Below are positions 1-64,000 of a stretch of DNA of 64,000 bases, one piece after another. The DNA lies in assembly GCA_964371255.1 (NCBI GenBank), contig CAYJKV010000002.1:130553-194552 (forward strand), read 5' to 3'. The notes under the pieces are model-generated. The model did not search any database. It was not told where the DNA came from and worked only from the letters and a program-made list of their open reading frames with translations. Made by a program: the position numbers and the translations under genes. Source of the DNA: an uncultured Candidatus Saccharibacteria bacterium (GTDB taxonomy: Bacteria; Patescibacteriota; Andersenbacteria; UBA10190). Each line of letters opens with the position of its first letter. Positions within the stretch are counted from its first letter, which is position 1.

Positions 1-771
1 GACTTGCCGCCAGCTGTCTATCAGTAATCCCACCCCCTTATAATATTCTACCGTCCCCACGTACAGGACGTTTCCGGCATATCCGTCGTTGACAGTTTTT
101 GTTATATAGTCATCCGCGATCGGATTAAAAATTATCTGAGTCGGCTTTGTACTGGCACCCCTTTGTTGACGAATGATTGTCGATTGCGCCATTGAAATAA
201 ATACTTCACCGTCTAAGTCATCAAACATACGCTGCCGATATTTAATATTCCCCCGGTATTGCCACCACCGGCCCCAACGTCTTAATCCTTGGGCTTCCGT
301 GATACGATGGGATAATTTTGCGTCCTGTATGCTATCCTTCGGCAATTCACCGTTGCCGGTTATGAAATTAGTGGATCCGCTGCAGGAAGCATAGTCCCTA
401 AGCGTCGCTATAATAGGTCCGCTGCCTCTATTCATTTTTCGCCACTCCATCAAGGCTAACACCGACCGGAAGTCATTCGCGTGCAAGATGTCTGCCCGTT
501 CTAATTCTGCTCGATGTCTATTTAACACTTTAGCGATTTGTCGGCTTTTCCTTCGTTCCCAGAGTGGTTTCTCTCGCAGCCCGGCCCTGACCATAATAAC
601 CTTCAGCCCATCAACCTCACGACTCCCATCTGCACCCTCGGTCATAACCACCACCTCATGCCCCGCCTCTTGCAGACCTTTGGCCAATAAGTACGTGGAT
701 ATTTCAGCCCCCCCCTTTGCCTCCGGCGGGAAATAAGCGGTCACTAACACCACTTTTATTCTATTGGTCAT
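1..771 (-). CDS. Glycosyltransferase, GT-B/GT4-like. N-terminal part only; the 3' end lies beyond the window start.
   Basis: My own translation of the minus strand from ATG (rc of 769-771) gives MTNRIKVVLVTAYFPPEAKGGAEISTYLLAKGLQEAGHEVVVMT..., a typical GT4 N-terminal Rossmann domain. The start forms an ATGA overlap with the stop of the downstream GT4 gene. It is absent from the ORF track because there is no in-window stop. Confidence 0.55.
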   Translation of the reverse strand, partial: MTNRIKVVLVTAYFPPEAKGGAEISTYLLAKGLQEAGHEVVVMTEGADGSREVDGLKVIMVRAGLREKPLWERRKSRQIAKVLNRHRAELERADILHANDFRSVLALMEWRKMNRGSGPIIATLRDYASCSGSTNFITGNGELPKDSIQDAKLSHRITEAQGLRRWGRWWQYRGNIKYRQRMFDDLDGEVFISMAQSTIIRQQRGASTKPTQIIFNPIADDYITKTVNDGYAGNVLYVGTVEYYKGVGLLIDSWRQV

Positions 772-1925
772 AAGACTTTTTTATATACGTTAAGAACAGC
801 CTGCGCCGATTCTTCCCAGCTGAATTTTTTAACTTGTTTAAGTCCCCGAGCTATTACTTCATTTCTTAGCTGCTTATTATTTAGCATGTCTTTAACTCTC
901 TTGGCCATCCCAACAGTATCTCCCGCCTCAACCAAAATGGCTCCATCACCTGCAATCTCGGGTGTGGCCGAAGCGTCCACAGCCACAATGGGCAACCCAG
1001 CCGCCATCGCTTGCACTAATGGCAGCCCAAACCCCTCGTTGATGGAAGGAAACAACAAGACATCGCTCATATTGTAAATTTCATTCAACTCGTCGTTGCT
1101 AATGTCCGCCACAAACTTTACGTTATTTCTTAATCCCAGCTGGTCAATCTGCTTGAGCGCTTTCTCCCGCTCCGGTAAAATTCCCGCCCCGCCCACCTTC
1201 ATCAGCACCGCCTGCTCGCCCTGCTTGATTAGTGTATGTAATACCTCAATTGCTTCATTCAGCTTTTTACGCGGATGGTCAGAACCGACAAATAATAAAA
1301 CATTAGTCTCGTTATCGATACCCCACCTCTTCTTCAAAGCCTGGTAGCCAATAGTCTGATGATACTTAGGTATCGACTGCCATTCTTCCCCCACCCCGTT
1401 ATAAATTACGGTAATTTTTTCCTCCGGTATGTGATAATGGTCTTTTATCTGCTGCGCTGTATACATTGAGACGGCGATAATATGGGAGGCTACATTCAAT
1501 CCGCTAAGTAAGTATTGGTTCAGGTATCTAGCCAGTGGCTGCTGCGGCGAGGTGACCTCAATAATATCATGCACGGTAAGCACGGTTGGTTTAGCCGCTC
1601 GATTGGCCAGAAAACTTAAAGACTGGTTGGTGATATCCCATAGGTCATAATCTCTTCGGTCCGTTTTAGCGGTATATTTTTTCCATCGTCTGGCTAATCT
1701 CACCCAGTTAATCGATTTGCTTTTCCTCCATTTCCCTCTCGTGCTCACCCAGTCGACCGGCCGCCCCTCTTTGCTCAGCAGTCCTCGTGTCCCATCGAAA
1801 TTGAACTCGTATATCTTAATATCTGCCCTGTGCCTCAACTGCTGTTGGATCTTAAGCGCTCTCAGTCCAACTCCCGACCGATCCGTGCTGTTTGTGAGGT
1901 AGGCAATTCTCATATCATCAGCCAT
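768..1925 (-). CDS. Glycosyltransferase family 4 (GT-B)
   Basis: C-terminal EGFGLPLVQAMAAGLPIVAVDASATPEIAGDGAILVE motif (E-x7-E). 385 aa. Confidence 0.8.
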   Translation of the reverse strand: MADDMRIAYLTNSTDRSGVGLRALKIQQQLRHRADIKIYEFNFDGTRGLLSKEGRPVDWVSTRGKWRKSKSINWVRLARRWKKYTAKTDRRDYDLWDITNQSLSFLANRAAKPTVLTVHDIIEVTSPQQPLARYLNQYLLSGLNVASHIIAVSMYTAQQIKDHYHIPEEKITVIYNGVGEEWQSIPKYHQTIGYQALKKRWGIDNETNVLLFVGSDHPRKKLNEAIEVLHTLIKQGEQAVLMKVGGAGILPEREKALKQIDQLGLRNNVKFVADISNDELNEIYNMSDVLLFPSINEGFGLPLVQAMAAGLPIVAVDASATPEIAGDGAILVEAGDTVGMAKRVKDMLNNKQLRNEVIARGLKQVKKFSWEESAQAVLNVYKKVL

Positions 1926-3033
1926 TTACCATCTTATAGATCTCCATTGTTTTATTAGCGACCATCTCCCAACTATTCGTTGTCGCCTGCTTCTTTCCGC
2001 GCTCCTGCATTACCGCCTGCTTTGACTTATCCTGCAATACCATTAGCATCCTCTGACCGAAATTTTCCACAAAAGCTTCGTCGTTTAGTCTTTTGTATAT
2101 ATTATCAGTGCTAAAGTTAACAATCTCCCCTGCTTCACCAACCACTTCCGGCAAAGATCCGCCATTGCTCACCACCACCGGCACCCCGTACGCCATTGCT
2201 TCTTGCGGCGGGAAGCCCCAACCCTCATACACCGAAGGCCAGACAAACAAATCAGCTTGTCCATATAACTGCTTAAGTTCCTCCTCCGAGACAAATCCCC
2301 GCCACTCAACCCGATCCTCCAATCCTAACGATCGACTTAATGCCAGATATTCCTGCCCGCCGTGGTATGGCTTGCCTGCCACCACTAACCGATGCGGTAT
2401 TTGCGCGCTAATTTTCGCAAATGACTTTAGCAAACCGCCGATATTTTTTCTCGGTTCAATCGTTCCGACAAATAATATGTACGGCCGCATGCTTGGCGTC
2501 TTCATCCCGTCGTAATCTAGTAATTTATCTTCAACACTAAGCCTGGTCACGGTAACCTTTGCCGGTTCAACCTTCAATTTCTCGCATATATCCTTCTTAC
2601 TTGCTTCAGAAATTGTCATAATGTGGTCGCTGTTTAGAGCTGCCCTCTTTAACGCCATCGGCCAATACCATCGTCTGGTCCATTTTTGCCCCTGCGGTAG
2701 TAATAAAGGAATCACGTCATAGATTGTCACTACTGTTGGCCGCCGTTTTCTTCTGGGCACATCCGCTTTAGTGTAGTGCACCACGTCAATGTTTAACGAT
2801 TGCAGCTTTTTCTCTAGTTGGTAATTCAACCAATAACCCAGTCCAATATCACCATACCGTTTCACCATCACGGTCTGTCGAAGTGGCCTACCCAACCTGA
2901 TCGGTGCGTCCACCACTGTGTAGCAAGTTAGTTGGTCACTTGTTCCCGGTAAATTAGTCAGCAAGTTCTTAACGTATCTATTTACGCCGCCCCCTTGATT
3001 CGTTAAAGCCCTGGCTTCAATCGCTACCTTCAT
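1918..3033 (-). CDS. Glycosyltransferase family 4 (GT-B)
   Basis: [37 protein letters not shown] motif. 8-nt overlap with the downstream gene. Confidence 0.8.
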
Positions 3034-4229
3034 AGTGCCGGATTTTCATTATGTTTATTTTCCCCGAGGCAACTCCTCAAAACGTCTTCATATCGCTGTC
3101 CCACCTTTGGCCAATAGAAATCCTTAACACTGATTTTGTTTGCCTCACCCATCCTCTTCGCTAGAGTGTCATCGGCCAATATTCGGTTCATCGCCTGTGC
3201 TAACGCCCGGTGGCTTTTTGGTTCCACCAATAAGGCGTTCTGCTCCTGCACTAAGAAATCTGTCTGGCCGCCTTCCCAAGTACCAATAATTGGTAAACCT
3301 GCTTCCATCGCCTCCAAAAATACGATGCCGAACCCCTCGTGTTCGCTGGCCGAGATAAAGCAGTCCGCCTGTGCTAAAATGTTCATCTTCTCTTCTTCCC
3401 CCACATAACCCAAGAAATGCACACGATCAATTATGCGCAAATCATCAGCCTGTTTTTTTAGGCTTTCAAGTAAGGGTCCTTCACCAATAATAGCCAGGTG
3501 AGCCTCTGCGGTTTTCGCTAGCGCTGTTAGTAAACAGCTGTATCCTTTACGGGGTATTAAACGCCCCACCGATACCATTAACTTTACTCCGTCCGGTAAG
3601 CTTAGCTGTTGACGCGATTGCTGATTATTACATGAGCCTTCTTTGATGCCCAAGTTAATCACCACAATTGGTCTGGTTACCTTATGAATATCAACTGCTC
3701 TCCTTTTAGTGTCATTCGAAATAGCTGTACATACCACGGCTCGGTTGGAAATAAATTTTACTAATTTCCTCAGCCACCAGTGCCGATGCGGAGAAACACC
3801 CTTGGTGGGATCAAACAGATCGCCACCAATAAAGCTCAAAACCATTGGCACCTGCCTGCGTCTCGCTATCAACATAGCTGGAATTCCTGAGGGTATAACA
3901 AATTGTGCGTTAATGACATCAATCTCTGCCTCTTTTGCTATTTTTCTACCATGCCACCAGGCACTCGGTATATACGTCGCCATGGACAGCAGCGACGCAA
4001 CTGCCAGACTTTTTCGTCCCCAAACCGGTACGCGATGCACATGCACTCCCCGTACTATATGCGTGTTGCTGTCGGCGTTGGTGGAGCGCTCCAGGAATCG
4101 TCTGCTGGGCCGGCTGGTAATAACATGCACAGTGTGGTGCTTAGCTAACTCTTCTGCGATAAATTTCGTAGCAATTCCGCCGCCTCCTCCCAAAGGTGGA
4201 TACTCAAAATTGAAAATCAATATTTTCAT
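3030..4229 (-). CDS. Glycosyltransferase family 4 (GT-B)
   Basis: EHEGFGIVFLEAMEAGLPIIGTWEGGQTDFLV motif. N-terminal FEYPPLGGGGGIATKF glycine-rich motif. 4-nt overlaps on both sides. Confidence 0.8.
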   Translation of the reverse strand: MKILIFNFEYPPLGGGGGIATKFIAEELAKHHTVHVITSRPSRRFLERSTNADSNTHIVRGVHVHRVPVWGRKSLAVASLLSMATYIPSAWWHGRKIAKEAEIDVINAQFVIPSGIPAMLIARRRQVPMVLSFIGGDLFDPTKGVSPHRHWWLRKLVKFISNRAVVCTAISNDTKRRAVDIHKVTRPIVVINLGIKEGSCNNQQSRQQLSLPDGVKLMVSVGRLIPRKGYSCLLTALAKTAEAHLAIIGEGPLLESLKKQADDLRIIDRVHFLGYVGEEEKMNILAQADCFISASEHEGFGIVFLEAMEAGLPIIGTWEGGQTDFLVQEQNALLVEPKSHRALAQAMNRILADDTLAKRMGEANKISVKDFYWPKVGQRYEDVLRSCLGENKHNENPAL

Positions 4230-6376
4230 AGTTCATTAAATACTTGCATGACTGGCTGTTTTAGGATGACTGACTCCTCGGCGCTATTTCTTATGATTAA
4301 CCTGCTTTTACCCGGTAGCGCTACTGTTTCGATCGTTTGTGTTTGCCGCTCTTCATCCCATTTAATTTCTACCTGCGTCCCCTCAATCGTTAGCTGGTTT
4401 TTCACCGCCCTGTTCAGCTCCCAGCTTATCAGGATACGTTTTGGCCCCTGATTATTATTATAGATCGTTAGAGTCGCCTCCTCCTTGATGCCGGCAATAA
4501 TTTTTCCCGTCTCTGGCTCTCGCCCGACTTCTCCCCAAGCATCATCACGGGCAATAAACACACCGTCCCCAGCTGGTAATTGACTGCTGTCGTACAGCCA
4601 CACATCATCAATCTCTTCGCGCCGCAATTTGCACGTCTTTTCCATAAAATCAATTGTTGCCTCCAGTTGCCTGTCCGATAACGAGTCCGGATGCACAACC
4701 ACCTGTCCAATATCTAAAGCGTCAACTACGTCGCCCATGGTTTCCACCATATCTTGCTCCAAAAATTCAGTCCGGTGCTCCAGTAGATGGTTCGTTCTTA
4801 AATACAATATCTGCCTCAGCGCTGGCATCGACTGAATTTCCCGATACGCCTGCGCCCCTTGTGCCCTTTCTAAAGCAATATTATTAAGCACGGTTTTGCC
4901 ATGAACTAAGCTGCCGAACAAGGCTCGTGACGCTATTGTATAGTTGGTCGCCGCCGGTAGTTCGATAACAGCTGTTCCTGGTTGATCTTTAATAACTGCA
5001 TAAGCTCTGGGGGTTTGCGCTGCCATCATCGGCACCGGCAGGAAAAGGAACTCCAGAATGATCAGCCCGGCGATAGCCCCGGCACTGCCCAGGCGCTTCA
5101 CCTGCGTTGCTAATACCCAACCAAACAGGACCATCCAGGAAAAATTAACCATGACACCCGCTCGGGCTATCGTCCTAATGGCGCGCAATACCGGCCAGCT
5201 ATCGACCATAGCCCAAGGCAACGGCACGCCTGTCACATACCCTAATAAATGTAATTTTGGGCCTAAACTAATAATGAAAAATATTAATGCGCTGCCAAGC
5301 CAGAATTTTAATTGCCGCCTCGGTATTTTTTGCCAGAAGAACGTCACCATTAAAATTGGCACATATCCCATAAATAGTGTTGTCTCTTGTGCGTTGCCAG
5401 TAAAATATCGTCCCCATACTTGACTAGCCGCCGATCCCCAAAGCGAATGGAAAGCGGCTGGTACTACGTAAGCGAACGGATCGGCTGAATAACGGATGAC
5501 CTGCTCCGGACCCAAGTCTAGCTGACTGTCATCTATTCCGGCTAATTGTATAGTTGGCCCCAACGATAGTCCGACGGTTATTAATACCAAGACGAAGGCC
5601 AATCCCAGAGACCATGTTCCTCTCTCCATCGCCACTACTGCCTTTAAGTTTGCTCGGAAATAAACCACAAACCAGGCGCAAAATATTATTAACCATAATA
5701 AGTAATGATGCTCTGTCCAGGCTTGGATTGTTATTAACCCTGCCACTATTAGCCCCTTTCCGATAGTCGGCTTATTCACCAATGACCAGGCCGTCAGAAC
5801 TATGAAAGGCAGCCATTGCAATTGCATGGCGCCAAAATGACCGCTGCCATGAGCCACGTGATAAGGCAGTAGCATATAGGCCATACCGGCCAGAAATCCC
5901 GGTGCTTCTCTGACCAACCTTTTGGCACCCGGCGTAATATCCGCCATATCTACACCAACATTTTCGCCATAAGTATTAATCAACCAGCCCATCAACAGAT
6001 ACATACCGTAACCAGCTAGTACGTAGCTCGCCAAATAAATTACATTGTATCCGGCAACCACCCCAAAGAGAGCCGCCACCGGCAGCCATGGCCACACCGA
6101 CAAATTCACCAATTCCGCTTTACCTAATCCAATAAATTCCGCTCGGATCGCAGTCGCGCTTCTCTCCCTCAAAGCTTGATTTACTAGCGAGGCCTTTTCT
6201 TCTAATCGCCATAAGCTTTGCCACGGATCTCCGCCGGTTCCGACAACATGGCTATTAATATTGCCCACTACGGGCCAGGTTAGTATAAGCGCCAAAACTA
6301 AATATAACCCAATTACTCCGGCATGTTTTAGAATGGTTTTTATCATGCTTTTATCTAGGGTAGCACATTGAATCAA
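4226..6376 (-). CDS. Large polytopic membrane protein (716 aa) with a C-terminal extracytoplasmic domain. Putative lipid-linked-sugar (GT-C type) transferase; family undetermined.
   Basis: About 12 hydrophobic segments in the N-terminal 450 aa, followed by a roughly 250-aa soluble tail. Divergent from a DPM1-like GT2 gene. Confidence 0.5.
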   Translation of the reverse strand: MIQCATLDKSMIKTILKHAGVIGLYLVLALILTWPVVGNINSHVVGTGGDPWQSLWRLEEKASLVNQALRERSATAIRAEFIGLGKAELVNLSVWPWLPVAALFGVVAGYNVIYLASYVLAGYGMYLLMGWLINTYGENVGVDMADITPGAKRLVREAPGFLAGMAYMLLPYHVAHGSGHFGAMQLQWLPFIVLTAWSLVNKPTIGKGLIVAGLITIQAWTEHHYLLWLIIFCAWFVVYFRANLKAVVAMERGTWSLGLAFVLVLITVGLSLGPTIQLAGIDDSQLDLGPEQVIRYSADPFAYVVPAAFHSLWGSAASQVWGRYFTGNAQETTLFMGYVPILMVTFFWQKIPRRQLKFWLGSALIFFIISLGPKLHLLGYVTGVPLPWAMVDSWPVLRAIRTIARAGVMVNFSWMVLFGWVLATQVKRLGSAGAIAGLIILEFLFLPVPMMAAQTPRAYAVIKDQPGTAVIELPAATNYTIASRALFGSLVHGKTVLNNIALERAQGAQAYREIQSMPALRQILYLRTNHLLEHRTEFLEQDMVETMGDVVDALDIGQVVVHPDSLSDRQLEATIDFMEKTCKLRREEIDDVWLYDSSQLPAGDGVFIARDDAWGEVGREPETGKIIAGIKEEATLTIYNNNQGPKRILISWELNRAVKNQLTIEGTQVEIKWDEERQTQTIETVALPGKSRLIIRNSAEESVILKQPVMQVFNEL

Positions 6377-6463
6377 TAATCTACCCTCCCGTCAAATTAA
6401 ATTATGAGCAATATCCACACCCGTGGCAATTGCTCGTCAGTGTGGCTAATGTAGTCTAATTAG

Positions 6464-7165
6464 ATGGCGAAGTTAAATTCAAATTCTATCAACGTAGTTA
6501 TCGTGATACCGGCTTATAATGAAGCGAGTGTCATTGGTTCTGTGATTGACTCAATCCATCGCGCCGGTTATTCCTCCATCATTGTGGTTGATGACGGATC
6601 GACTGATATGACATCACCAAACGCTATTACCGCCGGAGCATTAGTTATTACCCATCGCATCAACCGCGGCAAAGGGGCGGCCACAAAGACTGGCCTGGAG
6701 GCGGCCGGTCTTTTATCGGCGGATATTGTGGTAACGATGGATGGGGACGGACAGCATCATGCACACGATATTGACGCCCTGATTGCTCCTCTTCGCCAAG
6801 GCGTTTGTAATGTCACCCTTGGCACAAGATCCAAAGACACTGCCGCCATGCCCATTACCAGAATTGTCTCTAACCATATCGCCAATTTCGTGACTTGGAC
6901 TTTCTATGGCCTTTATGTGCAGGACAGCCAATCTGGTTTTCGTGCGTATAATCGCCAGGCTCTGCGCCAGATTTCTACTTCCGCGGATACCTATGACTAC
7001 GAAAGCGAAGTGATTCGTGAAATTCACCGTCATCGTCTCATTTACAAGGAAGTGCCAATTGGCGTACATTACACGGACTATTCAATGTCTAAACCAACCC
7101 GCCAGGACTTTGCCAATGGCTTCAAAACACTGTACAAAATTATTTGGAAGGTAATTTCATTCTGA
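6464..7165 (+). CDS. Polyprenol-phosphate glycosyltransferase, GT2 (DPM1/GtrB/CsbB-like)
   Basis: VVIVIPAYNEASVIGSVIDSI...VVDDGSTDMTS and VTMDGDGQHH (DxD). 233 aa is typical of Dpm1-like enzymes. Confidence 0.8.
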   Translation: MAKLNSNSINVVIVIPAYNEASVIGSVIDSIHRAGYSSIIVVDDGSTDMTSPNAITAGALVITHRINRGKGAATKTGLEAAGLLSADIVVTMDGDGQHHAHDIDALIAPLRQGVCNVTLGTRSKDTAAMPITRIVSNHIANFVTWTFYGLYVQDSQSGFRAYNRQALRQISTSADTYDYESEVIREIHRHRLIYKEVPIGVHYTDYSMSKPTRQDFANGFKTLYKIIWKVISF

Positions 7166-7518
7166 TGCGTATCGGCGACCTTCAATTTTATCAAATCGCG
7201 GTCCTACTCATTTCACTGGTGATGATTTACTTTGGCCTGGAGAAATATTTCCAGCGTCAGGCCACCCAAACCTTCTTTAAGCTTTTAGTCCGCATCATCG
7301 TCTGGGGCGGCATGTCCCTCGTCGCTCTCTTTCCCCGGCTCACCGATCAAATCGCCTCATTTATTGGCATCGTTGAAAACGTCAATGCCGTTATCATGCT
7401 GGGGTTTTTACTTGTCTTTCTGCTTATCTTTAAAATTCTTTCTGTCGTTGAACGACTAGAGCAGCAAATTTCTACCCTCATCCGTCAAGACGCCCTCAAT
7501 AACTTTAAAAAGAAATGA
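7165..7518 (+). CDS. Small 3-TM membrane protein. DUF2304-like or GtrA-like partner of the GT2.
   Basis: Three hydrophobic helices plus a charged C-terminal coil. TGATG stop/start overlap with the GT2. The track's start at 7144 is a TTG; the ATG at 7165 is preferred. Confidence 0.5.
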   Translation: MRIGDLQFYQIAVLLISLVMIYFGLEKYFQRQATQTFFKLLVRIIVWGGMSLVALFPRLTDQIASFIGIVENVNAVIMLGFLLVFLLIFKILSVVERLEQQISTLIRQDALNNFKKK

Positions 7519-8750
7519 AATCGTCCGTTCCCATGCCACGGACCAACCAGACCCTTGCCGATTCTGCCCCCCGACTGACAATTCCTGTTACTAACCATTC
7601 CACTTTTCGCTTAGTCTCTTTTTGTCCCTATTATCCTCCCCACGTGGGTGGCTTGGAGAAATTCGCTGACGCTTTGCATCGTTTACTGGCAGACCACGGA
7701 CATCATGTCACAGTATTTACGGCCCACCTCCCCCCGCCATCTCATCCTAGTTTCGATTATGGCCATGTTTCCGTCCTTAAATACCCAGCCTTTGATATCA
7801 TTTTTGGGTATCCCGTGCCAAAATTTTGGGATCCGGACTTCTGGCGGCTCTACCTCCGCTTGTCAGACACCAAATACGACTTCGTCTTATCATCTACCCG
7901 TTTCTTCCTTTCTTCGTTACTAGCGCTATTTTTTGCCAAATTCCATCGCCTGCCCCTGATCCACATCGAACATGGCAGTGAGTATGTGCAATCCGATAGT
8001 ATGTTTGTGACCTGGCTTGCCCGCTTTTATGATGAAACCCTGGGCCGTCTAGTATTGCGGTCGTCTACCTGCAATATTTCTCCGTCTCGGTCAGCACAGG
8101 CCTTTATCGCCCGTTTTGATCACCGCCCTTCCCCACTTATTTATCGTGGCATATCCCGCCGCGATATTGATCGTATTCCCGCTGCTGCGCTTGACTATAT
8201 ACACGCCGGACAATTACCAATTGTTTTTGCGGGACGTTTGATTGACGCCAAAGGAGTAGCTGATTTGTTGCAAGCCTTAGTCTCTTTGCCCCGCTCAAGT
8301 TATTTCATGTCTCTTATTGGTTCTGGTCCTGCGCAGCCCGCATTGGTATCATTAGTTACCAAACTCCAATTATCATCTAATGTTAAATTCCTTGGCCCTC
8401 TTTCCCATCATGACACGATCGCCCACCTTAAGGCTGCCGCCATCTGCGTTAATCCCAGTTACAACGAAGGGTTACCAACCGTTCTCTTGGAAGCCGGACT
8501 CTCCGATTGCGCCATTATCGCTACCGCTGTCGGCGGCACCACTGAAATAATCCGCCATCAGTATTCCGGCTTACTTTTTCAGCCGGCAGACCAGGCGGCT
8601 CTCTCTACCCACTTGTTCATGTTAATCAACAATTCTGTCCTTCGGGCCAAGCTGGCAGCTAACGCCAAACAGTCCATTATCAAGCAATTTGATCTATTGC
8701 GCACCTACCGTCAGTATCTGTCAGTTTTTCATAATTGCCGCCAGCAATGA
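7515..8750 (+). CDS. Glycosyltransferase family 4 (GT-B)
   Basis: NPSYNEGLPTVLLEAGLSDCAIIATAVGGTTEIIRHQYSGLLFQP motif. Confidence 0.75.
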   Translation: MKSSVPMPRTNQTLADSAPRLTIPVTNHSTFRLVSFCPYYPPHVGGLEKFADALHRLLADHGHHVTVFTAHLPPPSHPSFDYGHVSVLKYPAFDIIFGYPVPKFWDPDFWRLYLRLSDTKYDFVLSSTRFFLSSLLALFFAKFHRLPLIHIEHGSEYVQSDSMFVTWLARFYDETLGRLVLRSSTCNISPSRSAQAFIARFDHRPSPLIYRGISRRDIDRIPAAALDYIHAGQLPIVFAGRLIDAKGVADLLQALVSLPRSSYFMSLIGSGPAQPALVSLVTKLQLSSNVKFLGPLSHHDTIAHLKAAAICVNPSYNEGLPTVLLEAGLSDCAIIATAVGGTTEIIRHQYSGLLFQPADQAALSTHLFMLINNSVLRAKLAANAKQSIIKQFDLLRTYRQYLSVFHNCRQQ

Positions 8751-10690
8751 CACTCCAAAAACTCAACATCATTATTCTTTTGCTTTGGACGGTGTCCGGT
8801 AGCCTGGCGCAGCTTTTCTCCTGGCCATGGCTCGATCTACTTTTTACTTTGCTAACTATGATTGTCATGTTCATCATGGCCGGCATCAGCCTTTATTATG
8901 TTCTTTTCTATAAACACCAACTCGTCGTGCACGACCCGCCCTTGTTAGCCAGTGTTGGCCTGATTGTTAGTATCTTCATCGTTCCCCTGCTGCTATTTCT
9001 GGCTGATATTTTTCTGCCCCTGCACCACACACGCCTTCTTGCCTTAGTTTATATTACCCTGCTCTTACTGCCCTTGGGACGAAGTCCGTTACCTTTCTTA
9101 CTGCCAGATTGCAATTGGCGCCAGCTTCGTATTCAACACCTCTTTCATCCAATTATTTTAGCCTGCGGCCTCATTCTGTTCGTGCAACTTTTCTTATTAA
9201 ATCAATATATATTTCTGCCTGGGCTTGATGCTTATACCTGGCTAATGACCTATGACACCAATCTCAGTCACCAGCTCTATGATCTCTCCGCCGGTATTAA
9301 CCGGACCTTGTTTTCAACCCTAGTCGCCATTATTAGTCGGTTAGCTCACGCGTCCTTGTTCCCCATTTTCAAATACTACTTGCCGCTTCTATCTTTATTG
9401 CCAATCATCCCTCTCTGGCTGGTAGCCCGCACTCTTCCTGGCCGCCTCTCGCAATTCTTATTCTTGTCTTCCTTGCTGGCCGCGCCGGCCATTATCCTTG
9501 ATTGGCACGCGACTCGCCACCAATTAATTCTGCTGCTTTTTCTTTATCTTGCCATTGGTCTGTTATTCACTGCCCGTCGCTATCAGCTGCTTTCACTGTT
9601 TTGGCTTACTTTCATCGCCTGCTTTATCGGCATTCTTTATCACCCCTTATTCCTGGTTTTGATTGTCTTTTGGCTGTCGTCAGCCTTGATGCTGCACCGC
9701 TCTTTCATTAATCAGCATCCGTTATTTTCCGTTTTTCTAGCCGCTATATTCTTTTTTGCCGCTCACTTGCTCAAGCTAACATCCTTAATTACGAACTTAA
9801 CTCTTCGCTTAAACGACGTCTTCACCAATCTATTGTTTGGTCGCTGGAATTTAGCCTACCCGTCCGCCTTTATTAGTGAAGGCGTGCCGATGGGTTGGCC
9901 AGGATTTTTGGGTGTGTCAAAATATTACGGTTATTACGCTGGTCCGTTGCCTCTATTTTTAATTATAACGACCATCCTCCTCTGCCTTTTCTCTCCATCA
10001 TTTCGCCATCGTTTTTCCGCAGCCATGCGCTCTCCCTTCTTGCTTCCCCTGACTTTGCTATCCACCCTTCTTATCTTGCTGGCTGAATTTTTACCCCGCT
10101 TTACCGGCATCGCCTACCTGCCGGACCGCGCCTGGTTATTGCTCAGTGTTACCACTCTCGTTTTTATACCCTTTATATTTAATCACCTGCCCTCCCGTCC
10201 ATTCTCTTTCGTTATCATCGCTGGTTATTCCCTTGCTGTTATCAGTTCTACGGCGGGCGCTCTGTATATCAATCACAGTATGTCCTATACGATGCCAGAC
10301 TATGAATTCGCAGCCGCTGCCTGGATAAAAGCCAACTTACCGGCCCAGTCGGTTGTTTTTACCAGCTCCTCCAAAAATATTTTACGTTATTATGCCGGCG
10401 TGAAGCTGCTTCCCATCAATCAGCAGCTTATGTCTGGCAATAATGCGGCGGATATTTTAGCCCACATCACCACCTATCGTGATAAATTTGATCCGAGCAA
10501 ATTATATATCTATTACGCTATCACTGATCCGCGCAATCCATTCATTGATCGTCCGTATGCCAGCAGCTTTACCCAAAAACGCGATCTGACGTCTTTCCCG
10601 GCGCTGGATACTAACCACGATCAATTTGCATTAATTTATTCAAAGCCTAACCTTGTATATCTCTGGCAAGTTAATATTCTTAACCCATGA
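8735..10690 (+). CDS. Polytopic membrane protein (651 aa); first of a tandem paralog pair. GT-C-like; family unknown.
   Basis: More than 12 TM segments. Conserved motifs shared with the next gene: LFGRWNLAYPSAFISEGVPMGWPGFLGV, YSMPDYEFAAAAW and a C-terminal FPALD...W.V tail. Confidence 0.55.
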   Translation: MPPAMTLQKLNIIILLLWTVSGSLAQLFSWPWLDLLFTLLTMIVMFIMAGISLYYVLFYKHQLVVHDPPLLASVGLIVSIFIVPLLLFLADIFLPLHHTRLLALVYITLLLLPLGRSPLPFLLPDCNWRQLRIQHLFHPIILACGLILFVQLFLLNQYIFLPGLDAYTWLMTYDTNLSHQLYDLSAGINRTLFSTLVAIISRLAHASLFPIFKYYLPLLSLLPIIPLWLVARTLPGRLSQFLFLSSLLAAPAIILDWHATRHQLILLLFLYLAIGLLFTARRYQLLSLFWLTFIACFIGILYHPLFLVLIVFWLSSALMLHRSFINQHPLFSVFLAAIFFFAAHLLKLTSLITNLTLRLNDVFTNLLFGRWNLAYPSAFISEGVPMGWPGFLGVSKYYGYYAGPLPLFLIITTILLCLFSPSFRHRFSAAMRSPFLLPLTLLSTLLILLAEFLPRFTGIAYLPDRAWLLLSVTTLVFIPFIFNHLPSRPFSFVIIAGYSLAVISSTAGALYINHSMSYTMPDYEFAAAAWIKANLPAQSVVFTSSSKNILRYYAGVKLLPINQQLMSGNNAADILAHITTYRDKFDPSKLYIYYAITDPRNPFIDRPYASSFTQKRDLTSFPALDTNHDQFALIYSKPNLVYLWQVNILNP

Positions 10691-12927
10691 ACCGGCGACA
10701 AATCATCTTATTTAGCGCTTTTTCGGCTCTGTTGGCCGTCTCCCTCCAGTTCTTATCGCATTATCCCCTTCCCTTCTACCTTAAGCCGTTTCATGTTCTT
10801 CTGACAGTTTTCCTCATTATTTTTGTTCCCGGTATCAACCTAACGTACCTCATCGAAAAATTAACACGCCGGCACTATGATCTGCCGGCCTTTGTATCAC
10901 TGGCGATTCTATCATCACTCACCATCCCGCCTTTTTTGTTAGTGACCTTTTATCAGTATACCGATTATATTGATAGTGCCCTGGTTTTATTCACCTATAC
11001 CCTATTTCTGCTTTTGCCTTATATGTATTGGGCCGTAATTTTTGTGCTACGGCGCTGGTTATCACCGCCCATCGAAAGTCTCTTGGTCTTTCCGCGCCTC
11101 CGGCTGTCTGCCCTATTGTTTCACCCATTCACCCTTGTCTTTCTGCTTTTGCTCGGTGCTTTAGTTTACAACTTAACCCGTTTTTCCTTTCTGCCTGTAC
11201 CGGATAGTTACTCTTGGCTCATTAACTTCTCCCAAAGCTTTTCGATCAACACCTTACCGCTGTCGTCTGACTTTACTCGTCGCTCATTTTCCGCCTTACT
11301 ATCCGCCTTTTTCTATCTGCTGCACTTGGATCCCTTTTTTACTTTTAAGTATTTCTTTCCGTTACTGACCCTATTGATCATGCCCCCCTTATGGTTAGCC
11401 GGCCGTTATCTGTCAACGCGTTTATGGCAGTTTGCTTTTCTTTTCACCGCCGTTTTTATCTCACCCACCATCATTCTAGAAGTTACTTATATCCGTCAGC
11501 AGGTCGTTTTCCTGATTTTTCTTTATTTTATAATCAGTTTAAGTATCTACGCCATTCAAGTAAAAGATAAAACGATCTACTATTTATTGTTTATTTTTAC
11601 CTTATTTGGCACCATTATCCATCCCGCTTTTCTCATCATTCTCTTAACTAGCATCATCGCCTGGTTTATCACGCATTTAAGGACTGTTCGCCGCTTTCAA
11701 TTCACCACCTTGCTTCTATTGATCTTACTTTTTCCGCTGGCAAAAAAAGCGGCGCTCATCAACATGTTTGTCAGGATCTATGAACAAGCCCGTGCCTCAT
11801 TCATTAACGCCCTGACCGGCCGCTGGAACTTGCAATTTCCATCTTTCTATATCAATAGCGATGGCTATGAGATGAGCTGGCCAGGCGTGGTTGGTGTACT
11901 GAAATATTATGCTTACTATGTTGGCCCAGCCGCGATGCTAATTCTCGGACTGTTCGTTTTTTGGTTATTCACCAATCAGAAATTCCGCCGTCGCCTTACC
12001 TCGCGGCTGCACAACACTGTCTTTGTTGCCATTATCCTGCCCTTTATTCTTTTCTTTTTTATTGCGGAAATTGCTCCACGTTTCGGCAATATTGCTTTTT
12101 TGCCTGAACGCGCTTGGCAATATTTGAGCATCTTGGCCATCTTTGTTTTATTCTTTCTGATTAAGGATGGGCCAGTTTCCCGCTGGTCCAACAAACGCTC
12201 ACAGCTTATCTTTGGCCTATTGATATTATCATCCATCACCGCCTTCAGCGGCGCCGCGTACATCAACTCTCTGAATAAATATTCGATGCCTGACTATGAT
12301 TTCCGGGCCGCCGATTGGATGGTGAAAAATCTTAGCGAATCCAGCATGATTTTTTCCAGTTCTTCCAAAAATATTATTCGTTATCACGCCAATATGAACT
12401 TTATCGGCTTGAATGAGAATATGTACGCGGAGCCTGACCCCCTTGTCATATTAAATCATCTATCAAGCCAGCTGCCGCTGACGGCCGATCTATCCTCAAA
12501 TCTGATCCGCGTCTCCGCTTATTTATCAGATATAAGAGATACAGCCGTCTCCGCCAAAGGCTCTGTAGACGAAACAATCACCAAGCGGCACGTCTCGACT
12601 GATACCTATCAAGCCATTGATGCGTATGTCGCTTCCCTGCAAACTGCTTTAGCCAAGATTACCGAACACAATGAATCCGCTCGAGATTTCCACCAGTCAA
12701 ACGCGATAATTTCTGAAAAAATACCGCCGTTGTATATCTTCTATTCCACCACCCACCCTAAAAACCTTATGGCTGACCGTCCTTATCAATCGTCTTTTAC
12801 TGCCGATCAAAACGTCACGGCATTTCCCGCGCTGGATCATACTCCAGACTATTTTAGCCGTGTGTACACCGACGATCATAATGTGATAATTTGGCAAGTA
12901 AAGGTTCAGAGTTTTCTTCCCTCATGA
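10687..12927 (+). CDS. Polytopic membrane protein (746 aa); second of the tandem paralog pair. GT-C-like; family unknown.
   Basis: LTGRWNLQFPSFYINSDGYEMSWPGVVGV, YSMPDYDFRAADW and a C-terminal FPALDHTPDYF...IIWQV tail. 4-nt overlap with the upstream paralog. Confidence 0.55.
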   Translation: MNRRQIILFSAFSALLAVSLQFLSHYPLPFYLKPFHVLLTVFLIIFVPGINLTYLIEKLTRRHYDLPAFVSLAILSSLTIPPFLLVTFYQYTDYIDSALVLFTYTLFLLLPYMYWAVIFVLRRWLSPPIESLLVFPRLRLSALLFHPFTLVFLLLLGALVYNLTRFSFLPVPDSYSWLINFSQSFSINTLPLSSDFTRRSFSALLSAFFYLLHLDPFFTFKYFFPLLTLLIMPPLWLAGRYLSTRLWQFAFLFTAVFISPTIILEVTYIRQQVVFLIFLYFIISLSIYAIQVKDKTIYYLLFIFTLFGTIIHPAFLIILLTSIIAWFITHLRTVRRFQFTTLLLLILLFPLAKKAALINMFVRIYEQARASFINALTGRWNLQFPSFYINSDGYEMSWPGVVGVLKYYAYYVGPAAMLILGLFVFWLFTNQKFRRRLTSRLHNTVFVAIILPFILFFFIAEIAPRFGNIAFLPERAWQYLSILAIFVLFFLIKDGPVSRWSNKRSQLIFGLLILSSITAFSGAAYINSLNKYSMPDYDFRAADWMVKNLSESSMIFSSSSKNIIRYHANMNFIGLNENMYAEPDPLVILNHLSSQLPLTADLSSNLIRVSAYLSDIRDTAVSAKGSVDETITKRHVSTDTYQAIDAYVASLQTALAKITEHNESARDFHQSNAIISEKIPPLYIFYSTTHPKNLMADRPYQSSFTADQNVTAFPALDHTPDYFSRVYTDDHNVIIWQVKVQSFLPS

Positions 12928-13859
12928 TCTATCTCGTTTCCCCCCGTAGCGGCGGCCCATTTAAACAGCTCCAACTGATTGCTGCTACCCTCAACGCCAA
13001 CGGCTATCCGGCCCAACATTGTTTCGGTCTAAAAGACTGGCTGCTTTTACACTTCAATAAACAAGACAAGATTATCTCTGTTGTGCCTTTCTTATTCGTC
13101 CGTAACCGCCACAATTTAATCCTTAATATCCGGGGAAATTATCGCAAAGAGAAGAGGCTGACTAACCCGCTCTCCTATTTGTACGATCGTAATCTCAAGC
13201 TCGCCGCCAAGACAGTTGTCCCCTCGCTATATCTGAAAAATGAATTGATGCTGCCCGAAGCCACGGTCATTCCCACCTCAACCGATATTCATCTCCAGCC
13301 AATTAATCCGCCCGCCCACCCAACCGATCGCACCGTCCGTTTAGCCACGATCACGAACTTTGACTTTCGTCCCAAAGCCCAGGGTATCAATAAACTCATT
13401 AACATTGTTAACCAGCTGGAAACGTCTGTTAAAATGTCAATTCATATCTATGGTGGTGGCCGCTGGCTAGATCACGCTAAGCAACAATTTGATTTGCACA
13501 ACTATAAAAAATACCCCGTCTTTTTCCATGGCTATTTTCAAAACGCCATCGACGTCTTGCCGGGCAATGACATTTTTATTTACTGGTCTACTTTCGATAA
13601 CATGCCTAATGTGTTAATTGAAGCGACCGCTTGTGGTTTGCCAATTGTTGTTAATCGCTATGCCGCTTACGAAGAAGTCGTGGGCTCCCACAATCTGCTG
13701 GCTGACTCGGAAAAACAATTTACGGACCATCTGCTTAGTTTGGTAGAAAACCCGCCATTACGTCAGAAATATGGCCACATCAATAACTCCCGCTCTGTTT
13801 TATTCGATATTTCAACCAATATTAAACAATGGATCGATGTCATCAATGCCCCATCGTAA
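12924..13859 (+). CDS. Glycosyltransferase, GT-B/GT4-like (short, about 311 aa)
   Basis: C-terminal VLIEATACGLPIVVNRYAAYEEVVGSHNLLADSE. ATGA overlap with the upstream gene at 12924-12927. The track's start at 12891 is probably not used. Confidence 0.6.
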   Translation: MIYLVSPRSGGPFKQLQLIAATLNANGYPAQHCFGLKDWLLLHFNKQDKIISVVPFLFVRNRHNLILNIRGNYRKEKRLTNPLSYLYDRNLKLAAKTVVPSLYLKNELMLPEATVIPTSTDIHLQPINPPAHPTDRTVRLATITNFDFRPKAQGINKLINIVNQLETSVKMSIHIYGGGRWLDHAKQQFDLHNYKKYPVFFHGYFQNAIDVLPGNDIFIYWSTFDNMPNVLIEATACGLPIVVNRYAAYEEVVGSHNLLADSEKQFTDHLLSLVENPPLRQKYGHINNSRSVLFDISTNIKQWIDVINAPS

Positions 13860-15804
13860 AATTCCGTTTGGACTCTCTTGCCCTGACCAGTCATGCCCCG
13901 CTTCGCCCTCACCTCATTTATCCCCTGTCTCAGCTGAGCCTCCCGCTGTTGATGTTTTGTTGTCTGTCTATAATGGCTTCAACACCATCGACGAAGCACT
14001 GAACAGTATCCACCAGCAAACTTGGCAGAATTTTTCTGTCGTCCTGGTCAATGATGGTTCCACCGACCGTACCGCGCAACGTTTACGGACCTGGCAAAAC
14101 ATTTTCGGTCACCACCGCTGCCAGATCATTACCAACCAACGCAATCTTGGCCTTACCCGGTCCTTGAACGTCGGTCTGCGATTTTGCACCGCGCCTTATG
14201 TGGCCCGACTCGATGCTGACGATATCTGGCATCCGGATAAATTGATTCAGCAGATGAAATTTTTGCGTCGTCATCCTGATTATGGTTTGGTTGGTTGCTG
14301 GTATATGAACACCAGCCATCTGTCTGCTCGCGTTTTTCGTCTGCCTGTCACCAACGCTGCTATCAAGCGCAATATCTGGCGTCTTAATCCTTTTGGCCAC
14401 AGCTGTGTCGTCGTGCACCGGCAACTATTAACCCAGATAGGTGGTTACAATCCTAACATTGTCTATAGCCAGGATCGTGACCTTTGGTTTCGTTTGTATC
14501 CGCTCACGTCTTTTTACAACGTCCCCGCTGTCCTTTGTCAGCGCCAAACTAACACCGGGCTGTCGCAAACCAGCTATCGTCGGCAAATGTGGTCAAGCCT
14601 AACCATTAGGTTTAAATATTTACGTCTCTATCGCGCGTCGTTAATTAATTACCTTTCGCTCCTCTTGCCTCTTCTAATATTTCTGCAGCCCAGGTGGGTC
14701 AAGAATCTCAAGCTGGCCGGGCATATTAATCGCTCACTTGGCATCTCGCCCCAGCTCCATCCTGTGCCGATCAAGTTTAATCTGGCGGTCATCAACGATC
14801 GCCCCCTCCTGCCTCATCGTGGTGAAACCATCGCTCGGCGTGCGATGGCTCAAGCCTTAGCTGCCCACCCGTCTCTAGAGCGTGTATCCGTCATTAATAC
14901 CACTCCGTTTTTCTCGGCCTTCATCAAACTTCCTCGTCATGTACCTGTCCTATATCTGCGCTGCGGCGCCCTGGCTGCGGCCCTCATCGCCCTGCGCAAC
15001 TTATCCTCATATCGAGTCATCATTCTTGAGGTACATAATTTTCTGCTGCCTCACTTATTGGCTCCGTCGTTTTGGCTGTATCGTTTTGCTGCCAGGCGCG
15101 TTGATTTATTTATTACGATTGATCCCCAATCAACCGCGTCGTGGCTTAAGCTCGGCGCGTCTAAGACGGATATCATTGAATTGCCCAGTGGCGTTCCTCC
15201 TTTGTTGCGTCTGGGCGCCAATGAAAAAAATCGTATCCGGACCAAGTATGGCCTGCCTCTCAATCACGCATTAGCTCTATATAGCGGCAATCTTTATCGG
15301 GATCGCAGCATTGAGTTAATCATGCAGGCTGCCTTCGCCCTGCGCGATCAGCCCATTCACTTTGCTTTAGCCGGCGGTGCCTCTCAGGATATCCTGTATT
15401 ACCGTCGTTACTTGTCGTCTCGTTGGCCATCTTTGTCTAATCTGTCGTTATTGGGCCTGCTCCCTTATAATCAAGTGTTGCCCCTTTTGTCCTCGGCCGA
15501 TCTCATTCTCGTGACGTATTCCAGGTCGTGCCCTACTATCAATACCATGAGTCCTCTTAAGTTATTCGAAGCTCAATCTTCCGGCACCCCTATTCTCGCC
15601 GCTGATTTGCCTCGTTTACGCGCCTTGTCAGGCTCTTATCCTACAACTTTTTATAATCCGGACGATTCATCTGACCTCACCCGCCAAATATCGAACATTC
15701 TCCGCTCGACTTCACCGCCCCTTACCTCCAGCTGGTCCACCCCTCGCTCGCCGCTGACCTGGTCCGAGCGGGCAGATCTGATCCTAAAACAAATCCTGCC
15801 ATGA
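13846..15804 (+). CDS. Bifunctional GT2 (N-terminal) plus GT4-like (C-terminal) glycosyltransferase fusion
   Basis: N-terminal VDVLLSVYNGFNTIDEALNSIHQQTWQNFSVVLVNDGSTDRT...RLDADD (GT2 DxD). C-terminal LAGGASQD...LFEAQSSGTPILAADLPRLRALSG (GT-B). Start uncertain: 13771 (track), 13837 or 13846. Confidence 0.65.
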   Translation: MPHRKIPFGLSCPDQSCPASPSPHLSPVSAEPPAVDVLLSVYNGFNTIDEALNSIHQQTWQNFSVVLVNDGSTDRTAQRLRTWQNIFGHHRCQIITNQRNLGLTRSLNVGLRFCTAPYVARLDADDIWHPDKLIQQMKFLRRHPDYGLVGCWYMNTSHLSARVFRLPVTNAAIKRNIWRLNPFGHSCVVVHRQLLTQIGGYNPNIVYSQDRDLWFRLYPLTSFYNVPAVLCQRQTNTGLSQTSYRRQMWSSLTIRFKYLRLYRASLINYLSLLLPLLIFLQPRWVKNLKLAGHINRSLGISPQLHPVPIKFNLAVINDRPLLPHRGETIARRAMAQALAAHPSLERVSVINTTPFFSAFIKLPRHVPVLYLRCGALAAALIALRNLSSYRVIILEVHNFLLPHLLAPSFWLYRFAARRVDLFITIDPQSTASWLKLGASKTDIIELPSGVPPLLRLGANEKNRIRTKYGLPLNHALALYSGNLYRDRSIELIMQAAFALRDQPIHFALAGGASQDILYYRRYLSSRWPSLSNLSLLGLLPYNQVLPLLSSADLILVTYSRSCPTINTMSPLKLFEAQSSGTPILAADLPRLRALSGSYPTTFYNPDDSSDLTRQISNILRSTSPPLTSSWSTPRSPLTWSERADLILKQILP

Positions 15805-16901
15805 AGAAAAAAATTTTTCATCTCATAACCGGTTTGGAAGTAGGCGGCGCTGAGAATATGCTGTTAAAAATTCTGCCTCGCACTGCCGATACCTGCGACC
15901 ACCACGTTTGCTCCATTATCGGCGTCGGGCCGATTGGTGACAAATTAGTGGCTGCCGGTATTCCTGTTTACTACTTAGATTTAAGTAATACACTTGATCT
16001 CTCGATCATTCCCAAACTAAAGAAAATAATTGTGGACCTTCAGCCGGATGTGCTCATTACCTACTTGCCCCATGCCGACTTGCTGGGCCGTATTATTGGT
16101 AAGTTAACGCATGTGCCAACCATCGTTTGTTCTGTGCGTGTACGCTTAACGCGTTCAAAGTATTTGCCATATTTCATTCTCGATGGATTAACTTCCGCGC
16201 TTGTTAACCAATATCATTTTAACTCTCGCACTATCGCCGATCTCCATCAGCGTTTTTTACGCGTGCCAAGCCACAAGATAACTATTATTCCTAACACGAT
16301 TGATGTCGATATTTATGACATAACCATTGATGTTGTATCCAAAAAAAAGGAATTAAGTCTCCCGACCGACAAAATTATCATTGGCTGCGTCGCGCGATTA
16401 CGCAAACAAAAAGGCCATAACGATTTAATTGCTGCCTTTGCCCGTGTTCATAGCCTGCGTCCTTCGACCATACTTGTCCTAGTCGGTGATGGTGAAGAAA
16501 AACCAGCCATCACACAAACGATTAAACAATATCAGCTTGAACCCCATGTCATCATGCTGGGCAACCGCCATGACGTCCCGGAAATTCTTAAGACCTTCGA
16601 TATCTTTGCCTTTACTACCCTTTATGAGGGCATGAGCAACAGCCTAATGGAAGCCATGTCTGCTCGTTTGCCAATTTTAACGACGGATATCCCCGAGAAC
16701 CGCGAATTGATCACCCACCAAAAAACCGGCTTGCTAGTTCCCGCCCATCACACATCATCGGTCGCCGATGCTCTGGTTCGACTGATTGATGATCAATCTT
16801 TACGTAAGCAACTGGCGGCCAAGGCCTTCCAGGAAATAACAGCTAAGTTCAGCATCAATGCCATCGTGCCTAGATATCGCGATTTTTATCTTCACCTATG
16901 A
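15801..16901 (+). CDS. Glycosyltransferase family 4 (GT-B)
   Basis: FTTLYEGMSNSLMEAMSARLPILTTDIPENRELITHQKTGLLVP. Contains an A8 tract at 16341-16348. Confidence 0.75.
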   Translation: MKKKIFHLITGLEVGGAENMLLKILPRTADTCDHHVCSIIGVGPIGDKLVAAGIPVYYLDLSNTLDLSIIPKLKKIIVDLQPDVLITYLPHADLLGRIIGKLTHVPTIVCSVRVRLTRSKYLPYFILDGLTSALVNQYHFNSRTIADLHQRFLRVPSHKITIIPNTIDVDIYDITIDVVSKKKELSLPTDKIIIGCVARLRKQKGHNDLIAAFARVHSLRPSTILVLVGDGEEKPAITQTIKQYQLEPHVIMLGNRHDVPEILKTFDIFAFTTLYEGMSNSLMEAMSARLPILTTDIPENRELITHQKTGLLVPAHHTSSVADALVRLIDDQSLRKQLAAKAFQEITAKFSINAIVPRYRDFYLHL

Positions 16902-18253
16902 CTGCCACAGTAATTCTGCCTCACCCAAAGATTAATGCCGCCTTACTGGCGATCTTAATAATATTTATTATTAGCCGACTTACTTTATTCTTTCTGGAAT
17001 ATAATGATTTCCTGTATCGTCTGCCCCGGCAGGACGACGCGCCATCCTATCTCGGTTTGGCATCAATTTATGCCGGCGATCAAACATATGAGTCTCTCGA
17101 CCTCAGCCCATTTACCCGCGTGCCGATATATCCTCTGCTCCTCGCCCTTTTAACGCCGCTGTCCACGCCATTCTCTTATGCGCTACTTTTTGTCTGCCAG
17201 CAAGCTCTGCAATTGGCGATTATTTTGATCGTTTATGCTTATCTCTACCGTTATTTTTCTCGCCGTTGGGCTTTCTCTGCCGCCTTGATCCTGCTTTTCT
17301 TCTACGATTTTACAATTTATGGTTTTCTTGTCCGACCGGAAGTCCTGTTTACATTTTTCCTTCTCCTGGCTTGCTTATTGTATCTGGCCGCTATTTCCTC
17401 CAACCGTCTCCTTTGGTTTACCTTGGCAGCCTTGTTGGTATCTTTATCTACTCTTACTCGTCCCGTCGCCGCTCTGTTTATTTTCCCCCTGCTCCTTCTG
17501 ACCATCTATCACGGTTACCGCGTCCATGACTCCTGGCGGCCAGTTTTGGCTCGTCTGTTATTCATGATCCTTGCTTATACTCTGCCCCTCCTACCCTGGT
17601 TCTATCACAATTATCAGCTATCAGGCCTGCTCATCCTGCAACAAGACACCGGAAACCTTATCCACACTACCGTACCGGGCGGTCATTGGGGTACGGTCGA
17701 CATTCACCAAATTGTGAATACCGATGTTATGAGCGAATGGGAAGCTGATCGTGTGCTGACCAAAGAAGCGCTGACCAGAATTAAAACCAATCCGACCATC
17801 TGGCTCAAGAATTCTTTCTCTAATTTTTTCTTCCGCCTCTGGTCTATGGGCTTTGCCGACACTTATCTTCGCTATCTCGACCACACAGCTATTAATCCAG
17901 GCGGATACCACACACCTGTCAGCCCCTCTATTTGGCAACGCTTAGCTTCTTCCTGGCAGCTCTTCAACCCGGCGTTTAATATCTCTCCCATCTACCACCT
18001 GTACTTTATATTGAATAATTTCCTCGGCCTAGCTGTCACTTTCTCACCCGTTCTATCACTGATTCTCTTTCCTTTTCTGCCTTACCCCAGCAAAATTGTT
18101 TTTATTTTTTTACTATATTTCTGGGTAATCACCGCCTGCTTTGCCTTTAGTGGTTCCCGTTATATGGTTCCGCTTCTGCCGCTTCTTTGGCTAACCTTAC
18201 CGGCTTGGCCCGCTGCCTTCAAAAGATTAGTTAATTCAGACAGCAAAAGATGA
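16898..18253 (+). CDS. GT-C-fold membrane glycosyltransferase, PMT_2/ArnT-like
   Basis: Eleven or more TM segments. First-loop motif RQDDAPSYLGLASIY...RVPIYPLLL resembles the Asp/Glu motif of PMT/ArnT enzymes. Paralogous to 23399..24832. Confidence 0.55.
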   Translation: MTATVILPHPKINAALLAILIIFIISRLTLFFLEYNDFLYRLPRQDDAPSYLGLASIYAGDQTYESLDLSPFTRVPIYPLLLALLTPLSTPFSYALLFVCQQALQLAIILIVYAYLYRYFSRRWAFSAALILLFFYDFTIYGFLVRPEVLFTFFLLLACLLYLAAISSNRLLWFTLAALLVSLSTLTRPVAALFIFPLLLLTIYHGYRVHDSWRPVLARLLFMILAYTLPLLPWFYHNYQLSGLLILQQDTGNLIHTTVPGGHWGTVDIHQIVNTDVMSEWEADRVLTKEALTRIKTNPTIWLKNSFSNFFFRLWSMGFADTYLRYLDHTAINPGGYHTPVSPSIWQRLASSWQLFNPAFNISPIYHLYFILNNFLGLAVTFSPVLSLILFPFLPYPSKIVFIFLLYFWVITACFAFSGSRYMVPLLPLLWLTLPAWPAAFKRLVNSDSKR

Positions 18254-19542
18254 AACTATTTCCCGCCCAATCCGTCTCCTCCTCTTTATACGCGACGGCC
18301 AATAGTATCTACGTTCAGCGACATCTATTCTCTGGTTACAAAGCCGGTACCAATAAGGCAGACGAATATAGTTGGTTTTATATCGTGGCGCTCTCCGGCC
18401 AGAAAGATGAACGCGTAAAATTATTGGCTAATATATCTGAATCGGACATACCTTCACTGACTAGAGATAATAGTTTATTGTTTTACTCCGCCGACCAGAT
18501 TAATTGGCATCGTATAAACGAACCGGTTTTAACCGATAGCGCCGGTTTGAAACAATACTGTTCCTTCACCTTGCCCATCTCCGGCCGCTGCTATATATCC
18601 AATACGATCTTTTTTGACTACCAATATCTTCGTGCTTACTTTGCAGCTTTTGCCGCTCGTCACACTGATCTTTGCCGGTTAACTAAAATCGGCTCTTCCT
18701 TAGCTGGCCTCCCGCTTGACGTCCTCACCCTCTCAGCTAGCGCGCAACCCCGCGGCCGTATTTTGGTTACGACCGGCTGCCATCCGGCCGAGCCCGACGT
18801 AATCGCCAGCCAATCTATTCTTGATTGGCTCGTATCTCCTCCTGGACAACTACTTTTACAACAGTACGATGTCGATGTCCTGCCCTTATCTAATCCCGAT
18901 GGTTATGCGCAAAAGAGCTGCCTCACCGCCAATGGTATTAATCTCTATTGGAACTTCCTTAAGGATGATCAGACTAATTGTCCGGAAGCTTACTTCTTAT
19001 GGCAATACATAAGAAACAACCCCCCCTTGCTTTACCTTGATTTTCATTCGTATGTCCACCAGTACCATCGCCACCCCATGCCGTACCTCAAGGACCCGAC
19101 TGCTTACCACGGCGCCTATCCTAAAAACATAGTCAGACAAATGGACCGTTTTCTGATCAAGCAATCCAATGGTTATTATCGTTTTGGTAAATTGGCCATG
19201 TGGCCACGCTCTCTTTCGTATTATATTACGCGAGAATTTAATACTATTGCCTACACTAAATATCATTTCAACCTTTACGAGGGGCTCCTAGCTAGCCAGA
19301 CCAGGGCAACCAATATTTTTGCTGGTTTGTCAGAAATTTTACTTCGACAATCCCTCTCCCAAGAGCAAATATTATTTCCACCCCATGGCTCAGCCCGTGC
19401 AGATTTGACTGACCGTGCGCCTTATCTGCTCTGGTATCAAGTCCGCCAGGTTGTGCGCCAGGTTCACATGTATCTAAAGTCTTATTACCGCTACTATCGT
19501 CATCGCAACAAGACTAATCTTTACCGAACCAGCCGTTCCTAG
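18250..19542 (+). CDS. M14 zinc-carboxypeptidase-like protein (possibly degenerate)
   Basis: CHPAEPD (H-x-x-E) followed by LSNPDGY and NGINLYWNF, which resembles the HxxE...NPDG...NRNW arrangement of the M14 family. Confidence 0.4.
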   Translation: MKLFPAQSVSSSLYATANSIYVQRHLFSGYKAGTNKADEYSWFYIVALSGQKDERVKLLANISESDIPSLTRDNSLLFYSADQINWHRINEPVLTDSAGLKQYCSFTLPISGRCYISNTIFFDYQYLRAYFAAFAARHTDLCRLTKIGSSLAGLPLDVLTLSASAQPRGRILVTTGCHPAEPDVIASQSILDWLVSPPGQLLLQQYDVDVLPLSNPDGYAQKSCLTANGINLYWNFLKDDQTNCPEAYFLWQYIRNNPPLLYLDFHSYVHQYHRHPMPYLKDPTAYHGAYPKNIVRQMDRFLIKQSNGYYRFGKLAMWPRSLSYYITREFNTIAYTKYHFNLYEGLLASQTRATNIFAGLSEILLRQSLSQEQILFPPHGSARADLTDRAPYLLWYQVRQVVRQVHMYLKSYYRYYRHRNKTNLYRTSRS

Positions 19543-19588
19543 TATTTTATCGCTTGCGCCCGTTTGTTCCGTAGCTCATTATTTTCAT

Positions 19589-20491
19589 ATGAACGTTTTC
19601 ATCACGGGCGGCACCGGCTTATTGGCTAATTACCTGCAAGGGCTGGCACCTGCGCATGCTCAAATTACCACTTGTTTCCTGCCCAGCGAGGAGCCGCTGA
19701 CTGCTCCATTACCTTTTCCCGGGTTGGCTTTTGACCTAACCGATTTCAACACCTTATCGTCCGTTTTTTCCCGCCTTGCGCCGGATCTTGTTATTCATAC
19801 GGCTGCTCAAGGCAGTGTTGATTGGTGTGAGGAAAATCAGTCCTCGGCCAAGTCTATTAACATTTCCGCGTCTCTCAAGCTGCTCGATCTTTGTCATTAT
19901 TATCATGCTCATTTTATCTTCATCTCATCCAATGCTGTTTATGGCGGGGTCAAGGCTTACTCCAGCGAAACAGACGAGCCACGACCGGTCAATTATTACG
20001 GCGCCTCCAAACTAGCCGTCGAGCAGACCCTGCGCTCACATCTCGTTACTTCCACTATTCTTCGTCCCAACCTTATGTATGGCTGGCCAAGACCAGGTGG
20101 TCGGGATAATCAGGTCACGCGTGTAATTAACTCTCTGCGCCAGAATTCCGCCATTAAAATTGTTTCTGATACTTGGTTTTCTCCCCTATCCGCACATTTT
20201 ATGGCTCGTGTCATCTGGCACTGCGCCCTGCAACGGATAACTGGTCTCTACAATATCGGCGGTGCAGAGCGCATGACTTTGTTAAAGTTGTCGCAATTAA
20301 CGGCGCGGGTTTTCCATCTCAACGAGTCCCTGATCATCCCCACCTCCATTCATGACATCCCGGCCGCTCCGCGTCCCATTGATACATCGTTTGCGACCGA
20401 TAAAATGTCAGCGCAGTTCGGCTTTCCTCCTGAGTCTGTTCTTACCGGATTACATCAGATGCAAAGATCGCCGGTGCCATTAACGGTATGA
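19589..20491 (+). CDS. NAD(P)-dependent sugar reductase, RmlD-like (dTDP-4-dehydrorhamnose reductase family)
   Basis: MNVFITGGTGLL; VIHTAAQGSVDWCEEN; YGASKLAVEQ (YxxxK). 300 aa. Confidence 0.55.
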   Translation: MNVFITGGTGLLANYLQGLAPAHAQITTCFLPSEEPLTAPLPFPGLAFDLTDFNTLSSVFSRLAPDLVIHTAAQGSVDWCEENQSSAKSINISASLKLLDLCHYYHAHFIFISSNAVYGGVKAYSSETDEPRPVNYYGASKLAVEQTLRSHLVTSTILRPNLMYGWPRPGGRDNQVTRVINSLRQNSAIKIVSDTWFSPLSAHFMARVIWHCALQRITGLYNIGGAERMTLLKLSQLTARVFHLNESLIIPTSIHDIPAAPRPIDTSFATDKMSAQFGFPPESVLTGLHQMQRSPVPLTV

Positions 20492-21627
20492 CCCGCGTCC
20501 ATATCCTCGACCTTCCCCCTTCTCATTATGCCTTGCCTGTCCCGTCAGATTGGTACCCTCTTTATATTAATAGACAATATTTTAAAGACGCCGGCATCAC
20601 TTTCCGTTTTTTCACGAAGCCTGAACCAGCCCTCAATGACTGTGATTATATCTTTTTATCATCTCGCTTTTTTGTGCTGCAAACAAAATCTGACGATCAG
20701 CGTCAAGCACAGTTTTCGTTTATAAATTCCCTACGCCATTCTACTACTCGAGTTTATTGGTTCGATTTCCGTGATAGTACCGGCAATACACAATTTGAAG
20801 TCTTACCATATGTTGATCTTTATTTGAAAAAGCAACTGCTGCGGGATTTTTCCCTCTACACCAGCCAGCTCTATGGTAACCGGGTCTACACGGACTATTT
20901 ACATCGCGTCCGCGGTGTTAATGATGACTATACGGAACCTTTTACGCCCCTTCTCCCTCAATTCCATACCAAACTAAAAATTTCCTGGAATCCTGGACTG
21001 CTCGATTTTCGTGGCGGCCTGCGCCGCCGGTTGATTATGCAGCTGCTGACTGATCGGCTCGAAGCCGCTACGCATCTTTCCCATCATATCACTTGGCAAG
21101 ACCCCACTTCTTATCGACCATATAATATGCTCGCACGTTTCAACACCGCTTATCAGCGTCAGACTGTGTCCTGGCAACGTCGTCAGGCTCTTTACATACT
21201 CGCACCACTGCTTGATTCAAAAATTGTTTCTCGCTCTAACCTGACTTTGGCTGAGGAGTTAACCTCCCGCCGCCGAGCCAAAATAGTGCTTAGCCTATTT
21301 GGCTGGGGTGAAATCTGTTCTCGTGATTTTCAAGCCTGGATTGCCGGTGCCGCCTTGCTCGCTCCTGACACCTCACACCTCTTAACCTATCCGGTGACTC
21401 ACATCCCCCACCAAACATACTGGCCAATCAAATGGGATTTATCCGACTTGCTTGATGCTTATCGTCGCTTGCTGGATGATCCCGACTTGCGTTTGCGTTT
21501 AGCCGCCAATGGCCAGGCACGCTACCGATCAGTCTGGTCTGTTGCCGGCCGTCAACGCTTCGTGCACCATATTACAAGTCTTCTGCATGCCAGTCCGACC
21601 GACCGCCCCTCATCAACGCTTTTCTGA
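20488..21627 (+). CDS. Hypothetical protein; possibly a divergent GT-B glycosyltransferase
   Basis: No strong motif. The C-terminal region (LFGWGEICSRDFQAWIAGAALLAPD) is reminiscent of a GT-B nucleotide-binding half. Confidence 0.3.
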   Translation: MTRVHILDLPPSHYALPVPSDWYPLYINRQYFKDAGITFRFFTKPEPALNDCDYIFLSSRFFVLQTKSDDQRQAQFSFINSLRHSTTRVYWFDFRDSTGNTQFEVLPYVDLYLKKQLLRDFSLYTSQLYGNRVYTDYLHRVRGVNDDYTEPFTPLLPQFHTKLKISWNPGLLDFRGGLRRRLIMQLLTDRLEAATHLSHHITWQDPTSYRPYNMLARFNTAYQRQTVSWQRRQALYILAPLLDSKIVSRSNLTLAEELTSRRRAKIVLSLFGWGEICSRDFQAWIAGAALLAPDTSHLLTYPVTHIPHQTYWPIKWDLSDLLDAYRRLLDDPDLRLRLAANGQARYRSVWSVAGRQRFVHHITSLLHASPTDRPSSTLF

Positions 21628-21707
21628 TCACACCTTACTCGCTAGTTAAACATTAATTAGGCAAACTCACTGTCCATGCTTTAAGATTATGGCATTGACT
21701 CTATTTT

Positions 21708-22484
21708 ATGGCCTCATTGATTTCTCGGGTGGGACAATTATTACCAGAAGGTAATTGGAAAAACAATCTTCGCTTGTTTGGTTTTAAGTACCTCTTCTCC
21801 ACCCTTGGTACAAAAAAAGTCAGCCTTGGTACTTATCACGACCAGGTCCCGGCGCGGATCGGTCGTCTTATCTTCACCCACGAAAGTCTCGGTACTCGCG
21901 AGAACGAAGGTTACTTACAACATTATCAACTGCACCCCGGCCACATTGTCATTAATGCCGGGTCTTATCACGGCTACTTTGCGATTTACGCCGCCAACAA
22001 AGTAGGTCCCTCAGGCCATATTGTCTGTTTTGAACCAGAACCTAATAATCGTCGCCTATTATTGCGTAATCTTGCCTTAAATAACTTATCCAATGTGACC
22101 GTTGTCCCCTGCGGCCTGTGGCATACCAACATGCGTTTACCGCTTATTTCCATGGGCTCGGGTAGCCACTTGCATTCGAACACTGCCTGGAATAAGCAGA
22201 CTATTCCAGTTTGCACCCTAGACGCAGCCCTGGCCAAACTGCGGCTGCCAGCTGTCAACTTGCTGACCATGGACATCGAGGGAGCAGAGATTGAAGCGTT
22301 GCAGGGCGCTCGCCAAACTATTACCGCCAATCCTGGCATTAATATCGCTATTGCTTCTTATCATCGTGTTGACGGTATACCAACTTCAGCGCGCGTTGAG
22401 TCGTTGCTCCGCCAGTACGGTCTAACTGCCCAAACTGCTTATCCCCCGCATCCGACAACTTATGGCTGGTACGATCACACCTAA
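21708..22484 (+). CDS. FkbM-family methyltransferase
   Basis: HIVINAGSYHGYFAIYAA...GHIVCFEPEPNNRRLLLRNL matches the FkbM D.GAN.G...AFEP.P pattern. Confidence 0.75.
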   Translation: MASLISRVGQLLPEGNWKNNLRLFGFKYLFSTLGTKKVSLGTYHDQVPARIGRLIFTHESLGTRENEGYLQHYQLHPGHIVINAGSYHGYFAIYAANKVGPSGHIVCFEPEPNNRRLLLRNLALNNLSNVTVVPCGLWHTNMRLPLISMGSGSHLHSNTAWNKQTIPVCTLDAALAKLRLPAVNLLTMDIEGAEIEALQGARQTITANPGINIAIASYHRVDGIPTSARVESLLRQYGLTAQTAYPPHPTTYGWYDHT

Positions 22485-23415
22485 CACTACTCAACAATTC
22501 TTTCGCGTCCTGCGTCACGAACCGCCCTGGTTCATTTTTATCCTCGTCAAAAACACCTTTCTTTGGTTTTATGCTAAATATTTTCACCGACAACGCTTCA
22601 TGCAAAGGAAAATTCATGATTATCAAATGCTTTTTGATCTGTCAGATCCCGGCATATCACGCTCCCTGATCCTGGTCGGTGATCGTGAACGTGAACATCG
22701 TTTCATTCTTCAGCAAGCTATCCAGCCCGGTCATCAAGTTTTGGACCTGGGTGCTAATATTGGTTACTACGTCCTGATGGCACACAAACTTATGCATCTG
22801 TCCGGACATGTTATAGCTATTGAGCCAGAACCAAACAACTACTCCTTACTGCAACGCAATATCGCCATCAATCAATTGTCGCATATCACCACCGTCATCA
22901 ATGCCGCGGTCAGTGACCTGGACGGTACCGCTCAGCTCTTTTTATCACGCCTTGGTAACGTTCATAGTTTAAAACAAAAGCAAACCAGCCACTACACGGG
23001 CCGCTCCATTGCCGTACCAACCATCTCCCTGTCTACTATCGCCTCGCGTTACCCGGACGTTAATCTCATTCGCATGGATATTGAAGGCTACGAACAAGAA
23101 ATATTGCGTTCGCTAATTAAAATTAATGCTCACCAGCAATGGTTACCCAAAGTCTTGTTTGAATTGCATCCCCCCAAATACGATCCATCCGCCTTTGACC
23201 AGCTGTTGCGTGACCTGTATGCCATTGGCTATTCCGCCTCTTATCTGGCCACCTCGGCTCCGGACTTACTGGCCAGTGAGGGTTTGCGGTCAATTGCCTG
23301 CCTGCCGACCGACGGCACCATTCGGTACATAACCACGCGCGTGCCTCTCGCATCATTACTTAAACTTTACCCGCGCAGCCGCGCCCTTCTGCTGGAGCAT
23401 GATCATCAGGGTTGA
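22462..23415 (+). CDS. FkbM-family methyltransferase
   Basis: VLDLGANIGYYVLMAHKLMHLSGHVIAIEPEPNNYSLLQRNI. Confidence 0.75.
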   Translation: MAGTITPNTTQQFFRVLRHEPPWFIFILVKNTFLWFYAKYFHRQRFMQRKIHDYQMLFDLSDPGISRSLILVGDREREHRFILQQAIQPGHQVLDLGANIGYYVLMAHKLMHLSGHVIAIEPEPNNYSLLQRNIAINQLSHITTVINAAVSDLDGTAQLFLSRLGNVHSLKQKQTSHYTGRSIAVPTISLSTIASRYPDVNLIRMDIEGYEQEILRSLIKINAHQQWLPKVLFELHPPKYDPSAFDQLLRDLYAIGYSASYLATSAPDLLASEGLRSIACLPTDGTIRYITTRVPLASLLKLYPRSRALLLEHDHQG

Positions 23416-24832
23416 ACCGTTCTTCGGGCGATTTTCCGCTGCTTTTCTTTACTTGCCCATTATGCCTTCATTTTCCACCAGACAAATATTCTGGCTATTA
23501 ATGATCATTTTTGGCATTTCACGCGCCTTGCTTTTTTCCCTAGAGTCAGATAAGTACTTGCAAAAATTTCCTTTTCAGGACGATGCCCCGGCTTATCTCA
23601 ACATTGCCCGTGTTTACCTTGGCACTGGATCATTCGAGCAGTATAACCTCACCCCATATACTAGGACCCCCCTTTATCCCTTGTTTCTGACCATGTTCTT
23701 AATTCACCCGACCACTGCCTTACCAGCGGTTCTTTTCAGCCAGCAGCTGATTAGCGCCTTAACCATTGCCCTGGTCTTCTGGTTTCTGATCAAACACCAC
23801 TCTCGCTCGGCCGCTATTGTGACTACGTTGCTGCTAATTTTTTTCTTTGACTTTTGTCTTTATGGTTTTTTAATTCGCAACGAAATCATATTTTCAGCCT
23901 GGCTACTCCTTGGCACGCTCTGTTATTTACAGCTTTGGTCGTCTGCTCATTTATACTGGCCCCTGCTGGCGGGTCTGAGCTTTGGCTTAAGCGTCTTGAC
24001 CAGACCAATCTCTTTTTTAATATTTCTGCCTCTTTTGTTACCGCTTGTCCTGTCCGTCGCTGCCGCTCATTTTACTTTCAAACGCGCCCTTATCATATCT
24101 GCCCTGTTTCTGCTTGCTTTTTTTATACCAGTGACTCCTTGGTTAACCTACAATTATTTCCTGACACAATCGTTTGTCCTTCAGCTTGAATCCAGCATAG
24201 TGCATGCTACTTTTCCTGGCGGCCACTACCAGGCATATAATGTGGCAGATTACATTGACACCGCCGGTAAATCACCCTTGGCCATCGACCAGTCATTGTT
24301 TTCTCTAGCCTTACACCGTATTAAAGCACAGCCAAAAATTTGGCTGGCCAACTCCTGGCAAAATTTTACCTGGCGGCTTTGGTCTCTCGGCTTTACCGAT
24401 ACTCATTTACGTTATTTCGGTTATTTGCCTGCGGATGGCGGTTATCACCATGGCATCACTCCCCTGTGGCAGCGCTGGCTGTCTTCCATCAATCTTTTTT
24501 CCAGATCAATTACAATTAATCCCCTTTATCATTTCTATTTTATTCTCAATAATCTGCTCGGTTTTTCCTTGCTTGCTTTATCTTTATTGTCCTTAATCAT
24601 TTTTCCCTTCTTTCCATTTCGCAGTCAAATTATTTATCTGGTCATTTTTTACTTTTGGCTTCTCTTGTCTTTCTTTCAATTTAGCGGATCCCGCCTCATC
24701 CTGCCGGTCATACCGTTATTCTTTATGATCCTGCCGGATTTTCCCGCTGCTTTGCTGCGTTTTATTCATCGCCCGCCACAGCCGCCACATAATCATGCCA
24801 GACTCCATGATAAGCCCGAGATGAAAATTTGA
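23399..24832 (+). CDS. GT-C-fold membrane glycosyltransferase, PMT_2/ArnT-like (paralog of 16898..18253)
   Basis: FQDDAPAYLNIARVY...RTPLYPLFL is the same motif block as the paralog. An alternative start at 23462 is possible. Confidence 0.55.
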   Translation: MIIRVEPFFGRFSAAFLYLPIMPSFSTRQIFWLLMIIFGISRALLFSLESDKYLQKFPFQDDAPAYLNIARVYLGTGSFEQYNLTPYTRTPLYPLFLTMFLIHPTTALPAVLFSQQLISALTIALVFWFLIKHHSRSAAIVTTLLLIFFFDFCLYGFLIRNEIIFSAWLLLGTLCYLQLWSSAHLYWPLLAGLSFGLSVLTRPISFLIFLPLLLPLVLSVAAAHFTFKRALIISALFLLAFFIPVTPWLTYNYFLTQSFVLQLESSIVHATFPGGHYQAYNVADYIDTAGKSPLAIDQSLFSLALHRIKAQPKIWLANSWQNFTWRLWSLGFTDTHLRYFGYLPADGGYHHGITPLWQRWLSSINLFSRSITINPLYHFYFILNNLLGFSLLALSLLSLIIFPFFPFRSQIIYLVIFYFWLLLSFFQFSGSRLILPVIPLFFMILPDFPAALLRFIHRPPQPPHNHARLHDKPEMKI

Positions 24833-25465
24833 TTGGCCGCGTTGCCTATTTAAAAAAGTTGTTGGCACCTCAGCTATTCTTCCTGCCAATCTAACTACTT
24901 GGTATAATTCCTGGCTTAACATTATATATCCATCCGCGTCCAATTCGCTTAAATTCAATTGCTCAATTAGTTTTCGTCTAAAAACACGGTACCCGTTCGT
25001 ATAGTCGCTCACCCCCGCCTTTAACACCAGCTTGGCCGACAAATTAGCCACCCGGCTGAAGACATGTCTGTACCAAGGCCAGCCAATAATCTTGCTCGTT
25101 TTTAGATAGCGTGAACCAATTACTAAATCAGCCTCGGTGGTTTTATTTAACAATTTTGGCAATTCCTTGGGGTCATGGGATCCGTCCGCGTCGGCCACGG
25201 CGATTAAATCGGCATCAGAATTCTCAATGACCCATTCGTAGCCTTTTTTCACTGCCCCACCCCTACCCCGCTTCCCGCATTTGATCAAAGCAACAGTCGA
25301 GTCATTCTGATAGTTTTTTCTTACCAACTCATCAGTTCCATCAGCTGAGCTGTCGGCAATGACAATCTCTATACCTTCCGCCGCCTTCTTAAAGGCTTCA
25401 ATTATATCTAATATATTTTTCTTTTCGTTTAAGGTCGGAATTATAATCGCAACGCTTTTTGTCAT
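24716..25465 (-). CDS. Polyprenol-phosphate glycosyltransferase, GT2 (DPM1/GtrB-like)
   Basis: VAIIIPTLNEKKNILDII...IVIADSSADGTDELV and AVADADGSHDP (DxD). 249 aa. Confidence 0.8.
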   Translation of the reverse strand: MTKSVAIIIPTLNEKKNILDIIEAFKKAAEGIEIVIADSSADGTDELVRKNYQNDSTVALIKCGKRGRGGAVKKGYEWVIENSDADLIAVADADGSHDPKELPKLLNKTTEADLVIGSRYLKTSKIIGWPWYRHVFSRVANLSAKLVLKAGVSDYTNGYRVFRRKLIEQLNLSELDADGYIMLSQELYQVVRLAGRIAEVPTTFLNRQRGQSNFHLGLIMESGMIMWRLWRAMNKTQQSSGKIRQDHKE

Positions 25466-25621
25466 ATCGAATTTTTATTACTACATCAGCGCCTCCTCCA
25501 CCTGTTCGGATTGTTGATGCAAGTTTTCTCGTTAAATCCCTGTACGCCTGATTACCTCAATTATTGCTATCGTTAATTACCGCCGCCACACATCCGTTCG
25601 TCACTCTCGCTGTCATATTTC

Positions 25622-26578
25622 TTACACTCTTTGCTTTACCCCGGCCACCTTCTGCACGTTAGCCACATACCACTCATGTGTCTCTTCCAACCCCCGTTGC
25701 AAAGTATATTCATGCTGATAACCCAGCTCCCTTAGTCTCGATACATCCAATCGGCGCAGGGGCATCCCATCAGGCTTAGTGCTGTCGAGAACAATATCTC
25801 CTGTATATCCCACCACCGTCTTGATTATCTTCACCAAATCCAAAATATTAATGTCTTCTCCTGTTCCGACATTAATAATTTCCGGACTGTCATACTTTTC
25901 CATCAGTAATAACAAAGCCCGCGCTAAATCATCCACAAACATAAATTCGCGCCTCGGTTTGCCTGAACCCCAAACTTTTACAAACGGCTGATTCGTGTCT
26001 CTCGCCACCACCAGCTTGTGTAATAACGCCGGCAAAACATGGGCGTAATTATTGTTAAAAGTATCACCGGGACCATATAAATTGGTCGGCATAGCTGAAA
26101 TAAAGTTATCCCCGTACTGGCGATGATAAGCTTGGCAAAGCTTGATCGCGGCAATTTTTGCAATGGCATATGCTTCGTTCGTTGGCTCCAGCTTGCCTGT
26201 CATAAAATACTCTTCTTTTATCGGCTGCTGGCTTTCTTTGGGATAAATGCAGGCGCTGCCTAAGTTCAATAACTTTTCTACTTTATATTCATGAGCGGCA
26301 TGGATAATATTCGTCGCGATTTGCAAATTTTGGTACAAGAAATCAACCGGGTGCGTATCATTATCCAGTATTCCGCCTACTCTGGCCGCAGCGATAATTA
26401 CAAATCGCGGCTTCTGCTGCGCAAACCACTCGTCCACCTCTGTTCTATCCGTTAAATCAAGTTTTTCCCTTGTTTGATACAGCAGATTAGTATATCCCTT
26501 CTGTCTCAGCAATCTAACAACCGCTGATCCCACTAGTCCGGTATGTCCCGCTATATATATTTTATCATCTGCTTTCAT
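25622..26578 (-). CDS. fcl: GDP-L-fucose synthase (GDP-4-keto-6-deoxy-D-mannose 3,5-epimerase/4-reductase)
   Basis: Near full-length collinearity with the Fcl/GMER family: IYIAGHTGLVGSA, LGSACIYPK, YAIAKIAAIKLCQAY, VGTGEDI. Confidence 0.8.
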   Translation of the reverse strand: MKADDKIYIAGHTGLVGSAVVRLLRQKGYTNLLYQTREKLDLTDRTEVDEWFAQQKPRFVIIAAARVGGILDNDTHPVDFLYQNLQIATNIIHAAHEYKVEKLLNLGSACIYPKESQQPIKEEYFMTGKLEPTNEAYAIAKIAAIKLCQAYHRQYGDNFISAMPTNLYGPGDTFNNNYAHVLPALLHKLVVARDTNQPFVKVWGSGKPRREFMFVDDLARALLLLMEKYDSPEIINVGTGEDINILDLVKIIKTVVGYTGDIVLDSTKPDGMPLRRLDVSRLRELGYQHEYTLQRGLEETHEWYVANVQKVAGVKQRV

Positions 26579-26651
26579 TTTATCGTACGCTCAGTATATT
26601 AATTCACTGTGTAATAAGCAACGTTCCTGTCCGCTCAATAACCTCATCATC

Positions 26652-27644
26652 TCAATTGCTCATCATTGCCGTCTTTACAATTCTTCGCCAAATATTCGGT
26701 TTATACCATTTTTGAATTAGTGCTTCCCAGCGCTGATAAAACTCCATGTTCCTCTTCACCCGACCTAGCACCACATTATAATCAGGTTCATTAACTTTGT
26801 TATCAACCAACTCATCCTTCTGTGCTAAAACCCTTATTCTGGGAAAAGTTAGTCTGGCAATGTCCTTTTCGTCTAAATCTTTTGCATCCAGCAGCCTATC
26901 CTCATAGCCCACTATGCGAAAACCGGATCTCAACAATAGATACTGGATAGACTCCCGGCTAAACATATACGGATGTGTTATTTCCACCATCTTGTCGATC
27001 GGCCTATTCAATAATGCACTCACCGCATCGTATAAGCTTATAAACAAATATCCATCGTTATCCAATAAAGTTCTTATTTTTTCAAGATTAGCTCTCGGAT
27101 CCAAGGTGTGGTTTAGAGCCTGCGCAAAAATTACCAGCCCAAATTTCTTTTCACTCTGAAAGTTTTCTATGATGCCGGTTGTCACCTTGGCTCCCACTCT
27201 ATTTCGCGCGTAGGCTGCCACCTTTATGACTGGCTCGATTCCCTCCACTACAGTCTGACCATTGAAATCAAGCCAACCCGCCATCGTCCCACCGTACAGA
27301 CACCCGACATCAAGCATCGATTCAATATTTTGCGCATCGGCATATCTTTGGATGAAAGGCAGCGTAACCTTCATCATGTGATCTCGTTGCCTTTTGAACA
27401 TTCTATTATCCGGTCCGTCATGACCGACCGCCGCCAAACGATAATCCGCCATATTAAGCTTCTCATAGACCCGCTTAACTGGCCTTGGATTTATATATAT
27501 CAGGCCGCATGTTCGACACATCACCGACCGTAACGGCAAGTTGTATCTCTCCTTCTTTGCTAACACCTCATAATCATCACTACCACACGCACTGCAGACA
27601 ACATCTTCCAGCTCTTGCACATACTTAGTTAAGTCAACAGACAT
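26652..27644 (-). CDS. Class-I SAM-dependent methyltransferase with an N-terminal zinc ribbon
   Basis: CSACGSDDY...CRTCG (C4 ribbon). MLDVGCLYGG...FGLVIFAQALNH methyltransferase core. Confidence 0.6.
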   Translation of the reverse strand: MSVDLTKYVQELEDVVCSACGSDDYEVLAKKERYNLPLRSVMCRTCGLIYINPRPVKRVYEKLNMADYRLAAVGHDGPDNRMFKRQRDHMMKVTLPFIQRYADAQNIESMLDVGCLYGGTMAGWLDFNGQTVVEGIEPVIKVAAYARNRVGAKVTTGIIENFQSEKKFGLVIFAQALNHTLDPRANLEKIRTLLDNDGYLFISLYDAVSALLNRPIDKMVEITHPYMFSRESIQYLLLRSGFRIVGYEDRLLDAKDLDEKDIARLTFPRIRVLAQKDELVDNKVNEPDYNVVLGRVKRNMEFYQRWEALIQKWYKPNIWRRIVKTAMMSN

Positions 27645-27740
27645 ATCAATAGTTTATTGAACTTGTATAAAACCAGCAATCACCTTTATGGTATTGTCTG
27701 CTTGCCTATCCACTCTAAACCACTAAAATTAGCATATCTC

Positions 27741-28832
27741 ATGACAGTCAAAAAACTTTTATTTATTCCTTCACAGCGTCTGCTCTGGCGGACTTCCACC
27801 GCCTTGAAATGCTGGTTACTTGGCCACGAACTGCCTCACCATGCCGAAATCCAGTATGCTGGAGACCTCTCGGCCGTACTGGGCCATGATAACGTTTTCG
27901 TCCTAGGCCGCTACTATCCGCATGTATTTTCAAGTACCGTGCCAGCACAATGTTCATATCCTTCCTGTCACGGCGCTCCCCGGCCTACCTTTATCAGCCA
28001 ACATCAGCTCAAGCGCACTGTCTCCCAAGTTGATGCTGTTCTTATATCATCATTGGCTGGTCAGGACACCATCAAGGGGATAATAGCGCTTGCCCGCTCC
28101 AGAGACATACCCATAGCCATTCTGGACATGCCCGATTACGACACGTTGTATGGAGCTAAAGACCTGTCAGAACGTCTCACGCTTGGTTACCAATTTGGAC
28201 GGGATTTTGATCTCTATTTCAAAAAAGATCTGCCCATCGGCCACCGGACAAAATATATACTCCCATTTTCACCCATACCTGTCCGCCCGCAGTCATACTC
28301 TTTCACTAATCTGCCCAAACGGCACTCAATATTCTATAGCGGGCGTAAAAGAGAAGACCAATCCTCACCCGAAAGAGCACAAATTGTTAACTTGGTTGCA
28401 AAGCAAATACCCAACGCTAATGTTGTTACCCACGACGCCCGGCATACATTTTCATCAACTCGCCAATATTGGGACAATCTAGCTTCAGCCTACATCGCAC
28501 TCTCTCCCTCCGGCCGCTGCTGGGATTCCTTTCGTCATTGCGAAGTCGGTCTGGCACCCGCCACTGCCATCATACTGCCTCAGCCATTTATTGAGACAGC
28601 CGGCCCCAGTCTTATCGACGGAAAGAACTGCCTGCTGTACGACGTCACCTTACAATCCGGCCGATATTACCTGGCCAATCCACCGGCAGTGATTTCTAAA
28701 TTAAAATATTATCTCCAGCACCTCGATCAGCTATCCAGTATCGCTCAGCAGTGGAACCACGATGTCTTATCAGGACATACCATCTTATCTCGCAGCCATT
28801 ATATTATTGATTCGATGCAAAGCATCTTTTAA
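27741..28832 (+). CDS. Hypothetical protein; possibly a glycosyltransferase-like fold
   Basis: ATG at 27741 is preferred over the track's start at 27657, which would sit 13 nt from the divergent gene. No recognisable motif. Confidence 0.3.
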   Translation: MTVKKLLFIPSQRLLWRTSTALKCWLLGHELPHHAEIQYAGDLSAVLGHDNVFVLGRYYPHVFSSTVPAQCSYPSCHGAPRPTFISQHQLKRTVSQVDAVLISSLAGQDTIKGIIALARSRDIPIAILDMPDYDTLYGAKDLSERLTLGYQFGRDFDLYFKKDLPIGHRTKYILPFSPIPVRPQSYSFTNLPKRHSIFYSGRKREDQSSPERAQIVNLVAKQIPNANVVTHDARHTFSSTRQYWDNLASAYIALSPSGRCWDSFRHCEVGLAPATAIILPQPFIETAGPSLIDGKNCLLYDVTLQSGRYYLANPPAVISKLKYYLQHLDQLSSIAQQWNHDVLSGHTILSRSHYIIDSMQSIF

Positions 28833-28866
28833 ATACTTCCCGTCGCGAAAGTAAAAATATTTGTCT

Positions 28867-30096
28867 TCATACGACTGCCATTCTTTTCCAGTCAATCTTC
28901 AGTGTCATTAACGCAATCATTGTCCATATCAGAGGCACTAACGCAAACACAATTGCAAATCCCATAATTTGCCAGACACTGCCTAAGATCACAATAAACA
29001 ACATCTTCAGCGCTGGACTCAACAGCTCGTTCACCATTACCGCTTTTCGCTTACTCTGCAGAAAAGAAAAGTTCACCAGCAGCTGTGAGAGCGGCAAAAA
29101 CAATAACCCTGTCGAAGCCACCATCGCCATCGGCAAGGCTGATCTGTATTGCTCGCCAAACAATGGAATTAGTAAAAACCACACCATACAAGCCGTCACC
29201 GCCGTAGCGATCACCCCGATCATTAATGCAGTTAATAAATCACGCCATCCCAAAAAGTCCCGATGGCTTAATTTTGGCAGAGCCATAGTGAAGATGCTTT
29301 TAAAACTCAGCATTACCGCGTTAGGCATAATTACCGCCACTGCGTATATTGCTAAAACCGACGGGGAGAAAACAATTCCAGCCAGTACTTTATCTACGTT
29401 CCCTGCAATCTGCTTGAAGAATCCGGCTTTCGACAAGAAATAGCTATACTCTTTCCAGTCTGAGCTCACCTCATCGTTTCGCAGCACCGCAAAACTTTTT
29501 ACAAATGTTATGCCGTTTACGAATATATTTGTGCCTATATAAACTAACAATAACACTGCTACATTATCTCCGACGATCAATAACACTATGATCGTCACTA
29601 ATGCGGTTAATACTGATCTGGCCATGCTCGATATCGCATAATCAGTGAACAGCTCTTTACCTTTGTACATGAACTGCCAGCTCTGTACTACCAAATACCA
29701 TGGCACCAACAGCGCAACTGCTAAAAAAGCCCAGGCTAATGGAAATTCATTTCTGTAATAATAATACCAGGCGAATAGCGCCATGACTGGCACACCCAGC
29801 AGACTCCAATAAAAACGGGTTTTTACCGCCCGCGGATAAACACCGTCCCTATTCCTGGCTGCATCTCTCAAGATGACCGTATCAAAACCTCTGATAGAAA
29901 TTACTGCTACCATCGCCAAGACCGATAAAGCCAGTTGGAACTCGCCCAATGTCTCTTTAGCTGACAGGCGGGCAATCATTAGAGTTACCGCCACACCGGA
30001 GACTTGTTGTATCCCATCGCTCAATAAAAGCACGGGACCTCGTTTAATTACTTGTAATATGTCTAGACCAATTCGGGTGCTAATATTTTTGACCAT
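28867..30096 (-). CDS. Wzx-type oligosaccharide flippase (MOP/polysaccharide-biosynthesis family)
   Basis: 409 aa with about 12 TM segments. N-terminal GLDILQVIKRG...SDGIQQVSGVAVTLMIARL is typical of the Polysacc_synt family. Confidence 0.6.
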   Translation of the reverse strand: MVKNISTRIGLDILQVIKRGPVLLLSDGIQQVSGVAVTLMIARLSAKETLGEFQLALSVLAMVAVISIRGFDTVILRDAARNRDGVYPRAVKTRFYWSLLGVPVMALFAWYYYYRNEFPLAWAFLAVALLVPWYLVVQSWQFMYKGKELFTDYAISSMARSVLTALVTIIVLLIVGDNVAVLLLVYIGTNIFVNGITFVKSFAVLRNDEVSSDWKEYSYFLSKAGFFKQIAGNVDKVLAGIVFSPSVLAIYAVAVIMPNAVMLSFKSIFTMALPKLSHRDFLGWRDLLTALMIGVIATAVTACMVWFLLIPLFGEQYRSALPMAMVASTGLLFLPLSQLLVNFSFLQSKRKAVMVNELLSPALKMLFIVILGSVWQIMGFAIVFALVPLIWTMIALMTLKIDWKRMAVV

Positions 30097-30166
30097 TACA
30101 TCAATACTATCACGCTACTTAATTATTGAGGCAGCCTACCCGTCGTTACCCTGGGTCTTGATGCGT

Positions 30167-31285
30167 CTAGCGCTTCTTCCTGTTTTTATTATTTGGCTTA
30201 ATTTCTTCTACTCCTAATTTCTCCAGTGCATCAAGCCATAACCCTATTCCTTTACCCACCTGACTAACGTCCCAATCATGTTTGGCTCGCCCCATCGGCC
30301 ATGACGGAAAATTCATTGCCTGCCTTAGCTCATGGCCAACTTGCGCCAAGGCTTCCATTAAGCCATTGGCTTTTAAGTCCATCGTCCACAATACATCAAC
30401 TAACTTATCAACCGTTGCCATGCCATGAATTTCTAACAGGAAATCATGGAAATTATCATGCGGATTTCTTTTTTGTCTTACCACCGGCGCTCCATACGAG
30501 ACCCCAAAATTAAAATGGTCAGCTATGCGTTTAGTGATGAGGGAAGAAAATATATCGTCATACCTGCCCACATATGGACATAAAAATGCTGTCAACCCAA
30601 AACCATTTAGATACGATGTATTTTGCGTATCACAAGGGCAGATAACATTTTCTGCCAAAATAATCGATCGCTCCCTGCGTACCAAATAAGTTCCTCGCAG
30701 CCCGATCAATCTGTCTATCGCATCAACATCCGGATTCTCTTCCCATAAACCCTGATTAATCGCGATATCCTTCGTCCCTTTCGTCATCTTTACCCTTGCG
30801 GCATCATTATCGTCGCGATGGAATGGTGAAAATCCCCTGAAGAAGACTTTCTCGCGATAAAATTTCTTTATTGCATTATACCAAACTGGCTCGCTCGCTT
30901 TCAGCACTTCTCCCTTAGCCGCCCTGATGCTGTGGTGGCCGATGAAATCCTCTTGCTTCAGCAAGTTATCATCATCAATTGTAATTATCACGTCATCCTT
31001 CGTATATTGTTTTGTCAGACAGTACAAATAACCCAAGTTTCTCCGACCAATCGAATTAAACGGAATATATTCGTATATCGGCAAATGGCTGAACATTTTT
31101 TTCTGATCGTTGATATTCAGGTAAACCGTGTGCGGCAAACCTGCGCAATATTGTTTTGTCCCACTAGGTGATTTCTTGTCTCCGACTACGACAACTTCAA
31201 ATTCCCGCCCATATTTCTCAAAGTCTTTGATATATCTTTTCAGAGCCTTCGGAATATTGATCGTCGTTGTCACTAAATAATTCAT
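30167..31285 (-). CDS. RGP/GT75-like protein (reversibly glycosylated polypeptide / UDP-arabinopyranose mutase family homolog)
   Basis: VTTTINIPKALKRY...EVVVVGDKKSP, ITIDDDNLL (DDD) and INQGLWEENPDVDAIDRL parallel the RGP family blocks IVIPTIR...IIVQDGDPSK, DDDC and GLWLNIPDYDA. Confidence 0.4.
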   Translation of the reverse strand: MNYLVTTTINIPKALKRYIKDFEKYGREFEVVVVGDKKSPSGTKQYCAGLPHTVYLNINDQKKMFSHLPIYEYIPFNSIGRRNLGYLYCLTKQYTKDDVIITIDDDNLLKQEDFIGHHSIRAAKGEVLKASEPVWYNAIKKFYREKVFFRGFSPFHRDDNDAARVKMTKGTKDIAINQGLWEENPDVDAIDRLIGLRGTYLVRRERSIILAENVICPCDTQNTSYLNGFGLTAFLCPYVGRYDDIFSSLITKRIADHFNFGVSYGAPVVRQKRNPHDNFHDFLLEIHGMATVDKLVDVLWTMDLKANGLMEALAQVGHELRQAMNFPSWPMGRAKHDWDVSQVGKGIGLWLDALEKLGVEEIKPNNKNRKKR

Positions 31286-31394
31286 AATCTAATAAATTAA
31301 TTCTGATACGCTATTAAATATTCAATTTGCATCGCCTGTTATTATGCATACTTCTATCTTCACTAAGCAAGTTGTCTTAGCCCCAATACTGAAA

Positions 31395-32339
31395 TTACTT
31401 CCCCCTTGCTAACTCTTCTATTAGTTTTTCTGTTATAAACTCCTCAACCCTTCTCATTTCATCATAGGTCGCACCGCCGATATGGGGCGTGATTATTACG
31501 TTACCATGGTTTCTTGCGTATCTGATGATTTGATTATTTTGAATTTGCCCGCTTATCTCATCAGTGATCACGTCCAGCCCCGCTCCACCAATTCTTTTGC
31601 GTCGCAGCGCCACGATTAAATCCCGCTCCCGCACCACCGCTCCCCGGCTCGTATTTATGAGAATCTGCCCGCTCTTTGCCCGATTAAAATAGTCTTGCCC
31701 GATTAAGCCAGTAGTTTCTGTATTTAACGGCACGTGCACAGACACGATATCAGCTGCCTTTGCTAAGGTAGCCAGTGATCTTACTTTTGTATACCTGCCA
31801 TAATGCTTATGCGGATCATGATATATAACCTTTGCTCCCAGGGCCGTTACCAATCGGGCTGTTATTGTACCTAACCGTCCCATTCCGATAATCCCCACAG
31901 TCCTGCCTTTCATTGATCGACCAACCCATCGCTCCCTCTCCCACTTGCCAACTAAAACTTCTTGGCTTGCCGGTATAATGTTGCGTATTAGGTTTAGCAT
32001 TAGGCCCACGGCTAGCTCAGCGGTCGGGGTTATTGTCTTAAGAAAATTATTCTCGCCTTGTAGGGATATCACTTTAATACCGCGTAACTTTGCCGTTTTT
32101 ACATCTATATGATCAATTCCCGTCGTAGGCGTGGCGATAAATTTTGTACGTTTCGTTGCGTTAATAATTCTCTTATCAACCTTGATTCCTAATCTCACGA
32201 TAATTCCATCATACTGGTTGATGCTCTTTTGTAACTTTTGATGATCACACCGGCCCTTCACCACTTGCCAACCGGCTCGTTTCATCCGTTTAATGGCCTT
32301 GGCGCTGAAATCTTTGCTTTCTGTTATCAGCACCTTCAT
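31395..32339 (-). CDS. D-isomer-specific 2-hydroxyacid dehydrogenase (NAD-binding)
   Basis: GRTVGIIGMGRLGTITARL Rossmann motif. 314 aa. 4-nt overlap with neuA. Confidence 0.7.
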   Translation of the reverse strand: MKVLITESKDFSAKAIKRMKRAGWQVVKGRCDHQKLQKSINQYDGIIVRLGIKVDKRIINATKRTKFIATPTTGIDHIDVKTAKLRGIKVISLQGENNFLKTITPTAELAVGLMLNLIRNIIPASQEVLVGKWERERWVGRSMKGRTVGIIGMGRLGTITARLVTALGAKVIYHDPHKHYGRYTKVRSLATLAKAADIVSVHVPLNTETTGLIGQDYFNRAKSGQILINTSRGAVVRERDLIVALRRKRIGGAGLDVITDEISGQIQNNQIIRYARNHGNVIITPHIGGATYDEMRRVEEFITEKLIEELARGK

Positions 32340-33082
32340 TGTTTTGTCGCCATTTTATAATCTGAATTTTTTAAATAATATTCCGCCAATCTTAAATCCT
32401 CCAAGGTGTCAATATTGACTGATCTGTTTACCGGCATTAAATAGGGACGACAATCCTCGGACACAAACTTCTCTTGCTCGAGCAGATAGGACGTTTTCAC
32501 TAAGTAAATTGCTCCGTTTCTCCATACTGCTTCCGGAAACCGCTGTCTTGGCATCCCCGCTGGCGTTGGTATTACTTGAGTAACCCGTGTTTTATTTTTC
32601 AAGTAATACATGTACCAGGGATGATAAGCCACCATTCGTGTGAAACTGCAAACGCTATTGACTCGGTATTTTTCCATGATGGCTAAAGCCGCGTCTATGT
32701 CCTCAGCCCTTCTCAGCGGAGCGGTTGGCTGTAACAGCAACACGTATCTATATTTTTTATCGGTTCTTTTTAATATGTCTTTTATCACCTCAATGATATT
32801 TGTTCTGTCTTGAGCAAGTTCATGCGGTCTCAAGTACGGCACGTGACCGCCATAAGCCTCGGCTACTTTCCGTATTTTTTTGTCATCAGTTGAGACAACA
32901 TAATCAAATCTGTGTTTTGTTTTTTGGATAGCTTCCAGGGTATATGCAATCAGTGGTTTACCATGCAGCTCTACTATATTTTTATATTTTATACCCTTTG
33001 ATCCGCCGCGTGCCGGCACTATGCCTAATACTGGTCCCAAAGTGTCTCGTGATTTTCTGGTCGCCATATCCTTGGTTGTCAC
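32336..33082 (-). CDS. neuA: CMP-nonulosonic acid synthetase (acylneuraminate cytidylyltransferase family)
   Basis: LGIVPARGGSKGIKYKNIVELHGKPLIAYTL; CTP_transf_3 fold. 248 aa. Confidence 0.75.
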   Translation of the reverse strand: MTTKDMATRKSRDTLGPVLGIVPARGGSKGIKYKNIVELHGKPLIAYTLEAIQKTKHRFDYVVSTDDKKIRKVAEAYGGHVPYLRPHELAQDRTNIIEVIKDILKRTDKKYRYVLLLQPTAPLRRAEDIDAALAIMEKYRVNSVCSFTRMVAYHPWYMYYLKNKTRVTQVIPTPAGMPRQRFPEAVWRNGAIYLVKTSYLLEQEKFVSEDCRPYLMPVNRSVNIDTLEDLRLAEYYLKNSDYKMATKQ

Positions 33083-33091
33083 ATTGTTGCC

Positions 33092-34225
33092 TTAACTCTG
33101 CTTATAAAATACTTCTTGCAGGCTAACCCTGCGTTGATCATCTGTCGTTAAAGGCTCCCCCGCCTTTATATCACGAACCGCTTTTTTCCCTACCACCAAC
33201 GGATAATTTTCTGATCCTATTCCTTTAATTAACGCTTGCGGCCGCATGGCCCAGAGATCGCTCGCTTTTATCACTTCGCCTTTTTTAATATCGCGGCTCG
33301 CCACCAAGCTTTTTCTAAATAATCCTCTAAATCCTGAGTGACTGTCCGCTAGCTCTTCTGACACTTGGCCAATTATTGCTGGATTATCTGCCACCATATT
33401 AACGCCTTGCCGTACTGTTCTCGTCATTGCTGTAAACTCATTAGGCGTCATTGATACTTTATGGTCAGCGCCCCACCAGCGACGATTTAACGAGAAATGC
33501 TTTTCAATTATGGTTGCGCCTTGTTTAACCGCCTGAATTACTCCCTGGTACCCCAATGAATGATCGGAGAATCCAATCGGAATTTGATATCTGGCCTTAT
33601 ACCACCCAATCGTGGCAACATTTAAATCTTCCACTGGACAAGGATATTTCGACACGCAATGCAATAAAGCCAGGTGCTTATTTTTTGTCTTTATATATTT
33701 TATTGCGGCCTCCACTTCCGCCCGGCTGCTCATCCCTGTCGAGATAATGATTGGCTGGCGCAAAGTCCGCAAATAATCCAATAAAACAAAGTCCAAAATA
33801 TCACCGGACCCTACTTTCCATAACGGCACGCCAATCTTATTTAACATCTTAGCCGCTCCTCGGCTCATTGGCGTTGAAAAAAATAATATTCGTTGCTCCG
33901 TACAATACTTCTTAATGGCTTTCCACCACTCCTCGTTGCCCAGCAAACTATTCCGCTTGACCCACGCGTATCTATCTGCCCCTTTGAAATGGGGTGATAC
34001 AACTTTAATCTGCCACTGTTCATCGCCCACCTGATGCGTCTGGAATTTTACCGCGTCCGCCCCTGCTGCTCTGGCCTGACTGATCAATTGTTTGGCATTG
34101 TACAAGTAATGTCCGCGGGACTGCTCCTTTTTTGTCCGGATGAAATTTTTACCGATTTCAGCAATAAAAAAAACATTTTTAGACCCAATCTTGCTCCAAA
34201 TATTTACATTTTTATTGCTCTTCAT
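33092..34225 (-). CDS. neuB: Nonulosonic acid synthase (N-acetylneuraminate synthase family)
   Basis: NeuB TIM-barrel motifs (IGFSDHSLG, AVKQGATIIEKHFSL) plus a C-terminal SAF/antifreeze-like domain (ASRDIKKGEVIKASDLWAMRP). Confidence 0.8.
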   Translation of the reverse strand: MKSNKNVNIWSKIGSKNVFFIAEIGKNFIRTKKEQSRGHYLYNAKQLISQARAAGADAVKFQTHQVGDEQWQIKVVSPHFKGADRYAWVKRNSLLGNEEWWKAIKKYCTEQRILFFSTPMSRGAAKMLNKIGVPLWKVGSGDILDFVLLDYLRTLRQPIIISTGMSSRAEVEAAIKYIKTKNKHLALLHCVSKYPCPVEDLNVATIGWYKARYQIPIGFSDHSLGYQGVIQAVKQGATIIEKHFSLNRRWWGADHKVSMTPNEFTAMTRTVRQGVNMVADNPAIIGQVSEELADSHSGFRGLFRKSLVASRDIKKGEVIKASDLWAMRPQALIKGIGSENYPLVVGKKAVRDIKAGEPLTTDDQRRVSLQEVFYKQS

Positions 34226-34242
34226 AAATCAGGACGGGTCTC

Positions 34243-35400
34243 TCAATACGTAATCATTTTTTGCTGTTTTATCTCTACTTTCTTTAGGATCGCCATGATT
34301 TTTTTGGCAGTTTCTCCGTTGCCGTATAAAAATGATCTCTCATACTTACCGTGCCTCACCTGTTTTCTTATCGCTTGTACAATTTTCCTTTCATCAAATA
34401 ACACGTTCATCACATTTTTTCCCATTAAACGGCCATGTTGTCTGGTACCGACATTAACGGCCGGCACACCCAACCAGCCGCTTTCTTTTATGCCGACTGA
34501 CGAATTGCCGATCACTGCCTGAGCTTGGTTTAGAACATTCGCGAAATGCTCCGGTTTCAAATATCGAATAAATCTGATTTGATAGGCATCATCATGTTCA
34601 ATCTGCCATTCCCTGATCCGTTTGGCGATCGCGTCAGACCCCGCACCTAAATTCGGCCAAATCCATACGGCTTGCATTTTTAAACTATGTATCGCCGTCA
34701 ACAAACATTCGGCCTGTTGCCTCGCCAGATTAGCCTCCGTCGTGACTGGATTCAGCATCACCACTGCGTAAGGCTGTCCCAGATCTAATTTTGCCCCCGT
34801 CCCGTGCTTGTTAATCGTGGCATCAGGCACATGCTTCAGAAACTTAATTTGTCGGAGAAAATCCACATCTAGGCTGCCCACATTCCATATTCGATCCTTT
34901 CTCTCTCCCAGTCTAATTAATCTGGTTTTTGCCTGTTCATTGGTGACAAAATGCCCATGGGCTAGTTTTGTAATAGCGTGCCGGACACTCTCGTCAATTG
35001 ATCCACTGACATCCCCGCCTTCTAAATGAATTAAAGTTTTATTCAAATAAGCCGCCGCCGCGGCTATGGGCAGCACTTCAAACCGATCACCCCTTACAAT
35101 CACTACGTCTGATTCTAAGTTCTCCATCCCAGTCGCAAACTCCAGCATGCCCAGGGCGGCTGTTTTAGCCATTCCGAGGTGCTCGCCTCCTTCAATCGCT
35201 GTTGGTATTTTAAGATCAGGTTCAAACCCATGCGCCCTCAACTCGGCCACGACATTGCCATAACGATATGTCAACGCGCCGCCCCCCACAATTATCTGCA
35301 GCCTAAACCTCGACGATCGTTTGATCTCTTTTAATAAAGTCACAAGTCTACTAAGATGAGCCTTGTCAGTGATCACTACACAGATGTTTCTTTTATGCAT
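34243..35400 (-). CDS. neuC: UDP-N-acetylglucosamine 2-epimerase (hydrolysing), NeuC/LegG family
   Basis: VIVRGDRFEVLPIAAAAAYLNKTLIHLEGGDVSGSIDESVRHAITKLAHGHF. The ATG at 35400 is preferred over the TTG at 35403. Confidence 0.75.
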   Translation of the reverse strand: MHKRNICVVITDKAHLSRLVTLLKEIKRSSRFRLQIIVGGGALTYRYGNVVAELRAHGFEPDLKIPTAIEGGEHLGMAKTAALGMLEFATGMENLESDVVIVRGDRFEVLPIAAAAAYLNKTLIHLEGGDVSGSIDESVRHAITKLAHGHFVTNEQAKTRLIRLGERKDRIWNVGSLDVDFLRQIKFLKHVPDATINKHGTGAKLDLGQPYAVVMLNPVTTEANLARQQAECLLTAIHSLKMQAVWIWPNLGAGSDAIAKRIREWQIEHDDAYQIRFIRYLKPEHFANVLNQAQAVIGNSSVGIKESGWLGVPAVNVGTRQHGRLMGKNVMNVLFDERKIVQAIRKQVRHGKYERSFLYGNGETAKKIMAILKKVEIKQQKMITY

Positions 35401-35409
35401 CAATTTAAT

Positions 35410-36948
35410 ATGGCGACAAATTCCAAACCAATCAACCTAATCTTCTGCGCCCAAGGATCCGCCCTTAAGATCTTTGATAATTTGCTGCCGCCGCTTCGTC
35501 GGTCGCTATCCCTAGGCCACGTTGGTCTTTATGTGGCCGATCAAGTTTTCTATGACCATTATTTGTCCCGCGCTAATAATTTCTCTGCCCATCCTATTCA
35601 GTGGCTCAAGGAATGGGAACTAAATCAAAGCGCCCGCCGCACACCGCTCAACCTGGAGCAGTTAACTGCCTGGGAAAAACTTTACGGCCAGCCAAATTTC
35701 TGGCCCGCGCTCATCGCCGATCGCCGCCTCTTCATGGGCCCATTAATCAAATACAAACAAGATTATCGCCCGCGCCTGTCTTACACCGCGATGCTGCGTC
35801 GGTTGCAAGTTTCCATTGAGCAGATCGAACGACATATCGGCCGTGTCAAACCCGATGCCATCATCGGTTTTAATATGGTCACCCTCGACGAATTTATATT
35901 CTACTTAATTGCCAGGCAAAAACGTATACCGTATTGGCAAATTAAAAATGCCAAGGTTAATAATCTTATTACACTTTTCCCGGACCCGCTGCGGCTGTCC
36001 GACTTTTTCTCTCAACTTGCTGCCACTGCCCCATCTCCTGCTGTCTTGAACCAGGCACGCGATTACCTGCGACGCGCCCAAGCTAAGAACAGCACTTATG
36101 AAGGACATATTATCCTTAAACCACCCACTCTCTCTTCCCTCATCACTCCAGCTCTATTGTATAAACTAACCAAATCAAGCGCTTTTTCTCTGCTCAAAAC
36201 CTTTCGCTATCCGGCTGACAACCAATCGGCTGGCCTGTCCGCTGTCTGGCAATTCAACGTGGTCAAACCGATCAACGCGCTCAATCATCATCGATATTTA
36301 TCCCATCGTTATTTACCGCCCAGTCAGCTGTCCAGTACCCCCTACGTATTTTTTCCTCTTCATACCGAGCCAGAAATAGCCTTATCTATCTACGGCCGCT
36401 ATCACCAAAATCAGATAGAAGTTATCAGAAATGTCGCGCAAAGCCTGCCGGTCACTTGGTCGGTAGTGGTTAAGGACCACCCGCGCTCCCTGGGGTTCCG
36501 TAAACTGCAATACTACAAAAAACTGCTGCAAATACCCAATGTTAAACTGGTTAATCCATACCTACCATCATGGGATATTATTGAGTACGCCCAGGCCGTC
36601 GTCACTATCTCCAGCTGGGTTGGCTTTGAAGCTGTTGTTTCTAAAAAACCAGTCGTGACGATGGGTGAATGCACTTATAATTGCCTGCCTGACTGCATGG
36701 TGACAAAAAATACGTCTTATCAGCAATTGTCGTCCGACATTGATCATGCCATCCGCCATTACAGCTATGACGAAAAAGCTTTATTAGATCATATCGCCCA
36801 AGTCATTAGTCAATCTTTTCCTATTAATATGTATAGTGACGTGCTCGCCAAGCCTAACCGCCATTCCTCGCCCGCTGCCACTTCTTCGTCTCAACTATGG
36901 TCTGACTTTGCTAACTACCTCATAACCGCCGCGCACCTTCACGAATGA
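35410..36948 (+). CDS. Capsule_synth-family (KpsS/KpsC-like, GT107-type) glycosyltransferase
   Basis: FFPLHTEPEIALSIYGRYHQNQIEVIRNVAQSLPVTWSVVVKDHP...SSWVGFEAVVSKKPVVTMG fits the KpsS/KpsC family core. Start is at 35395 or 35410, divergent from neuC. Confidence 0.55.
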   Translation: MATNSKPINLIFCAQGSALKIFDNLLPPLRRSLSLGHVGLYVADQVFYDHYLSRANNFSAHPIQWLKEWELNQSARRTPLNLEQLTAWEKLYGQPNFWPALIADRRLFMGPLIKYKQDYRPRLSYTAMLRRLQVSIEQIERHIGRVKPDAIIGFNMVTLDEFIFYLIARQKRIPYWQIKNAKVNNLITLFPDPLRLSDFFSQLAATAPSPAVLNQARDYLRRAQAKNSTYEGHIILKPPTLSSLITPALLYKLTKSSAFSLLKTFRYPADNQSAGLSAVWQFNVVKPINALNHHRYLSHRYLPPSQLSSTPYVFFPLHTEPEIALSIYGRYHQNQIEVIRNVAQSLPVTWSVVVKDHPRSLGFRKLQYYKKLLQIPNVKLVNPYLPSWDIIEYAQAVVTISSWVGFEAVVSKKPVVTMGECTYNCLPDCMVTKNTSYQQLSSDIDHAIRHYSYDEKALLDHIAQVISQSFPINMYSDVLAKPNRHSSPAATSSSQLWSDFANYLITAAHLHE

Positions 36949-37955
36949 TCATTTTCCTCCCTCAAAAGATTAAATCCACCGGGGGATCCTCCACTTTTGC
37001 GCTTAAATTGCAGCGCGGACTGCGCCTTCAAGGGCATCAGGTCGTGTTCCAATTTATCTCACATTTTGATTTTCTTTTAGTCAACGCTGTCTGTCCCTTG
37101 CGCTACTTACTGTGGGCTAAACTAACCCATCGTTCGATCATCCAGCGCCTTGACGGTGTTTACTACCCTATGTCCGTGGCCCATTATCGATATTGGTTTT
37201 ATAATTTGCCGCTGCAGATCATTCTTCACTTCTTTGCTGACGCCGTCATATACCAAAGCCAATATTCGAAGGATTGTTGTGATAAATTTTTAGGCGCAAA
37301 CCGTTATATTCCTCATTACCTGATCTATAACGGAGTGGACACCGCTCTTTTTTCACCGCATGGTCAATCTAAGTCATTACGCGACTTCCCTGGCCAGCCC
37401 TTACTGATTACCGCTTCTCGTTTTCGTCGCGCTGATCAAATTCTTCCCCTATTGGCAGCTTTTACTCTCTATAAAAAACAATGGCAGCCAGCCGCCAAGC
37501 TGATCGTTATTGGCGACATCTCTCGTCATTTGACGAAATTACTCCGGCGTGACCGAATGGATCCTGCCATCCACATGTTGGGCCCCATCGCCAATGACGA
37601 ATTGCCCAATTTTCTGCGTGCCTCTGATATTTTCTTGTTTACTCACCTCAACCCTCCTTGCCCTAACAATATTATCGAAGCTATGGCCTGCGGTTTGCCG
37701 ATCTGTGGGGTCTCTGATGGTGCCATGGTAGAATTGACCTCACCGGGCTTAAACAGCGAGCTTATTGCCGCGCCCGATACCGGTTTTTATCATCCCCGCC
37801 AGCTTGATCTTCAAGCCTTCTCTGCTAATCTTAATAAAATCATGACCCATCAGAAAAGCTATGCCTCTCATAGCCGGCGGCTCGCCTCGCTCCGGTTTTC
37901 CTTGCCGGATATGATTGCCAACTATCTCACCATCTTCAATAATTTAACCGGCTGA
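36945..37955 (+). CDS. Glycosyltransferase, GT-B/GT4-like
   Basis: ITASRFRRADQILPLL...FLFTHLNPPCPNNIIEAMACGLPICGVSDGAMVEL. Confidence 0.6.
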   Translation: MIIFLPQKIKSTGGSSTFALKLQRGLRLQGHQVVFQFISHFDFLLVNAVCPLRYLLWAKLTHRSIIQRLDGVYYPMSVAHYRYWFYNLPLQIILHFFADAVIYQSQYSKDCCDKFLGANRYIPHYLIYNGVDTALFSPHGQSKSLRDFPGQPLLITASRFRRADQILPLLAAFTLYKKQWQPAAKLIVIGDISRHLTKLLRRDRMDPAIHMLGPIANDELPNFLRASDIFLFTHLNPPCPNNIIEAMACGLPICGVSDGAMVELTSPGLNSELIAAPDTGFYHPRQLDLQAFSANLNKIMTHQKSYASHSRRLASLRFSLPDMIANYLTIFNNLTG

Positions 37956-37971
37956 TCTTTTCTCCTCTTTC

Positions 37972-38712
37972 ATGTCTAATATCTTTTCCAATAATTTTCT
38001 GGTCAACCGCCCTATCGAGTTGGCGATGCAAGCATATGCCAGCCTATTTTCACCCGACCAGCAAGTCCTAGATCTTGGTTGCGGTTTCATGCCATATAAA
38101 AAGTATTTCTCGTGCCGCTATGTCGGTGCCGATCCTTTAACTACTGTCCGGCCCGATGTCATCTGCAGTGCCTGGCGGGTACCTTATCCGGATCAATCGT
38201 TTGATGGCCTGATCCTTAACCAATCCCTCGAGCACATACGTTACCCAGCCGCTACAGTCAAGGAAGTGTATCGTTTACTCAAACCGGGTGGCCGGCTGAT
38301 CGTTACTACTCCCCAAACAATGAAAAACCATAGCGTGGCCATTGCTGCGGCCGACGCACCTTTGCATAACTTTGATCATGACTCGCTGCCCTATTGGCAA
38401 AACGATTTTTGGCGCTTCACAAAATACGGTCTCATCGCCCTCTTCCATCAGTTTACCATCCTTGAGGTTCGAGAAACTTCCGGTTATATTGGCTCAATTT
38501 TTCAGCTTTTTAACTATTTTGTCGCATCGGCTACGAAGCGGCACCGTCTGCTCGCGCCGGTCTACTTCGTCAATAATCTGGCTGGCCTGACTTGTGATCT
38601 GCTTGCCCGTTCCTTGATCTCTCTAGACCTGCCGGTCACCCGTAAATTCAATCACTATATTTATTCTTCACTCACCATTAATTTAATAATGCTGGCTCAA
38701 AAACCACGATAA
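37972..38712 (+). CDS. Class-I SAM-dependent methyltransferase
   Basis: VLDLGCGFMPY...LILNQSLEHI...LKPGGRLIVTTP. Confidence 0.65.
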   Translation: MSNIFSNNFLVNRPIELAMQAYASLFSPDQQVLDLGCGFMPYKKYFSCRYVGADPLTTVRPDVICSAWRVPYPDQSFDGLILNQSLEHIRYPAATVKEVYRLLKPGGRLIVTTPQTMKNHSVAIAAADAPLHNFDHDSLPYWQNDFWRFTKYGLIALFHQFTILEVRETSGYIGSIFQLFNYFVASATKRHRLLAPVYFVNNLAGLTCDLLARSLISLDLPVTRKFNHYIYSSLTINLIMLAQKPR

Positions 38713-38716
38713 TTAT

Positions 38717-39481
38717 ATGTCCTCATTACCACGCTCTGTTGCGTTCACATTACTTGATTCATTACGACGCTCTTTCCTTCGCCCATTTATCCTTCGGATT
38801 TTTTGCCGTTTACACAATTCTTCCTATCACTGGTTCTCTTTTTTTGCCGCCGGTATCGGCCCACACCCCAAACATGCCATTACTAATTATCATCAGTTTT
38901 TTATTAACAACATTACAGCCACCGATTGCGTGATTGATTTAGGTTGCGGCCATGGTGAGCTTGCCTATGATCTGGCCCGTCACGGCCGGCTGGTCACCGG
39001 CATCGACTCTAATATTTCCTCTATTGCAGAGGCTCAGCAGCATTACCAGCGTCCCAATCTCAGCTTCATTGTTGGCGATATCGCCGCCCTTCGAGCAATG
39101 GAACATTACGACGTCGCGATACTTTCTAATGTCTTAGAGCATATCGAACATCGGGTGGAGTTATTAGAGGCCATTCAACATTTTGCTGATAAAATCCTTA
39201 TTCGCGTTCCCCTGCTTACCCGCGATTGGATTACTGCCTATAAACAGCAACATGGTCTCGAGTATCGTCTGGATGACACACATTTTATTGAGTATTCCGC
39301 CGATTCGTTCCGTTCAGAGACAACAGCCGCCGGACTAAATATTTCTGCTTGGCACGCTGCCTTTGGCGAACTTTATGCCGTCTGCCAACCGCTTACGCCA
39401 TCTCGATCGGTTAATCGCGTATCTAACCAGCCCCCTCCGCCGGTGCCGCTCGCCATCAATCACCAACCGTTGCCAGGCTAA
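38717..39481 (+). CDS. Class-I SAM-dependent methyltransferase
   Basis: VIDLGCGHGELAYDLARHGRLVTGIDSN...VAILSNVLEHIEH. Confidence 0.65.
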   Translation: MSSLPRSVAFTLLDSLRRSFLRPFILRIFCRLHNSSYHWFSFFAAGIGPHPKHAITNYHQFFINNITATDCVIDLGCGHGELAYDLARHGRLVTGIDSNISSIAEAQQHYQRPNLSFIVGDIAALRAMEHYDVAILSNVLEHIEHRVELLEAIQHFADKILIRVPLLTRDWITAYKQQHGLEYRLDDTHFIEYSADSFRSETTAAGLNISAWHAAFGELYAVCQPLTPSRSVNRVSNQPPPPVPLAINHQPLPG

Positions 39482-39490
39482 TCCATCCCG

Positions 39491-40474
39491 ATGCGTCTAA
39501 ACGCAAAAATCTTCGTTGCGGGACATACCGGGCTGGTCGGCTCAGCCCTCATTCGCGCGCTGGATAAACAGGGCTATCGCAATCTCATCCTGAAAACGAA
39601 GGCCCAGCTCGATTTAACCGATTCATTATCTACCACCTCATTTCTTTTGCAGGAAAAACCTGATTTTGTCTTCGTCTGTGCGGCCCGTGTCGGTGGCATT
39701 ATGGAAAACAAAACTTATCCGGCCCAATTCATTTATGATAATTTACGCATTGCCACTAACATCATCCACGGCTCCTATCAAGCCAAAGTCGCAAAGCTGC
39801 TCTATCTGGGAAGCTCTTGCATTTACCCTCGCCAAAGTCCGCAGCCGATGCATGAACAATATTTTATGACTGGACCGCTGGAGCCAACCAATGAATCCTA
39901 TGCCATTTCAAAAATTGCCGGCATTAAAATGTGCCAAGCCTATAATCAGCAGTACGGCACTAATTTTATCTGCGTGATGCCGACCAATATTTATGGTCCG
40001 CATGATAATTTTAATCTGGCCAGCTCGCATGTTTTGCCCGCTTTACTACGTAAATTCATTGAAGCCACTATTAATAATTACCCCACTGTCACCGTTTGGG
40101 GCACTGGACAGGCGCGCCGCGAATTCATTTTTGTTGATGACATAGCTGAAGCGCTCATCTTTATGATGAAAAATTATAATAGCAACGAAATCATTAATAT
40201 TGGCACCGGCGAAGATATTAGCATTGCCAATTTAGCGCACTTGATTAAGTCTATTGTCGGTTACTCCGGTCAAATTATTTTTGACTCCTCCAAGCCCAAC
40301 GGGATGCCCAGAAAACGCCTAGACGTCTCGCGTCTCCACCAACTCGGCTTCACTCATCGAGTTAGTTTATCGGACGGTATTAAAATAACTCATGACTGGT
40401 ACTTAACCCAATTACCGTCCGGCCTGCCCGCCATCTCCCAAAGACGAACCCATGTCCGATCAGCCTCAGCTTAA
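39491..40474 (+). CDS. GDP-L-fucose synthase family (Fcl/GMER) paralog; a ColC-type GDP-colitose synthase is possible
   Basis: Near full-length collinearity with Fcl: KIFVAGHTGLVGSA, YLGSSCIYPR, YAISKIAGIKMCQAY, MPTNIYGPHDNF, IGTGEDIS. Confidence 0.75.
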   Translation: MRLNAKIFVAGHTGLVGSALIRALDKQGYRNLILKTKAQLDLTDSLSTTSFLLQEKPDFVFVCAARVGGIMENKTYPAQFIYDNLRIATNIIHGSYQAKVAKLLYLGSSCIYPRQSPQPMHEQYFMTGPLEPTNESYAISKIAGIKMCQAYNQQYGTNFICVMPTNIYGPHDNFNLASSHVLPALLRKFIEATINNYPTVTVWGTGQARREFIFVDDIAEALIFMMKNYNSNEIINIGTGEDISIANLAHLIKSIVGYSGQIIFDSSKPNGMPRKRLDVSRLHQLGFTHRVSLSDGIKITHDWYLTQLPSGLPAISQRRTHVRSASA

Positions 40475-41495
40475 AATAGTCATTAACACTCACTACGAGT
40501 CGGCCGGTACCAGGGTCTGCGTGGATGATTTATCGCCCCGCTTAACCCAAGCCGGACATCTCGTTGTTCATAATGACTGGGACCATTATCAGCGTTACCA
40601 ACTGGCAATCTTTATGTCCCCGGACGCGGCTATCCAACAGGCGAAGCAACAAAATCAAACCATTAAAACTTGTATTATGAACCCGATGACGGACTACCCG
40701 TCTCTTCAACGCAATGCCCGATCCACTGACGCACTCATTGTCGGCTCACTGGAACAGCGCGATGCCCAACTCAAATATAATTCTAACGTCTTTATTTATT
40801 ACATGTTTCCTGACATCCAGCCCATGTTCAAAAAACATGCTGCCTCCCAACCCACCATCATCGGTTATCACGGCAATAAAGAACATCTATTTAATTTTTC
40901 TCCTCACATTAATGCGGCGCTTGATCGCCTCGCTGCCGAATATCCGGTTGAATTGTGGTTAATGTATAACATCACTAAACTCGGCCTCGTCACCACCCGT
41001 CTCCCTCGCTTGATCAAAACTCGCCACATTCAATGGTCTCCGGCCAATTACAGCCAGATACTTTCCCGGTGCGATATCGGTCTGGTAAATAATATAATTC
41101 CTACTCCCCGCGATTTCCTTCATGTTGTTAATCAGCCCCTGACCCGTTACTTTAACCTCAATTTGCGTCCCTATCGGGCTCACGATACGCAAGTCAGATT
41201 TAAATATTCGACCAACCCTGGGCGCGTCTATGTTTTTAGTCAGCTTGGTATCCCCGTCATCTCCGACTTTGCTCCCTCAATGAGCCAGGTCATTCGGGAT
41301 GATTATAGCGGTTTAATCGTCAATTCTTCTACCGGCTGGTATTGGGCTATGAAAAAATTATTACTTGATCCGCCCCTGCGCCAGTTTTATAGCGACAATC
41401 TGCGTCACACAATTGACACTACCTATGCCATCGACGGGAACTTCCGTAAACTCAATTCTTTCTTAATTAATCTTTGCCTGCCCTCGCCGTCCTAG
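40452..41495 (+). CDS. Hypothetical protein; divergent GT-B-like C-terminal half
   Basis: VYVFSQLGIPVISDFAPSMSQVIRDDYSGLIVNSSTGWYWAMKKLLLDPPLRQ resembles a GT-B C-terminal donor-binding region. 23-nt overlap with the upstream gene. Confidence 0.35.
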   Translation: MSDQPQLKIVINTHYESAGTRVCVDDLSPRLTQAGHLVVHNDWDHYQRYQLAIFMSPDAAIQQAKQQNQTIKTCIMNPMTDYPSLQRNARSTDALIVGSLEQRDAQLKYNSNVFIYYMFPDIQPMFKKHAASQPTIIGYHGNKEHLFNFSPHINAALDRLAAEYPVELWLMYNITKLGLVTTRLPRLIKTRHIQWSPANYSQILSRCDIGLVNNIIPTPRDFLHVVNQPLTRYFNLNLRPYRAHDTQVRFKYSTNPGRVYVFSQLGIPVISDFAPSMSQVIRDDYSGLIVNSSTGWYWAMKKLLLDPPLRQFYSDNLRHTIDTTYAIDGNFRKLNSFLINLCLPSPS

Positions 41496-41561
41496 TCTTT
41501 ATCACAGATGCATCTTGCCGTTTCCCTTGGGACATCCTCAACAGTTGTGTAAAATATATCG

Positions 41562-42764
41562 ATGATTAAGCTCGTCCCTGGACTTTTCCACAACGAACAA
41601 CAAACCAAACAAGATTTGTGTGATTTTATCATGTCCACGAACCAGCTGAGCATCGGGCAGCAATGCCAAAATTTTGAGCAGGAGTTTGCCCAGTGGCAGG
41701 GGCGTGAGCACTGCGTCCTCTTCAGTAGCGGCAGTTCTGCTAACCTGGCCCTGATCCAATCATTGCTTAACCTTCAATTATTGCTGCCTGATCAATCCGT
41801 CGCCTTTTCTGCACTGACCTGGGCAACTAATGTCATGCCGCTTATGCAACTGGGGTTAAAGCCAGTCCCCGTCGATGTCGAGCTCTCCACGCTCAATGTC
41901 TCCAGCCAAACCTTTTGTGCCGCCCTCGACGACAACCCATCTATTAAAATGTTGTTCCTTACTAACCTGCTCGGATTTTGCGGTGATCTTGAACAAATTC
42001 AGCGCGTCTGCGCTGAACGAAACATTCTCCTTATTGAAGACAACTGTGAATCGTTAGGTACGGAATATCTCGGTCGGAAACTTGGTAATTGGAGCTTAGC
42101 CAGCACTTTTTCCTTTTTTGTGGGCCATCATATGTCGACTATTGAGGGTGGCGCCGTTTGCACTGATGACCCAGCTCTTAATCGCATGCTCCGCTTGGTC
42201 CGTGCCCACGGCTGGGATCGCAATCTATCCGACGCCGACAAGACAGCCATTCGTCAGGAATTTAATGTTAATGACACTTTCTTTGCTAATTTTACTTTTT
42301 ACACTCTGGGGTACAACCTTCGCCCCACGGAAATCACCGGTTTTCTAGGTTCTAATCAGCTTCGTTATCTCCCAGAGACCATCCGGCTCCGCCATCACCA
42401 CTGGCAAATGTTTAACGCCGATCTTTCACGTAACCCGGATTTTATTCACCAATCCACTGACCACCTCGATTTAATCTCTAATTACGCTGTACCCATTATC
42501 TGCCGCACCCCCGATATTGCCGAGCGTTATATCAGCAGCTTTAAGGCCGCCAATGTGGAAATACGTCCAATTCTCGGCGGCTCGATCCCCGAACAGCCAT
42601 TTTACCGCCAGGCCTATGGTCGATCCAAAAGCTATAAGAATGCCAGCATCATTGATCATCAAGGTTTCTATTTTGGCAACAACCCTGGCCTGACCAGCGA
42701 TCAAATGCATTTATTGCGCCATCTGTGCCTTGGCCAAACAGTAGCCGTCGAGCAGCGAGCTTAA
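41562..42764 (+). CDS. DegT/DnrJ/EryC1-fold PMP-dependent sugar 3-dehydratase (ColD/E1-like) rather than an aminotransferase
   Basis: DegT-family blocks (SGSSANLALIQ, IEDNCESLG). The Schiff-base lysine position reads FSFFVGHHMSTIEGG, with His in place of Lys as in ColD and E1. Confidence 0.6.
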   Translation: MIKLVPGLFHNEQQTKQDLCDFIMSTNQLSIGQQCQNFEQEFAQWQGREHCVLFSSGSSANLALIQSLLNLQLLLPDQSVAFSALTWATNVMPLMQLGLKPVPVDVELSTLNVSSQTFCAALDDNPSIKMLFLTNLLGFCGDLEQIQRVCAERNILLIEDNCESLGTEYLGRKLGNWSLASTFSFFVGHHMSTIEGGAVCTDDPALNRMLRLVRAHGWDRNLSDADKTAIRQEFNVNDTFFANFTFYTLGYNLRPTEITGFLGSNQLRYLPETIRLRHHHWQMFNADLSRNPDFIHQSTDHLDLISNYAVPIICRTPDIAERYISSFKAANVEIRPILGGSIPEQPFYRQAYGRSKSYKNASIIDHQGFYFGNNPGLTSDQMHLLRHLCLGQTVAVEQRA

Positions 42765-42804
42765 TTATATTAATTGATTTTTAACCTTTACGAATCACAT
42801 TCTT

Positions 42805-43548
42805 ATGTCAAGCACCTTGTCTTCCTTTGCCCGCACTATTCATAGCCAGCATGGCGAAGAAGGCATTATCAGTGAAATTATTAAGCGTTTACAGTTGTCG
42901 CCTGATTGGTATGTAGATATCGGTGCGTGGGATGGCATACATCTCAGCAATGCTTACTTTCTCTTGGACCGTGGTTGGCAAGGCATCGGCCTGGAGGGGG
43001 ATCCAGACAAATACGAAGATCTAAAAACCACTTGCCTGAAGCACCAGGGCAAGCTTCATCCTCTCCTGGCTCAGGTCCAATCTGCGGGGCCTTATGAATT
43101 AACAAACATACTCAGCAAGACCTCTCTCCCTTTTGATTTTGGCATTTTGAATATCGATATTGATTCCCATGATTGGTGGATCTGGCATAATTTAGCCGAC
43201 TATTATCGTCCCAAGCTTGTCATCATTGAAATTAACAGCACCATTCCGGTTGGTATAACTTATGTCCAGCCTGCCGATGCGTCCGTCCCCGTCAGTGGAG
43301 CAAGTTTTACCTCTGCTCTCCAACTCGGTCAGGGCAAAGGTTATCAGTTAGTCGCCCACACCGGCAATCTAATCTTTGTTAGAAATGATCTTGTCCCAAA
43401 ACTTCATTTATCTCCAACGGAGCTTGCTAATCCTGATGCCATGTTTAACAACGAGTGGTTAATCAGAAAATACGTTAACAAACAGAATCTCTTCCAGGCT
43501 TCAAAAATCTTCATCCGCGACCGTTTCCGGAAATATATTATCAGTTAA
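42805..43548 (+). CDS. FkbM-like methyltransferase (weak)
   Basis: YVDIGAWDGIHLSNAYFLLDRGWQGIGLEGDPDKYEDL loosely follows D.GAN.G...G.EP.P. Confidence 0.35.
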   Translation: MSSTLSSFARTIHSQHGEEGIISEIIKRLQLSPDWYVDIGAWDGIHLSNAYFLLDRGWQGIGLEGDPDKYEDLKTTCLKHQGKLHPLLAQVQSAGPYELTNILSKTSLPFDFGILNIDIDSHDWWIWHNLADYYRPKLVIIEINSTIPVGITYVQPADASVPVSGASFTSALQLGQGKGYQLVAHTGNLIFVRNDLVPKLHLSPTELANPDAMFNNEWLIRKYVNKQNLFQASKIFIRDRFRKYIIS

Positions 43549-43661
43549 TTTGTTCTATCGTTTGCTCTCCACTAATTAACATAACACTTTGACCTGGCCT
43601 TAAACGTGTCCGTATTTTTCATAAATTCTCGCACCTTTCGTGTAAATAATCTATCACCCTC

Positions 43662-44834
43662 ATGCCAATTCAGCTTTCTCTTGCCACTATTTACAACCAC
43701 TTGTTATTAGCCGCTGCAAAAAAAACTGTCATCTGCAACATTCATCGGTCTGGTCATTTTCGCCGGGGTCATGCCTTGCTTTATTATAAAACAGATTCTC
43801 TTACTCCCGGTTATTGGCAACAGTATCAGCATACCAATAATTGGGAAATTACCGAGGAAGTAAGGATACTTAACAAACTAGGCTTCTGGGTAGACGCCAT
43901 TGACCGCGGCGCCGCAACCAACTGGCTGCCGGCAGACAAATATCAACTTTTTATCGGTATTGGCATTGACGGATCCGGCCACCACTACCTGAGATTAGCC
44001 CAGCACGTTCCCTCAGCTCTAAAAGTTCTGTATGCCGCCAGCTCTAATCCTGACCAGCGCAACGCCTTCATTAATCAGCGCTATGCTGAATTTCAGCGTC
44101 GTACCGGATGTACTCTGCCCCTCTTTCGTACCGTCGAAGAGGTCGATACCACACAGACCGCACAAATCACTGATCAAATTATCTGCGTAGGCAATCACGT
44201 AACCAACGCTACTTTTAGCAGTTACCATCGACCCATCCATAAAATCTATCTATCCACATCTCCTAAACTATATTTGGACAAAGCGGCCTATACTCACAAG
44301 CAGGCGACTAATTTTTTATTTTTTGCTGGTGCCGGCAACATTCTCAAAGGTCTCGATCTCCTGTTAGAAACCTTTGCTCAGCTGCCAAACCTTAATCTCT
44401 ATGTCTGCACGACCATAGAAAAAGACTTTCTGCATCATTACCAAAAACTCATTGACCATTCTCCCAACATCCATATCGAAAATTTCATTCGCATCAATAG
44501 TCCTCGGTTCAATCATTTAACGAGTGTCTGCGCTTACGTAATTTTACCCTCCTCCACGGAAGGATGTGCTACCTCTGTTACTTCCTGTATGCGCCGCGGC
44601 CTGATACCGGTGGTCACCCGTCAAAGCGGCATAGATGTCGAGCCATATGGTTTTTATATTGATGACATCTCTATTCCTGGCCTCTCTGCTTTGGTTTCTC
44701 GTCTTTCCGTCACGCCTGTTTCTAGTCTGCGCGATCACGTCATCTCCGCCTTTCAAGCCTCTTTCCAGTACACCCAACAATCATTTTCCCACAGCTTTAC
44801 CCAAGCGCTTGTAAATATTCTTCAAACAGCCTGA
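43662..44834 (+). CDS. Glycosyltransferase, GT-B/GT4-like (divergent)
   Basis: FLFFAGAGNILKGLDLL and YVILPSSTEGCATSVTSCMRRGLIPVVTRQSGIDVEP. Confidence 0.5.
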   Translation: MPIQLSLATIYNHLLLAAAKKTVICNIHRSGHFRRGHALLYYKTDSLTPGYWQQYQHTNNWEITEEVRILNKLGFWVDAIDRGAATNWLPADKYQLFIGIGIDGSGHHYLRLAQHVPSALKVLYAASSNPDQRNAFINQRYAEFQRRTGCTLPLFRTVEEVDTTQTAQITDQIICVGNHVTNATFSSYHRPIHKIYLSTSPKLYLDKAAYTHKQATNFLFFAGAGNILKGLDLLLETFAQLPNLNLYVCTTIEKDFLHHYQKLIDHSPNIHIENFIRINSPRFNHLTSVCAYVILPSSTEGCATSVTSCMRRGLIPVVTRQSGIDVEPYGFYIDDISIPGLSALVSRLSVTPVSSLRDHVISAFQASFQYTQQSFSHSFTQALVNILQTA

Positions 44835-44901
44835 TTGTCTCCCTGCCCTTTCCGGCCCGTGTCCCGTTGTCGCCTGCCTGGCAATTGCGTACTATATTAT
44901 C

Positions 44902-45882
44902 ATGTCTCATTTCTTGGTTACCGGCGGTGCCGGCTTTATCGGCACGAATATAGTCTTTTATTTATTATCCAAAGGCCATCAGGTCACCATTTTAGACAAC
45001 TTATCAACCGGTCATATTGAGAATTTGTCTTCAGTCATGCACCGACTGACCTTTGTTCAGGGTGATATTTGCGACCTGGCTACGCTCCACCAAGTGATGC
45101 GCGGCGTTGATTATGTGCTGCATCAGGCCGCCTGGCGGGCCGTGGAAAAATCGATCGATCATCCGATTGAAGCTCATCACAATAATGTCACCGGCACTCT
45201 TAATGTCTTAATGGCTGCACGTGATGCCCATGTTAAACGGGTCGTCTTGGCCTCTTCCTCAGCCATCTACGGTCAAAACAAAGCAAGAATTAATCAGGAG
45301 GATGATCTGCCAAAACCAGCCTCCCCCTATGCCGTTGCCAAATTAGCTGGCGAGCAATACGCGTCCGTGTTTTATCATGAATTTAAGCTCCCCACAATTT
45401 CCTTGCGGTACTTCAACGCTTATGGGCCGTTCTCACCGGCAGAATCTGCATATTCCAACGTTATCCCAATTTTCGTCCAGTGTTTAACTAACGGCCTTCG
45501 CCCGACTGTTCATTGGCACGGCCAGCAAAGTAAGGATTTCGTCTATGTAGAAGATATTGCCCGCGCTAATTATTTAGCAGCCACCAAGCCAAACCTGCCC
45601 TTCGGTACCGCCTATAATATCGGCTCTGGTCAAACTACGTCCATTAACGATCTGCTATCAGCCTTGCAAACGCTCCTCCACACTAACCTTAAACCACTTC
45701 GCCAGCCAAAACGTCCTGGTGATGTTTTAGCCACATATGCCAACACTCTCAAAGCCAGTTTGGACCTTTCTTTTACCACTCATGTTTCCTTGCAGCAGGG
45801 TCTGCAGCAATTCCTCAACTGGTATTTTTCCACCGCTACAGCCAAATCGTCCCCCCTCATCCGGCAGGCTGCATCCCATTGA
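44902..45882 (+). CDS. NDP-sugar 4-epimerase (GalE/WbpP-like extended SDR)
   Basis: FLVTGGAGFIGTNIV...LDNLSTGHIENL; YAVAKLAGEQ (YxxxK); ASSSAIYG. Confidence 0.65.
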   Translation: MSHFLVTGGAGFIGTNIVFYLLSKGHQVTILDNLSTGHIENLSSVMHRLTFVQGDICDLATLHQVMRGVDYVLHQAAWRAVEKSIDHPIEAHHNNVTGTLNVLMAARDAHVKRVVLASSSAIYGQNKARINQEDDLPKPASPYAVAKLAGEQYASVFYHEFKLPTISLRYFNAYGPFSPAESAYSNVIPIFVQCLTNGLRPTVHWHGQQSKDFVYVEDIARANYLAATKPNLPFGTAYNIGSGQTTSINDLLSALQTLLHTNLKPLRQPKRPGDVLATYANTLKASLDLSFTTHVSLQQGLQQFLNWYFSTATAKSSPLIRQAASH

Positions 45883-45898
45883 GGCTCCGCTCAGCTTG

Positions 45899-46735
45899 TT
45901 ACTGCTTGGTTTCCTTTAATCGACCAATGAAATACACCGCTTCGTGATCATCCCATGATGTTCTGCCGACTCTGCCTTTTTTCTTAACGACATTTCGGTA
46001 CAATGAATTCCAGTTTTTCTCCAAGAATTCATCTATCACAGATCTATCTACCTTCAGAGGATGACCAGCGTCGTATCGGTCTTTTAGGTTCTCCGATAAA
46101 TCAGCTCCATGGTAGTACTTATCTGCCATTACCAAAACCGCTCCCGGGGCAGCCATACTTAAAATCTTTTGCCAAACCACCTCCACGTTCTGGCAATGTT
46201 CCAACACATTGATTAACAATATGAGATCAAACTTCACTTTTGTATCAAAGTCCTCAATGGCGCTGTCGATGATCTGCACTTTTTTGTGCCAAGGCCAATA
46301 AACTGGCGTCTGCATAACTTGTTCTCTCACCCACATCCGCCCGTCCTTATACCGGCAAAAACGATGTTTTAAATATTGTTTGATCAACGGATCCAGCAAC
46401 CATATATTATCTATTTTGGCCGCCTGCGCCACGTACCTGATGTTCGTAAAAGGGCCGCATCCTAATTCAATGCCTTTTTCAAATGTCAGGCCGCGCAAAG
46501 CCTGGTAATTATTAAACGCTATTTTATGCCAGGTGTTGTTATCTTCTCGTGTCCATCGACCATCCACCAGCCAGGTTTTTTGTTCAAACTCCTGCGCTTT
46601 CAACCATCTCTCCTTGTCAACTCTCAAAACGCCCCTTTTTTCTTGCAGCCATCTTAGATCATTATTTTGCGCCAGTCTTTTCCTGGCTTCCTCTCCTTGC
46701 CATACTTTACGATCACTCTCGACATACAAACTCAT
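45899..46735 (-). CDS. Class-I SAM-dependent methyltransferase
   Basis: GIELGCGPFTN...DLILLINVLEHC...GAVLVMAD. Confidence 0.55.
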   Translation of the reverse strand: MSLYVESDRKVWQGEEARKRLAQNNDLRWLQEKRGVLRVDKERWLKAQEFEQKTWLVDGRWTREDNNTWHKIAFNNYQALRGLTFEKGIELGCGPFTNIRYVAQAAKIDNIWLLDPLIKQYLKHRFCRYKDGRMWVREQVMQTPVYWPWHKKVQIIDSAIEDFDTKVKFDLILLINVLEHCQNVEVVWQKILSMAAPGAVLVMADKYYHGADLSENLKDRYDAGHPLKVDRSVIDEFLEKNWNSLYRNVVKKKGRVGRTSWDDHEAVYFIGRLKETKQ

Positions 46736-48000
46736 AAAATTTTCTTGTTACCAAATAAATGTTTTTTTATTAACCAATAAACTGCTCCGGAATACAAAGC
46801 CCCTAATAATATATAATATATTATAGATCCAGCCACTGCGCCGCTAATGCCCCACCTGGGGATTAGCACAACATACGCTATCACATTTGCCCCTCCGGCT
46901 ATCATACCAATTGACGTGAATAGAATTTCTCGTCTCTCTTTTATTAGAATGTACCCCCAAATCGACGCCAGCCAATGAAAAGGGATCACCAATAAATACC
47001 ATTGGGCGTATCCGCTTGATTCCCGGTATTCCATACCAAAGAGATTGACAATCAACAGGGGCGTCAGCACCCACAATGCTGCCAGACTGCTCAGCATCAC
47101 GCCGGCGATTTTAAAACCTTGTGCTTTGTACCAGCGGACAATCTCGCTCGTGCCAGTTTTGTATATTTTGGGTATATATGCAGACATCATCCCGCCTAAT
47201 ACCAGTTTTACTCCCTCGCCTATTTTAGTCGCGATTGCATAAATAGCTAACGCCTCTAATCCCAACCAGCCGACTAATACCAGACGATCAACCCGCGAGT
47301 ACAATACATTAAATAATTCGGAAATAAATAATTTATAACCTGACTTCATCCACCCCTCTTCTATTAAATTGTTAACTATCAGCCGGCGCACTTTTTTAAA
47401 AAATATTATATTGAACCCGGCCTGCCCCACAATCATGACGGCAAACGGGACCACGATACTGCTTCTATTCAACCACACCGCTCCACCAACTGCGGCTAAT
47501 ATCACTATTGATGAAATGGCGTAGTAGCGTGACCGTTCGGCAAATCTTTCCTTTGCCTGCAGCACGACATCCCAGCGCCTCAAAACTGTATACCAGGGAA
47601 ATATTGGCGCCGTTATTAATAACCCAAGCCCAATGTGTGCATTACTGTATACTAAACACCACCAGCCCATAGCGGCTAACACCGCGGCTCCCATGATGCT
47701 CCAACGCCAACTAAGCCTTAACACCTCACGCAGCGTCCCATCGTACCCAGTTGATAAGGATCTCAGCAGCGAACTATTAAAGCCGGTAATGGCCAGCACA
47801 GCTGCCAGGTTGTAAATCGAGAACAGCAATTCATACTCACCTACGAGTTTTAGGCTCGTTAATCTTGTTAACAAAACGATGATGCCCAAATCCGCTATCA
47901 TCCTCCATACCTTCTCCAGGTTCAACCAAAAACTGCTCTTTATCAGATAGCTTGAGTCCACGCCAAACCACCCTTGCATTCGTTGGCTAATATTCCCCAT
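46732..48000 (-). CDS. Wzx/MOP-family polysaccharide-biosynthesis flippase (second copy)
   Basis: 422 aa with about 12 TM segments. 4-nt overlap with the methyltransferase gene. Confidence 0.55.
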   Translation of the reverse strand: MGNISQRMQGWFGVDSSYLIKSSFWLNLEKVWRMIADLGIIVLLTRLTSLKLVGEYELLFSIYNLAAVLAITGFNSSLLRSLSTGYDGTLREVLRLSWRWSIMGAAVLAAMGWWCLVYSNAHIGLGLLITAPIFPWYTVLRRWDVVLQAKERFAERSRYYAISSIVILAAVGGAVWLNRSSIVVPFAVMIVGQAGFNIIFFKKVRRLIVNNLIEEGWMKSGYKLFISELFNVLYSRVDRLVLVGWLGLEALAIYAIATKIGEGVKLVLGGMMSAYIPKIYKTGTSEIVRWYKAQGFKIAGVMLSSLAALWVLTPLLIVNLFGMEYRESSGYAQWYLLVIPFHWLASIWGYILIKERREILFTSIGMIAGGANVIAYVVLIPRWGISGAVAGSIIYYILLGALYSGAVYWLIKKHLFGNKKIL

Positions 48001-48110
48001 ATCTTTTTCTCATCTCCTCAATTATATACTACGCCCTCGCCATCAAACCTCTCGGCCAATTTTTTACCACATTTTGCACAGCCTCACGCACCCTGACGCT
48101 CAGCGGCTAA

Positions 48111-49514
48111 CTAATTCTCAACTTCTAAAGTCGGGAACCTTGCCTTTAAAAAAGCTATGATCTTTTTATTACCATTCGGCTGCTCCGTCATTTGCTGCAA
48201 TTGTTTTGTTACCTGGTCTTGACTATTTTTTCTCGTTTGTCCATTCTGCAATCTCCAGATATTTGGCAAACTTGTCTTCCTGACCGACTTTTTTTCTGCT
48301 TGCTCAAACAGCTCTTCGAACATTTTTTCCCCTGGTCGGCACCCTACCACCTTGATGCGAATGTCCTTATCGGGCATCAGGTTATGGCCTCGTACGACAC
48401 ATTGGGCGACTTCATACACCGATATCAGATCCCCCATGTTCAAGACATATATCGCACCCTGGGCCATCCTGGTCGCACTCATGATAACCAGTTGCGCCGC
48501 CTCCCGTATCGACATAAAATATCGTTTCATTCTCTTGTCCGTAATAGTCACTTCCCGCCGTTGCGTCACTTGTCTGTCAAACATCGGCAGCACCGACCCT
48601 TGCGAATTGATCACGTTTCCAAAACGGACAATACTAAATATTGTTTTTTTTGTGCTTAACCCCTGCACGCACTGTTCCGCGATCTTTTTTGTCGCACCCA
48701 TCACGCTGGTCGGATTTACTGCTTTATCTGTCGACACTAATACGAACCTTTCCACCCCATATTTCACGGCCGCCTCGGCAACGTTGAGAGTCCCCAGCAC
48801 GTTGGTCTTGACCGCTTCCCCCGCACAGTCTTCCATTAAATGAACGTGTTTGTAAGCCGCCGCGTGAAAAACTATATTCGGCCTGGCCGCTTTAACTACT
48901 TCATCAGTCCTCACCCGATCCACTACACTCCCAATCATGATCATGAATCTGGCTTTGCTGACTTTGCCTTCCTTCAATTCCTGAGTCAACGCATAAACTA
49001 ATCCTTCCGAGTTATCCAGCACTACTACCTTCCTAACCTTCAGCTCAAGCAGCTGCCTCACAATTTCGGACCCAATAGACCCTGCTCCGCCCGTCACCAG
49101 TACCACCTTGTTTTTGTAATATTTTTCCAGTTTATTTATATTCCTCCGAACAGGCGCACGTCCCAGCCAGTCCTCGCCGGTCAAATCACGCACAAACTCG
49201 TACTGCACATCATTGTGCCTGATCACTCTTTGTTCCCTGGGTACAATTCGAATTGGTACCCGATTTTTGATGTTATTGAGCAGTATCCGCCTGATCAGCG
49301 ACCCATCGGCTGAGGGAATTGCAATCACTACCTCGTCCACCCTGTATCGGTCCAAGACTTCTTCTAAATCGTCAATCTTACCCAATATTTTTGTTCCATT
49401 CCTTTTCATGTCGTCAATGAATCCCGCCACTGCCCTGTCCGGATAATGGTGCTCAATATCCTGCTCTAATAATCTTCCGGCTATTCCGGCCCCAACTATT
49501 ACGATTTTCTTCAT
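48111..49514 (-). CDS. CapD/PglF/WbpM-like NDP-sugar 4,6-dehydratase/epimerase (Polysacc_synt_2), soluble form
   Basis: KVVLVTGGAGSIGSEIVRQL...VVLDNSE. N-terminal Rossmann-like domain MKKIVIVGAGIAG. No TM domain. 467 aa. Confidence 0.7.
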   Translation of the reverse strand: MKKIVIVGAGIAGRLLEQDIEHHYPDRAVAGFIDDMKRNGTKILGKIDDLEEVLDRYRVDEVVIAIPSADGSLIRRILLNNIKNRVPIRIVPREQRVIRHNDVQYEFVRDLTGEDWLGRAPVRRNINKLEKYYKNKVVLVTGGAGSIGSEIVRQLLELKVRKVVVLDNSEGLVYALTQELKEGKVSKARFMIMIGSVVDRVRTDEVVKAARPNIVFHAAAYKHVHLMEDCAGEAVKTNVLGTLNVAEAAVKYGVERFVLVSTDKAVNPTSVMGATKKIAEQCVQGLSTKKTIFSIVRFGNVINSQGSVLPMFDRQVTQRREVTITDKRMKRYFMSIREAAQLVIMSATRMAQGAIYVLNMGDLISVYEVAQCVVRGHNLMPDKDIRIKVVGCRPGEKMFEELFEQAEKKSVRKTSLPNIWRLQNGQTRKNSQDQVTKQLQQMTEQPNGNKKIIAFLKARFPTLEVEN

Positions 49515-49582
49515 CGCCTAATATTAATCATCCGTTCAGAGTGCCCGAAATTTCAAAAAAAAGCTATGATTAACACAACCCT

Positions 49583-51016
49583 ATGTCTCAGCCCAATTGG
49601 TTTACTATCATCTTCCTGCTTGCCGCCTTTTTAGTATTGCTCATCTTGTCTCTCCAGTATCCGCTCAGTACTTCCTTCCCCATCGGCGGTGATGCGGCTT
49701 ATTATGCCCGTCGCGCTCAGATATTTCTGGAATTTTTCCATGCGCCTGGGCCATCCATCCTGGCACTCAAATCCTCCTGGTATCCTTTGTCACTTCTGAT
49801 CTTTTCTTCGTCCGCCATTATCCCGCTGGATTGGCCCATTCGCTTCACCTGGTTCATGGTCATCGCGCACGTTTCAGTCGGCGTTTCATTAGCTTTGCTC
49901 TTGCGTCGTTTATCTGGCTGGTCCGCGGCCGCCTTTGCTATGTTCATCTGGGGTATCACGACCACCGGTGTAAACAGTAACTTTGAAGATGGTACCCTGG
50001 CTCAATTAATTAGTTTCGCCTTTTTAGCTTTGTTTCTGGAACGTTTTGTGGCCGGCGCCAAATGGTCCGCTCTGTTATGGCTGCTGGCCACCTGCTTAGC
50101 TCATCCGATTACCGGCTTATCCATTCTGGTCACCTTGCTCATTGCCTTACCCGCTTTCTTGTCCAGCTGGCTATCTTTGTCTGCGTCTGACAAAAAATTG
50201 CTGCTGGTGATTTGTGGCGCCAGCCTGGCGCTGCTGAGTTTAACCCTCTTTACCGGCCGACAAATTTTTTCTCATTCAAGTTTTATTACCGGTGTCGCTG
50301 ACGTCCCTTTTATCAATATCCTTGTCTCTAGTTTTGCTCCTTTTGTCGCTCTCGCCCCTCTTGGTTTGCTTTTACTTTTACGGTCCGATCACTCCCCGAC
50401 TACTAAATATATATTCGCTTTTCTATTCAGCCTCTCCATTCTCATGGGCGGTAATGATCTTTTGGGTATTGCCGTCTGGACGCGGCGATTACTGCCTCTC
50501 TTTATCTTTGTTGTCACTATTTTATCTGCCCTGTCATTACCTTATCTCTTGCGGTTCCTTTGCCCAGGCCGTTTCACCCGTGCTGGTTTTGTCAGCCTGA
50601 TTATGGTGTATTTTGCATCAATGACGTGGCAAAACAATCATCACATATTCCGTCATTACGAAAATCCGTCAAATTACGCCCGTATTCATCCCGAAGAACT
50701 TGAAGCTATGCGATGGTTCCGTGATAATCTACCCGCCAGCAGTTATATCACCACCTCCAATAAAAACCGCCACACCGAATGGCTGCCGGTCATTACCCCG
50801 TTTCAGTGGTTGCCAGTATCACCGGATGATGATTCTTTGTCACACCCCGTGCGGGATAAGTTTGATTCTCTGACTTATTACAAATATAAGTATGTTGCCT
50901 TTTTGACCAGGCGCGAAAACGTCCCGGAGTATATCCGTCAATCTCCGGATCAATACCCGCTTGTCTTCGCCAATAAATCCGTTGTCTTATATAAAGTATC
51001 GTCAATTTATGATTAA
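49583..51016 (+). CDS. Polytopic membrane protein (477 aa), GT-C/PMT_2-like
   Basis: Eleven or more TM segments. First-loop PIGGDAAYYARRAQ resembles the motif of the other PMT_2-like paralogs. Confidence 0.45.
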   Translation: MSQPNWFTIIFLLAAFLVLLILSLQYPLSTSFPIGGDAAYYARRAQIFLEFFHAPGPSILALKSSWYPLSLLIFSSSAIIPLDWPIRFTWFMVIAHVSVGVSLALLLRRLSGWSAAAFAMFIWGITTTGVNSNFEDGTLAQLISFAFLALFLERFVAGAKWSALLWLLATCLAHPITGLSILVTLLIALPAFLSSWLSLSASDKKLLLVICGASLALLSLTLFTGRQIFSHSSFITGVADVPFINILVSSFAPFVALAPLGLLLLLRSDHSPTTKYIFAFLFSLSILMGGNDLLGIAVWTRRLLPLFIFVVTILSALSLPYLLRFLCPGRFTRAGFVSLIMVYFASMTWQNNHHIFRHYENPSNYARIHPEELEAMRWFRDNLPASSYITTSNKNRHTEWLPVITPFQWLPVSPDDDSLSHPVRDKFDSLTYYKYKYVAFLTRRENVPEYIRQSPDQYPLVFANKSVVLYKVSSIYD

Positions 51017-51392
51017 CTACTTGCCGCGCCTGGGGGCTTATTTGACCCTGCTCCTTTTCAGCGGCTTACTGCTGCCTATCCCCAAAGCCCTGCTTGCGGG
51101 TTTACTGCTGGTGAGTCTGGGCTTATTCTTGATCCAGCTTGCCTTTCGCCGCCCCGCGATTGTTGTAATATTCCTTGTCTTTTTTGCCATTCCCGTTTTG
51201 GCTTTTCAGATTCCGCCCCTTGTCTCTTCGCGTTTTAGCCCACTCACACAACTTGCTTTAACAATTCTGCTCTGGGGCTGTCTTCTTTCACTGCTTGTTT
51301 CTATTGCGACTTGGCTTGCCAATCGTAGTCAATTTCATTTAGGTCGATCCGGTCCATCTCCGTCGGATCATGTTCCAGGCTCGCTAGATTAG
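51009..51392 (+). CDS. Small hydrophobic ORF (about 127 aa); coding status uncertain
   Basis: ATGATTAA start/stop overlap with the upstream gene. Four predicted TM helices. The 3' end overlaps the convergent cupin gene by about 90 nt. Confidence 0.25.
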   Translation: MINYLPRLGAYLTLLLFSGLLLPIPKALLAGLLLVSLGLFLIQLAFRRPAIVVIFLVFFAIPVLAFQIPPLVSSRFSPLTQLALTILLWGCLLSLLVSIATWLANRSQFHLGRSGPSPSDHVPGSLD

Positions 51393-51744
51393 CCACCACC
51401 GACAATTTGTGACTGATGCCTATCATACCGTTAGTCACACCCTTTGGGATGTGCAACAAGCAGTAGTTATCTTCACCAAGCCAATATTCCTCGACTTGAC
51501 CTTTAGTTGCGGACTGGTCCCGTTCATCGACCAAGACGACTTTTACCGCTCCCACGATACAGGCATAGTTCAATGCCATTTGGCGGTGTCTGTGCCAGGC
51601 TTTAATGACACCCTGGTAAACTGACGTAAAATATATTTCGCCGAATTGATCAAAAGCCGGATCGGATTTTTTTAGCATATGCCAAACTACGCCGCGATCG
51701 TCCGGGATTTTCTTTAACAAGCGGCAGTTCACTCCCTCAATCAT
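51301..51744 (-). CDS. WxcM/FdtA-like cupin (NDP-4-keto-6-deoxyhexose 3,4-ketoisomerase family)
   Basis: 147 aa. DDRGVVWHMLKK...FGEIYFTSVYQGVIKAWHRHRQM...VVLVDER matches the FdtA/WxcM cupin core. Confidence 0.55.
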   Translation of the reverse strand: MIEGVNCRLLKKIPDDRGVVWHMLKKSDPAFDQFGEIYFTSVYQGVIKAWHRHRQMALNYACIVGAVKVVLVDERDQSATKGQVEEYWLGEDNYCLLHIPKGVTNGMIGISHKLSVVANLASLEHDPTEMDRIDLNEIDYDWQAKSQ

Positions 51745-52814
51745 ACTGTCTCCTGTATACTCTCCTTAATCCGTAACTCCTCCGACAATAAACCCGCCTG
51801 TCTCATCGCCTGATATCTTTTCAGCGTATAATACCCATTAAACATCATATCCTCTTCCTGCCATTCAACTTTATCAAACGCACCCAGCAAACCGCGCACA
51901 CCGTCAGAAATTAATTCGCGCGCTTTCCAGCCCAGCCTCTCAATCTTATCGAAACTTACCCGGTAGGTCCGTTCATCTTTTGTTTTTTCCGGGTTAATAA
52001 ATACCTGACTGCCCACAATCTCCTTCTTAACCAGCCTCGCGATGTCTTTGACCTGATGATTATTAGCCGCTGTCCCGATATTAAACGCCTCCCCGCTGAC
52101 CTGTTCGCCGGCTGCCTCCAGCAGAAATATAAACGCTCGGGCACAGTCATTCACCGCCAGGCTCGGACGCCAGGGAGTGCCATCGCTCAATACCTTAATC
52201 CGTCCATAAGTATATCCGTTGGCCGTTAAATCGTTAACCACCAGATCCAGCCTTAGCCGCGGCGAATAACCAAAGACGGTTGCGTTGCGCAAGATTACTG
52301 GCGTAAATTCACTGCCGCTCATTTTCCTCAGCTCATCTTCCATCATCACCTTTGACTTGGCATAGGCTGTCTTCGGGTCTAAAGTATCATTCTCGTTCAT
52401 CAATCGCTGCCCGCTCACCCCGTATGTGCTGCACGAAGATGAAAATAAAAAACGATTAACGCCGGCCCTTTTAGCAAGTTCGGCCAACCTGACACCCGCT
52501 CGATAATTTATCTCGTACGTCAGCTGTTCATCGAGCTCACCTAACGGATCATTCGATAGTCCTGCTAAGTGGATCACTGCGTCGCAACCCACTATGTCAT
52601 CCATCTCAATGTCCCGAATGTCCTTTTTCTTTTGCACCGTCGCCGGTACCCGTGGCATCATTTGCACATCCTCAAATATGCCGGCATCAATCCCCAGCAC
52701 TCTGTACCCAGCCTCAACCAATTGTTGCGTTAATACCGAACCAATATAACCCTGGTTACCTGTCACTGCTATCTTTTTCTTCCCTCTTCGCTCCATGTTT
52801 TCTTTTTCAACCAT
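51741..52814 (-). CDS. NAD-dependent epimerase/dehydratase-family SDR; activity uncertain
   Basis: KKIAVTGNQGYIGSVL; YAKSKVMMED (YxxxK). The TDE 4,6-dehydratase signature is not evident (SSCSTYG). 4-nt overlap with the cupin gene. Confidence 0.6.
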   Translation of the reverse strand: MVEKENMERRGKKKIAVTGNQGYIGSVLTQQLVEAGYRVLGIDAGIFEDVQMMPRVPATVQKKKDIRDIEMDDIVGCDAVIHLAGLSNDPLGELDEQLTYEINYRAGVRLAELAKRAGVNRFLFSSSCSTYGVSGQRLMNENDTLDPKTAYAKSKVMMEDELRKMSGSEFTPVILRNATVFGYSPRLRLDLVVNDLTANGYTYGRIKVLSDGTPWRPSLAVNDCARAFIFLLEAAGEQVSGEAFNIGTAANNHQVKDIARLVKKEIVGSQVFINPEKTKDERTYRVSFDKIERLGWKARELISDGVRGLLGAFDKVEWQEEDMMFNGYYTLKRYQAMRQAGLLSEELRIKESIQETV

Positions 52815-53554
52815 AGATTATTTAAGTATTGCACATCTTTAACCGTATTCATTGCGTGCCAGAATCCATCGTGTCGATACTGACCGAGCTTCTTCTTATT
52901 GGCCATCCTCGCTAATCCGTCTTCCAGCGCCTCGCCCTTCCGTAAATATCGCAGTGCTTCTTTCTCAAACACCATGAAGCCGCCATTAATATATTCCTTT
53001 ACCTTGGGCTTTTCCGCAAACTTTTTTATTACATCGCGTTTATCCGCCCATATCTCACCAAAATGTGATGAGGGGTGCGCCACTGTAATGGTTGCGATTA
53101 TGCCTAATCTGTCCTTCTGCCTCTTATGAAAGCGGATTAGTTTAGCTATGTTCACATCACTCACGTCATCGCCGTAGGAAACCATGAACTGTCTATCACT
53201 GACATACTGCGCGGCTACCAAGACTCTCTCCGCCGTATCCGTCGTCTCGCCTGTTTCAATCATGGCTACCCGATAATCAAGCGGCAATCTATCTGTTAAT
53301 GGGGTTATGGCTCCCGAAGCTAAGTCTACTTCCACGTCATTGATCGTCTTGGTTATGTTGATAAAATAATCACGGATCATGTCACCACGGTAGCCTAAAC
53401 ACAACATGAACTCTTTTTGCCCATAACCGGCATATAAATTCATGATATGGATTAATATCGGCCACTCACCCACTTTTACCATGGCCTTAGGTTTGAATTC
53501 AGTCTCTTCATTCATTCTCCATCCGCGGCCACCGCATAAGATAATGGTTTTCAT
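52769..53554 (-). CDS. rfbF: Glucose-1-phosphate cytidylyltransferase
   Basis: MKTIILCGGRGWRMNEETEFKPKAMVKVGEWPILIHIMNLYAGYGQKEFMLCLGYRGDMIRDYF closely tracks RfbF/DdhA. 261 aa. Confidence 0.75.
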   Translation of the reverse strand: MKTIILCGGRGWRMNEETEFKPKAMVKVGEWPILIHIMNLYAGYGQKEFMLCLGYRGDMIRDYFINITKTINDVEVDLASGAITPLTDRLPLDYRVAMIETGETTDTAERVLVAAQYVSDRQFMVSYGDDVSDVNIAKLIRFHKRQKDRLGIIATITVAHPSSHFGEIWADKRDVIKKFAEKPKVKEYINGGFMVFEKEALRYLRKGEALEDGLARMANKKKLGQYRHDGFWHAMNTVKDVQYLNNLWLKKKTWSEEGRKR

Positions 53555-53854
53555 CTCCCTACCTTAAACGAGAGCCCCTCCACTCCGCAAGTGCGCATCT
53601 ACTGATTAACCGTATTTTCTATACTCATGTTTATTGATTATGCTTTCTTCGTTTTATCTTGCATTGATTTTGCTATGTCACAGATCGACTGGAATAGTTT
53701 GGTATATTATTTCTTAATTCTGTTTCCTGTGCGGCTGCAACCTTATCCTGACTCAGCATTCCGATCCGTCCAAACCTTGACCAACTAATCTTTCGCGCTT
53801 TAGTTTTTCTTTTCCTCCTTGTATCTTTATCTCTCTTTCTAGTATTTTTAAGTT

Positions 53855-54838
53855 ATGAGTAAGATTCTTGTTACCGGTGGTGCTGGTTTTATCGGTGCCC
53901 ATTTAGCCAACCATCTGCTGCTCCGTGGAGATCAGGTAGTGATCATTGACGATTTCAACGATCGCTATGATCCCCGCTTAAAACACCTGCGCTACGAGCA
54001 TTTTTTCTCCGGTAAATTACAGCCGACCCTTATTACCGGCGATATCCGCAACAATGACTTGGTCACCGCTATGTTTGCCCGACAAAAATTTGACCATGTG
54101 GTCCATTTAGCCGCTTGGGCAGCCGTCCAAACCAGCATTGATAATCCCTATATCTATACCTCTGTTAATGTCGACGGCACGGTCAATATTCTTGAGGCTG
54201 CCCGCCGTCATTCTGTTCAGAACATTGTTTTCGCCTCCAGTTCCTCTGTCTATGGCGGAAGAACCAAAGTACCATTCCGGGAAACCGACGATGTTTCTCG
54301 ACCTATCTCGCCCTACGCCGCCACCAAGGCGGCCGGTGAAATATTGTGTGCCACCTGGTACAATCTTTACGGCATTCCAATTTCCGCCTTACGCTTTTTT
54401 ACGGTTTATGGCCCCTGGGGACGTCCGGAAATGGCGATTTTCAAGTTCTCTGAAGCAATTCTAAGTAATCAACCCTTATTGATGAGAGGCCGTCAAACCG
54501 AACGTGATTTTACTTATATTGATGACTGTGTCAGCGGTGTGGTTGGTGCGCTCGATCACCCGCATGAATTTTCTATATTCAATCTGGGCGAATCAGATGC
54601 CGTGCCGCTGCCCCGTTTAATTGCCGCCTTAGAAACAGCCTTAGGCAAGACCGCCACTGTTCAGGAAGTACCTTTGCCTCCCGGCGATGTCCCTCGTACT
54701 CTAGCTGATATTGCCAAAGCCCAGCAGCTGCTAAATTATCAGCCGGTAACTAAAATTGAACCCGGCGTTATGAAATTTGCCGCTTGGTACAAAGATTGGT
54801 ATCTGCCCAATTTCCTACCTGATCTGTCCGGCTCCTGA
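53855..54838 (+). CDS. UDP-glucuronate 4-epimerase-like (extended SDR)
   Basis: KILVTGGAGFIGAHL...GDQVVIIDDFNDRYDPRLKHLRYE is the hallmark of the UDP-GlcA 4-epimerase family. YAATKAAGE. Confidence 0.6.
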   Translation: MSKILVTGGAGFIGAHLANHLLLRGDQVVIIDDFNDRYDPRLKHLRYEHFFSGKLQPTLITGDIRNNDLVTAMFARQKFDHVVHLAAWAAVQTSIDNPYIYTSVNVDGTVNILEAARRHSVQNIVFASSSSVYGGRTKVPFRETDDVSRPISPYAATKAAGEILCATWYNLYGIPISALRFFTVYGPWGRPEMAIFKFSEAILSNQPLLMRGRQTERDFTYIDDCVSGVVGALDHPHEFSIFNLGESDAVPLPRLIAALETALGKTATVQEVPLPPGDVPRTLADIAKAQQLLNYQPVTKIEPGVMKFAAWYKDWYLPNFLPDLSGS

Positions 54839-55528
54839 TTCATGATCGCTAAACGTCGGCCATAATGCATGGGGGGCCGCAGCCAGCAGCCACAGAACCA
54901 TTAGATATGCCACACTATATTGTATTATCTTGCCCCATTGGCCCTGCCCCTCCTGCCAATAACGCTCCCATTTGTCTCGTTGACCAATGACGCGCAGGCT
55001 AATATCGCCTTCTTTGCTATTGCTGGCAATCCAAAAATTACCGTCCGCATAGCGGCCATTGTCTTTTTCTATAAACAGCCTGGGCGCTGTATCCTGCTGC
55101 TGACTACTAATCATTAGTCCATCCCACGTTAAGCTATACTGGCCGGCCAGCCATGTATCGTCCGGCAACAATAGCTCAATTTCGTGAATCCCGCTTCGGT
55201 TACTGTCGGTTATTTTATTTAATTGCCATTGATTAATGAGCTGACCATCATTTCGCAGAGTTATATCAACCGAGGCCGCTGTCGGTGGCAAATAGATGGG
55301 TAATATAATTTTTTTTATCAATGTCCTTTCATTAATCATCAAAGTCTGTGTGGCATTGAATTGAGCGTAAATTTTCAATGCCTGATCTATGTCTCTGACA
55401 GCTAAAATGTCAATGACGGGATACTCCTCATTTTTATTAGCCTCCTGCCACGCTCCGCCCAATACCAAACCGACGATCAAGCTAGACAGAAAATATTTAA
55501 TTATAGTTGTTATTGTTTTGCTCTTCAT
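54815..55528 (-). CDS. Hypothetical membrane-anchored extracytoplasmic protein
   Basis: N-terminal signal anchor and a C-terminal hydrophobic segment. 24-nt convergent overlap with the epimerase gene. Confidence 0.4.
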   Translation of the reverse strand: MKSKTITTIIKYFLSSLIVGLVLGGAWQEANKNEEYPVIDILAVRDIDQALKIYAQFNATQTLMINERTLIKKIILPIYLPPTAASVDITLRNDGQLINQWQLNKITDSNRSGIHEIELLLPDDTWLAGQYSLTWDGLMISSQQQDTAPRLFIEKDNGRYADGNFWIASNSKEGDISLRVIGQRDKWERYWQEGQGQWGKIIQYSVAYLMVLWLLAAAPHALWPTFSDHESGAGQIR

Positions 55529-55567
55529 CGCCGCATTATCTAACGGTACAATTACCTTAATTCTTTT

Positions 55568-58024
55568 ATGATACCACGCTTCAATTTTGCTTATCTAACT
55601 GCCCTCTTTCTGGTCGTCGGTTCAGGCACTGCTGCTCTGCTACTAATGTTAGCACCCACTTTACCCGCATGGGGGATTCGTCATACCCCACATGACGAGC
55701 CCAGGTTCTTGACCTTAACTAGTCAGCAAACAATCGACCAGACTTTTCTTTTTGAATATCAGCGGCTGGATACTGTCGTGCTTTGGCTTGATCCCGACTC
55801 GCTGGCAAATCCTCAGGGCCTCCTGGCTTTGACCGTCAAAACTAACACCGACAGTACGACCAGCTATCTCCCGGTCGCCAACATACCACCTGATGGTATA
55901 GCTGTTTTTTCTTTTCAACCGCCTGTGTCTGCACCAGTCAATCAATCAGCCACCATGCGTCTAACCTTGGCTGATACTGATCGATCTCTCCGCCTGAAAT
56001 ATCAGATTGATGCCTCCATCTACCCCGACGGCGACTTACATGCCACCTCTCATCCGAATCGGGTTGGCGATATCGCCTGGCAAAGCCGCTACCAGCGTCC
56101 TGCCCTCGTCTCGCCGCTTATTCATTGGTTATATGTTATCTTTCTGCCCTTAGCCGGAATTCTAGCAGCTAGTCTGCTGATATATATTTATCATTTGCCC
56201 ACAACCATTCCCTCGCTAACCTTCAGTCCATCCCCCGGCACAAAGACTGCTCTTTTACACCGCCTTCCTCGCCCGCTGCCGCGTTTCATTTTAGTATTGT
56301 TGCCTGCCTTGCTGACTGTTTTTGTCTTTCTTTTTTATTCTTCATCTCTCATCCTCCCCGGTACCTGGATTGGCACCGCCGACTTCAGTAAAGAGTTAAG
56401 CTATGTTACCTCTTCGGCCTTGGCCCTTCGCGCCGGTGCCTGGCCGGTCTGGACACATTTTACCTGCGGCGGTATGAGTTTATTGGGTAATCCGGAAGCC
56501 ACCACACTCAGTATCAGCACTCTCCTCGCCGCTCTAACCTCTCGTCCTGAGTTATCTTTATGGTTAACTCTGTCCATCGAAGCCACTTTAGCTTGTCTGG
56601 GTACATACCTATTAGCTAAAGCCTTACGTCTTTCTACACCAGCTAGCCTCTTAGCAGCTGCCATCGCTTCATTATCGGCTGTTTTTCCCTATAAAATCGT
56701 CGAGGGCATAGTCATGATCGGCGGTCCGCTGGCTTTCACTCCCTGGGCATTTCTGGGCTTATATCGAACCCTAAAATCAGCCTCCTCGTACTGGCTGGTC
56801 CTTTGTAGTCTAAGCTTAATAGCTATCTTTTGGCGCGGTGATGTCCATATTATTTTACTGGTTATTCTGATCATTACCCTCTGGTGCCTCGCCAGTTCAA
56901 TATTACAGCGTCGCCCATGGCCCCTCCTCGTTCTGCTCGCAATTCTGCTCATATTTTTCTTAGGTGCCAGTCTTAAAGTTCTGCCCTACCTGGAACAAAT
57001 TAATTTAATCAACAGCCAGGTTGATCCTCATAGCGCCCAGCTTACACAGCAAAAGCTATGGTCTGACATTTTTCTTTCCGTTCAGGCACGCACCAATAAA
57101 ATCCCGGTATTGCATGGGTTGCCCGAGCACTTTGGTTATTTTGGTGCTTACGTCGGATTATTGCCAATGCTCCTGGTGTTATTAAGTCTATTTTCTTCTA
57201 ATCCGTTTCGTTATTTTGGCTGGTTCTTTCTGCTTGTATCCTTATTGCTTGCTGATGGTTATTTGTATGAACATTGGCTTCGTTTCCTTGGTCCGCTTTC
57301 TTCCCTTTTGCGTATGCCTAGCCGCTTTCTGACCGTTTCAGTCCTTTTTGTTGCGTTACTAGCCGGCCTGGGCTGGGATGTTCTCCGGGCAAAGCTCCGT
57401 CGTTTTCAAATCCCACCACACCCATATTCTCCGCTTATCCTGGCACTATTAGTCGGCATATTAGCTTGGCCTCTTTATGACTTAACTCGAGCCAGTTATT
57501 CTATCTTACAGCGCGATCTATCAAACCGCAGCTCTACCATCCTGCCTCCGCCCGTCGTTCCCACCCTGACCGCACATTTGAATAGCTCCCCGGCTGATCA
57601 TAAACACCCTTCTATCCTCTTACAATCAGGCTACTTATTGCCTCATATTTGTGGCGATCAAAACAATCCGCCCGAATTTTTGTCGCGCATATCAGACACG
57701 GCTTCGCTGGCTGATTATCCCGCCACCCTGGAACCAAATCAAATCACCCTCTATAATCTCCCCGCTCTATCATCTATCTATATCAAAACTCGCTTTGTTT
57801 CCTCATGGCAGCCATCGGCTGGCATAGTTCTGGCCGCTCCCGATGAATCCCTCCAGTTAATTACCCCCCCTCAACCAATCTCTTCAATTCGATTACAATA
57901 TCATTCAGCGACTATCCGTTCCCAACAAGTTTTGCTGCTTACATTTATCACAATTATTCTAGTTATGTTCGTTCGCCCGGTTTACAAAATTGCTCTAACC
58001 GCCTTACACTGGCGCCATGCTTAA
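55568..58024 (+). CDS. YfhO-like polytopic membrane protein (818 aa) with an N-terminal extracytoplasmic domain
   Basis: About 230-aa N-terminal domain, then RAGAWPVWTHFTCGGMSLLGNPEATTLSISTLL, which matches the YfhO consensus. Confidence 0.5.
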   Translation: MIPRFNFAYLTALFLVVGSGTAALLLMLAPTLPAWGIRHTPHDEPRFLTLTSQQTIDQTFLFEYQRLDTVVLWLDPDSLANPQGLLALTVKTNTDSTTSYLPVANIPPDGIAVFSFQPPVSAPVNQSATMRLTLADTDRSLRLKYQIDASIYPDGDLHATSHPNRVGDIAWQSRYQRPALVSPLIHWLYVIFLPLAGILAASLLIYIYHLPTTIPSLTFSPSPGTKTALLHRLPRPLPRFILVLLPALLTVFVFLFYSSSLILPGTWIGTADFSKELSYVTSSALALRAGAWPVWTHFTCGGMSLLGNPEATTLSISTLLAALTSRPELSLWLTLSIEATLACLGTYLLAKALRLSTPASLLAAAIASLSAVFPYKIVEGIVMIGGPLAFTPWAFLGLYRTLKSASSYWLVLCSLSLIAIFWRGDVHIILLVILIITLWCLASSILQRRPWPLLVLLAILLIFFLGASLKVLPYLEQINLINSQVDPHSAQLTQQKLWSDIFLSVQARTNKIPVLHGLPEHFGYFGAYVGLLPMLLVLLSLFSSNPFRYFGWFFLLVSLLLADGYLYEHWLRFLGPLSSLLRMPSRFLTVSVLFVALLAGLGWDVLRAKLRRFQIPPHPYSPLILALLVGILAWPLYDLTRASYSILQRDLSNRSSTILPPPVVPTLTAHLNSSPADHKHPSILLQSGYLLPHICGDQNNPPEFLSRISDTASLADYPATLEPNQITLYNLPALSSIYIKTRFVSSWQPSAGIVLAAPDESLQLITPPQPISSIRLQYHSATIRSQQVLLLTFITIILVMFVRPVYKIALTALHWRHA

Positions 58025-60797
58025 AAAAATTGCTTGGCCGGACCAAATTGCTATTGCAGCGCTAGCCGTCGCCTGGGTGGCTTTCTTTAGTCGAACCCTT
58101 TTTAATCAGCTGGTGTATTTTCTGGATGATTTGAAGATTATTTATTACCCCTTGGAATCGGTCTATGCCACCATGCAGCAAGCTAACCAGCTTCCCCTTT
58201 GGAGCCGCTTTTTTGGATTTGGACAGCCTTTGCTGGCTTGGGGCCAATTAGGTTTTTTTAATCCGCTTCATTTAACATTACGCTCTTTCTCTCTCCACCC
58301 CATCACTCTGCTGCAGGTTTCCATCTTGATGTATTTCGCGCTCGGTTCACTTGGTATGTTCATCTTTCTTCGCCGACTCAAAATATCTGCCGTCGCTGCC
58401 TTAGCCGGTGCCTTCGTCTTTACTTACGGCGGTTTCCACGTCGGTCATCTTAATCATGTCAATTTTTATACCGCGACCATGCTGTTGCCTTGGTTGCTAT
58501 CTTCACTCGACTGGTTCTCTACCCGACGGCACTTGCCATCATTCCTACTCACTGCCCTTTTATCTGCCACTATTGCGCTCAGTGGTCAGCCTCAGATCGT
58601 CCTCTACACGTTTGTCTTGGCAGCGATTTGGTTTGCCATCTTATTAATACGATCAGCGCATCGCTTCAAACTTTTCTGTCTGACGTCGCTGCTGGGTCTT
58701 TTGTCATTAACCCTCGCTGCTCCTGCCATTCTGCCCTTAGCAGAATTCCTGCCTGTCACCGAGCGTGCTTACGGACTTGGCCGAGCTGAAATTCTTGAAT
58801 TTAGTTACCCCCCCAGCCATGCCATCACTCTGCTGTTCCCCTATTTCTTTGGCGACCATCACTATTACTGGGGAGCCAAAAACTTCCAAGAATTAGCTGC
58901 CTACACCGGGATCCTGCCTCTCCTGCTGATTGGCCTGTCTTTGTTTTCTCGTCGGCGCACTTTGCAGCTGTTTGGGCTGACCGTTACTATTCTGGGCCTG
59001 CTGTTCGCTCTCGGTCAATATTCGCCCTTATTTTTGTGGCTGGTGGACCATGGCCTGATTAAATCCCTTTCTATACCCGGCCGTTTTACTTTCTTTTTCA
59101 TTGTGGGAGTCTCTATCCTGTCCGCCTTGGGTTTAGATACCGTCCGTCACTTAGCCTTCCGGCAAAAATCGCTCGCTTTTCTGCTTTGTCTCGCTCTTGT
59201 TTGGCTCCTCTTCACGCCCGTTATCAATCTGCTTTACCACAACCAAAGCCTCTATCAACACTGGCTGTCATTCTTGAGTTATACCCACTCTGAACCGTAT
59301 TTAATCGCTCTCGGTATATTATTGTTCTTAGGACTGTGCTTGCTCCCCAACCGTTATTTACGTTTCCATTACGCCTGGCTTGTCTCGAGCTGTATTGCGG
59401 TTACTCTCATTATCTACGGATGGAATTATAATCCACTCACGCCATCGACGACTGCTTATCAATCCTCACCATTTTTTGACGAGCTTCAGTCCTACTTCCA
59501 ATCCCACAATACACCCCCTCGAATTTATCACGTCGAACACCCTTCAATTGCTGCTCGGCGGCGCACCGAGCCTATCACCCCCCTCTTTACGGTCATTCAG
59601 CCAATTACGACTTCCGGCACCTCCCTGTCTTGTTTTACCATGCCTTATCAATTAAGTTCTGACCGTTCGTCCGGCTCCGTGGTCGACATCTCACTGACCG
59701 CCTCACCCACTGGCGACCCGCTGTCTTCAATTACGATCGACCCGGCTTCACTCAATGGCACTCTCTTCAATATATGTTTTAACCCTGTCCCCACAAAGGT
59801 TGGAGACCGGCTCTGGTTACGCTTTAGCAGTCAAGCTGACAGCGGGTTTCGTTTGATTTACCAGCCGGCCAGTTTCGCTGATCAGGCCGCTTATCTATTG
59901 CGCGTCACAAACCCCACCGCCGCTGAACTGCAAAGATCTATCAAGCCAATAACTATCGTGGTTTATGCCCCTGACGATCTATCCTCTGATTTATCAGCCA
60001 GGCGGCTTGATCGTCACATCAATGCGACTGCGTTTGCCAGTTCCGCTAATTGGATTGGTGCCTTGTCTGTTAAGACATATCGAAGTTTTGTCGCTTCCCT
60101 GCTGGATGATGACATTGATCCCATACATAACGATAGCGTGTCAGTCATCAATGACCGCCGAGCGATCATTAACTTAGCGGGCATTACTCACCTGGTGGAA
60201 ACAGCCGTTATTAATACTGACTATAGCTATATCACTGCTGCTGGCTTCAAGTTGGTCTCCTCCGATTCCATTCAAAACAACGTCCTTCGTCTTCATCAAA
60301 ATCAACTTGTTCTCCCCAAAGCCTGGTTAGTCAAACAGGCCGTGTTTTCTCCGGTTGACGACGAGACCGTCAGCGCTATTCGACAGCGTAATGACTCCGT
60401 TCGGGAATTAGTCTATATTAACGGACCAACTCCTCCGGACGTCTTATCCTCAATGGATCCAACTGCCTTAGTCAGTCAGGTCTCCGTCACGCGTTATGAC
60501 GATACGATTATTGATTTGCAGGTTGAAACCAACCAGTCCGCCTGGCTCGTCTTTAACGATACATCGACCCCGGCCTGGCATACCTATATCGATGACCAGC
60601 CCGCGCCTTACTACACGGCTTTTTCATTATTCAAAGCGGCCCAAGTGCCGGCTGGCCAGCATACCGTGTCTTTCCGCTATGAATCACGCCTGACCAACCT
60701 ATCCATCCATCTCGCTGCAGTTGGCCTGCTCATAGTTATCATTCTATTCGCATTTCAGGCTACCGGCGGGTTTAACCGTCCCGGTGCTGCTGTCTAA
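58017..60797 (+). CDS. YfhO-family membrane protein (926 aa) with a long C-terminal extracytoplasmic domain
   Basis: N-terminal LFNQLVYFLDDLKIIYYPLESVY...QLPLWSRFFGFGQPLLAWGQLGFFNPLHL is a canonical YfhO N-terminus. Confidence 0.65.
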   Translation: MLKKIAWPDQIAIAALAVAWVAFFSRTLFNQLVYFLDDLKIIYYPLESVYATMQQANQLPLWSRFFGFGQPLLAWGQLGFFNPLHLTLRSFSLHPITLLQVSILMYFALGSLGMFIFLRRLKISAVAALAGAFVFTYGGFHVGHLNHVNFYTATMLLPWLLSSLDWFSTRRHLPSFLLTALLSATIALSGQPQIVLYTFVLAAIWFAILLIRSAHRFKLFCLTSLLGLLSLTLAAPAILPLAEFLPVTERAYGLGRAEILEFSYPPSHAITLLFPYFFGDHHYYWGAKNFQELAAYTGILPLLLIGLSLFSRRRTLQLFGLTVTILGLLFALGQYSPLFLWLVDHGLIKSLSIPGRFTFFFIVGVSILSALGLDTVRHLAFRQKSLAFLLCLALVWLLFTPVINLLYHNQSLYQHWLSFLSYTHSEPYLIALGILLFLGLCLLPNRYLRFHYAWLVSSCIAVTLIIYGWNYNPLTPSTTAYQSSPFFDELQSYFQSHNTPPRIYHVEHPSIAARRRTEPITPLFTVIQPITTSGTSLSCFTMPYQLSSDRSSGSVVDISLTASPTGDPLSSITIDPASLNGTLFNICFNPVPTKVGDRLWLRFSSQADSGFRLIYQPASFADQAAYLLRVTNPTAAELQRSIKPITIVVYAPDDLSSDLSARRLDRHINATAFASSANWIGALSVKTYRSFVASLLDDDIDPIHNDSVSVINDRRAIINLAGITHLVETAVINTDYSYITAAGFKLVSSDSIQNNVLRLHQNQLVLPKAWLVKQAVFSPVDDETVSAIRQRNDSVRELVYINGPTPPDVLSSMDPTALVSQVSVTRYDDTIIDLQVETNQSAWLVFNDTSTPAWHTYIDDQPAPYYTAFSLFKAAQVPAGQHTVSFRYESRLTNLSIHLAAVGLLIVIILFAFQATGGFNRPGAAV

Positions 60798-60834
60798 TTT
60801 GCGATAAAAGACGATTAGTCACCGGTCTAACCAT

Positions 60835-62790
60835 TTAACGCTCGGGATTTTTCAAAGCGGCCATCTGGTCTTTTTTTAATTTCACTAAATTACTTCTGGC
60901 CGCAGCTAGCTGAGGGTCAAGCGCTAAAGCTTGCTGGAGCGCTGTTTCCGCGTTCTGCCAATCGCCTGCCATCGCATACAGGGCCCCCAGTCGATTGAAC
61001 CACGTCGCATGCCAATTTTCTATTTCTACCGCTTCCGCTAGCGCGGCTATCGCCTCCTCATTTCGTTTATCAGCTAGCAGGGCATCAGCCAGGCTCGCCC
61101 AACAACTGGCGCAATTCGGCTTAAGCGTAATGCTCTGCCGGTAAGCATCTGCCGCTTTCTTATAATCCTGCCGCAGCAAGTATACGTTCCCTAAATTTGT
61201 GTAACCGCTGATCAGATCAGGCTTCAACTCAATCGCTCTTTGCAGCACGGTTGCTGCTTCAGAAGTACGTCTGGTTTTTCCTAGTAAAGCACCTAAATTT
61301 ATCATTACTTCGAAGTTGTCAGGGTGATAAGTTAAAGCTTGTCGGTAGACTTTCTCCGCTTCGCCTGGCCGTTGTTCTTCCTCGTATGCCAAACCTAGAT
61401 TATTTAATGGTCGGGCTTTTTGTGGCGATTTATTGACAGCTTCAGACCACAATGATAAGGCGCTGCCCCACGCCTCGTTTCTCCAATAAGTCATCCCCCC
61501 CAGAACTGCTACTAATAACGCGATTGCTAAGGCCGGTCTTGCTAACGCCTTGATGGACTGTCTTTTGTTTTTGGCATAATGGGCCAGCCACCAAGCTAAA
61601 CCGTCCGCCAATATTATTACCACTCCAATCATGGGCAAATATAGTCGATGTTCAAAAATATTGTCTTTAATCGGTATAAAACTTGACTCCACTGATAAGG
61701 TTAAAAAGAACCATATAATGCCGAACGTGCCAACGTAACGTTTCCGTCTAAACAACCACAAACCCACACCAACCAAACCAATAATAGGCAGTAGATAAAT
61801 AAACGATGAGGGCTCCCCAGCCTCTTGCCAAGGTATGTCATGATCAATATTCAAGCCCGCCGGCCAAACAATCAACTGCAAATATTTAGTCACCACCCGC
61901 CACTCTGTAACAAAGTATGTCCAGCGTGAAATTTCCTGATTTTCTGCCGCCACATTATTAATCCGGCTCAACGTAACTTTATCAAAAATATTTTGATTAT
62001 AAGTCTCAGGCGATACCTCAGCATCATGAATTATTAAGCCTCTTACCTCTAATAAATATGCTGGAATTATCAGAACTGTTAACACCCATGGTAAAATTTT
62101 CCACCACCGCTTCATCACCTTGCGCCAGGTATATGAAAAAAATAAATACTCAATCGTCACAATCGTCATTGGTAGCGTAATTGCAATTTCTTTAGAATGC
62201 ATCGCCAACACGCTGCTCATCATCGATAATCCCGCCCACCCCCAGACTGCTCGTTTACTGGTGCTCTCCCGATAAAGCCAATAAGTCACCACTGCCCCGA
62301 CATAAAACAAGGTCGTCAGTAAAACCATTCTTTGCACAATATAGTTAACGCTTTGGGTTTGGATGGGATGAACTAGAAAGAATAATCCCGCCGTGATTGC
62401 CGCCAACCAATGATTATCGATACTCATCCAGCGATTGTGCCATTGCTGTTGGCTATAAGCTCGACGCGCGACCAGATAAACCAGACTGATCACTAACCCA
62501 GTCGTCACTAGATGAAGCGTAATATTGACAGTATGATAACCTTCTACTGCTAATTGCCCCCAGACGTAATTAATATCCAGAGTAAAATAGGGGATCGCTC
62601 TCGTGCCCAAAAAGGCCGGGACCGACCACTTAACCCGGTGACGATCGTCATTTTGCACAATCGAGTGTATGTCATCCAAGACAAACGGCGCATGCCAGGT
62701 GTTACTGTACAAAATAAAACCGATCAAGATAATCAAAACGGCTAGGCTGGTCTTTTCCCGTATCCGCAGACGATCAACAAAAGAATACAT
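60835..62790 (-). CDS. TMTC-like protein: N-terminal polytopic PMT-like membrane domain plus C-terminal tetratricopeptide repeats
   Basis: About 400-aa membrane domain (FVLDDIHSIVQNDD...IFEHRLYLPMIG) followed by at least 6 TPR units (NLGLAYEEEQRPGEAEKVYRQAL...). Confidence 0.65.
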   Translation of the reverse strand: MYSFVDRLRIREKTSLAVLIILIGFILYSNTWHAPFVLDDIHSIVQNDDRHRVKWSVPAFLGTRAIPYFTLDINYVWGQLAVEGYHTVNITLHLVTTGLVISLVYLVARRAYSQQQWHNRWMSIDNHWLAAITAGLFFLVHPIQTQSVNYIVQRMVLLTTLFYVGAVVTYWLYRESTSKRAVWGWAGLSMMSSVLAMHSKEIAITLPMTIVTIEYLFFSYTWRKVMKRWWKILPWVLTVLIIPAYLLEVRGLIIHDAEVSPETYNQNIFDKVTLSRINNVAAENQEISRWTYFVTEWRVVTKYLQLIVWPAGLNIDHDIPWQEAGEPSSFIYLLPIIGLVGVGLWLFRRKRYVGTFGIIWFFLTLSVESSFIPIKDNIFEHRLYLPMIGVVIILADGLAWWLAHYAKNKRQSIKALARPALAIALLVAVLGGMTYWRNEAWGSALSLWSEAVNKSPQKARPLNNLGLAYEEEQRPGEAEKVYRQALTYHPDNFEVMINLGALLGKTRRTSEAATVLQRAIELKPDLISGYTNLGNVYLLRQDYKKAADAYRQSITLKPNCASCWASLADALLADKRNEEAIAALAEAVEIENWHATWFNRLGALYAMAGDWQNAETALQQALALDPQLAAARSNLVKLKKDQMAALKNPER

Positions 62791-62791
62791 A

Positions 62792-64000
62792 TTAAGGCCG
62801 TTCTAATTGAGTCATATATTTCCTCGCTTCTTCATGGTTCGGATTAATAGCCAGTATCGCCTGCCATATTTCCTCCGCTTTTTTATTATTACCTAACTTA
62901 ATAAACACTTTAGCCAGATTACTCATGACTGCCGTGTCGCCTTTCTCCAGCTGTAAATAAAAGATATAGGCCCTGGCCGCTGACTCATACTCACCCTGGT
63001 TAGCTAAAACATTGCCTAAATTACCATAGGCAGGCGCCAGTCGTGGATTTAGTTGTAACGCCTTCTCTAGCTCCGTTCTTGCCTCCGTCATACGATTTAC
63101 TGCTCCAAGCGCAGCGCCCAATTTGCTATGCCACAACGCTTCTCCGGGTACCATGTTGATAGCCTGCCGATACGCCTCAATAGCTTCTTCATACTTTTCT
63201 TGTTTCACTAACACATCCCCTAAATTTCTCCATACCCCGGCGTCTTTAGTATTAAGGGAAATTGATGTTCGGTAGGCTTCCTCCGCCGCCGCCAACTTAC
63301 CTTGCATCATCAAAACATTACCCAAATTATTATAGGCAGCATCATGATTCGGGTTGATAGCCAGCGCTTCTTGTACCTCCCCGATTGCCTCTTCGTACCT
63401 CCCCAGGACACCGTAAATTGAGCCTAAATTGTTATGAGCGGAAACACTCTTCGGATCAATCTCTAGTTCCCGTTTATATAACGCTTCCGCTTCTCCAAAC
63501 ATCCGACGATCTAAAAAGGCTTTGCCTAAATTGTTGTGTGGCCTGGCTTTATTAGGAGCTTTTTCCTTGGCGTCTGTCCACAATGTCACCTCGTCTTTCC
63601 ACACCTTGTTGCGTTCATAGCTCGCTACTGCTAAGCCAACAACCCCAACCAAACACAGACAAACTAGCCAGGTCTCCGTGATCCTGCTTCTTTTTACTTT
63701 CTTGTTCACCACCACCAATACCATCTGTCCTACATCGCCCACCAGCAATGCCGCCCCTATCATCGGCAAATACAATCTATGCTCAAATATTACGTCAATG
63801 ATCGGAAAGAAGCTGGATTCTGGTAATAAGGCGATATAAAAGAAAATAATACCCAAAGCCGGTATTTTTCGACCCTTAGACAACAATAAAATCGCTACGC
63901 CAATCAACATTCCGTGCAATATTAAAGACCAGACAGTAGCCCGATCATTCAATGTTAATGTTAGCGGGTAATCATGATCAATGTTTTGGCCGGTCGGCCA
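62792..64000 (-). CDS. TMTC-like (PMT-like membrane domain plus TPR) paralog; 5' end beyond the window
   Basis: IIDVIFEHRLYLPMIGAALLV plus at least 7 C-terminal TPRs. My translation upstream of 63952 continues in frame (WPTGQNIDHDYPLTL, matching WPAGLNIDHDIPW of the paralog). The gene is therefore truncated by the window edge. Confidence 0.6.
   Translation of the reverse strand, partial: WPTGQNIDHDYPLTLTLNDRATVWSLILHGMLIGVAILLLSKGRKIPALGIIFFYIALLPESSFFPIIDVIFEHRLYLPMIGAALLVGDVGQMVLVVVNKKVKRSRITETWLVCLCLVGVVGLAVASYERNKVWKDEVTLWTDAKEKAPNKARPHNNLGKAFLDRRMFGEAEALYKRELEIDPKSVSAHNNLGSIYGVLGRYEEAIGEVQEALAINPNHDAAYNNLGNVLMMQGKLAAAEEAYRTSISLNTKDAGVWRNLGDVLVKQEKYEEAIEAYRQAINMVPGEALWHSKLGAALGAVNRMTEARTELEKALQLNPRLAPAYGNLGNVLANQGEYESAARAYIFYLQLEKGDTAVMSNLAKVFIKLGNNKKAEEIWQAILAINPNHEEARKYMTQLERP

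Follow-up and report, generated by a model that had tools for sequence, protein, structure and literature searches.

A lineage-conserved glycosylation supercluster rich in GT-C-type membrane proteins in an Andersenbacteria genome

How would a bacterium build surface glycans from a locus that lacks the usual polymerisation and export genes? We addressed this question in a 64-kb stretch of DNA (the window) from an uncultured, groundwater-type member of the Andersenbacteria, a CPR bacterium with a tiny genome. The window sequence is 100% identical in several independent ENA assemblies, and 96% of it is coding (53 ORFs plus one cut gene, Table 1). Nearly all of its genes relate to glycan synthesis, in agreement with an earlier note that had read the whole window as a glycosylation cluster. 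Inspection of 9.2 kb to the left and 8.8 kb to the right (18 flank genes) extended the cluster to at least 82 kb, about one tenth of an average genome in the host phylum. The window holds 14 firm and three weak, sub-threshold (g16, g23 and g35) Leloir glycosyltransferases, 10 GT-C proteins, two Wzx-like flippases and six methyltransferases. The previous count of "more than 20" glycosyltransferases requires the GT-C genes to be added in, and the "at least eight" methyltransferases fall to six (g17, g18, g22, g32, g33 and g40), with a seventh in the left flank. Assignment of g37 as an FkbM-like methyltransferase was unsupported (hhalign 0.4%).

Table 1 Genes of the window. Coordinates are window positions; matches are to Pfam (E-value or bits) unless another source is named.
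Gene	Coordinates	Strand	Assignment	Matches
g0	1..771	-	GT4, N-terminal part of 415 aa, cut by window start	full gene Glyco_transf_4/Glycos_transf_1
g1	768..1925	-	GT4	Glycos_transf_1 5.6e-34
g2	1918..3033	-	GT4	Glycos_transf_1 2.7e-32
g3	3030..4229	-	GT4	Glycos_transf_1 1.1e-41
g4	4226..6376	-	716-aa GT-C-fold membrane glycosyltransferase; C-terminal beta-sandwich domain; loop-1 motif GGDPWQ	none (Pfam, NCBIfam)
g5	6464..7165	+	short soluble GT2, GacI/PpgS-like; candidate polyprenyl-phosphate-sugar synthase	GT2 5e-20
g6	7144..7518	+	DUF2304, small 3-TM protein	DUF2304 1.1e-16, 61.5 bits
g7	7515..8750	+	GT4	5.8e-29
g8	8735..10690	+	651-aa GT-C; tandem paralogue of g9	BLASTP to g9 34% identity, 1.5e-67
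g9	10687..12927	+	746-aa GT-C, PglB/STT3-like fold; D173 invariant in first outer loop	none
g10	12891..13859	+	GT1-type (GT-B)	Glyco_trans_1_4 1.9e-15
g11	13771..15804	+	bifunctional GT2 + GT1	GT2 3.2e-29, Glyco_trans_1_4 8e-8
g12	15801..16901	+	GT4	6.2e-37
g13	16898..18253	+	PMT_2-type GT-C, loop-1 motif QDDAP	PMT_2 45.6 bits (cut-off 26.1)
g14	18250..19542	+	Peptidase_M14-like	2.9e-11
g15	19589..20491	+	RmlD-like NDP-sugar reductase	RmlD_sub_bind 1.6e-42
g16	20488..21627	+	possible GT-B	Glyco_trans_1_2 22.5 bits, under cut-off 25
g17	21708..22484	+	FkbM-type methyltransferase	Methyltransf_21 2.4e-17
g18	22462..23415	+	FkbM-type methyltransferase	1.7e-20
g19	23399..24832	+	PMT_2-type GT-C	PMT_2 30.6 bits (cut-off 26.1)
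g20	24716..25465	-	GT2; Dol-P-Man synthase/ArnC-like polyprenyl-phosphate glycosyltransferase	PDB: P. furiosus Dol-P-Man synthase 5mlz 7.6e-24, ArnC 1.4e-10
g21	25622..26578	-	NDP-sugar epimerase/reductase	Epimerase 1.1e-63
g22	26652..27644	-	SAM methyltransferase	Methyltransf_23 6e-13
g23	27657..28832	+	possible GT-B, weak	Glyco_trans_1_2 18.4 bits, under cut-off
g24	28867..30096	-	second Wzx-like (MOP) flippase; paralogue of g41	to g41: BLASTP 1.9e-26, hhalign 98.4%
g25	30167..31285	-	RGP (GT75)-like	RGP 3.3e-12
g26	31395..32339	-	D-2-hydroxyacid dehydrogenase	1.3e-49
g27	32336..33082	-	CMP-sugar (NeuA-type) cytidylyltransferase	CTP_transf_3 2.5e-22
g28	33092..34225	-	NeuB-type nonulosonic acid synthase	NeuB 2.1e-69; PDB: NeuB 2.2e-40, PseI 3.2e-39
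g29	34243..35403	-	hydrolysing UDP-HexNAc 2-epimerase (NeuC/LegG-type)	Epimerase_2 2e-63; PDB: GNE 4.5e-60, LegG-type 1.7e-52
g30	35356..36948	+	Capsule_synth (KpsS/KpsC-like) transferase; candidate nonulosonic/keto-sugar transferase	48.2 bits (cut-off 20); weak NCBIfam BFO_1060
g31	36945..37955	+	GT1/GT4	3.3e-16; hhalign to GT4 set 99.2%
g32	37972..38712	+	SAM methyltransferase	Methyltransf_11 2e-12
g33	38717..39481	+	SAM methyltransferase	Methyltransf_25 5.6e-15
g34	39491..40474	+	NDP-sugar epimerase/reductase; paralogue of g21 (57% identity)	4.6e-64
g35	40452..41495	+	faint GT-B C-terminal likeness	E 0.08; hhalign to GT4 set 44.7%
g36	41562..42764	+	DegT-family, closest to ColD/E1 3-dehydratases (3,6-dideoxyhexose route)	1.2e-59; PDB: ColD 9.1e-57
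g37	42805..43548	+	247-aa soluble protein	none (Pfam, NCBIfam)
g38	43662..44834	+	GT1-type	Glycos_transf_1 27.8 bits, just over cut-off 26.4
g39	44902..45882	+	NDP-hexose 4,6-dehydratase-like	GDP_Man_Dehyd 7.2e-53
g40	45899..46735	-	SAM methyltransferase	Methyltransf_12 30.9 bits
g41	46732..48000	-	Wzx (MOP) flippase	Polysacc_synt 34.9 bits (cut-off 28.2)
g42	48111..49514	-	soluble PglF/CapD-type UDP-GlcNAc 4,6-dehydratase	Polysacc_synt_2 1.6e-97; PDB: PglF 7.4e-60
g43	49583..51016	+	477-aa GT-C, short relative of g8/g9; loop-1 motif FPIGGDA	
g44	50961..51392	+	small 3-4-TM membrane protein downstream of g43	none; conserved in a relative (37% identity, 2e-24)
g45	51301..51744	-	RmlC/FdtA-like NDP-ketosugar isomerase	dTDP_sugar_isom 2.8e-11
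g46	51741..52814	-	NDP-sugar epimerase/reductase	3.3e-41
g47	52769..53554	-	sugar-1-phosphate nucleotidyltransferase	NTP_transferase 4.8e-18
g48	53855..54838	+	NDP-hexose 4,6-dehydratase-like	GDP_Man_Dehyd 1.7e-57
g49	54815..55528	-	237-aa bitopic membrane protein	none (Pfam, NCBIfam)
g50	55568..58024	+	818-aa YfhO/AftD-like GT-C, N-terminal extension	
g51	58017..60797	+	926-aa YfhO-like GT-C, loop-1 motif FLDD	YfhO 27.9 bits (cut-off 28.5)
g52	60835..62790	-	TMTC-like: polytopic domain (DD, KExxxT, EHRLY motifs) and C-terminal TPR	TPR
g53	62792..64000	-	C-terminal 386 aa of 708-aa TMTC-like paralogue of g52, cut by window end	

The cluster centres on large polytopic membrane proteins, ten of them in the window and fourteen counting the flanks. 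The earlier note had anticipated 8–10 of GT-C type, and all ten candidates were assigned to GT-C, each on the basis of its fold, a Pfam match, a profile link or the motifs of its family; g4 and g9, previously of unknown type, are among them. Several belong to families found almost nowhere else. The g4 family comprises 148 homologues nearly confined to Andersenbacteria; the AlphaFold (AF2) model of g4 has a pLDDT of 90, and its top 19 Foldseek hits in the PDB are all GT-C (PglB, STT3, Emb). The orphan family of g9 yielded 23 sequences, and its AF2 model (pLDDT 88, pTM 0.84) likewise retrieved only GT-C structures among the top 16 (PglB at 3.7e-6, STT3, DPY19, ArnT). Foldseek TM-scores were moderate (0.39–0.49).

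Profile comparison indicates that g8, g9 and g43 form one linked group, the g43 orphan family of 12 sequences matching the g9 family at 91% over 340 columns in hhalign, and that g4, g50 and g51 form another. In the latter, g51 matches the g50 family at 99.4%, both join the g4 family (99.0% between the g4 and g50 families), and the g4 family also reaches the PMT_2 group (90.2%); Pfam matches among 475 representative g50 homologues (YfhO, GT-C_AftD, PTPS_related, DUF6044 and DUF2079) are all GT-C families. The PMT_2-type g19 is a paralogue of g13 (41% identity); the peptidase-like g14 occurs together with g13 in relatives. For g52 and g53, which both bear TPR repeats and share 39% identity over the full length (complete g53 read beyond the window edge), motifs compared with those of the TMTC family (PMC7801869) and domain architecture suggest a GT-C assignment. 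Sequence searches of Pfam, NCBIfam and the PDB gave no indication of it, and their one profile link, at 87%, dropped to 32% after g51 was taken out of the target alignment. An Asp or Asp-Asp closely follows a transmembrane helix in all ten proteins but g50, whose core loop was not located behind the N-terminal extension.

We then considered which lipid-linked donors might feed these enzymes. The PDB sequence matches of g5 include DPMS (7e-6) and ArnC (1e-5), with soluble GpgS slightly better (2e-7). Its position directly before the DUF2304 gene g6 reproduces the arrangement of GacI/GacJ, a pair for which experiments have demonstrated synthesis of the GlcNAc-P-undecaprenol used by the GT-C enzyme GacL; the GacI/GacJ/GacK/GacL scheme has a Mycobacterium tuberculosis parallel in PpgS/Rv3632 (bioRxiv 10.1101/180810). 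By analogy, g6 is a putative GacJ/Rv3632-like activator partner of g5. Because six genomes keep the GT2–DUF2304 pair beside a g9-type GT-C, and because g20 is similar to Dol-P-Man synthase, the gene content supports polyprenyl-phosphate-sugar routes running alongside Wzx-flipped oligosaccharides. Only two such synthase candidates were found, versus 10 to 14 GT-C enzymes, and the window yielded no GtrA-type flippase.

Classical export machinery was absent. None of the 53 window ORFs matched Pfam models for PGT (PF00953, PF02397), Wzy_C, Wzz, Poly_export or ABC transporters (E≤0.01 for 50 ORFs, E≤0.1 for g51–g53), and precomputed Pfam annotation of the 18 flank genes, ~9 kb on each side, revealed no PGT, Wzy, Wzz, Wza/Wzc or ABC transporter. 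The absences reported from the window alone therefore hold, and the flanks, where a conventional initiating and export apparatus might have been found, instead carry the cluster on with YfhO, two further PMT_2-type, one weak PMT_2-like and a second TMTC-like protein. Both Wzx flippases recognised earlier were recovered, g41 by its Pfam match and g24 as its paralogue. The 82 kb inspected include no initiating PGT, which leaves the Wzx-dependent branch incomplete within this region. The central proposal of the earlier note, a very large cluster built on GT-C extracytoplasmic transferases with lipid-linked donors rather than on Wzy/Wzz/ABC, survived all tests run.

That note had also called the locus a "super-island". 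Its size and glycosylation content stand, but the term island does not: no tRNA, integrase or G+C deviation was found in the window, and the comparison of gene order with related genomes that the note had proposed showed the order to be conserved. Genes g1–g17 are collinear with the MAG Candidatus Andersenbacteria RIFCSPHIGHO2_02_FULL_46_16 at 56–96% amino-acid identity. The right end (g51, g52, TPR_708, u684) is collinear on the same 186-kb contig, and the g9-to-g52 spacing is 52.1 kb here versus 52.7 kb there. A core common to six genomes consists of three GT4 genes and g4, divergent from GT2, DUF2304, (GT4), g9-type GT-C, GT1, GT2/GT1 and GT4. This conserved order in related MAGs indicates that the cluster belongs to the Andersenbacteria lineage and has been conserved by vertical descent, and that it is not an acquired or mobile island.

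Taken together, these data suggest a mechanism. By homology, the window encodes precursor pathways that would supply a CMP-nonulosonic acid (g27–g29), a 3,6-dideoxyhexose (g36, g39/g48 and g21/g34) and 6-deoxy sugars, namely a 6-deoxy-HexNAc (g42) and 6-deoxyhexoses (g15 and g45–g47), alongside the six methyltransferases. Homology and conserved adjacency are consistent with g5 and its partner g6 loading single sugars onto polyprenyl phosphate, like GacI/GacJ and PpgS/Rv3632, and g20 may likewise load a single sugar. Approximately 14 to 17 GT-B/GT-A enzymes would assemble oligosaccharides on a lipid carrier, with the initiating phosphoglycosyltransferase presumably encoded elsewhere in the genome, and g24 and g41 would flip the lipid-linked glycans. 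The GT-C proteins, assigned as such by fold or family, would then pass sugars or glycans to extracytoplasmic acceptors.

No acceptor gene was identified among the window genes, and the acceptor class (protein, S-layer or wall polymer) is something we infer. A pilin-like ORF (Geobacter PilA-N, E 0.0016) lying between two PMT_2-type genes, ~3.5 kb past the right window end, hints at a protein acceptor. Our best guess is that surface proteins, for example of S-layer or pilin-like type, are glycosylated by the PMT_2-type and TMTC-like proteins (g13, g19, g52, g53 and their counterparts in the flanks), and that the g4/g8/g9 core with g5/g6, together with the YfhO-like g50/g51, decorates or extends a wall- or membrane-anchored glycopolymer. 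Overall, we consider it fairly probable that the window forms the middle 64 kb of a supercluster for cell-envelope glycoconjugates that covers at least 82 kb, and that several lipid-linked routes encoded there meet at the outer side of the membrane.

According to the ORF listing and hydropathy scan, 96% of the window is coding, and it contains 53 ORFs besides one gene truncated at each end; its G+C content is even (0.43–0.50 across 64 kb), and apart from a single trivial tandem repeat, the window contains no tRNA, Rfam family or meaningful repeat. A Pfam scan of every window ORF identified 14 firm Leloir-type glycosyltransferases, itemized by family in the table, and three further glycosyltransferase candidates were sub-threshold (g16, g23 and g35). 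Six methyltransferases (g17, g18, g22, g32, g33 and g40) accompany them, and ten genes for polytopic membrane proteins of the GT-C type (g4, g8, g9, g13, g19, g43 and g50–g53) together occupy 18.9 kb, or 30% of the window. The sugar-nucleotide genes comprise a NeuC/NeuB/NeuA-type nonulosonic acid set (g29, g28 and g27; best PDB matches GNE/LegG-type epimerases and NeuB/PseI), a PglF-like 4,6-dehydratase (g42; PDB match 7e-60), a ColD/E1-like 3-dehydratase (g36; 9e-57), several 4,6-dehydratases, epimerases and reductases, and a nucleotidyltransferase. The proteins most similar to g36 are the 3-dehydratases ColD and E1, so we rejected it as the PglE-type aminotransferase that would complete a pgl-like pathway. 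We also rejected g37 as a seventh FkbM methyltransferase (hhalign 0.4%) and g49, which had no family match, as a PglC-like phosphoglycosyltransferase (PGT).

Inside the nonulosonic acid operon lie g25 (RGP/GT75-like) and g26 (a D-2-hydroxyacid dehydrogenase), which could point to an unusual N-acyl (e.g., glyceroyl or lactoyl) nonulosonic acid or to a furanose sugar. Translational coupling joins the PMT_2 gene g13 to g14, which is Peptidase_M14-like; both are present in the loci L009 and L010, and both are missing from L029. The window also shows a very strong and uniform strand asymmetry, with a GC skew of about −0.2 in each 2-kb bin. Since the skew is found at third codon positions on both strands (−0.27 in plus-strand genes and +0.29 in minus-strand genes, read on their own strand) and in non-coding DNA (−0.29), the bias is replication- or mutation-linked rather than coding-strand-linked. 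Although C-rich, the plus strand bears 31 of the 53 genes; on the usual assumption that the leading strand is the G-rich one, most window genes would be head-on to replication.

Neither Pfam nor NCBIfam matched g4, g8, g9, g43 or g50. NCBIfam matched no polytopic window protein, and Pfam at E ≤ 10 returned nothing for g8, g43, g50 or the N-terminal domains of g52 and g53. For g9, 23 homologues were found among 5.8 billion proteins, none with a Pfam domain, and the named ones came from Andersenbacteria MAGs. The AlphaFold model built from these homologues (pLDDT 88, pTM 0.84) was compared with the PDB using Foldseek, and its best 16 matches were GT-C enzymes without exception (PglB, STT3 from yeast and human, DPY19 and ArnT). 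The g4 family comprises 148 homologues, again from Andersenbacteria, and the g4 model (pLDDT 90) gave PglB, STT3 and EmbA/B/C as its best 19 matches. The GT-C matches of both proteins had probabilities of 0.93–1.00, and subsequent matches were noise. As modelled, g4 and g9 have the GT-C membrane fold. The C-terminal beta-sandwich of the g4 model resembles carbohydrate-binding modules, and a Pfam scan of 45 g4-family members revealed no consistent family.

Alignments tie further proteins to this group. g8 is a tandem paralogue of g9 (34% identity, 1.5e-67), the alignment of the g43 family (12 homologues, which like those of g9 come essentially all from Andersenbacteria) with the g9 family covers 340 columns from the invariant loop-1 Asp onward (hhalign 91%), and profile comparison links the g4 family to the PMT_2 group (90%). 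The first extracytoplasmic loop, which follows a TM helix, contains an invariant acidic residue in the g9 (D173), g43 (D37) and g4 (D49) families; a DD pair occupies this loop in g13, g19, g51, g52 and g53, and the core loop of g50 was not pinpointed. The WWDYG-type motif W[WYF]D[YFW][GN] was present in 0 of 80 aligned members of the g9, g43 and g4 families, and Pfam STT3 was silent for g4, g8, g9 and g43; on these two grounds we rejected all four as STT3 family members. As a relative of g9, g43 was also rejected as a Wzy polymerase or O-antigen ligase. The g9-type gene is a tandem duplicate (g8 and g9) here and in the two closest relatives, and a single copy in more distant Andersenbacteria (hhalign 100%, E 4e-81). 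Directly after g43 lies g44, which encodes a small protein with 3–4 TM helices and no family match, a candidate accessory subunit or small flippase. A relative has a counterpart at 37% identity, and g44 shares the 92 nt at its 3′ end with the convergent g45.

Among the remaining GT-C-type proteins, g13 and g19 exceeded the Pfam PMT_2 (PF13231) gathering score (45.6 and 30.6 bits versus a cut-off of 26.1). g51 matched YfhO (PF09586) in its C-terminal part only, at 27.9 bits, below the cut-off of 28.5. g50 itself did not match YfhO, and 4 of 40 members of its family did, up to 2e-13; of its 475 representative homologues, some match YfhO, GT-C_AftD, PTPS_related, DUF6044 or DUF2079. When g51 was left out of its alignment, the g50 family still matched g51 (hhalign 99.4%) and the g4 family (99.0%). 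By such comparisons g8, g43, g50 and g51 are homologous to proteins whose GT-C fold is known or predicted. g52 and g53 consist of a polytopic domain followed by TPR repeats matched by Pfam, and carry PFVLDD after TM1, KE(I/T)AIT and EHRLY. TMTC O-mannosyltransferases are defined by DD (EL1), KETxxT (EL3) and ERxxY (EL5) motifs (PMC7801869). Judged by these motifs, g52 and g53 conform to the TMTC set and bear a C-terminal TPR block, EHRLY being only a near match to ERxxY. No DUF1736 or PMT-clan Pfam match was found for either at E ≤ 10, six metagenome homologues of g52 were silent in Pfam except for a faint GtrII match (0.0048), and searching the PDB by sequence and by profile with the g52-type domain gave noise only. 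Because profile libraries and PDB searches failed to recognize this domain, the GT-C assignment of g52 and g53 is the weakest of the ten. Their identity as Wzy_C+TPR ligase-like proteins was rejected by the TMTC motif set, not by fold.

The genes next to the GT-C enzymes point to lipid-linked sugar donors. The short GT2 gene g5 (PF00535, 72.5 bits) is directly followed by g6 (PF10066, DUF2304, 61.5 bits) beside a GT-C gene, an adjacency kept in six genomes. In streptococci, the GT2 GacI makes GlcNAc-P-undecaprenol, and its partner GacJ, a DUF2304 protein, binds to it and raises its activity strongly; the Wzx-like GacK is the proposed flippase of this lipid, with which the GT-C GacL decorates the streptococcal rhamnan (10.1101/180810). 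M. tuberculosis PpgS/Rv3632 act like GacI/GacJ (10.1101/180810). By sequence, g5 and g6 reproduce the GacI/GacJ pair and are predicted to form a sugar-P-undecaprenol. g20 matches a Dol-P-Man synthase (PDB 5mlz) at 7.6e-24 over residues 4–229 and ArnC at 1.4e-10, and the hydropathy scan found no TM segment in it. In known Dol-P-Man synthase/ArnC-type enzymes, the membrane anchor is supplied by C-terminal helices or by a partner subunit. The neighbouring GacI/GacJ-like and Dol-P-Man synthase-like GT2 genes suggest that the GT-C enzymes would use a lipid-phosphate-linked sugar donor. From this pair and g20, we infer several routes through lipid-linked intermediates: the cell would make polyprenyl-monophosphate sugars and Wzx-flipped oligosaccharides inside, and GT-C enzymes would consume both outside. 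Folds, family memberships and conserved adjacency are established by the comparisons described here; for donors, acceptors and the division of labour, our assignments are predictions.

An earlier note on this DNA had claimed two Wzx flippases, and no PGT, Wzy, Wzz or ABC export genes, in the window. g41 passes Pfam Polysacc_synt (34.9 bits versus a cut-off of 28.2) and g24 is its paralogue (1.9e-26; hhalign 98.4%), so the count of two is correct; being a Wzx paralogue, g24 was rejected as a Wzy polymerase or O-antigen ligase. The claimed absence was likewise borne out, and it extends beyond the window: in the 53 window ORFs and 18 flank genes, Pfam detected no PGT (PF00953, MraY/WecA-type; PF02397, WbaP/PglC-type), no Wzy_C, Wzz/PCP or Poly_export, and no ABC_tran or ABC2_membrane (Wzm/Wzt, KpsMT or TagGH-type). 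Each polytopic window protein is a GT-C, a Wzx or small (<240 aa), so no cryptic Wzy candidate is left. A GtrA/GtcA-family flippase was not detected in the window. Distant relatives encode a 464-aa protein with a weak PMT_2 match and a GtrA_DPMS_TM domain, which could be a flippase–transferase fusion.

The window is identical to contigs of several ENA and Logan metagenome assemblies, and the same sequence (99.8–100% identical) occurs in at least six separate assemblies. In same-population assemblies (L002, L006, L007 and L008), breaks of ~100 nt separate collinear blocks and some genes are shorter or missing; these may be either scaffolding gaps or strain variation. The flanks were covered for 9.2 kb on the left and 8.8 kb on the right, where GT-C genes continue and neither a PGT nor export genes appear. 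Both flanks carry on the cluster, which therefore spans at least 82 kb with 14 GT-C-type genes and is open at both ends. The sole relative in the species-representative genomes scanned was a Candidatus Andersenbacteria MAG (Parcubacteria group, CPR). It is collinear with g1–g17 at 56–96% identity and, on the same 186-kb contig, with g51, g52 and the genes labelled TPR_708 and u684; the distance from g9 to g52 is 52.7 kb there versus 52.1 kb in the window. Several MAGs of Andersenbacteria sampled elsewhere keep the gene order at 40–65% identity. In six Andersenbacteria genomes, the GT2–DUF2304 pair is followed by a g9-family GT-C gene and is divergent from a g4-family GT-C gene with three or four GT4 genes. 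The g42–g41/g43–g44–g45–g47 module is kept in a relative, where the cluster ends in housekeeping genes. The core shared by six genomes, the g9-type duplication and this module thus indicate that the locus is a conserved core with lineage-specific expansions, not an acquired island.

In the right flank, a PMT_2 gene and a 684-aa paralogue of it enclose a 134-aa ORF with an N-terminal helix resembling type IV pilin (Geobacter PilA-N, E 0.0016) and a non-canonical leader (G-W-E-Y rather than G-F-T-L-I-E); it is a possible candidate glycosylation acceptor. A GT9 (heptosyltransferase-family) gene lies in the cluster of three genomes, and distant relatives also have an HldE-like gene (CTP_transf_like+PfkB) where the cluster ends. 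Together, these genes hint that the lineage, from which LPS would not be expected, may have glycans containing heptose.

Gene families, flanking genes and coordinates of features of the cluster (L001 and L005 carry the left and right flanks; other L-numbers are other assemblies or related genomes)
Feature	Gene or locus	Coordinates	Strand	Content or basis
GT4	g0–g3, g7, g12			Pfam
GT1-type	g10, g31, g38			Pfam
GT2+GT1 fusion	g11			Pfam
GT2	g5, g20			Pfam
RGP-like	g25			Pfam
Capsule_synth	g30			Pfam
Uniform GC skew	window	1–64000		
Assembly breaks or missing genes (examples)	window	around 3278–3520 and 54756–55006		L002, L006, L007, L008
Tandem g9-type pair	g8, g9	window 8735–12927		
g9-type genes compared with g8 and g9	L027, L028, L029	L027 6894–8936		
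PMT_2 and Peptidase_M14-like pair	g13, g14	window 16898–19542		
RGP/GT75-like and dehydrogenase pair	g25, g26	window 30167–32339		
Small membrane protein	g44	window 50961–51392	+	
Gene convergent with g44	g45	window 51301–51744	−	
Left flank	L001	9.2 kb		rest of cut GT4, methyltransferase, two polysaccharide deacetylases, GT9, another GT4, GT2, ATP-grasp enzyme, weak TagF-like (Glyphos_transf) protein, YfhO protein
Right flank	L005	8.8 kb		rest of g53, 684-aa PMT_2 paralogue, pilin-like ORF, PMT_2 protein, acetyltransferase, 487-aa weak PMT_2-like protein, asparagine-synthase-like gene
Pilin-like ORF, 134 aa	L005	5003–5407		~3.4–3.8 kb past window position 64000
GT9 gene	L001 (left flank)	14122–15195		
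GT9 and HldE-like genes	L027	19225–20274; 1–28		
464-aa PMT_2/GtrA_DPMS_TM protein	L027	9–1403		
464-aa PMT_2/GtrA_DPMS_TM protein	L028	1–1395		

Several known systems resemble parts of the cluster. Like the GacI/GacJ/GacK/GacL system of the S. pyogenes group A carbohydrate and PpgS/Rv3632, it has a short GT2 followed by a DUF2304 three-helix protein with GT-C adjacent; it shares with the Gac system a Wzx-like protein and the predicted logic of a polyprenyl-monophosphate sugar made inside, flipped and used by GT-C outside. Unlike that system, it has GT-C partners (g4 and g8/g9) that lack a Pfam model and are nearest to PglB/STT3 in fold, at least ten GT-C genes versus one, and no polyrhamnose backbone set, GacO-type initiator or ABC exporter nearby. 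The CsbB/GtcA/YfhO and GtrA/GtrB/GtrC systems of teichoic acid and O-antigen glycosylation likewise combine a GT2 polyprenyl-phosphate-sugar synthase with an extracytoplasmic GT-C, and g50, g51 and one flank gene are YfhO-like; unlike in these systems, no GtrA/GtcA-family flippase was detected in the window, and its YfhO scores are sub-threshold (g51) or absent (g50). The Campylobacter pgl N-glycosylation locus is resembled through PglB as the best structural match of g9 and g4 and by the PglF-like dehydratase and flippase beside g43, but the cluster lacks the WWDYG motif, Pfam STT3, a PglC-type PGT and a PglK-type ABC flippase, and its neighbouring DegT enzyme (g36) is ColD-like. With TMTC1–4/PMT and bacterial TM+TPR homologues, g52 and g53 share the polytopic plus TPR architecture, DD after TM1, KE(T/I)xxT and an ER..Y-like motif, and g13 and g19 pass Pfam PMT_2; in contrast, g52 and g53 have no DUF1736 or PMT Pfam match, ERxxY reads EHRLY, and the bacterial donor would be a polyprenyl-phosphate sugar rather than dolichol-P-mannose. 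Mycobacterial EmbA/B/C and AftA–D similarly form a large GT-C set that draws on polyprenyl-phosphate sugars on the outer side of the membrane; Emb structures are among the matches of g4, whose C-terminal domain is carbohydrate-binding-like, and homologues of g50 match GT-C_AftD. Mycobacterial arabinogalactan/LAM GT-C genes are scattered across a 4.4-Mb genome, whereas here 14 lie within 82 kb in a phylum with a mean genome of 0.92 Mb, and no decaprenyl-phospho-arabinose pathway is present.

If the cluster is read as a general protein glycosylation system, the PglB/STT3-fold proteins g8, g9, g43 and perhaps g4 would be CPR-specific oligosaccharyltransferases. They would transfer whole oligosaccharides, linked to lipid pyrophosphate and flipped by Wzx, to S-layer, pilin or other surface proteins, and PMT_2 and TMTC-like enzymes would add O-linked monosaccharides. 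We regard this as a tentative possibility. The alignments of g9 and g4 with PglB and eukaryotic STT3, their best structural matches, are near full-length; g43 stands head-to-head with the PglF-like dehydratase and Wzx, as in a relative; TPR domains are suited to protein recognition; and the pilin-like ORF sits amid GT-C genes. PMT and TMTC are eukaryotic protein O-mannosyltransferases (PMC7801869), and S-layers are reported in the Patescibacteria phylum (PMC13293708). However, the fold is common to all GT-C class A enzymes, ArnT and DPY19 scoring too, the g9, g43 and g4 families lack the WWDYG-type motif and a Pfam STT3 match, g36 is not a PglE-type aminotransferase, and no PGT was found. Moreover, the g9-type gene is always beside the GacI/GacJ-like pair, which predicts monosaccharide-phosphate donors, not pyrophosphate-linked oligosaccharides. 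That pair and the adjoining GT-C match streptococcal and mycobacterial side-chain systems, and it is likewise a tentative possibility that the cluster assembles a wall- or membrane-anchored glycopolymer in their style. The GT-C enzymes would then be extracytoplasmic polymerizing or branching transferases (like Emb/Aft, GacL and YfhO) on a teichoic-acid- or rhamnan-like polymer, and polymerization outside the cytoplasm would make Wzy and ABC exporters unnecessary. The Emb match and CBM-like domain of g4, the AftD and YfhO matches of g50 homologues, and the TagF-like, deacetylase, ATP-grasp and YfhO genes of the left flank agree with this; 82 kb without an LCP ligase, TagO/WecA-type initiator or TagGH-type ABC exporter does not, and protein acceptors are the more typical targets of enzymes of the TPR-bearing and PMT_2 types.

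A conventional Wzx/Wzy locus for O-antigen, EPS or capsule, with its PGT, polymerase, chain-length regulator and exporter just past the flanks and GT-C enzymes as accessory decorators, is unlikely. Two Wzx, the many enzymes of the GT4 and GT2 families and sugar pathways typical of O-antigens would fit it, the inspected flank is ~9 kb per side, and Wzy proteins are frequently invisible to Pfam. Yet none of the window polytopic proteins is a Wzy candidate, the flanks go on with GT-C rather than export genes, the modules of relatives end in housekeeping genes without a PGT, Wzz or exporter, and CPR bacteria are not known as LPS makers (PMC5220378). Although the sequence is known from metagenome assemblies only and its density of glycosylation genes is extreme, a chimeric assembly or an island acquired horizontally from a non-CPR donor is highly improbable: independent assemblies recovered the same sequence, G+C and GC skew are uniform over 64 kb, and gene order recurs in Andersenbacteria from other sites. 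A mobile genomic island was rejected on the same uniformity and synteny, with no integrase, tRNA or repeat boundary in the window.

The enzyme classes in the cluster are all known; the novelty lies in how many of these enzymes a CPR genome concentrates, and in three GT-C families for which no curated model exists and whose members come almost exclusively from a single candidate phylum. Literature searches on glycosyltransferases or S-layers of CPR, Patescibacteria or Andersenbacteria gave general remarks and no description of this cluster. The literature searched credits CPR genomes with only "several" or "20" glycosyltransferases and does not regard the envelope as understood; its formation and structure have been called unclear, and one Parcubacterium was reported with 20 glycosyltransferases genome-wide (PMC5220378). 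Here, ~30 glycosyltransferases, 14 of them GT-C, lie in one conserved cluster of at least 82 kb, about a tenth of the average genome of the phylum (mean 0.92 Mb; PMC13293708). The GacI/GacJ-like donor synthase and the three GT-C families without a Pfam model are testable candidates, and the TMTC-like enzymes could be bacterial models for human O-mannosyltransferases. More speculatively, and on balance improbably, g8, g9 and g43 (possibly with g4) would constitute an unrecognized bacterial oligosaccharyltransferase family, with a PglB/STT3-like fold and no WWDYG, that glycosylates CPR S-layer and pilin proteins generally; if so, the 82-kb cluster would encode the as yet unexplained surface by which CPR cells attach to hosts. 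The commitment of such a share of a small genome to one cluster, in organisms thought to live attached to other cells, suggests that a glycan coat is central to their biology.

Follow-up and report, generated by a model that had tools for sequence, protein, structure and literature searches.

In Streptococcus pyogenes, where GlcNAc side chains are placed on the group A carbohydrate, and in Mycobacterium tuberculosis, the GacI/GacJ/GacL and PpgS/Rv3632/Rv3779 systems, respectively, combine a soluble GT2 polyprenyl-phosphate HexNAc synthase with a DUF2304 protein (10.1101/180810). GacI and its DUF2304 partner GacJ make GlcNAc-P-Und, which is used by the GT-C enzyme GacL, and Rv3632 stimulates PpgS (10.1101/180810). 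In such systems, GT-C enzymes are stated to be marked by an outer-loop motif, either DxD or a modified form of it (PMC8035078). A further precedent is ORF12 of Citrobacter youngae, a GT-C enzyme unlike the existing GT families that was recognised by its predicted fold and three-component context, and that founded GT136 once its activity in three-component pentofuranose addition was demonstrated (PMC11127046). Here we analyze a 64,000-nucleotide stretch of DNA from an uncultured Candidatus Saccharibacteria bacterium (hereinafter the window), in which two adjacent genes for polytopic membrane proteins, A and B, lie next to a GT2–DUF2304 pair comparable to those of the above systems (Table 1).

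The A/B gene pair and its neighborhood

The two overlapping open reading frames of the initial annotation both exist on the forward strand, and their 4-nt overlap is confirmed at the junction cccATGAacc. The 651-aa product reported for the first is likewise backed by a real frame (8735-10690, listed from TTG 8735); however, this TTG is probably not the start, since the ATG at 8747, giving 647 aa, is the public gene call and forms an ATGA overlap with the stop codon of the preceding GT4 gene. An apparent frameshift of A in the assembly L002 is an artefact, with a 100-N scaffold gap at that point. The label "giant" earlier applied to the pair needs correction. The pairwise alignment that the annotation called for yields 34% identity between A and B over 451 aa (BLASTP, E 5e-69), far above chance, and 41% over the final 86 aa (E 3e-15); A and B are paralogs. 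The shared blocks that had been noticed, namely GRWNL, WPG..GV.KYY.YY.GP, Y[ST]MPDY.F.AA.W and FPALD...WQV, are all present, save for small errors in their original spacing (W-P-G instead of W.PG, and a GRWNL block that is one residue shorter in A). In our tree the two proteins belong to different clades, and the Andersenbacteria genome L007 has one ortholog of each (57% and 63% identity). By these sequence relationships the duplication is ancient, and the description "tandem-duplicated" is apt for adjacent paralogs but not for a recent event, which the tree and the A/B identity of only 33–34% rule out.

A search of all six-frame ORFs of the window with the family HMM (hmmsearch) recovered no member besides A and B. 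The family is small, comprising 259 clusters among 1.84 billion representatives, and the labelled genomes that carry it are mostly Patescibacteria (candidate-phyla-radiation bacteria), with three bins bearing the label Bdellovibrionales; a literature search on GT-C together with Patescibacteria found no paper. The conservation counts and the family profile used below are based on 132 members, and the Pfam scan on A, B and 70 diverse homologs.

The genes from 6464 to 19542 are chained by overlaps of 1–14 nt, forming an operon structure. Of 16 loci with sufficient sequence upstream, 15 have a homolog of the 233-aa GT2 together with DUF2304 immediately ahead of the family gene, and this synteny extends to members only 21–26% identical to A and B. 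As the synteny of the GT4 is equally tight, a conserved four-gene core of GT2, DUF2304, GT-C and GT4 can be recognized. The best NCBIfam matches of the GT2 are PpgS (E 2e-41) and AglJ (E 1e-38), both scoring far below the curated cut-offs, and the DUF2304 protein matches PF10066 (E 1e-16). The GT4 shows weak, generic NCBIfam matches to MGlcDAG synthase and GlcN-PG synthase, again far below cut-offs; the other neighboring glycosyltransferases, when searched against NCBIfam for clues to sugar or acceptor, likewise gave only generic sub-threshold GT4/GT2 matches. The operon has no GtrA-type flippase: the sole Wzx-like gene (Polysacc_synt, 46732-48000) lies on the opposite strand, 34 kb off. There is no phosphoglycosyltransferase among the window ORFs scanned. 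The divergently transcribed 716-aa membrane protein is unrelated to A and B and was ruled out as a family member. A promoter/terminator scan of 6000-25500 returned counts near the shuffled expectation and was uninformative.

Table 1. Features of the A/B locus, with positions in the window
Feature	Position	Strand	Remarks
716-aa membrane protein	4226..6376	-	no family match; divergently transcribed; syntenic in Andersenbacteria-type loci
Soluble GT2, PpgS/AglJ/GacI type	6464..7165	+	233 aa; putative polyprenyl-phosphate sugar synthase
DUF2304 small membrane protein (GacJ/Rv3632 family)	7165..7518	+	public call ATG 7165; ORF lister starts 7144
GT4 glycosyltransferase	7515..8750	+	411 aa; accompanies the family gene in nearly every locus
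Family member A	8747..10690	+	647 aa from ATG 8747; GT-C-like polytopic membrane protein without C-terminal helical hairpin
Family member B	10687..12927	+	746 aa, start ATG; predicted ~15 TM helices, N-in/C-out, GT-C_A fold
Motif PVPDSYSW, B residues 170-177	11194..11217	+	local form of family LP[D/E]xDPYxW
Conserved outer loop NLxFPxxYxNxDGxxMxW, B residues 381-399	11827..11883	+	
Block E461-x2-P464-R465 ... L472-P473-x-R475-x-W477, B residues 461-477	12067..12117	+	outer end of TM13 and short outer loop
Extracytoplasmic C-terminal alpha/beta domain, B residues 533-746	12283..12924	+	without significant PDB match
Antiparallel helical hairpin (predicted), B residues 595-677	12469..12717	+	about 85 aa
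GT1/GT4-like	12924-13859	+	overlapping-gene chain
GT2+GT4 fusion	13846-15804	+	overlapping-gene chain
GT4	15801-16901	+	overlapping-gene chain
PMT_2 GT-C	16898-18253	+	overlapping-gene chain
M14 peptidase	18250-19542	+	overlapping-gene chain

Fold, family relationships and conserved residues

An AlphaFold (AF2) model of B (pLDDT 86.7, pTM 0.83) was compared with the PDB by means of Foldseek. Ranks 1–14 are all GT-C_A enzymes, namely PglB, STT3, DPY19, ArnT and AglB (probability 0.99–1.0, E 7e-6 to 5e-2), with 5ogl (PglB, E 7e-6) and 8age (TMq 0.43) as the best matches; the matches below rank 14, among the 50 listed, are noise. The TM-scores to solved GT-C enzymes are low (0.32–0.43) and alike for OSTs, DPY19 and ArnT, and therefore the closest GT-C subfamily is not distinguishable. 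Thus, the reading of the pair as GT-C-type enzymes is borne out by a high-confidence model whose PDB matches are confined to GT-C_A glycosyltransferases, and the model supports A and B being integral-membrane glycosyltransferases of class GT-C_A, with their activity being a prediction.

By sequence the family is far more isolated. Pfam gave no usable match for any of the 72 proteins scanned (A, B and the 70 homologs), NCBIfam had no match for A or B, and neither phmmer of B nor hmmsearch with the family profile retrieved a usable match among PDB sequences. In the Pfam scan, four of the 70 homologs show DUF6798 at E 2e-3. PMT_2 (PF13231) is matched by none of the 72 proteins at E <= 0.05; however, hhalign of the 132-sequence family profile against the PMT_2 profile gives a weak match (84.8%, E 6.5e-6 for this single comparison) that spans 108 of ~730 columns and aligns B 225-333 with PMT_2 102-209. 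PMT_2 hence appears to be the nearest, and the sole profile-level, sequence link of the family. The STT3 Pfam model (PF02516) matches neither A, B nor the 70 homologs, and the family profile matched no PDB sequence; a WWDYG-like motif is found in 0 of 132 members, with WW itself absent from both A and B. Wzy, WaaL, O-antigen ligase, YfhO and DUF2142 are without a Pfam or NCBIfam match and do not appear among the 50 Foldseek matches listed for B, nor does a RodA-type fold. Accordingly, the clear profile match to an O-antigen ligase or DUF2142-type enzyme that had been named in advance as contrary evidence did not appear. UniRef already carries an automatic name for one homolog, [quoted passage not shown], so that the family is better called unclassified than entirely unrecognised: the initial "unrecognised family" agrees with the want of Pfam, NCBIfam and PDB-sequence matches and goes too far with respect to this name. 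We suggest that it is an unclassified sequence family of the known GT-C kind, absent from the standard family databases (Pfam, NCBIfam).

GT-C_A enzymes have a polytopic core of 7–13 or more TM helices with a cytoplasmic N-terminus, and a long first extracytoplasmic loop whose juxtamembrane helices bear a conserved acidic motif. The B model displays about 15 TM helices, and with 15 K/R in 64 residues of predicted inner loops versus 6 in 120 of outer loops, the N-terminus is predicted to lie inside and the C-terminus outside. The family motif LP[D/E]xDPYxW opens the first long outer loop (50 residues) after TM5; this motif-bearing loop follows the fifth helix in the family and not the first. 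The second Asp of the motif is invariant in 132/132 members (D173 in B, codon 11203-11205), and its counterpart D161 (codon 9227-9229) is the candidate catalytic Asp of A. At the first acidic position 108 of the 132 have D or E; B has V there, and A has G. R198, P464 and R465 (B numbering) are also invariant across the 132 members, and Q272, H312, E461, R475 and R698 are more than 90% conserved. A retains the conserved residues of the family; it departs from the conserved outer loop, with FIS-EG at the position of YINSDG.

The C-terminal domain of B, modelled in isolation (pLDDT 88.4), had no significant PDB match in a fold search; the C-terminal domain of AglB-S2 (3vu0) ranks second at E 0.22 and probability 0.33. 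The hairpin within it comprises 30% S+T+D as opposed to 18.5% across the whole of B, and in that search it drew generic coiled-coil matches only. As the region exceeds 50 residues in 116 of the 132 members and is at most 20 residues long in only 7, A among them, it is ancestral and was lost in A, not gained in B. The "~90-aa S/D/T-rich insert" of the earlier reading is therefore indeed an S/T/D-rich extra segment, albeit with its polarity reversed.

Proposed mechanism and alternative readings

Building on the paralogy, fold, topology, conserved motif and synteny shown here, we favor, as a reasonably likely reading, that A and B are GT-C_A paralogs of ancient divergence that glycosylate a cell-surface acceptor at the outer face with a lipid-linked sugar made by the GT2/DUF2304 pair. 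[quoted passage not shown] By analogy, this conserved adjacent pair leads us to infer that a polyprenyl-phosphate-linked sugar is the donor of A and B. As for the direction of transfer, the lipid-linked sugar would be carried across the membrane by a flippase and used by A and B at the outer face, where the active site might be made up of the invariant Asp in the first outer loop plus Arg, Glu and His residues conserved at that face; a wall glycan, a lipid-anchored glycan or a protein are candidate acceptors. Given that both copies keep the invariant residues and differ in the outer loop and C-terminal domain, their division of labor would most likely involve two acceptors or acceptor positions, and they possibly act as a heterodimer. 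Of the original proposal of a "lipid-sugar transferase or polymerase", the transferase half gains backing from the conserved GacI/GacJ-like synthase neighbor, and the polymerase half is left without support; we rejected a polymerase or ligase reading, there being no Wzy/WaaL-type fold among the 50 matches listed and no such profile match. Against the favored reading count the low TM-scores to solved GT-C enzymes, the V (B) or G (A) at the first acidic motif position, the lack of a GtrA-type flippase in the operon, and GT2 scores far below the PpgS and AglJ curated cut-offs. Moreover, a simple three-component model leaves the GT4, as tightly syntenic as GT2/DUF2304, unexplained.

That GT4 adjoins the family gene in almost all loci would fit an OST-like pathway, in which an AglJ-like GT2 primes polyprenyl monophosphate, the GT4 and other cytoplasmic glycosyltransferases extend the glycan, and A/B move the resulting short lipid-linked oligosaccharide en bloc onto a wall polymer or a protein (a pilin or S-layer protein), comparably to archaeal AglB with its Dol-P-linked glycans. 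PglB and STT3 are indeed the best fold matches, with AglB also in the list, B has an extracytoplasmic C-terminal globular domain as OSTs do, the AglJ score of the GT2 nearly equals its PpgS score, and the window ORFs scanned include no phosphoglycosyltransferase. Nevertheless, we deem this pathway unlikely: no member has a WWDYG-like motif, there is no STT3 Pfam match, the TM-scores are alike for OSTs, DPY19 and ArnT, and 3vu0, though second for the C-terminal domain, is not a significant match. Further, the sole profile-level link is to PMT_2, a family with monosaccharide donors, and the DUF2304 partners characterised to date work in systems of the same donor type. Its extension to a new, mostly patescibacterial OST class, with AglJ-style glycans, a PglB/STT3 fold devoid of WWDYG, and an A/B heterodimer with two acceptor specificities, we regard as quite unlikely.

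The GT4 might alternatively make a cytoplasmic glycolipid anchor that A and B then extend outside in successive steps from a polyprenyl-P donor, much as PimE, MptA and MptB of mycobacteria do in lipoglycan or glycolipid elongation. PIM/LM/LAM assembly uses a GT4, a GT2 polyprenyl-P-sugar synthase and several GT-Cs, a logic which the locus fits; two successive GT-C paralogs suit sequential steps, and the GT4 weakly matches glycolipid synthases. However, those matches are unspecific and score well under the cut-offs, the Foldseek matches listed include neither a PimE-type nor a GT-C_B-type fold, and we know of no work on lipoglycans in these bacteria; we consider such elongation improbable. Finally, the missing hairpin and altered outer loop of A, along with the lack of a flippase in the operon, could be taken to mean that the proteins are not glycosyltransferases but GT-C-shaped membrane proteins that serve the cluster as transporter, scaffold or flippase, or that A is a non-catalytic partner. 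However, neither copy has lost the strictly invariant Asp of the outer loop or the set of Arg, Glu and His at the outer face that is characteristic of catalytic GT-Cs, and the significant fold matches are enzymes without exception; we consider either version very unlikely.

Significance and comparison with known systems

To our knowledge, almost nothing is known of surface building in candidate-phyla-radiation bacteria, whose cells are mostly uncultured, often epibiotic, and reliant on surface contact with their hosts. The four-gene core represents a defined, testable module for putative extracytoplasmic glycosylation in these bacteria, and the GacI/GacJ-type synthase pair can be used as a genomic marker for unclassified GT-C enzymes. 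Should activity be shown, the family would become a new CAZy GT family, as with GT136; were the OST-like pathway true, it would signify that WWDYG-less enzymes of the PglB/STT3 fold pass glycans en bloc to wall polymers or surface proteins. Great sequence diversity is a known trait of GT-C enzymes, and further examples had been anticipated from fold prediction in reviews of such systems. Thus, we see the locus as a useful but unsurprising addition to a known type of system that overturns nothing.

Among the enzymes of related fold, PMT_2/ArnT (PF13231; CAZy GT39/GT83 neighborhood) is connected to the family by the weak hhalign link and the presence of ArnT among the fold matches; A/B differ in having four additional N-terminal helices ahead of the pre-catalytic-loop helix and a different C-terminal domain. 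Like PglB/STT3/AglB (GT66), A/B have an outer C-terminal globular domain and, in their first outer loop, a DxD-type motif; they differ in lacking WWDYG and in a genomic context suggestive of a monophosphate sugar donor. The ORF12/GT136 system, compared by description, differs from the A/B locus in its phosphoribosyltransferase donor synthase, MATE-type flippase and additional CBM domain. The multi-component systems (GtrB/GtrA/Gtr*, CsbB/GtcA/YfhO and GacI/J/K/L) feature a GT-A-fold synthase beside the GT-C, a position that the putative GT2 synthase of the locus fits, and a dedicated GtrA- or Wzx-type flippase in the locus; the Wzx-like gene of the window lies 34 kb away. The GacI/J variant of these has a small DUF2304 synthase partner, as does the A/B locus. 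Compared by description, A and B are much larger than GacL (647 and 746 aa, with ~15 TM helices versus a reported 12–13 TM segments), and their locus differs from GacI/J/L in the ~210-aa outer C-terminal domain without a PDB match and in the syntenic GT4. What GacI/J/L, PpgS/Rv3632/Rv3779 and the A/B locus have in common is a GT2+DUF2304 pair alongside a polytopic GT-C, with the use of a lipid-monophosphate sugar on the outside (10.1101/180810; PMC8035078), which for A/B is predicted.

Genes A and B and their family

The neighbouring genes A and B (Table) are both real reading frames on the + strand with the 4-nt overlap described in the initial annotation, the junction being cccATGAacc, in which the ATG of B overlaps the TGA of A. 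That annotation gave A a 651-aa product; the reading frame stands, but we take the start as ATG 8747 rather than TTG 8735 because the public gene call begins there (647 aa) and this ATG overlaps the stop of the preceding GT4 gene, likewise as ATGA. A metagenome assembly of the same organism (L002) has an apparent frameshift in A, for which its gene caller reports a truncated 538-aa product; this is an assembly artefact and not a variant, being a 100-N scaffold gap within the gene (L002 8272-8371).

Positions of A, B and associated features in the window
Feature	Positions	Strand	Product
716-aa membrane protein	4226-6376	-	716 aa
Ten-gene chain	6464-19542	+	
GT2	6464-7165	+	233 aa
DUF2304	7165-7518	+	
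GT4	7515-8750	+	
A (ORF listing)	8735-10690	+	651 aa from TTG
B (ORF listing)	10687-12927	+	746 aa
PMT_2 GT-C, in chain	16898-18253	+	
PMT_2 GT-C	23399-24832	+	
Further polytopic protein	28867-30096	-	
PF03214 homolog	30167-31285	-	
Nonulosonic-acid pathway	32336-36948		
Wzx-like	46732-48000	-	
Further polytopic protein	49583-51016	+	
Further polytopic protein	55568-58024	+	
Further polytopic protein	58017-60797	+	
Further polytopic protein	60835-62790	-	

The pairwise alignment for which the initial annotation had called gives 34% identity over 451 aa (BLASTP, E 5e-69) and 41% over the final 86 aa (E 3e-15), a similarity that puts the predicted paralogy of A and B far above chance; the shared blocks quoted there are present, though with minor spacing errors. 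The window holds no further family member. In a neighbour-joining tree B clusters with the downstream copies of two further tandem loci (63% identity in L007, 42% in L004), and many single database proteins also lie on its side, while A clusters with L007's upstream copy (57%, also about 645 aa). Genomes at greater distance carry one copy. The earlier reading of a tandem duplication holds as to paralogy but would not hold if taken to mean a recent event, since A and B fall in separate groups with an L007 ortholog each; the duplication is old and lies inside an Andersenbacteria-type lineage. Paired GT-C enzymes such as EmbA/EmbB and Pmt1/Pmt2 form heterodimers, and by analogy with these precedents, together with the 4-nt overlap, an A/B heterodimer is plausible.

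That A and B belong to no recognised family is borne out by the searches: neither matches Pfam at E <= 0.1 or NCBIfam at E <= 1, B has no match among PDB chain sequences at E <= 10, and a family profile of 23 sequences retrieved nothing from PDB sequences. When 70 diverse homologs were each compared with Pfam, none matched a GT-C family at E <= 0.05, and four matched DUF6798 weakly (best E 2e-3). A word-indexed search with B among 5.8 billion proteins found 23 relatives, and exhaustive phmmer with A, run on 1.84 billion cluster representatives, gave 259 at E <= 1e-3, 91 of them at E <= 1e-30. By these counts the family is small but real; one Candidatus Andersenbacteria member already has an automatic UniRef name, 'Glycosyltransferase RgtA/B/C/D-like domain-containing protein'.

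Predicted fold and conserved residues

An AlphaFold2 model of B with the family alignment as input (pLDDT 86.7, pTM 0.83) was compared with the PDB using Foldseek. Ranks 1-14 are all GT-C_A glycosyltransferases at probability 0.99-1.0, namely PglB (5ogl, E 7e-6), yeast and mammalian STT3, DPY19, ArnT and AglB, and from rank 15 down probabilities are below 0.1. The predicted fold class is clearly GT-C_A, with the nearest subfamily left undecided by TM-scores of just 0.32-0.43. Further, hhalign of the family alignment (132 sequences) against a PMT_2 profile built from the window's own PMT_2 protein and its homologs gave 84.8% probability (E 6.5e-6, 108 columns; B 225-333 aligned to PMT_2 102-209), pointing to a remote link with the PMT_2/ArnT part of the GT-C clan, short of membership. 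Both results favour the GT-C-type guess of the initial annotation, and A and B very probably have the GT-C fold and belong to that enzyme class.

With the helices of the model treated as TM segments, B is predicted to have 15 and to place its N-terminus inside and its C-terminus outside; the loops predicted to be inner carry 15 K/R among 64 residues and the short outer loops 6 among 120. Helices 1-4 are weakly conserved in the family. Behind helix 5 of the model lies an outer loop of 50 residues with two short helices, opened by the family motif LP[D/E]xDPYxW. All 132 members share the second Asp of this motif (B D173, A D161), and 108 have D/E at its first acidic position, where B has V and A has G. 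R198, P464 and R465 (B numbering) are likewise invariant, and K221, Q272, H312, the outer loop N381-W398, E461, L472-P473-x-R475-x-W477 and R698 are conserved in over 90%. In the predicted topology nearly all these positions lie in outer loops, outer helix ends or the outer C-terminal domain, the exception being K221, near the outer start of TM6. Every invariant residue is retained in A, as are nearly all of the near-invariant ones; the conserved outer loop of A has FIS-EG instead of YINSDG, which we read as a sign of changed specificity, not decay.

The last ~210 residues of B form an outer α/β domain in the model. Modelled in isolation (pLDDT 88.4) it has no significant match in the PDB, the AglB C-terminal domain being rank 2 at E 0.22. 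An antiparallel helical hairpin (B 595-677) interrupts this domain. The initial annotation regarded it as an S/D/T-rich insert in B: the richness is confirmed (30% S+T+D vs 18.5% for whole B), but its gain by B is not, for the region exceeds 50 residues in 116 of 132 members and is <= 20 residues in seven, A among them, so the hairpin is ancestral and was lost in A and its ortholog.

Operon, island and distribution

The whole window is one long glycan-biosynthesis island, in which A and B lie within a ten-gene chain: GT2, DUF2304, GT4, A, B, GT1/GT4-like, a GT2+GT4 fusion, GT4, PMT_2 GT-C and M14 peptidase. Successive genes overlap by 1-14 nt at their start/stop junctions (ATGA or TGATG type), suggesting one translationally coupled operon. 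When the window proteins were searched against ORFs from 19 independent related loci, 15 of the 16 with sufficient upstream DNA had a GT2 homolog and DUF2304 directly upstream of the family gene. A GT4 homolog adjoins the family gene, and this synteny extends to members just 21-26% identical to A/B.

Scanning one genome from each GTDB species with a degenerate pattern yielded 16 family loci, 11 labelled as Patescibacteria groups (Andersenbacteria, Moranbacteria/Moraniibacteriota, Saccharibacteria, 'Patescibacteria group'), three from co-assembly bins labelled 'uncultured Bdellovibrionales', and two unclassified. Closest to the window is Candidatus Andersenbacteria RIFCSPHIGHO2_02_FULL_46_16, with identical gene order. 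The three co-assembly-bin loci (L013, L014, L020) share the GT2-DUF2304-family-GT4 module with the Patescibacteria loci; either the labelling of these bins is questionable or the module spread beyond Patescibacteria.

Elsewhere in the island are two PMT_2 (ArnT/PMT-like) genes, one sharing the overlapping chain; with A and B, the locus therefore encodes at least four GT-C enzymes. Divergent from the operon is a 716-aa membrane protein lacking a Pfam or NCBIfam match, syntenic in Andersenbacteria-type loci (L004, L005, L007, L012, L016) and with a weak DUF6044 mark in its L005 homolog; by BLASTP and hhalign it is unrelated to A/B. Five more polytopic proteins, each with about 8-10 hydrophobic segments, may be additional unclassified GT-C-like or polymerase-like enzymes: three have no Pfam match, a 926-aa one matches just the C-terminal end of YfhO, and in one, TPR repeats accompany about 8 TM segments. 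A protein homologous to the plant-type 'reversibly glycosylated polypeptide' family (PF03214, E 3e-12), which includes UDP-arabinopyranose mutases, may hint at a furanose sugar in the glycan. The nonulosonic-acid (sialic-acid-like) pathway comprises - strand genes for a NeuB-type synthase, CMP-sugar cytidylyltransferase and UDP-GlcNAc 2-epimerase, beside a + strand Capsule_synth (KpsS-like) gene. Although at least 12 Leloir glycosyltransferases and a Wzx-like gene are present in the window, the scanned ORFs >= 120 aa yielded no phosphoglycosyltransferase of an initiating kind (MraY/WecA-type or Bac_transf-type). Every 2-kb bin of 1-64000 has a GC skew near -0.2 (C over G, + strand), a strong, uniform asymmetry independent of gene strand; the majority of genes lie on the C-rich strand.

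Candidate function and known systems

GT2 lacks TM helices; among NCBIfam families it best matches PpgS (polyprenyl-phospho-GalNAc synthase, E 2e-41) and AglJ (E 1e-38), both under the curated cut-offs, and in the PDB it matches a dolichol-phosphate mannose synthase. GacJ, of the DUF2304 family, forms a complex with GacI and boosts its synthesis of GlcNAc-P-undecaprenol, the donor for the GT-C enzyme GacL, and the GacJ homolog Rv3632 stimulates PpgS (10.1101/180810). We posit that the GT2/DUF2304 pair would make a polyprenyl-monophosphate sugar at the inner face, which would be flipped and transferred by A and B to a surface acceptor at the outer face, with the invariant Asp of the first outer loop as the putative catalytic residue. 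The operon has no GtrA-type gene, and a Wzx-like gene lies 34 kb off. That the adjacent synthase supplies the donor is our favoured reading, held with some confidence.

This minimal three-component scheme leaves over the tight GT4 synteny, which keeps two alternatives alive. A and B might act like an oligosaccharyltransferase, transferring en bloc a short glycan made on polyprenyl monophosphate in archaeal style; the GT4 would fit this, but WWDYG occurs in no member, no STT3 profile matches, and the sole sequence-level link is to PMT_2. Alternatively, they might extend a glycolipid made by the GT4, as PimE/Mpt-like enzymes would, which accommodates the same synteny.

Our results support the overall interpretation in the initial annotation, with corrections to start codon, duplication age and insert polarity. 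A literature search for GT-C enzymes in Patescibacteria found no paper. GT-C enzymes are notoriously divergent, so the family, an unclassified sequence family with a known fold in a known kind of operon, is not expected to surprise specialists. GT136 was founded in 2024 on evidence of the same kind plus biochemistry (PMC11127046). The family stands out by its roughly 15 TM helices, four of them extra at the N-terminus, by an outer C-terminal domain that bears a coiled-coil hairpin and lacks a solved relative, by its syntenic GT4 and by its mostly Patescibacteria distribution.

Follow-up and report, generated by a model that had tools for sequence, protein, structure and literature searches.

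Capsule_synth proteins beside nonulosonate modules

The association of PF05159 (Capsule_synth) proteins with nonulosonate (NulO) modules was described by Kenyon et al. in 2015 (PMC4487303), and a role as NulO transferases was ascribed in 2014–2015 to KpsS1, KpsS2 and Gtr59, whose genes adjoin modules for Pse, Aci, Leg and 8eLeg (PMC4487303). The Gtr59 family (Acinetobacter baumannii K12/K63, Orf10 of E. coli O108, Photobacterium profundum) consists of predicted Aci, Leg and 8eLeg transferases, which are predicted to be retaining, e.g., forming the beta-Leg-(2->6) linkage in K63 (PMC4487303). Accessions are AIT56356 and AHB32584 for Gtr59, AJR19455 for Orf10 of E. coli O108 and EAS44604 for P. 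profundum. Biochemical work on KpsS1 of A. baumannii, the founding member of GT118, has established that it transfers Pse5Ac7Ac with retention of configuration (Walklett 2024, as cited in PMC12887879). Members of the BFO_1060 family of Tannerella are genetically proven transferases of Pse/Leg derivatives (PMC5420450). KpsS and KpsC (GT107) are retaining beta-Kdo transferases, in which the Gln of a QxxxD motif binds the Kdo carboxylate and the Asp is the nucleophile.

Here, a gene in a 64-kb window (the whole stretch of DNA analyzed, 64,000 nucleotides) is compared with these systems. A preliminary description had labeled its product a KpsS/KpsC-family protein which may use the CMP-nonulosonate made next door, and had pointed out that such a donor specificity would be new for this fold. 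The specificity as such is not new, since the association was described in 2015 and NulO transfer, predicted in 2014–15 (PMC4487303), was shown for KpsS1 in 2024, as far as this work is cited in PMC12887879. New here is, judging from the alignments below, an uncharacterized sister family whose genes accompany NeuC-type (Neu/Leg-configured) modules and whose members lack the Glu proposed to be catalytic in KpsS1.

The target gene and its start

35410..36948, + strand: target, predicted CMP-nonulosonate-dependent glycosyltransferase (GT), 512 aa; cytoplasmic GT-B protein of the Capsule_synth superfamily

The target ORF ends at 36948 on the + strand and has candidate starts at 35356 (530 aa), 35395 (517 aa) and 35410 (512 aa). 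The 512-aa start is favored by sequence comparison, because the closest relative, a Candidatus Andersenbacteria locus (L007), has GTT in place of the ATG at 35395 and keeps ATGGCGACAAAT at 35410, and because the N-termini of family members lie 1–2 residues ahead of the first strand. Since identical copies of the protein occur on 18 metagenome contigs and an Andersenbacteria genome carries a homolog of 71% identity with the surrounding gene order preserved, the target is a real, conserved gene.

The Pfam profile Capsule_synth (PF05159) matches the target with 48.3 bits (cut-off 20, E-value 1.3e-12) in one stretch only, amino acids 306–425 against profile positions 141–268. The protein had been described as a single-domain Capsule_synth protein of 512–517 aa, and this match bears that out; by the profile, the target is a single catalytic module. 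The AlphaFold2 (AF2) model (pLDDT 91, pTM 0.90) has GT-B proteins as structural matches, among them KpsC and the bacterial polysialyltransferase 5wcn, and contains a large extra helical region of the target family at amino acids ~196–300. No membrane segments were predicted in the model.

A divergent neu operon

The genes on the other strand, read outward from the target, are as follows.

34243..35400, - strand: NeuC-type hydrolyzing UDP-HexNAc 2-epimerase (TIGR03568, 344.5 bits, cut-off 235.9; Pfam Epimerase_2, 214.8 bits)
33092..34225, - strand: NeuB-family nonulosonate synthase with SAF domain (Pfam NeuB, 234 bits, and SAF)
32336..33082, - strand: CMP-nonulosonate synthetase, NeuA/PseF-like cytidylyltransferase (Pfam CTP_transf_3, 80 bits)
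31395..32339, - strand: D-2-hydroxyacid (phosphoglycerate-type) dehydrogenase (Pfam 2-Hacid_dh_C, 168 bits)
30167..31285, - strand: putative RGP (GT75-like) glycosyltransferase of the same operon (Pfam RGP, 46.7 bits)

The NeuC start lies at 35400, and the TIGR03568 match begins at residue 5 of the protein. The start codons of NeuC and the target are 9 nt apart when the target begins at 35410, and the two starts overlap by 6 nt when it begins at 35395; the head-to-head arrangement with starts 0–10 nt apart, as previously stated, is therefore correct. A scan of the 9-nt divergent junction for sigma-70 promoters and terminators was uninformative (one match, 1.0 expected).

Both the NeuB-like protein (NCBIfam NeuB_NnaB 262 bits, PseI 224 bits) and the NeuA-like protein (PseF 147.8 bits; KdsB models at most 61 bits) score under the cut-offs of these NeuB_NnaB, PseI and PseF models. 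Being below all equivalog cut-offs, they do not assign the type of NulO. Leg is not favored as the product, because the sole aminotransferase of the island scores best with RfbH and not with LegC or PseC, and because no PglD-type acetyltransferase was found in the island. PseG and PseH were not detected by Pfam in window ORFs of at least 150 aa. The start of the dehydrogenase gene overlaps the NeuA stop by 4 nt; this enzyme accompanies the NulO module across many phyla and is present in 27 of the 48 loci of close family members surveyed below. Our literature search returned nothing on a neuB/neuC/2-hydroxyacid-dehydrogenase module or on nonulosonic acids in Patescibacteria. The RGP gene is kept in the Andersenbacteria locus and also adjoins some further family members (L012, L058).

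A Wzx-type glycan island

Beyond the operon and downstream of the target, the following genes are relevant.

28867..30096, - strand: multi-pass membrane protein, Wzx/MOP-flippase-like (similarity to a PF01943 protein)
36945..37955, + strand: GT4-type glycosyltransferase (Pfam Glyco_trans_1_4 and Glycos_transf_1)
37972-38712 and 38717-39481, + strand: two SAM-dependent methyltransferases (Pfam Methyltransf_11/23/25)
46732..48000, - strand: second Wzx-type flippase candidate (Pfam Polysacc_synt PF01943, 34.9 bits)

Pfam scans of every window ORF of at least 150 aa revealed more than 15 GTs. The organism is a member of the Patescibacteria (Andersenbacteria-like), and the window represents a glycan island of the Wzx type; the closest genome likewise belongs to the Patescibacteria, a lineage not known to possess LPS or Kdo. 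Lipid-linked, Wzx-dependent assembly rather than ABC export is indicated by the flippase candidate at 46732..48000, to which the membrane protein at 28867..30096 is 25% identical (E-value 4e-28).

The GT4 gene start and the target stop overlap by 4 nt, so both genes are probably co-translated. The same GT4 partner also follows the target homolog in R. etli, Ferribacterium, Ferrovibrio and Allorhizobium, and the complete four-gene module (target, GT, methyltransferase, methyltransferase) is conserved in identical order in four loci (L005, L006, L047, L078).

Relationship to KpsS1, KpsS and KpsC

In pairwise phmmer searches, KpsS1 scored 60 bits against the target, and KpsS and KpsC 23 bits each. 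A family HMM gave 104.5 bits for KpsS1 (HMM positions 133–460), compared to 39.7 for the N-terminal module of KpsC (KpsC-N), 30.6 for KpsS and 13.8 for the C-terminal KpsC module (KpsC-C). With hhalign, the target family aligned with the KpsS1 family over 435 columns (99.9%, E-value 6.5e-36), but over only 89 columns with E. coli KpsS and 77 with KpsC-N, confined to a CMP-binding segment of ~80 residues. Consequently, the label 'KpsS/KpsC-family' stands at the level of the Pfam superfamily (PF05159) and does not extend beyond it. The identity between target and KpsS1 is 16% over the profile alignment and 32% over a local alignment of 148 residues. A KpsS1-family HMM gave 119.8 bits for the target, whereas a member from a Klebsiella plasmid reached 380 and KpsS1 itself 717. 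By these scores, the target family appears to be a sister family of KpsS1/GT118 rather than a part of it. On plasmids of Klebsiella and Mariluticola, the genes of more distant relatives come directly after pseBCFGI modules.

Target and KpsS1 have full-length homology, an H-x-x-P-E loop and a K-D-H motif in common, and KpsS1 is likewise encoded in a Wzx-type cluster beside the module making its CMP-NulO donor. The target is ~30 residues longer, has HP where KpsS1 has HK, and neighbors NeuC-type genes (Neu/Leg configuration) and never PseG/PseH, whereas KpsS1 is encoded beside a Pse module (PseB/C/H/G/I/F). With GT107, the target shares the GT-B fold, the Pfam superfamily and, in the domain that binds CMP, the HP and GFEA segments; KpsC, however, has two modules and the target one. 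The T. forsythia NulO transferases BFO_1060 and Tanf_01245, encoded just downstream of the CMP-NulO locus, also have the HP motif, but the target is not a member of their family, since model NF046086 gave only a weak C-terminal match (21.4 bits, cut-off 200). The Gtr59 family, compared by description only, resembles the target in that its PF05159 proteins adjoin NulO modules, including NeuC-type ones (Leg, 8eLeg); it is known from Proteobacteria and Bacteroides only, whereas the target family spans more than 15 phyla.

Active-site motifs

In an alignment of 48 family members, P316, E320-P321-E322, K355 and H357 are invariant, and H318 and P358 are conserved in at least 90%. Altogether, 32 residues are invariant and 28 nearly so, and they cluster in the motifs HxEPE, KxHP, NQIE and GxE. 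E68, D104 and E231 are among the invariant residues of the N-terminal domain. The Q-x-x-x-D position of the Kdo transferases (QVESD or QVEDD in KpsC) is occupied by H318-T-E-P-E322 in the target; the complete loops read PLHTEPE in the target, PIHFHPE in KpsS1 and PGQVExD in KpsC. In an alignment of the KpsS1 family, H301, P302 and E303 are invariant, and at least 90% of the members keep H299. K355-x-H357-P358 of the target aligns to K-x-H-P of KpsC, and the HP motif as well as the S/T-x-GFEA segment align with the KpsC structures 6MGD and 8FUW. The alignment with KpsC/KpsS catalytic residues, suggested earlier as a check, hence turned out negative with respect to QxxxD, which is replaced by HxEPE, while the HP motif is present.

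Glu132 of KpsS1, located in a YE motif, is the proposed general base (PMC12887879). It is invariant in the KpsS1 family, but its counterpart in the target is F154, and at least 90% of the target family have Phe at this position.

Search for Kdo and ABC-export genes

The earlier statement that no genes for CMP-Kdo synthesis or ABC export are visible was confirmed within the 64-kb window by two approaches. Pfam detected no KdsB, KpsF, KpsM/T or KpsE/D among ORFs of at least 150 aa, and phmmer with KpsF/E/D/U/C/S/T/M of E. coli CFT073 against all window ORFs found no Kdo-synthesis or export gene; the only matches were NeuA to KpsU (30 bits, at family level only) and the target itself. In 82 homolog loci, KpsF/E/D/T/M were never convincing (weak generic ABC or CBS matches only), and a true KdsB was found in one. 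Unlike GT107 genes, the target shows no linkage to kpsFU, kpsMT or kpsED in the loci searched.

Synteny across the family

The family of ~520-aa proteins comprises ~260 clusters at 50% identity (E-value ≤ 1e-30). We surveyed one genome per species with 10-kb flanks, which yielded 48 well-flanked loci of close members. Of these, 46 have NeuB, 47 NeuC and 46 NeuA within 10 kb, mostly on the same strand; when 49 loci were analyzed by gene order, NeuA was the gene immediately upstream in 20. No homologs of PseG or PseH were found in 82 family loci. Among more distant members, many of them CPR, NulO genes are nearby in 10 of 26 loci and missing from 16. Proteobacterial loci contain an 11-TM protein, which is taken to be Wzy-like. 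The survey loci were retrieved by HTEPE and NQIE motif patterns, and motif conservation there exists by construction; motif invariance is, however, also seen in the independent protein alignment.

Proposed reaction and alternatives

The best explanation as a whole, to which we assign a probability of about 0.72, is that the target moves the CMP-nonulosonate made next door onto a sugar acceptor. The soluble enzyme with two Rossmann domains would take CMP-NulO from the divergent NeuC, NeuB and NeuA, its C-terminal domain binding CMP via the K-D-H357-P358 motif and the P316-L-H318-T-E320-P-E322 loop standing where the retaining beta-Kdo transferases have Q-x-x-x-D. The acceptor would most likely be a lipid-linked oligosaccharide assembled by the adjacent GT4 enzyme and other transferases; the neighboring methyltransferases may then methylate it, and a Wzx-type flippase may export it. 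The analogy with KpsS1, KpsC and Gtr59 suggests transfer with retention, which would give a beta-linked Neu/Leg-type residue. While we infer donor, acceptor and stereochemistry, the neighboring CMP-nonulosonate as donor, proposed instead of CMP-Kdo in the preliminary description, is well supported by synteny, the closer kinship to KpsS1, the replacement of QxxxD by HxEPE and the Patescibacteria host lineage. Synteny is, of course, an association and not the reaction. Several points count against this explanation: an equatorial C5 substituent, as in Neu and Leg, may make ulosonic acids poor donors for Kdo-like retaining GTs (PMC12887879), F154 stands in place of Glu132, the identity to KpsS1 is low (16%), NulO genes occur in just 10/26 distant loci, and the NeuB and NeuA scores leave the type of NulO unassigned.

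A processive polymerase, forming a NulO homopolymer or alternating polymer similar to polysialic or polylegionaminic acid, seems unlikely to us. The relative KpsC polymerizes Kdo (PMC12887879), and both the structural match to 5wcn and the extra helical region would suit such an activity, but the closest characterized or predicted relatives, KpsS1 and Gtr59, add a single side-branch residue (PMC4487303) and the target has one catalytic module only. Further, the gene is embedded among numerous GTs and a Wzx-like flippase, joined in the proteobacterial loci by the Wzy-like protein; such a setting is typical of heteropolymer repeat units.

Chance placement would not be expected to produce a linkage to NeuA/NeuB/NeuC that is seen in 46–47 of 48 loci across more than 15 phyla and is usually immediately adjacent and co-oriented. 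This makes it improbable that the target is a GT-B enzyme with another donor (NDP-sugar or CDP-glycerol, TagB-like) located merely beside NulO genes, even though the window is full of GTs and 16 of 26 distant members, often CPR, have no NulO genes nearby; homology to CMP-ulosonate-using enzymes only and the CMP-type HP motif also argue against it.

A true GT107 beta-Kdo transferase, making a poly-Kdo linker for an ABC-exported capsule with kds/kps genes elsewhere in the genome, is highly improbable: the Capsule_synth match and the segments aligned with 6MGD and 8FUW agree with it, but HxEPE in place of QxxxD, the short alignments with KpsS and KpsC, the lack of kds/kps genes in the window and the homolog loci (one KdsB excepted), the Wzx-type flippases and the host lineage do not. 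Equally hard to believe is a non-catalytic or regulatory paralog, such as the modulator of chain length that rhizobial RkpZ has been proposed to be; an influence on polymer size is reported for some PF05159 proteins, but the invariant and nearly invariant residues fall in the active-site motifs of the relatives, which is the pattern of an active enzyme.

Possible implications for nonulosonate transfer in environmental bacteria

Bacterial NulO transferases are few and poorly known compared to the widespread biosynthetic genes. Following the preferred reading of the target as a CMP-nonulosonate-dependent transferase, the HTEPE family may tentatively be regarded as the missing Neu/Leg-NulO transferase of environmental bacteria and CPR, i.e., a retaining enzyme with a relocated base which forms beta-linked sialic-acid-type residues, although we rate this generalization as doubtful at present. 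If true, it would contradict the suggested limit of Kdo-like retaining GTs on equatorial-C5 ulosonic acids, and the family would be tied to an undescribed variant of the NulO pathway with a 2-hydroxyacid dehydrogenase, with or without a DHDPS-family enzyme. The mechanism of the family is of interest with regard to both the stereochemistry of transfer (retaining or inverting) and the residue acting as base, and the family has culturable carriers, Peteryoungia aggregata DSM 1111, Ahrensia marina and Rhizobium etli Mim1. In environmental bacteria, cyanobacteria and CPR, the target family is, based on its genomic linkage, the prime candidate for the attachment of Neu/Leg-type sugars.

The target gene and its junction with neuC

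The target ORF ends at 36948 on the + strand and has three candidate start codons, at 35356, 35395 and 35410. The palindrome ATGCAT (35395-35400) offers a start codon to either strand. NeuC (MHKRNICVV...) begins here on the - strand, and since its TIGR03568 match runs from residue 5, this long form of NeuC is correct. In L007, the Candidatus Andersenbacteria locus and closest relative, the + strand has GTT instead of ATG at 35395 but retains ATGGCGACAAAT at 35410, and homologs of the target start 1-2 residues ahead of the first beta-strand. Taken together, these sequence comparisons indicate that the target most likely starts at 35410 and comprises 512 aa. With this start, the divergent start codons of target and neuC lie 9 nt apart, and, consequently, promoters and ribosome-binding sites would be located inside the coding sequence of the respective partner; a consensus scan of the junction revealed nothing informative. 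Pfam Capsule_synth matches the target in one stretch (aa 306-425, 48.3 bits at a cut-off of 20). The Capsule_synth ORF head-to-head with neuC, noticed in the preliminary description, was confirmed.

Genes around the target

35400 (start), - strand, divergent to the target: NeuC (TIGR03568)
after NeuC, - strand: NeuB-family synthase
after the NeuB-family synthase, - strand: CMP-nonulosonate synthetase (NeuA)
start overlapping the NeuA stop by 4 nt, - strand: D-2-hydroxyacid dehydrogenase
30167-31285, - strand: RGP-like glycosyltransferase (homolog of the plant 'reversibly glycosylated polypeptide', GT75-like)
after the RGP-like gene, - strand: Wzx-like membrane protein
directly 3' of the target, 4-nt overlap, + strand: GT4 enzyme
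after the GT4 enzyme, + strand: two methyltransferases
after the methyltransferases, + strand: GDP-fucose-synthase-like protein
after the latter, + strand: RfbH-like aminotransferase
downstream of the aminotransferase, + strand: further glycosyltransferases and epimerases

The 64-kb window as a whole is a glycan island: GT4 and GT2 enzymes are numerous, and PMT_2 and YfhO-type membrane proteins, TPR proteins and two Wzx-like flippases are encoded as well. Among window ORFs of at least 150 aa, no match to the KdsB, KpsF, ABC-transporter or KpsE/D families was found, and phmmer with the Kps proteins of E. coli CFT073 (L088) detected nothing beyond the family-level similarity of NeuA and KpsU. 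Within the 64-kb window, no genes for CMP-Kdo synthesis or ABC export are visible.

The host belongs to the Patescibacteria. Among genomes, Candidatus Andersenbacteria matches best, with 71% identity of the protein, 86% identity of the junction DNA and a conserved gene order. Two GDP-L-fucose-synthase-like paralogs (57% identity) are encoded on opposite strands (25622-26578, -; 39491-40474, +). The RGP homolog (30167-31285, -) is located in a CPR glycan operon; in the metagenome variant L001 (4980-5297), this gene is called only as a 105-aa remnant, which suggests strain-level inactivation. Furthermore, the window has an extreme strand compositional asymmetry, and amino-acid usage visibly shifts along with it. 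Across 1-64000, each 2-kb bin has a + strand GC skew near -0.2. The 28 + strand genes have a coding-strand skew of -0.20, the 21 - strand genes one of +0.23 (third position, -0.27 vs. +0.30), and usage is 3.0 vs. 6.6% for Lys, 2.3 vs. 5.5% for Glu and 6.0 vs. 3.3% for Pro.

Fold and relationship to KpsS1, KpsS and KpsC

A confident AlphaFold model of the target, based on 48 homologs (pLDDT 91, pTM 0.90), consists of two Rossmann-like domains and a helical insertion. Foldseek retrieved GT-B proteins in general, with the best target-normalised TM-scores (about 0.5) for the KpsC structures 6MGD and 6MGB. By sequence, PDB yielded matches only to the CMP-binding C-terminal part of KpsC (aa 310-422, E 3e-7). 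In this alignment, P-L-H-T-E-P-E takes the place of the Kdo-transferase loop P-G-Q-V-E-S-D. The alignment of the ~520-aa homologs (window family) shows no variation at P316, E320, P321, E322, K355 and H357; at H318 and P358, at least 90% of the sequences agree.

KpsS1 was obtained by tblastn of a plasmid collection, which hit two A. baumannii chromosomes filed as plasmids (NZ_CP077849.1, L087, and NZ_CP104448.1; 3.66 and 4.09 Mb), one of which supplied the locus. The match is part of a capsule locus containing psaA-F, wzx and kpsS, and the 480-aa protein carries Tyr131-Glu132, in exact agreement with the description of KpsS1.

Similarity of the target and its family to KpsS1, KpsS and KpsC

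phmmer, window protein: KpsS1, 60 bits; E. coli KpsS, 23 bits; E. coli KpsC, 23 bits
Window-family HMM: KpsS1, 104.5 bits (HMM positions 133-460); E. coli KpsS, 30.6 bits; KpsC-N, 39.7 bits; KpsC-C, 13.8 bits
hhalign, window-family profile: KpsS1 family, 99.9%, E 6.5e-36, 435 columns; KpsS, 89 columns; KpsC-N, 77 columns

The corresponding KpsS1 loop reads P-I-H-F-H-P-E, and H-x-x-P-E is common to both families. However, the KpsS1-family HMM gives 120 bits for the window protein vs. 380-717 bits for true members, which places the protein outside the KpsS1 family proper as judged by sequence. The window family also differs from KpsS1 in being associated exclusively with NeuC-type modules, including the 2-hydroxyacid dehydrogenase variant, in its presence in CPR, and in lacking Glu132: this proposed general base, invariant in the KpsS1 family, aligns to a conserved Phe.

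Genomic context of the window family

The family is large: at E <= 1e-30, clustering at 50% identity leaves 260 representatives. Its members were found in Proteobacteria, Desulfobacterota, Planctomycetota, Acidobacteriota, Nitrospirota, Omnitrophota, Chloroflexota, Cyanobacteria (Synechococcus, Prochlorococcus), Spirochaetota, several CPR phyla and an archaeon. At 82 loci, flanks of up to 10 kb were searched for counterparts of the window's own neighbours. NeuB, NeuC, NeuA and the 2-hydroxyacid dehydrogenase occurred at 46, 47, 46 and 27 of 48 loci of close members (at least 230 bits, at least 5 kb flank), and at 10, 7, 8 and 1 of 26 loci of more distant members (< 230 bits). In close-member loci, nonulosonic acid (NulO) genes and dehydrogenase are mostly co-stranded; according to gene-order analysis, NeuA directly precedes the family gene in 20 of 49. 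PseG and PseH homologs were absent from all 82 loci; the same loci contained one true KdsB, but no credible KpsF, KpsE, KpsD, KpsT or KpsM.

Two module types were distinguished. The LegG-like type 1 (R. etli, Ferribacterium) comprises NeuB, methyltransferase, reductase, NeuC, CBS-nucleotidyltransferase, dehydratase and NeuA. Type 2 comprises NeuB, NeuC, sometimes a methyltransferase, D-2-hydroxyacid dehydrogenase, a DHDPS-family protein and NeuA; it is present in the window (31395-35400, -) without the DHDPS gene and recurs at L009, L010, L016, L023-L026, L031-L033, L035, L045 and L051. A literature search found no paper on a module of neuB, neuC and hydroxyacid dehydrogenase, and type 2 is apparently undescribed. 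At eight loci (L008, L011, L015, L017, L041, L047, L049, L052), two different modules flank the family member, one with LegG-like NeuC, the other with window-like NeuC and dehydrogenase.

In R. etli, Ferribacterium and close analogues, the family gene is followed by a glycosyltransferase and two methyltransferases, as in the window; multi-TM proteins further downstream (9 and 11 predicted helices) were interpreted as Wzx- and Wzy-like. Two more distant relatives, both on plasmids, lie directly 3' of pseBCFGI modules: one of the KpsS1 family in Klebsiella and one nearer the window family in Mariluticola (motif PLHLQPE). As a general rule, enzymes of the H-x-x-P-E branch are encoded beside the module making their nonulosonate donor. 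The Klebsiella pneumoniae locus (L089; 34-kb plasmid NZ_CP055164.1, 12820-26613) is flanked on both sides by identical copies of IS110. It combines pseBCFGI and the KpsS1-family transferase with a GT2, glf and an initiating phosphotransferase and represents a mobile pseudaminic-acid glycan cassette.

Predicted reaction and novelty

We conclude that the target is a predicted CMP-nonulosonate-dependent glycosyltransferase. Its donor would be the product of NeuC, NeuB and NeuA; the acceptor would be an oligosaccharide of a Wzx-dependent pathway, cytoplasmic and probably lipid-linked. Given the NeuC-type hydrolysing 2-epimerase and the absence of PseG and PseH, the sugar should be of Neu/Leg (D-glycero-D-galacto-type) configuration. 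The window's NulO genes are not adjoined by a dedicated dehydratase, LegC-type aminotransferase or acetyltransferase set, and the island's aminotransferase scores highest to RfbH, which argues for Neu5Ac or a Neu5Ac derivative. By analogy with KpsC, KpsS1 and the predicted Gtr59, we infer a retaining reaction via an acidic residue of the HxEPE loop; the NulO residue would then be beta-linked. Beta-Leg has been reported in the A. baumannii K63 capsule (PMC4487303).

The preliminary description had proposed use of the neighbouring CMP-nonulosonate as a new donor specificity for this fold. While the donor is supported, its novelty is not: in the work of Kenyon and colleagues, the PF05159 proteins KpsS1, KpsS2 and Gtr59 were named as transferases of Pse, Aci and Leg, and the location of such genes beside NulO modules was expressly pointed out for Acinetobacter, E. 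coli O108 and O165, Photobacterium, Bacteroides and Sphingobium (PMC4487303). Later work, cited in PMC12887879, characterised KpsS1 as a retaining Pse5Ac7Ac transferase and the founding member of GT118. As far as the literature searched shows, the ~520-aa sister family is undescribed, Gtr59 being compared by its description only. It has been suggested that Kdo-like retaining glycosyltransferases may not readily accept equatorial-C5 ulosonic acids (PMC12887879), and the window family represents a natural test of this suggestion.
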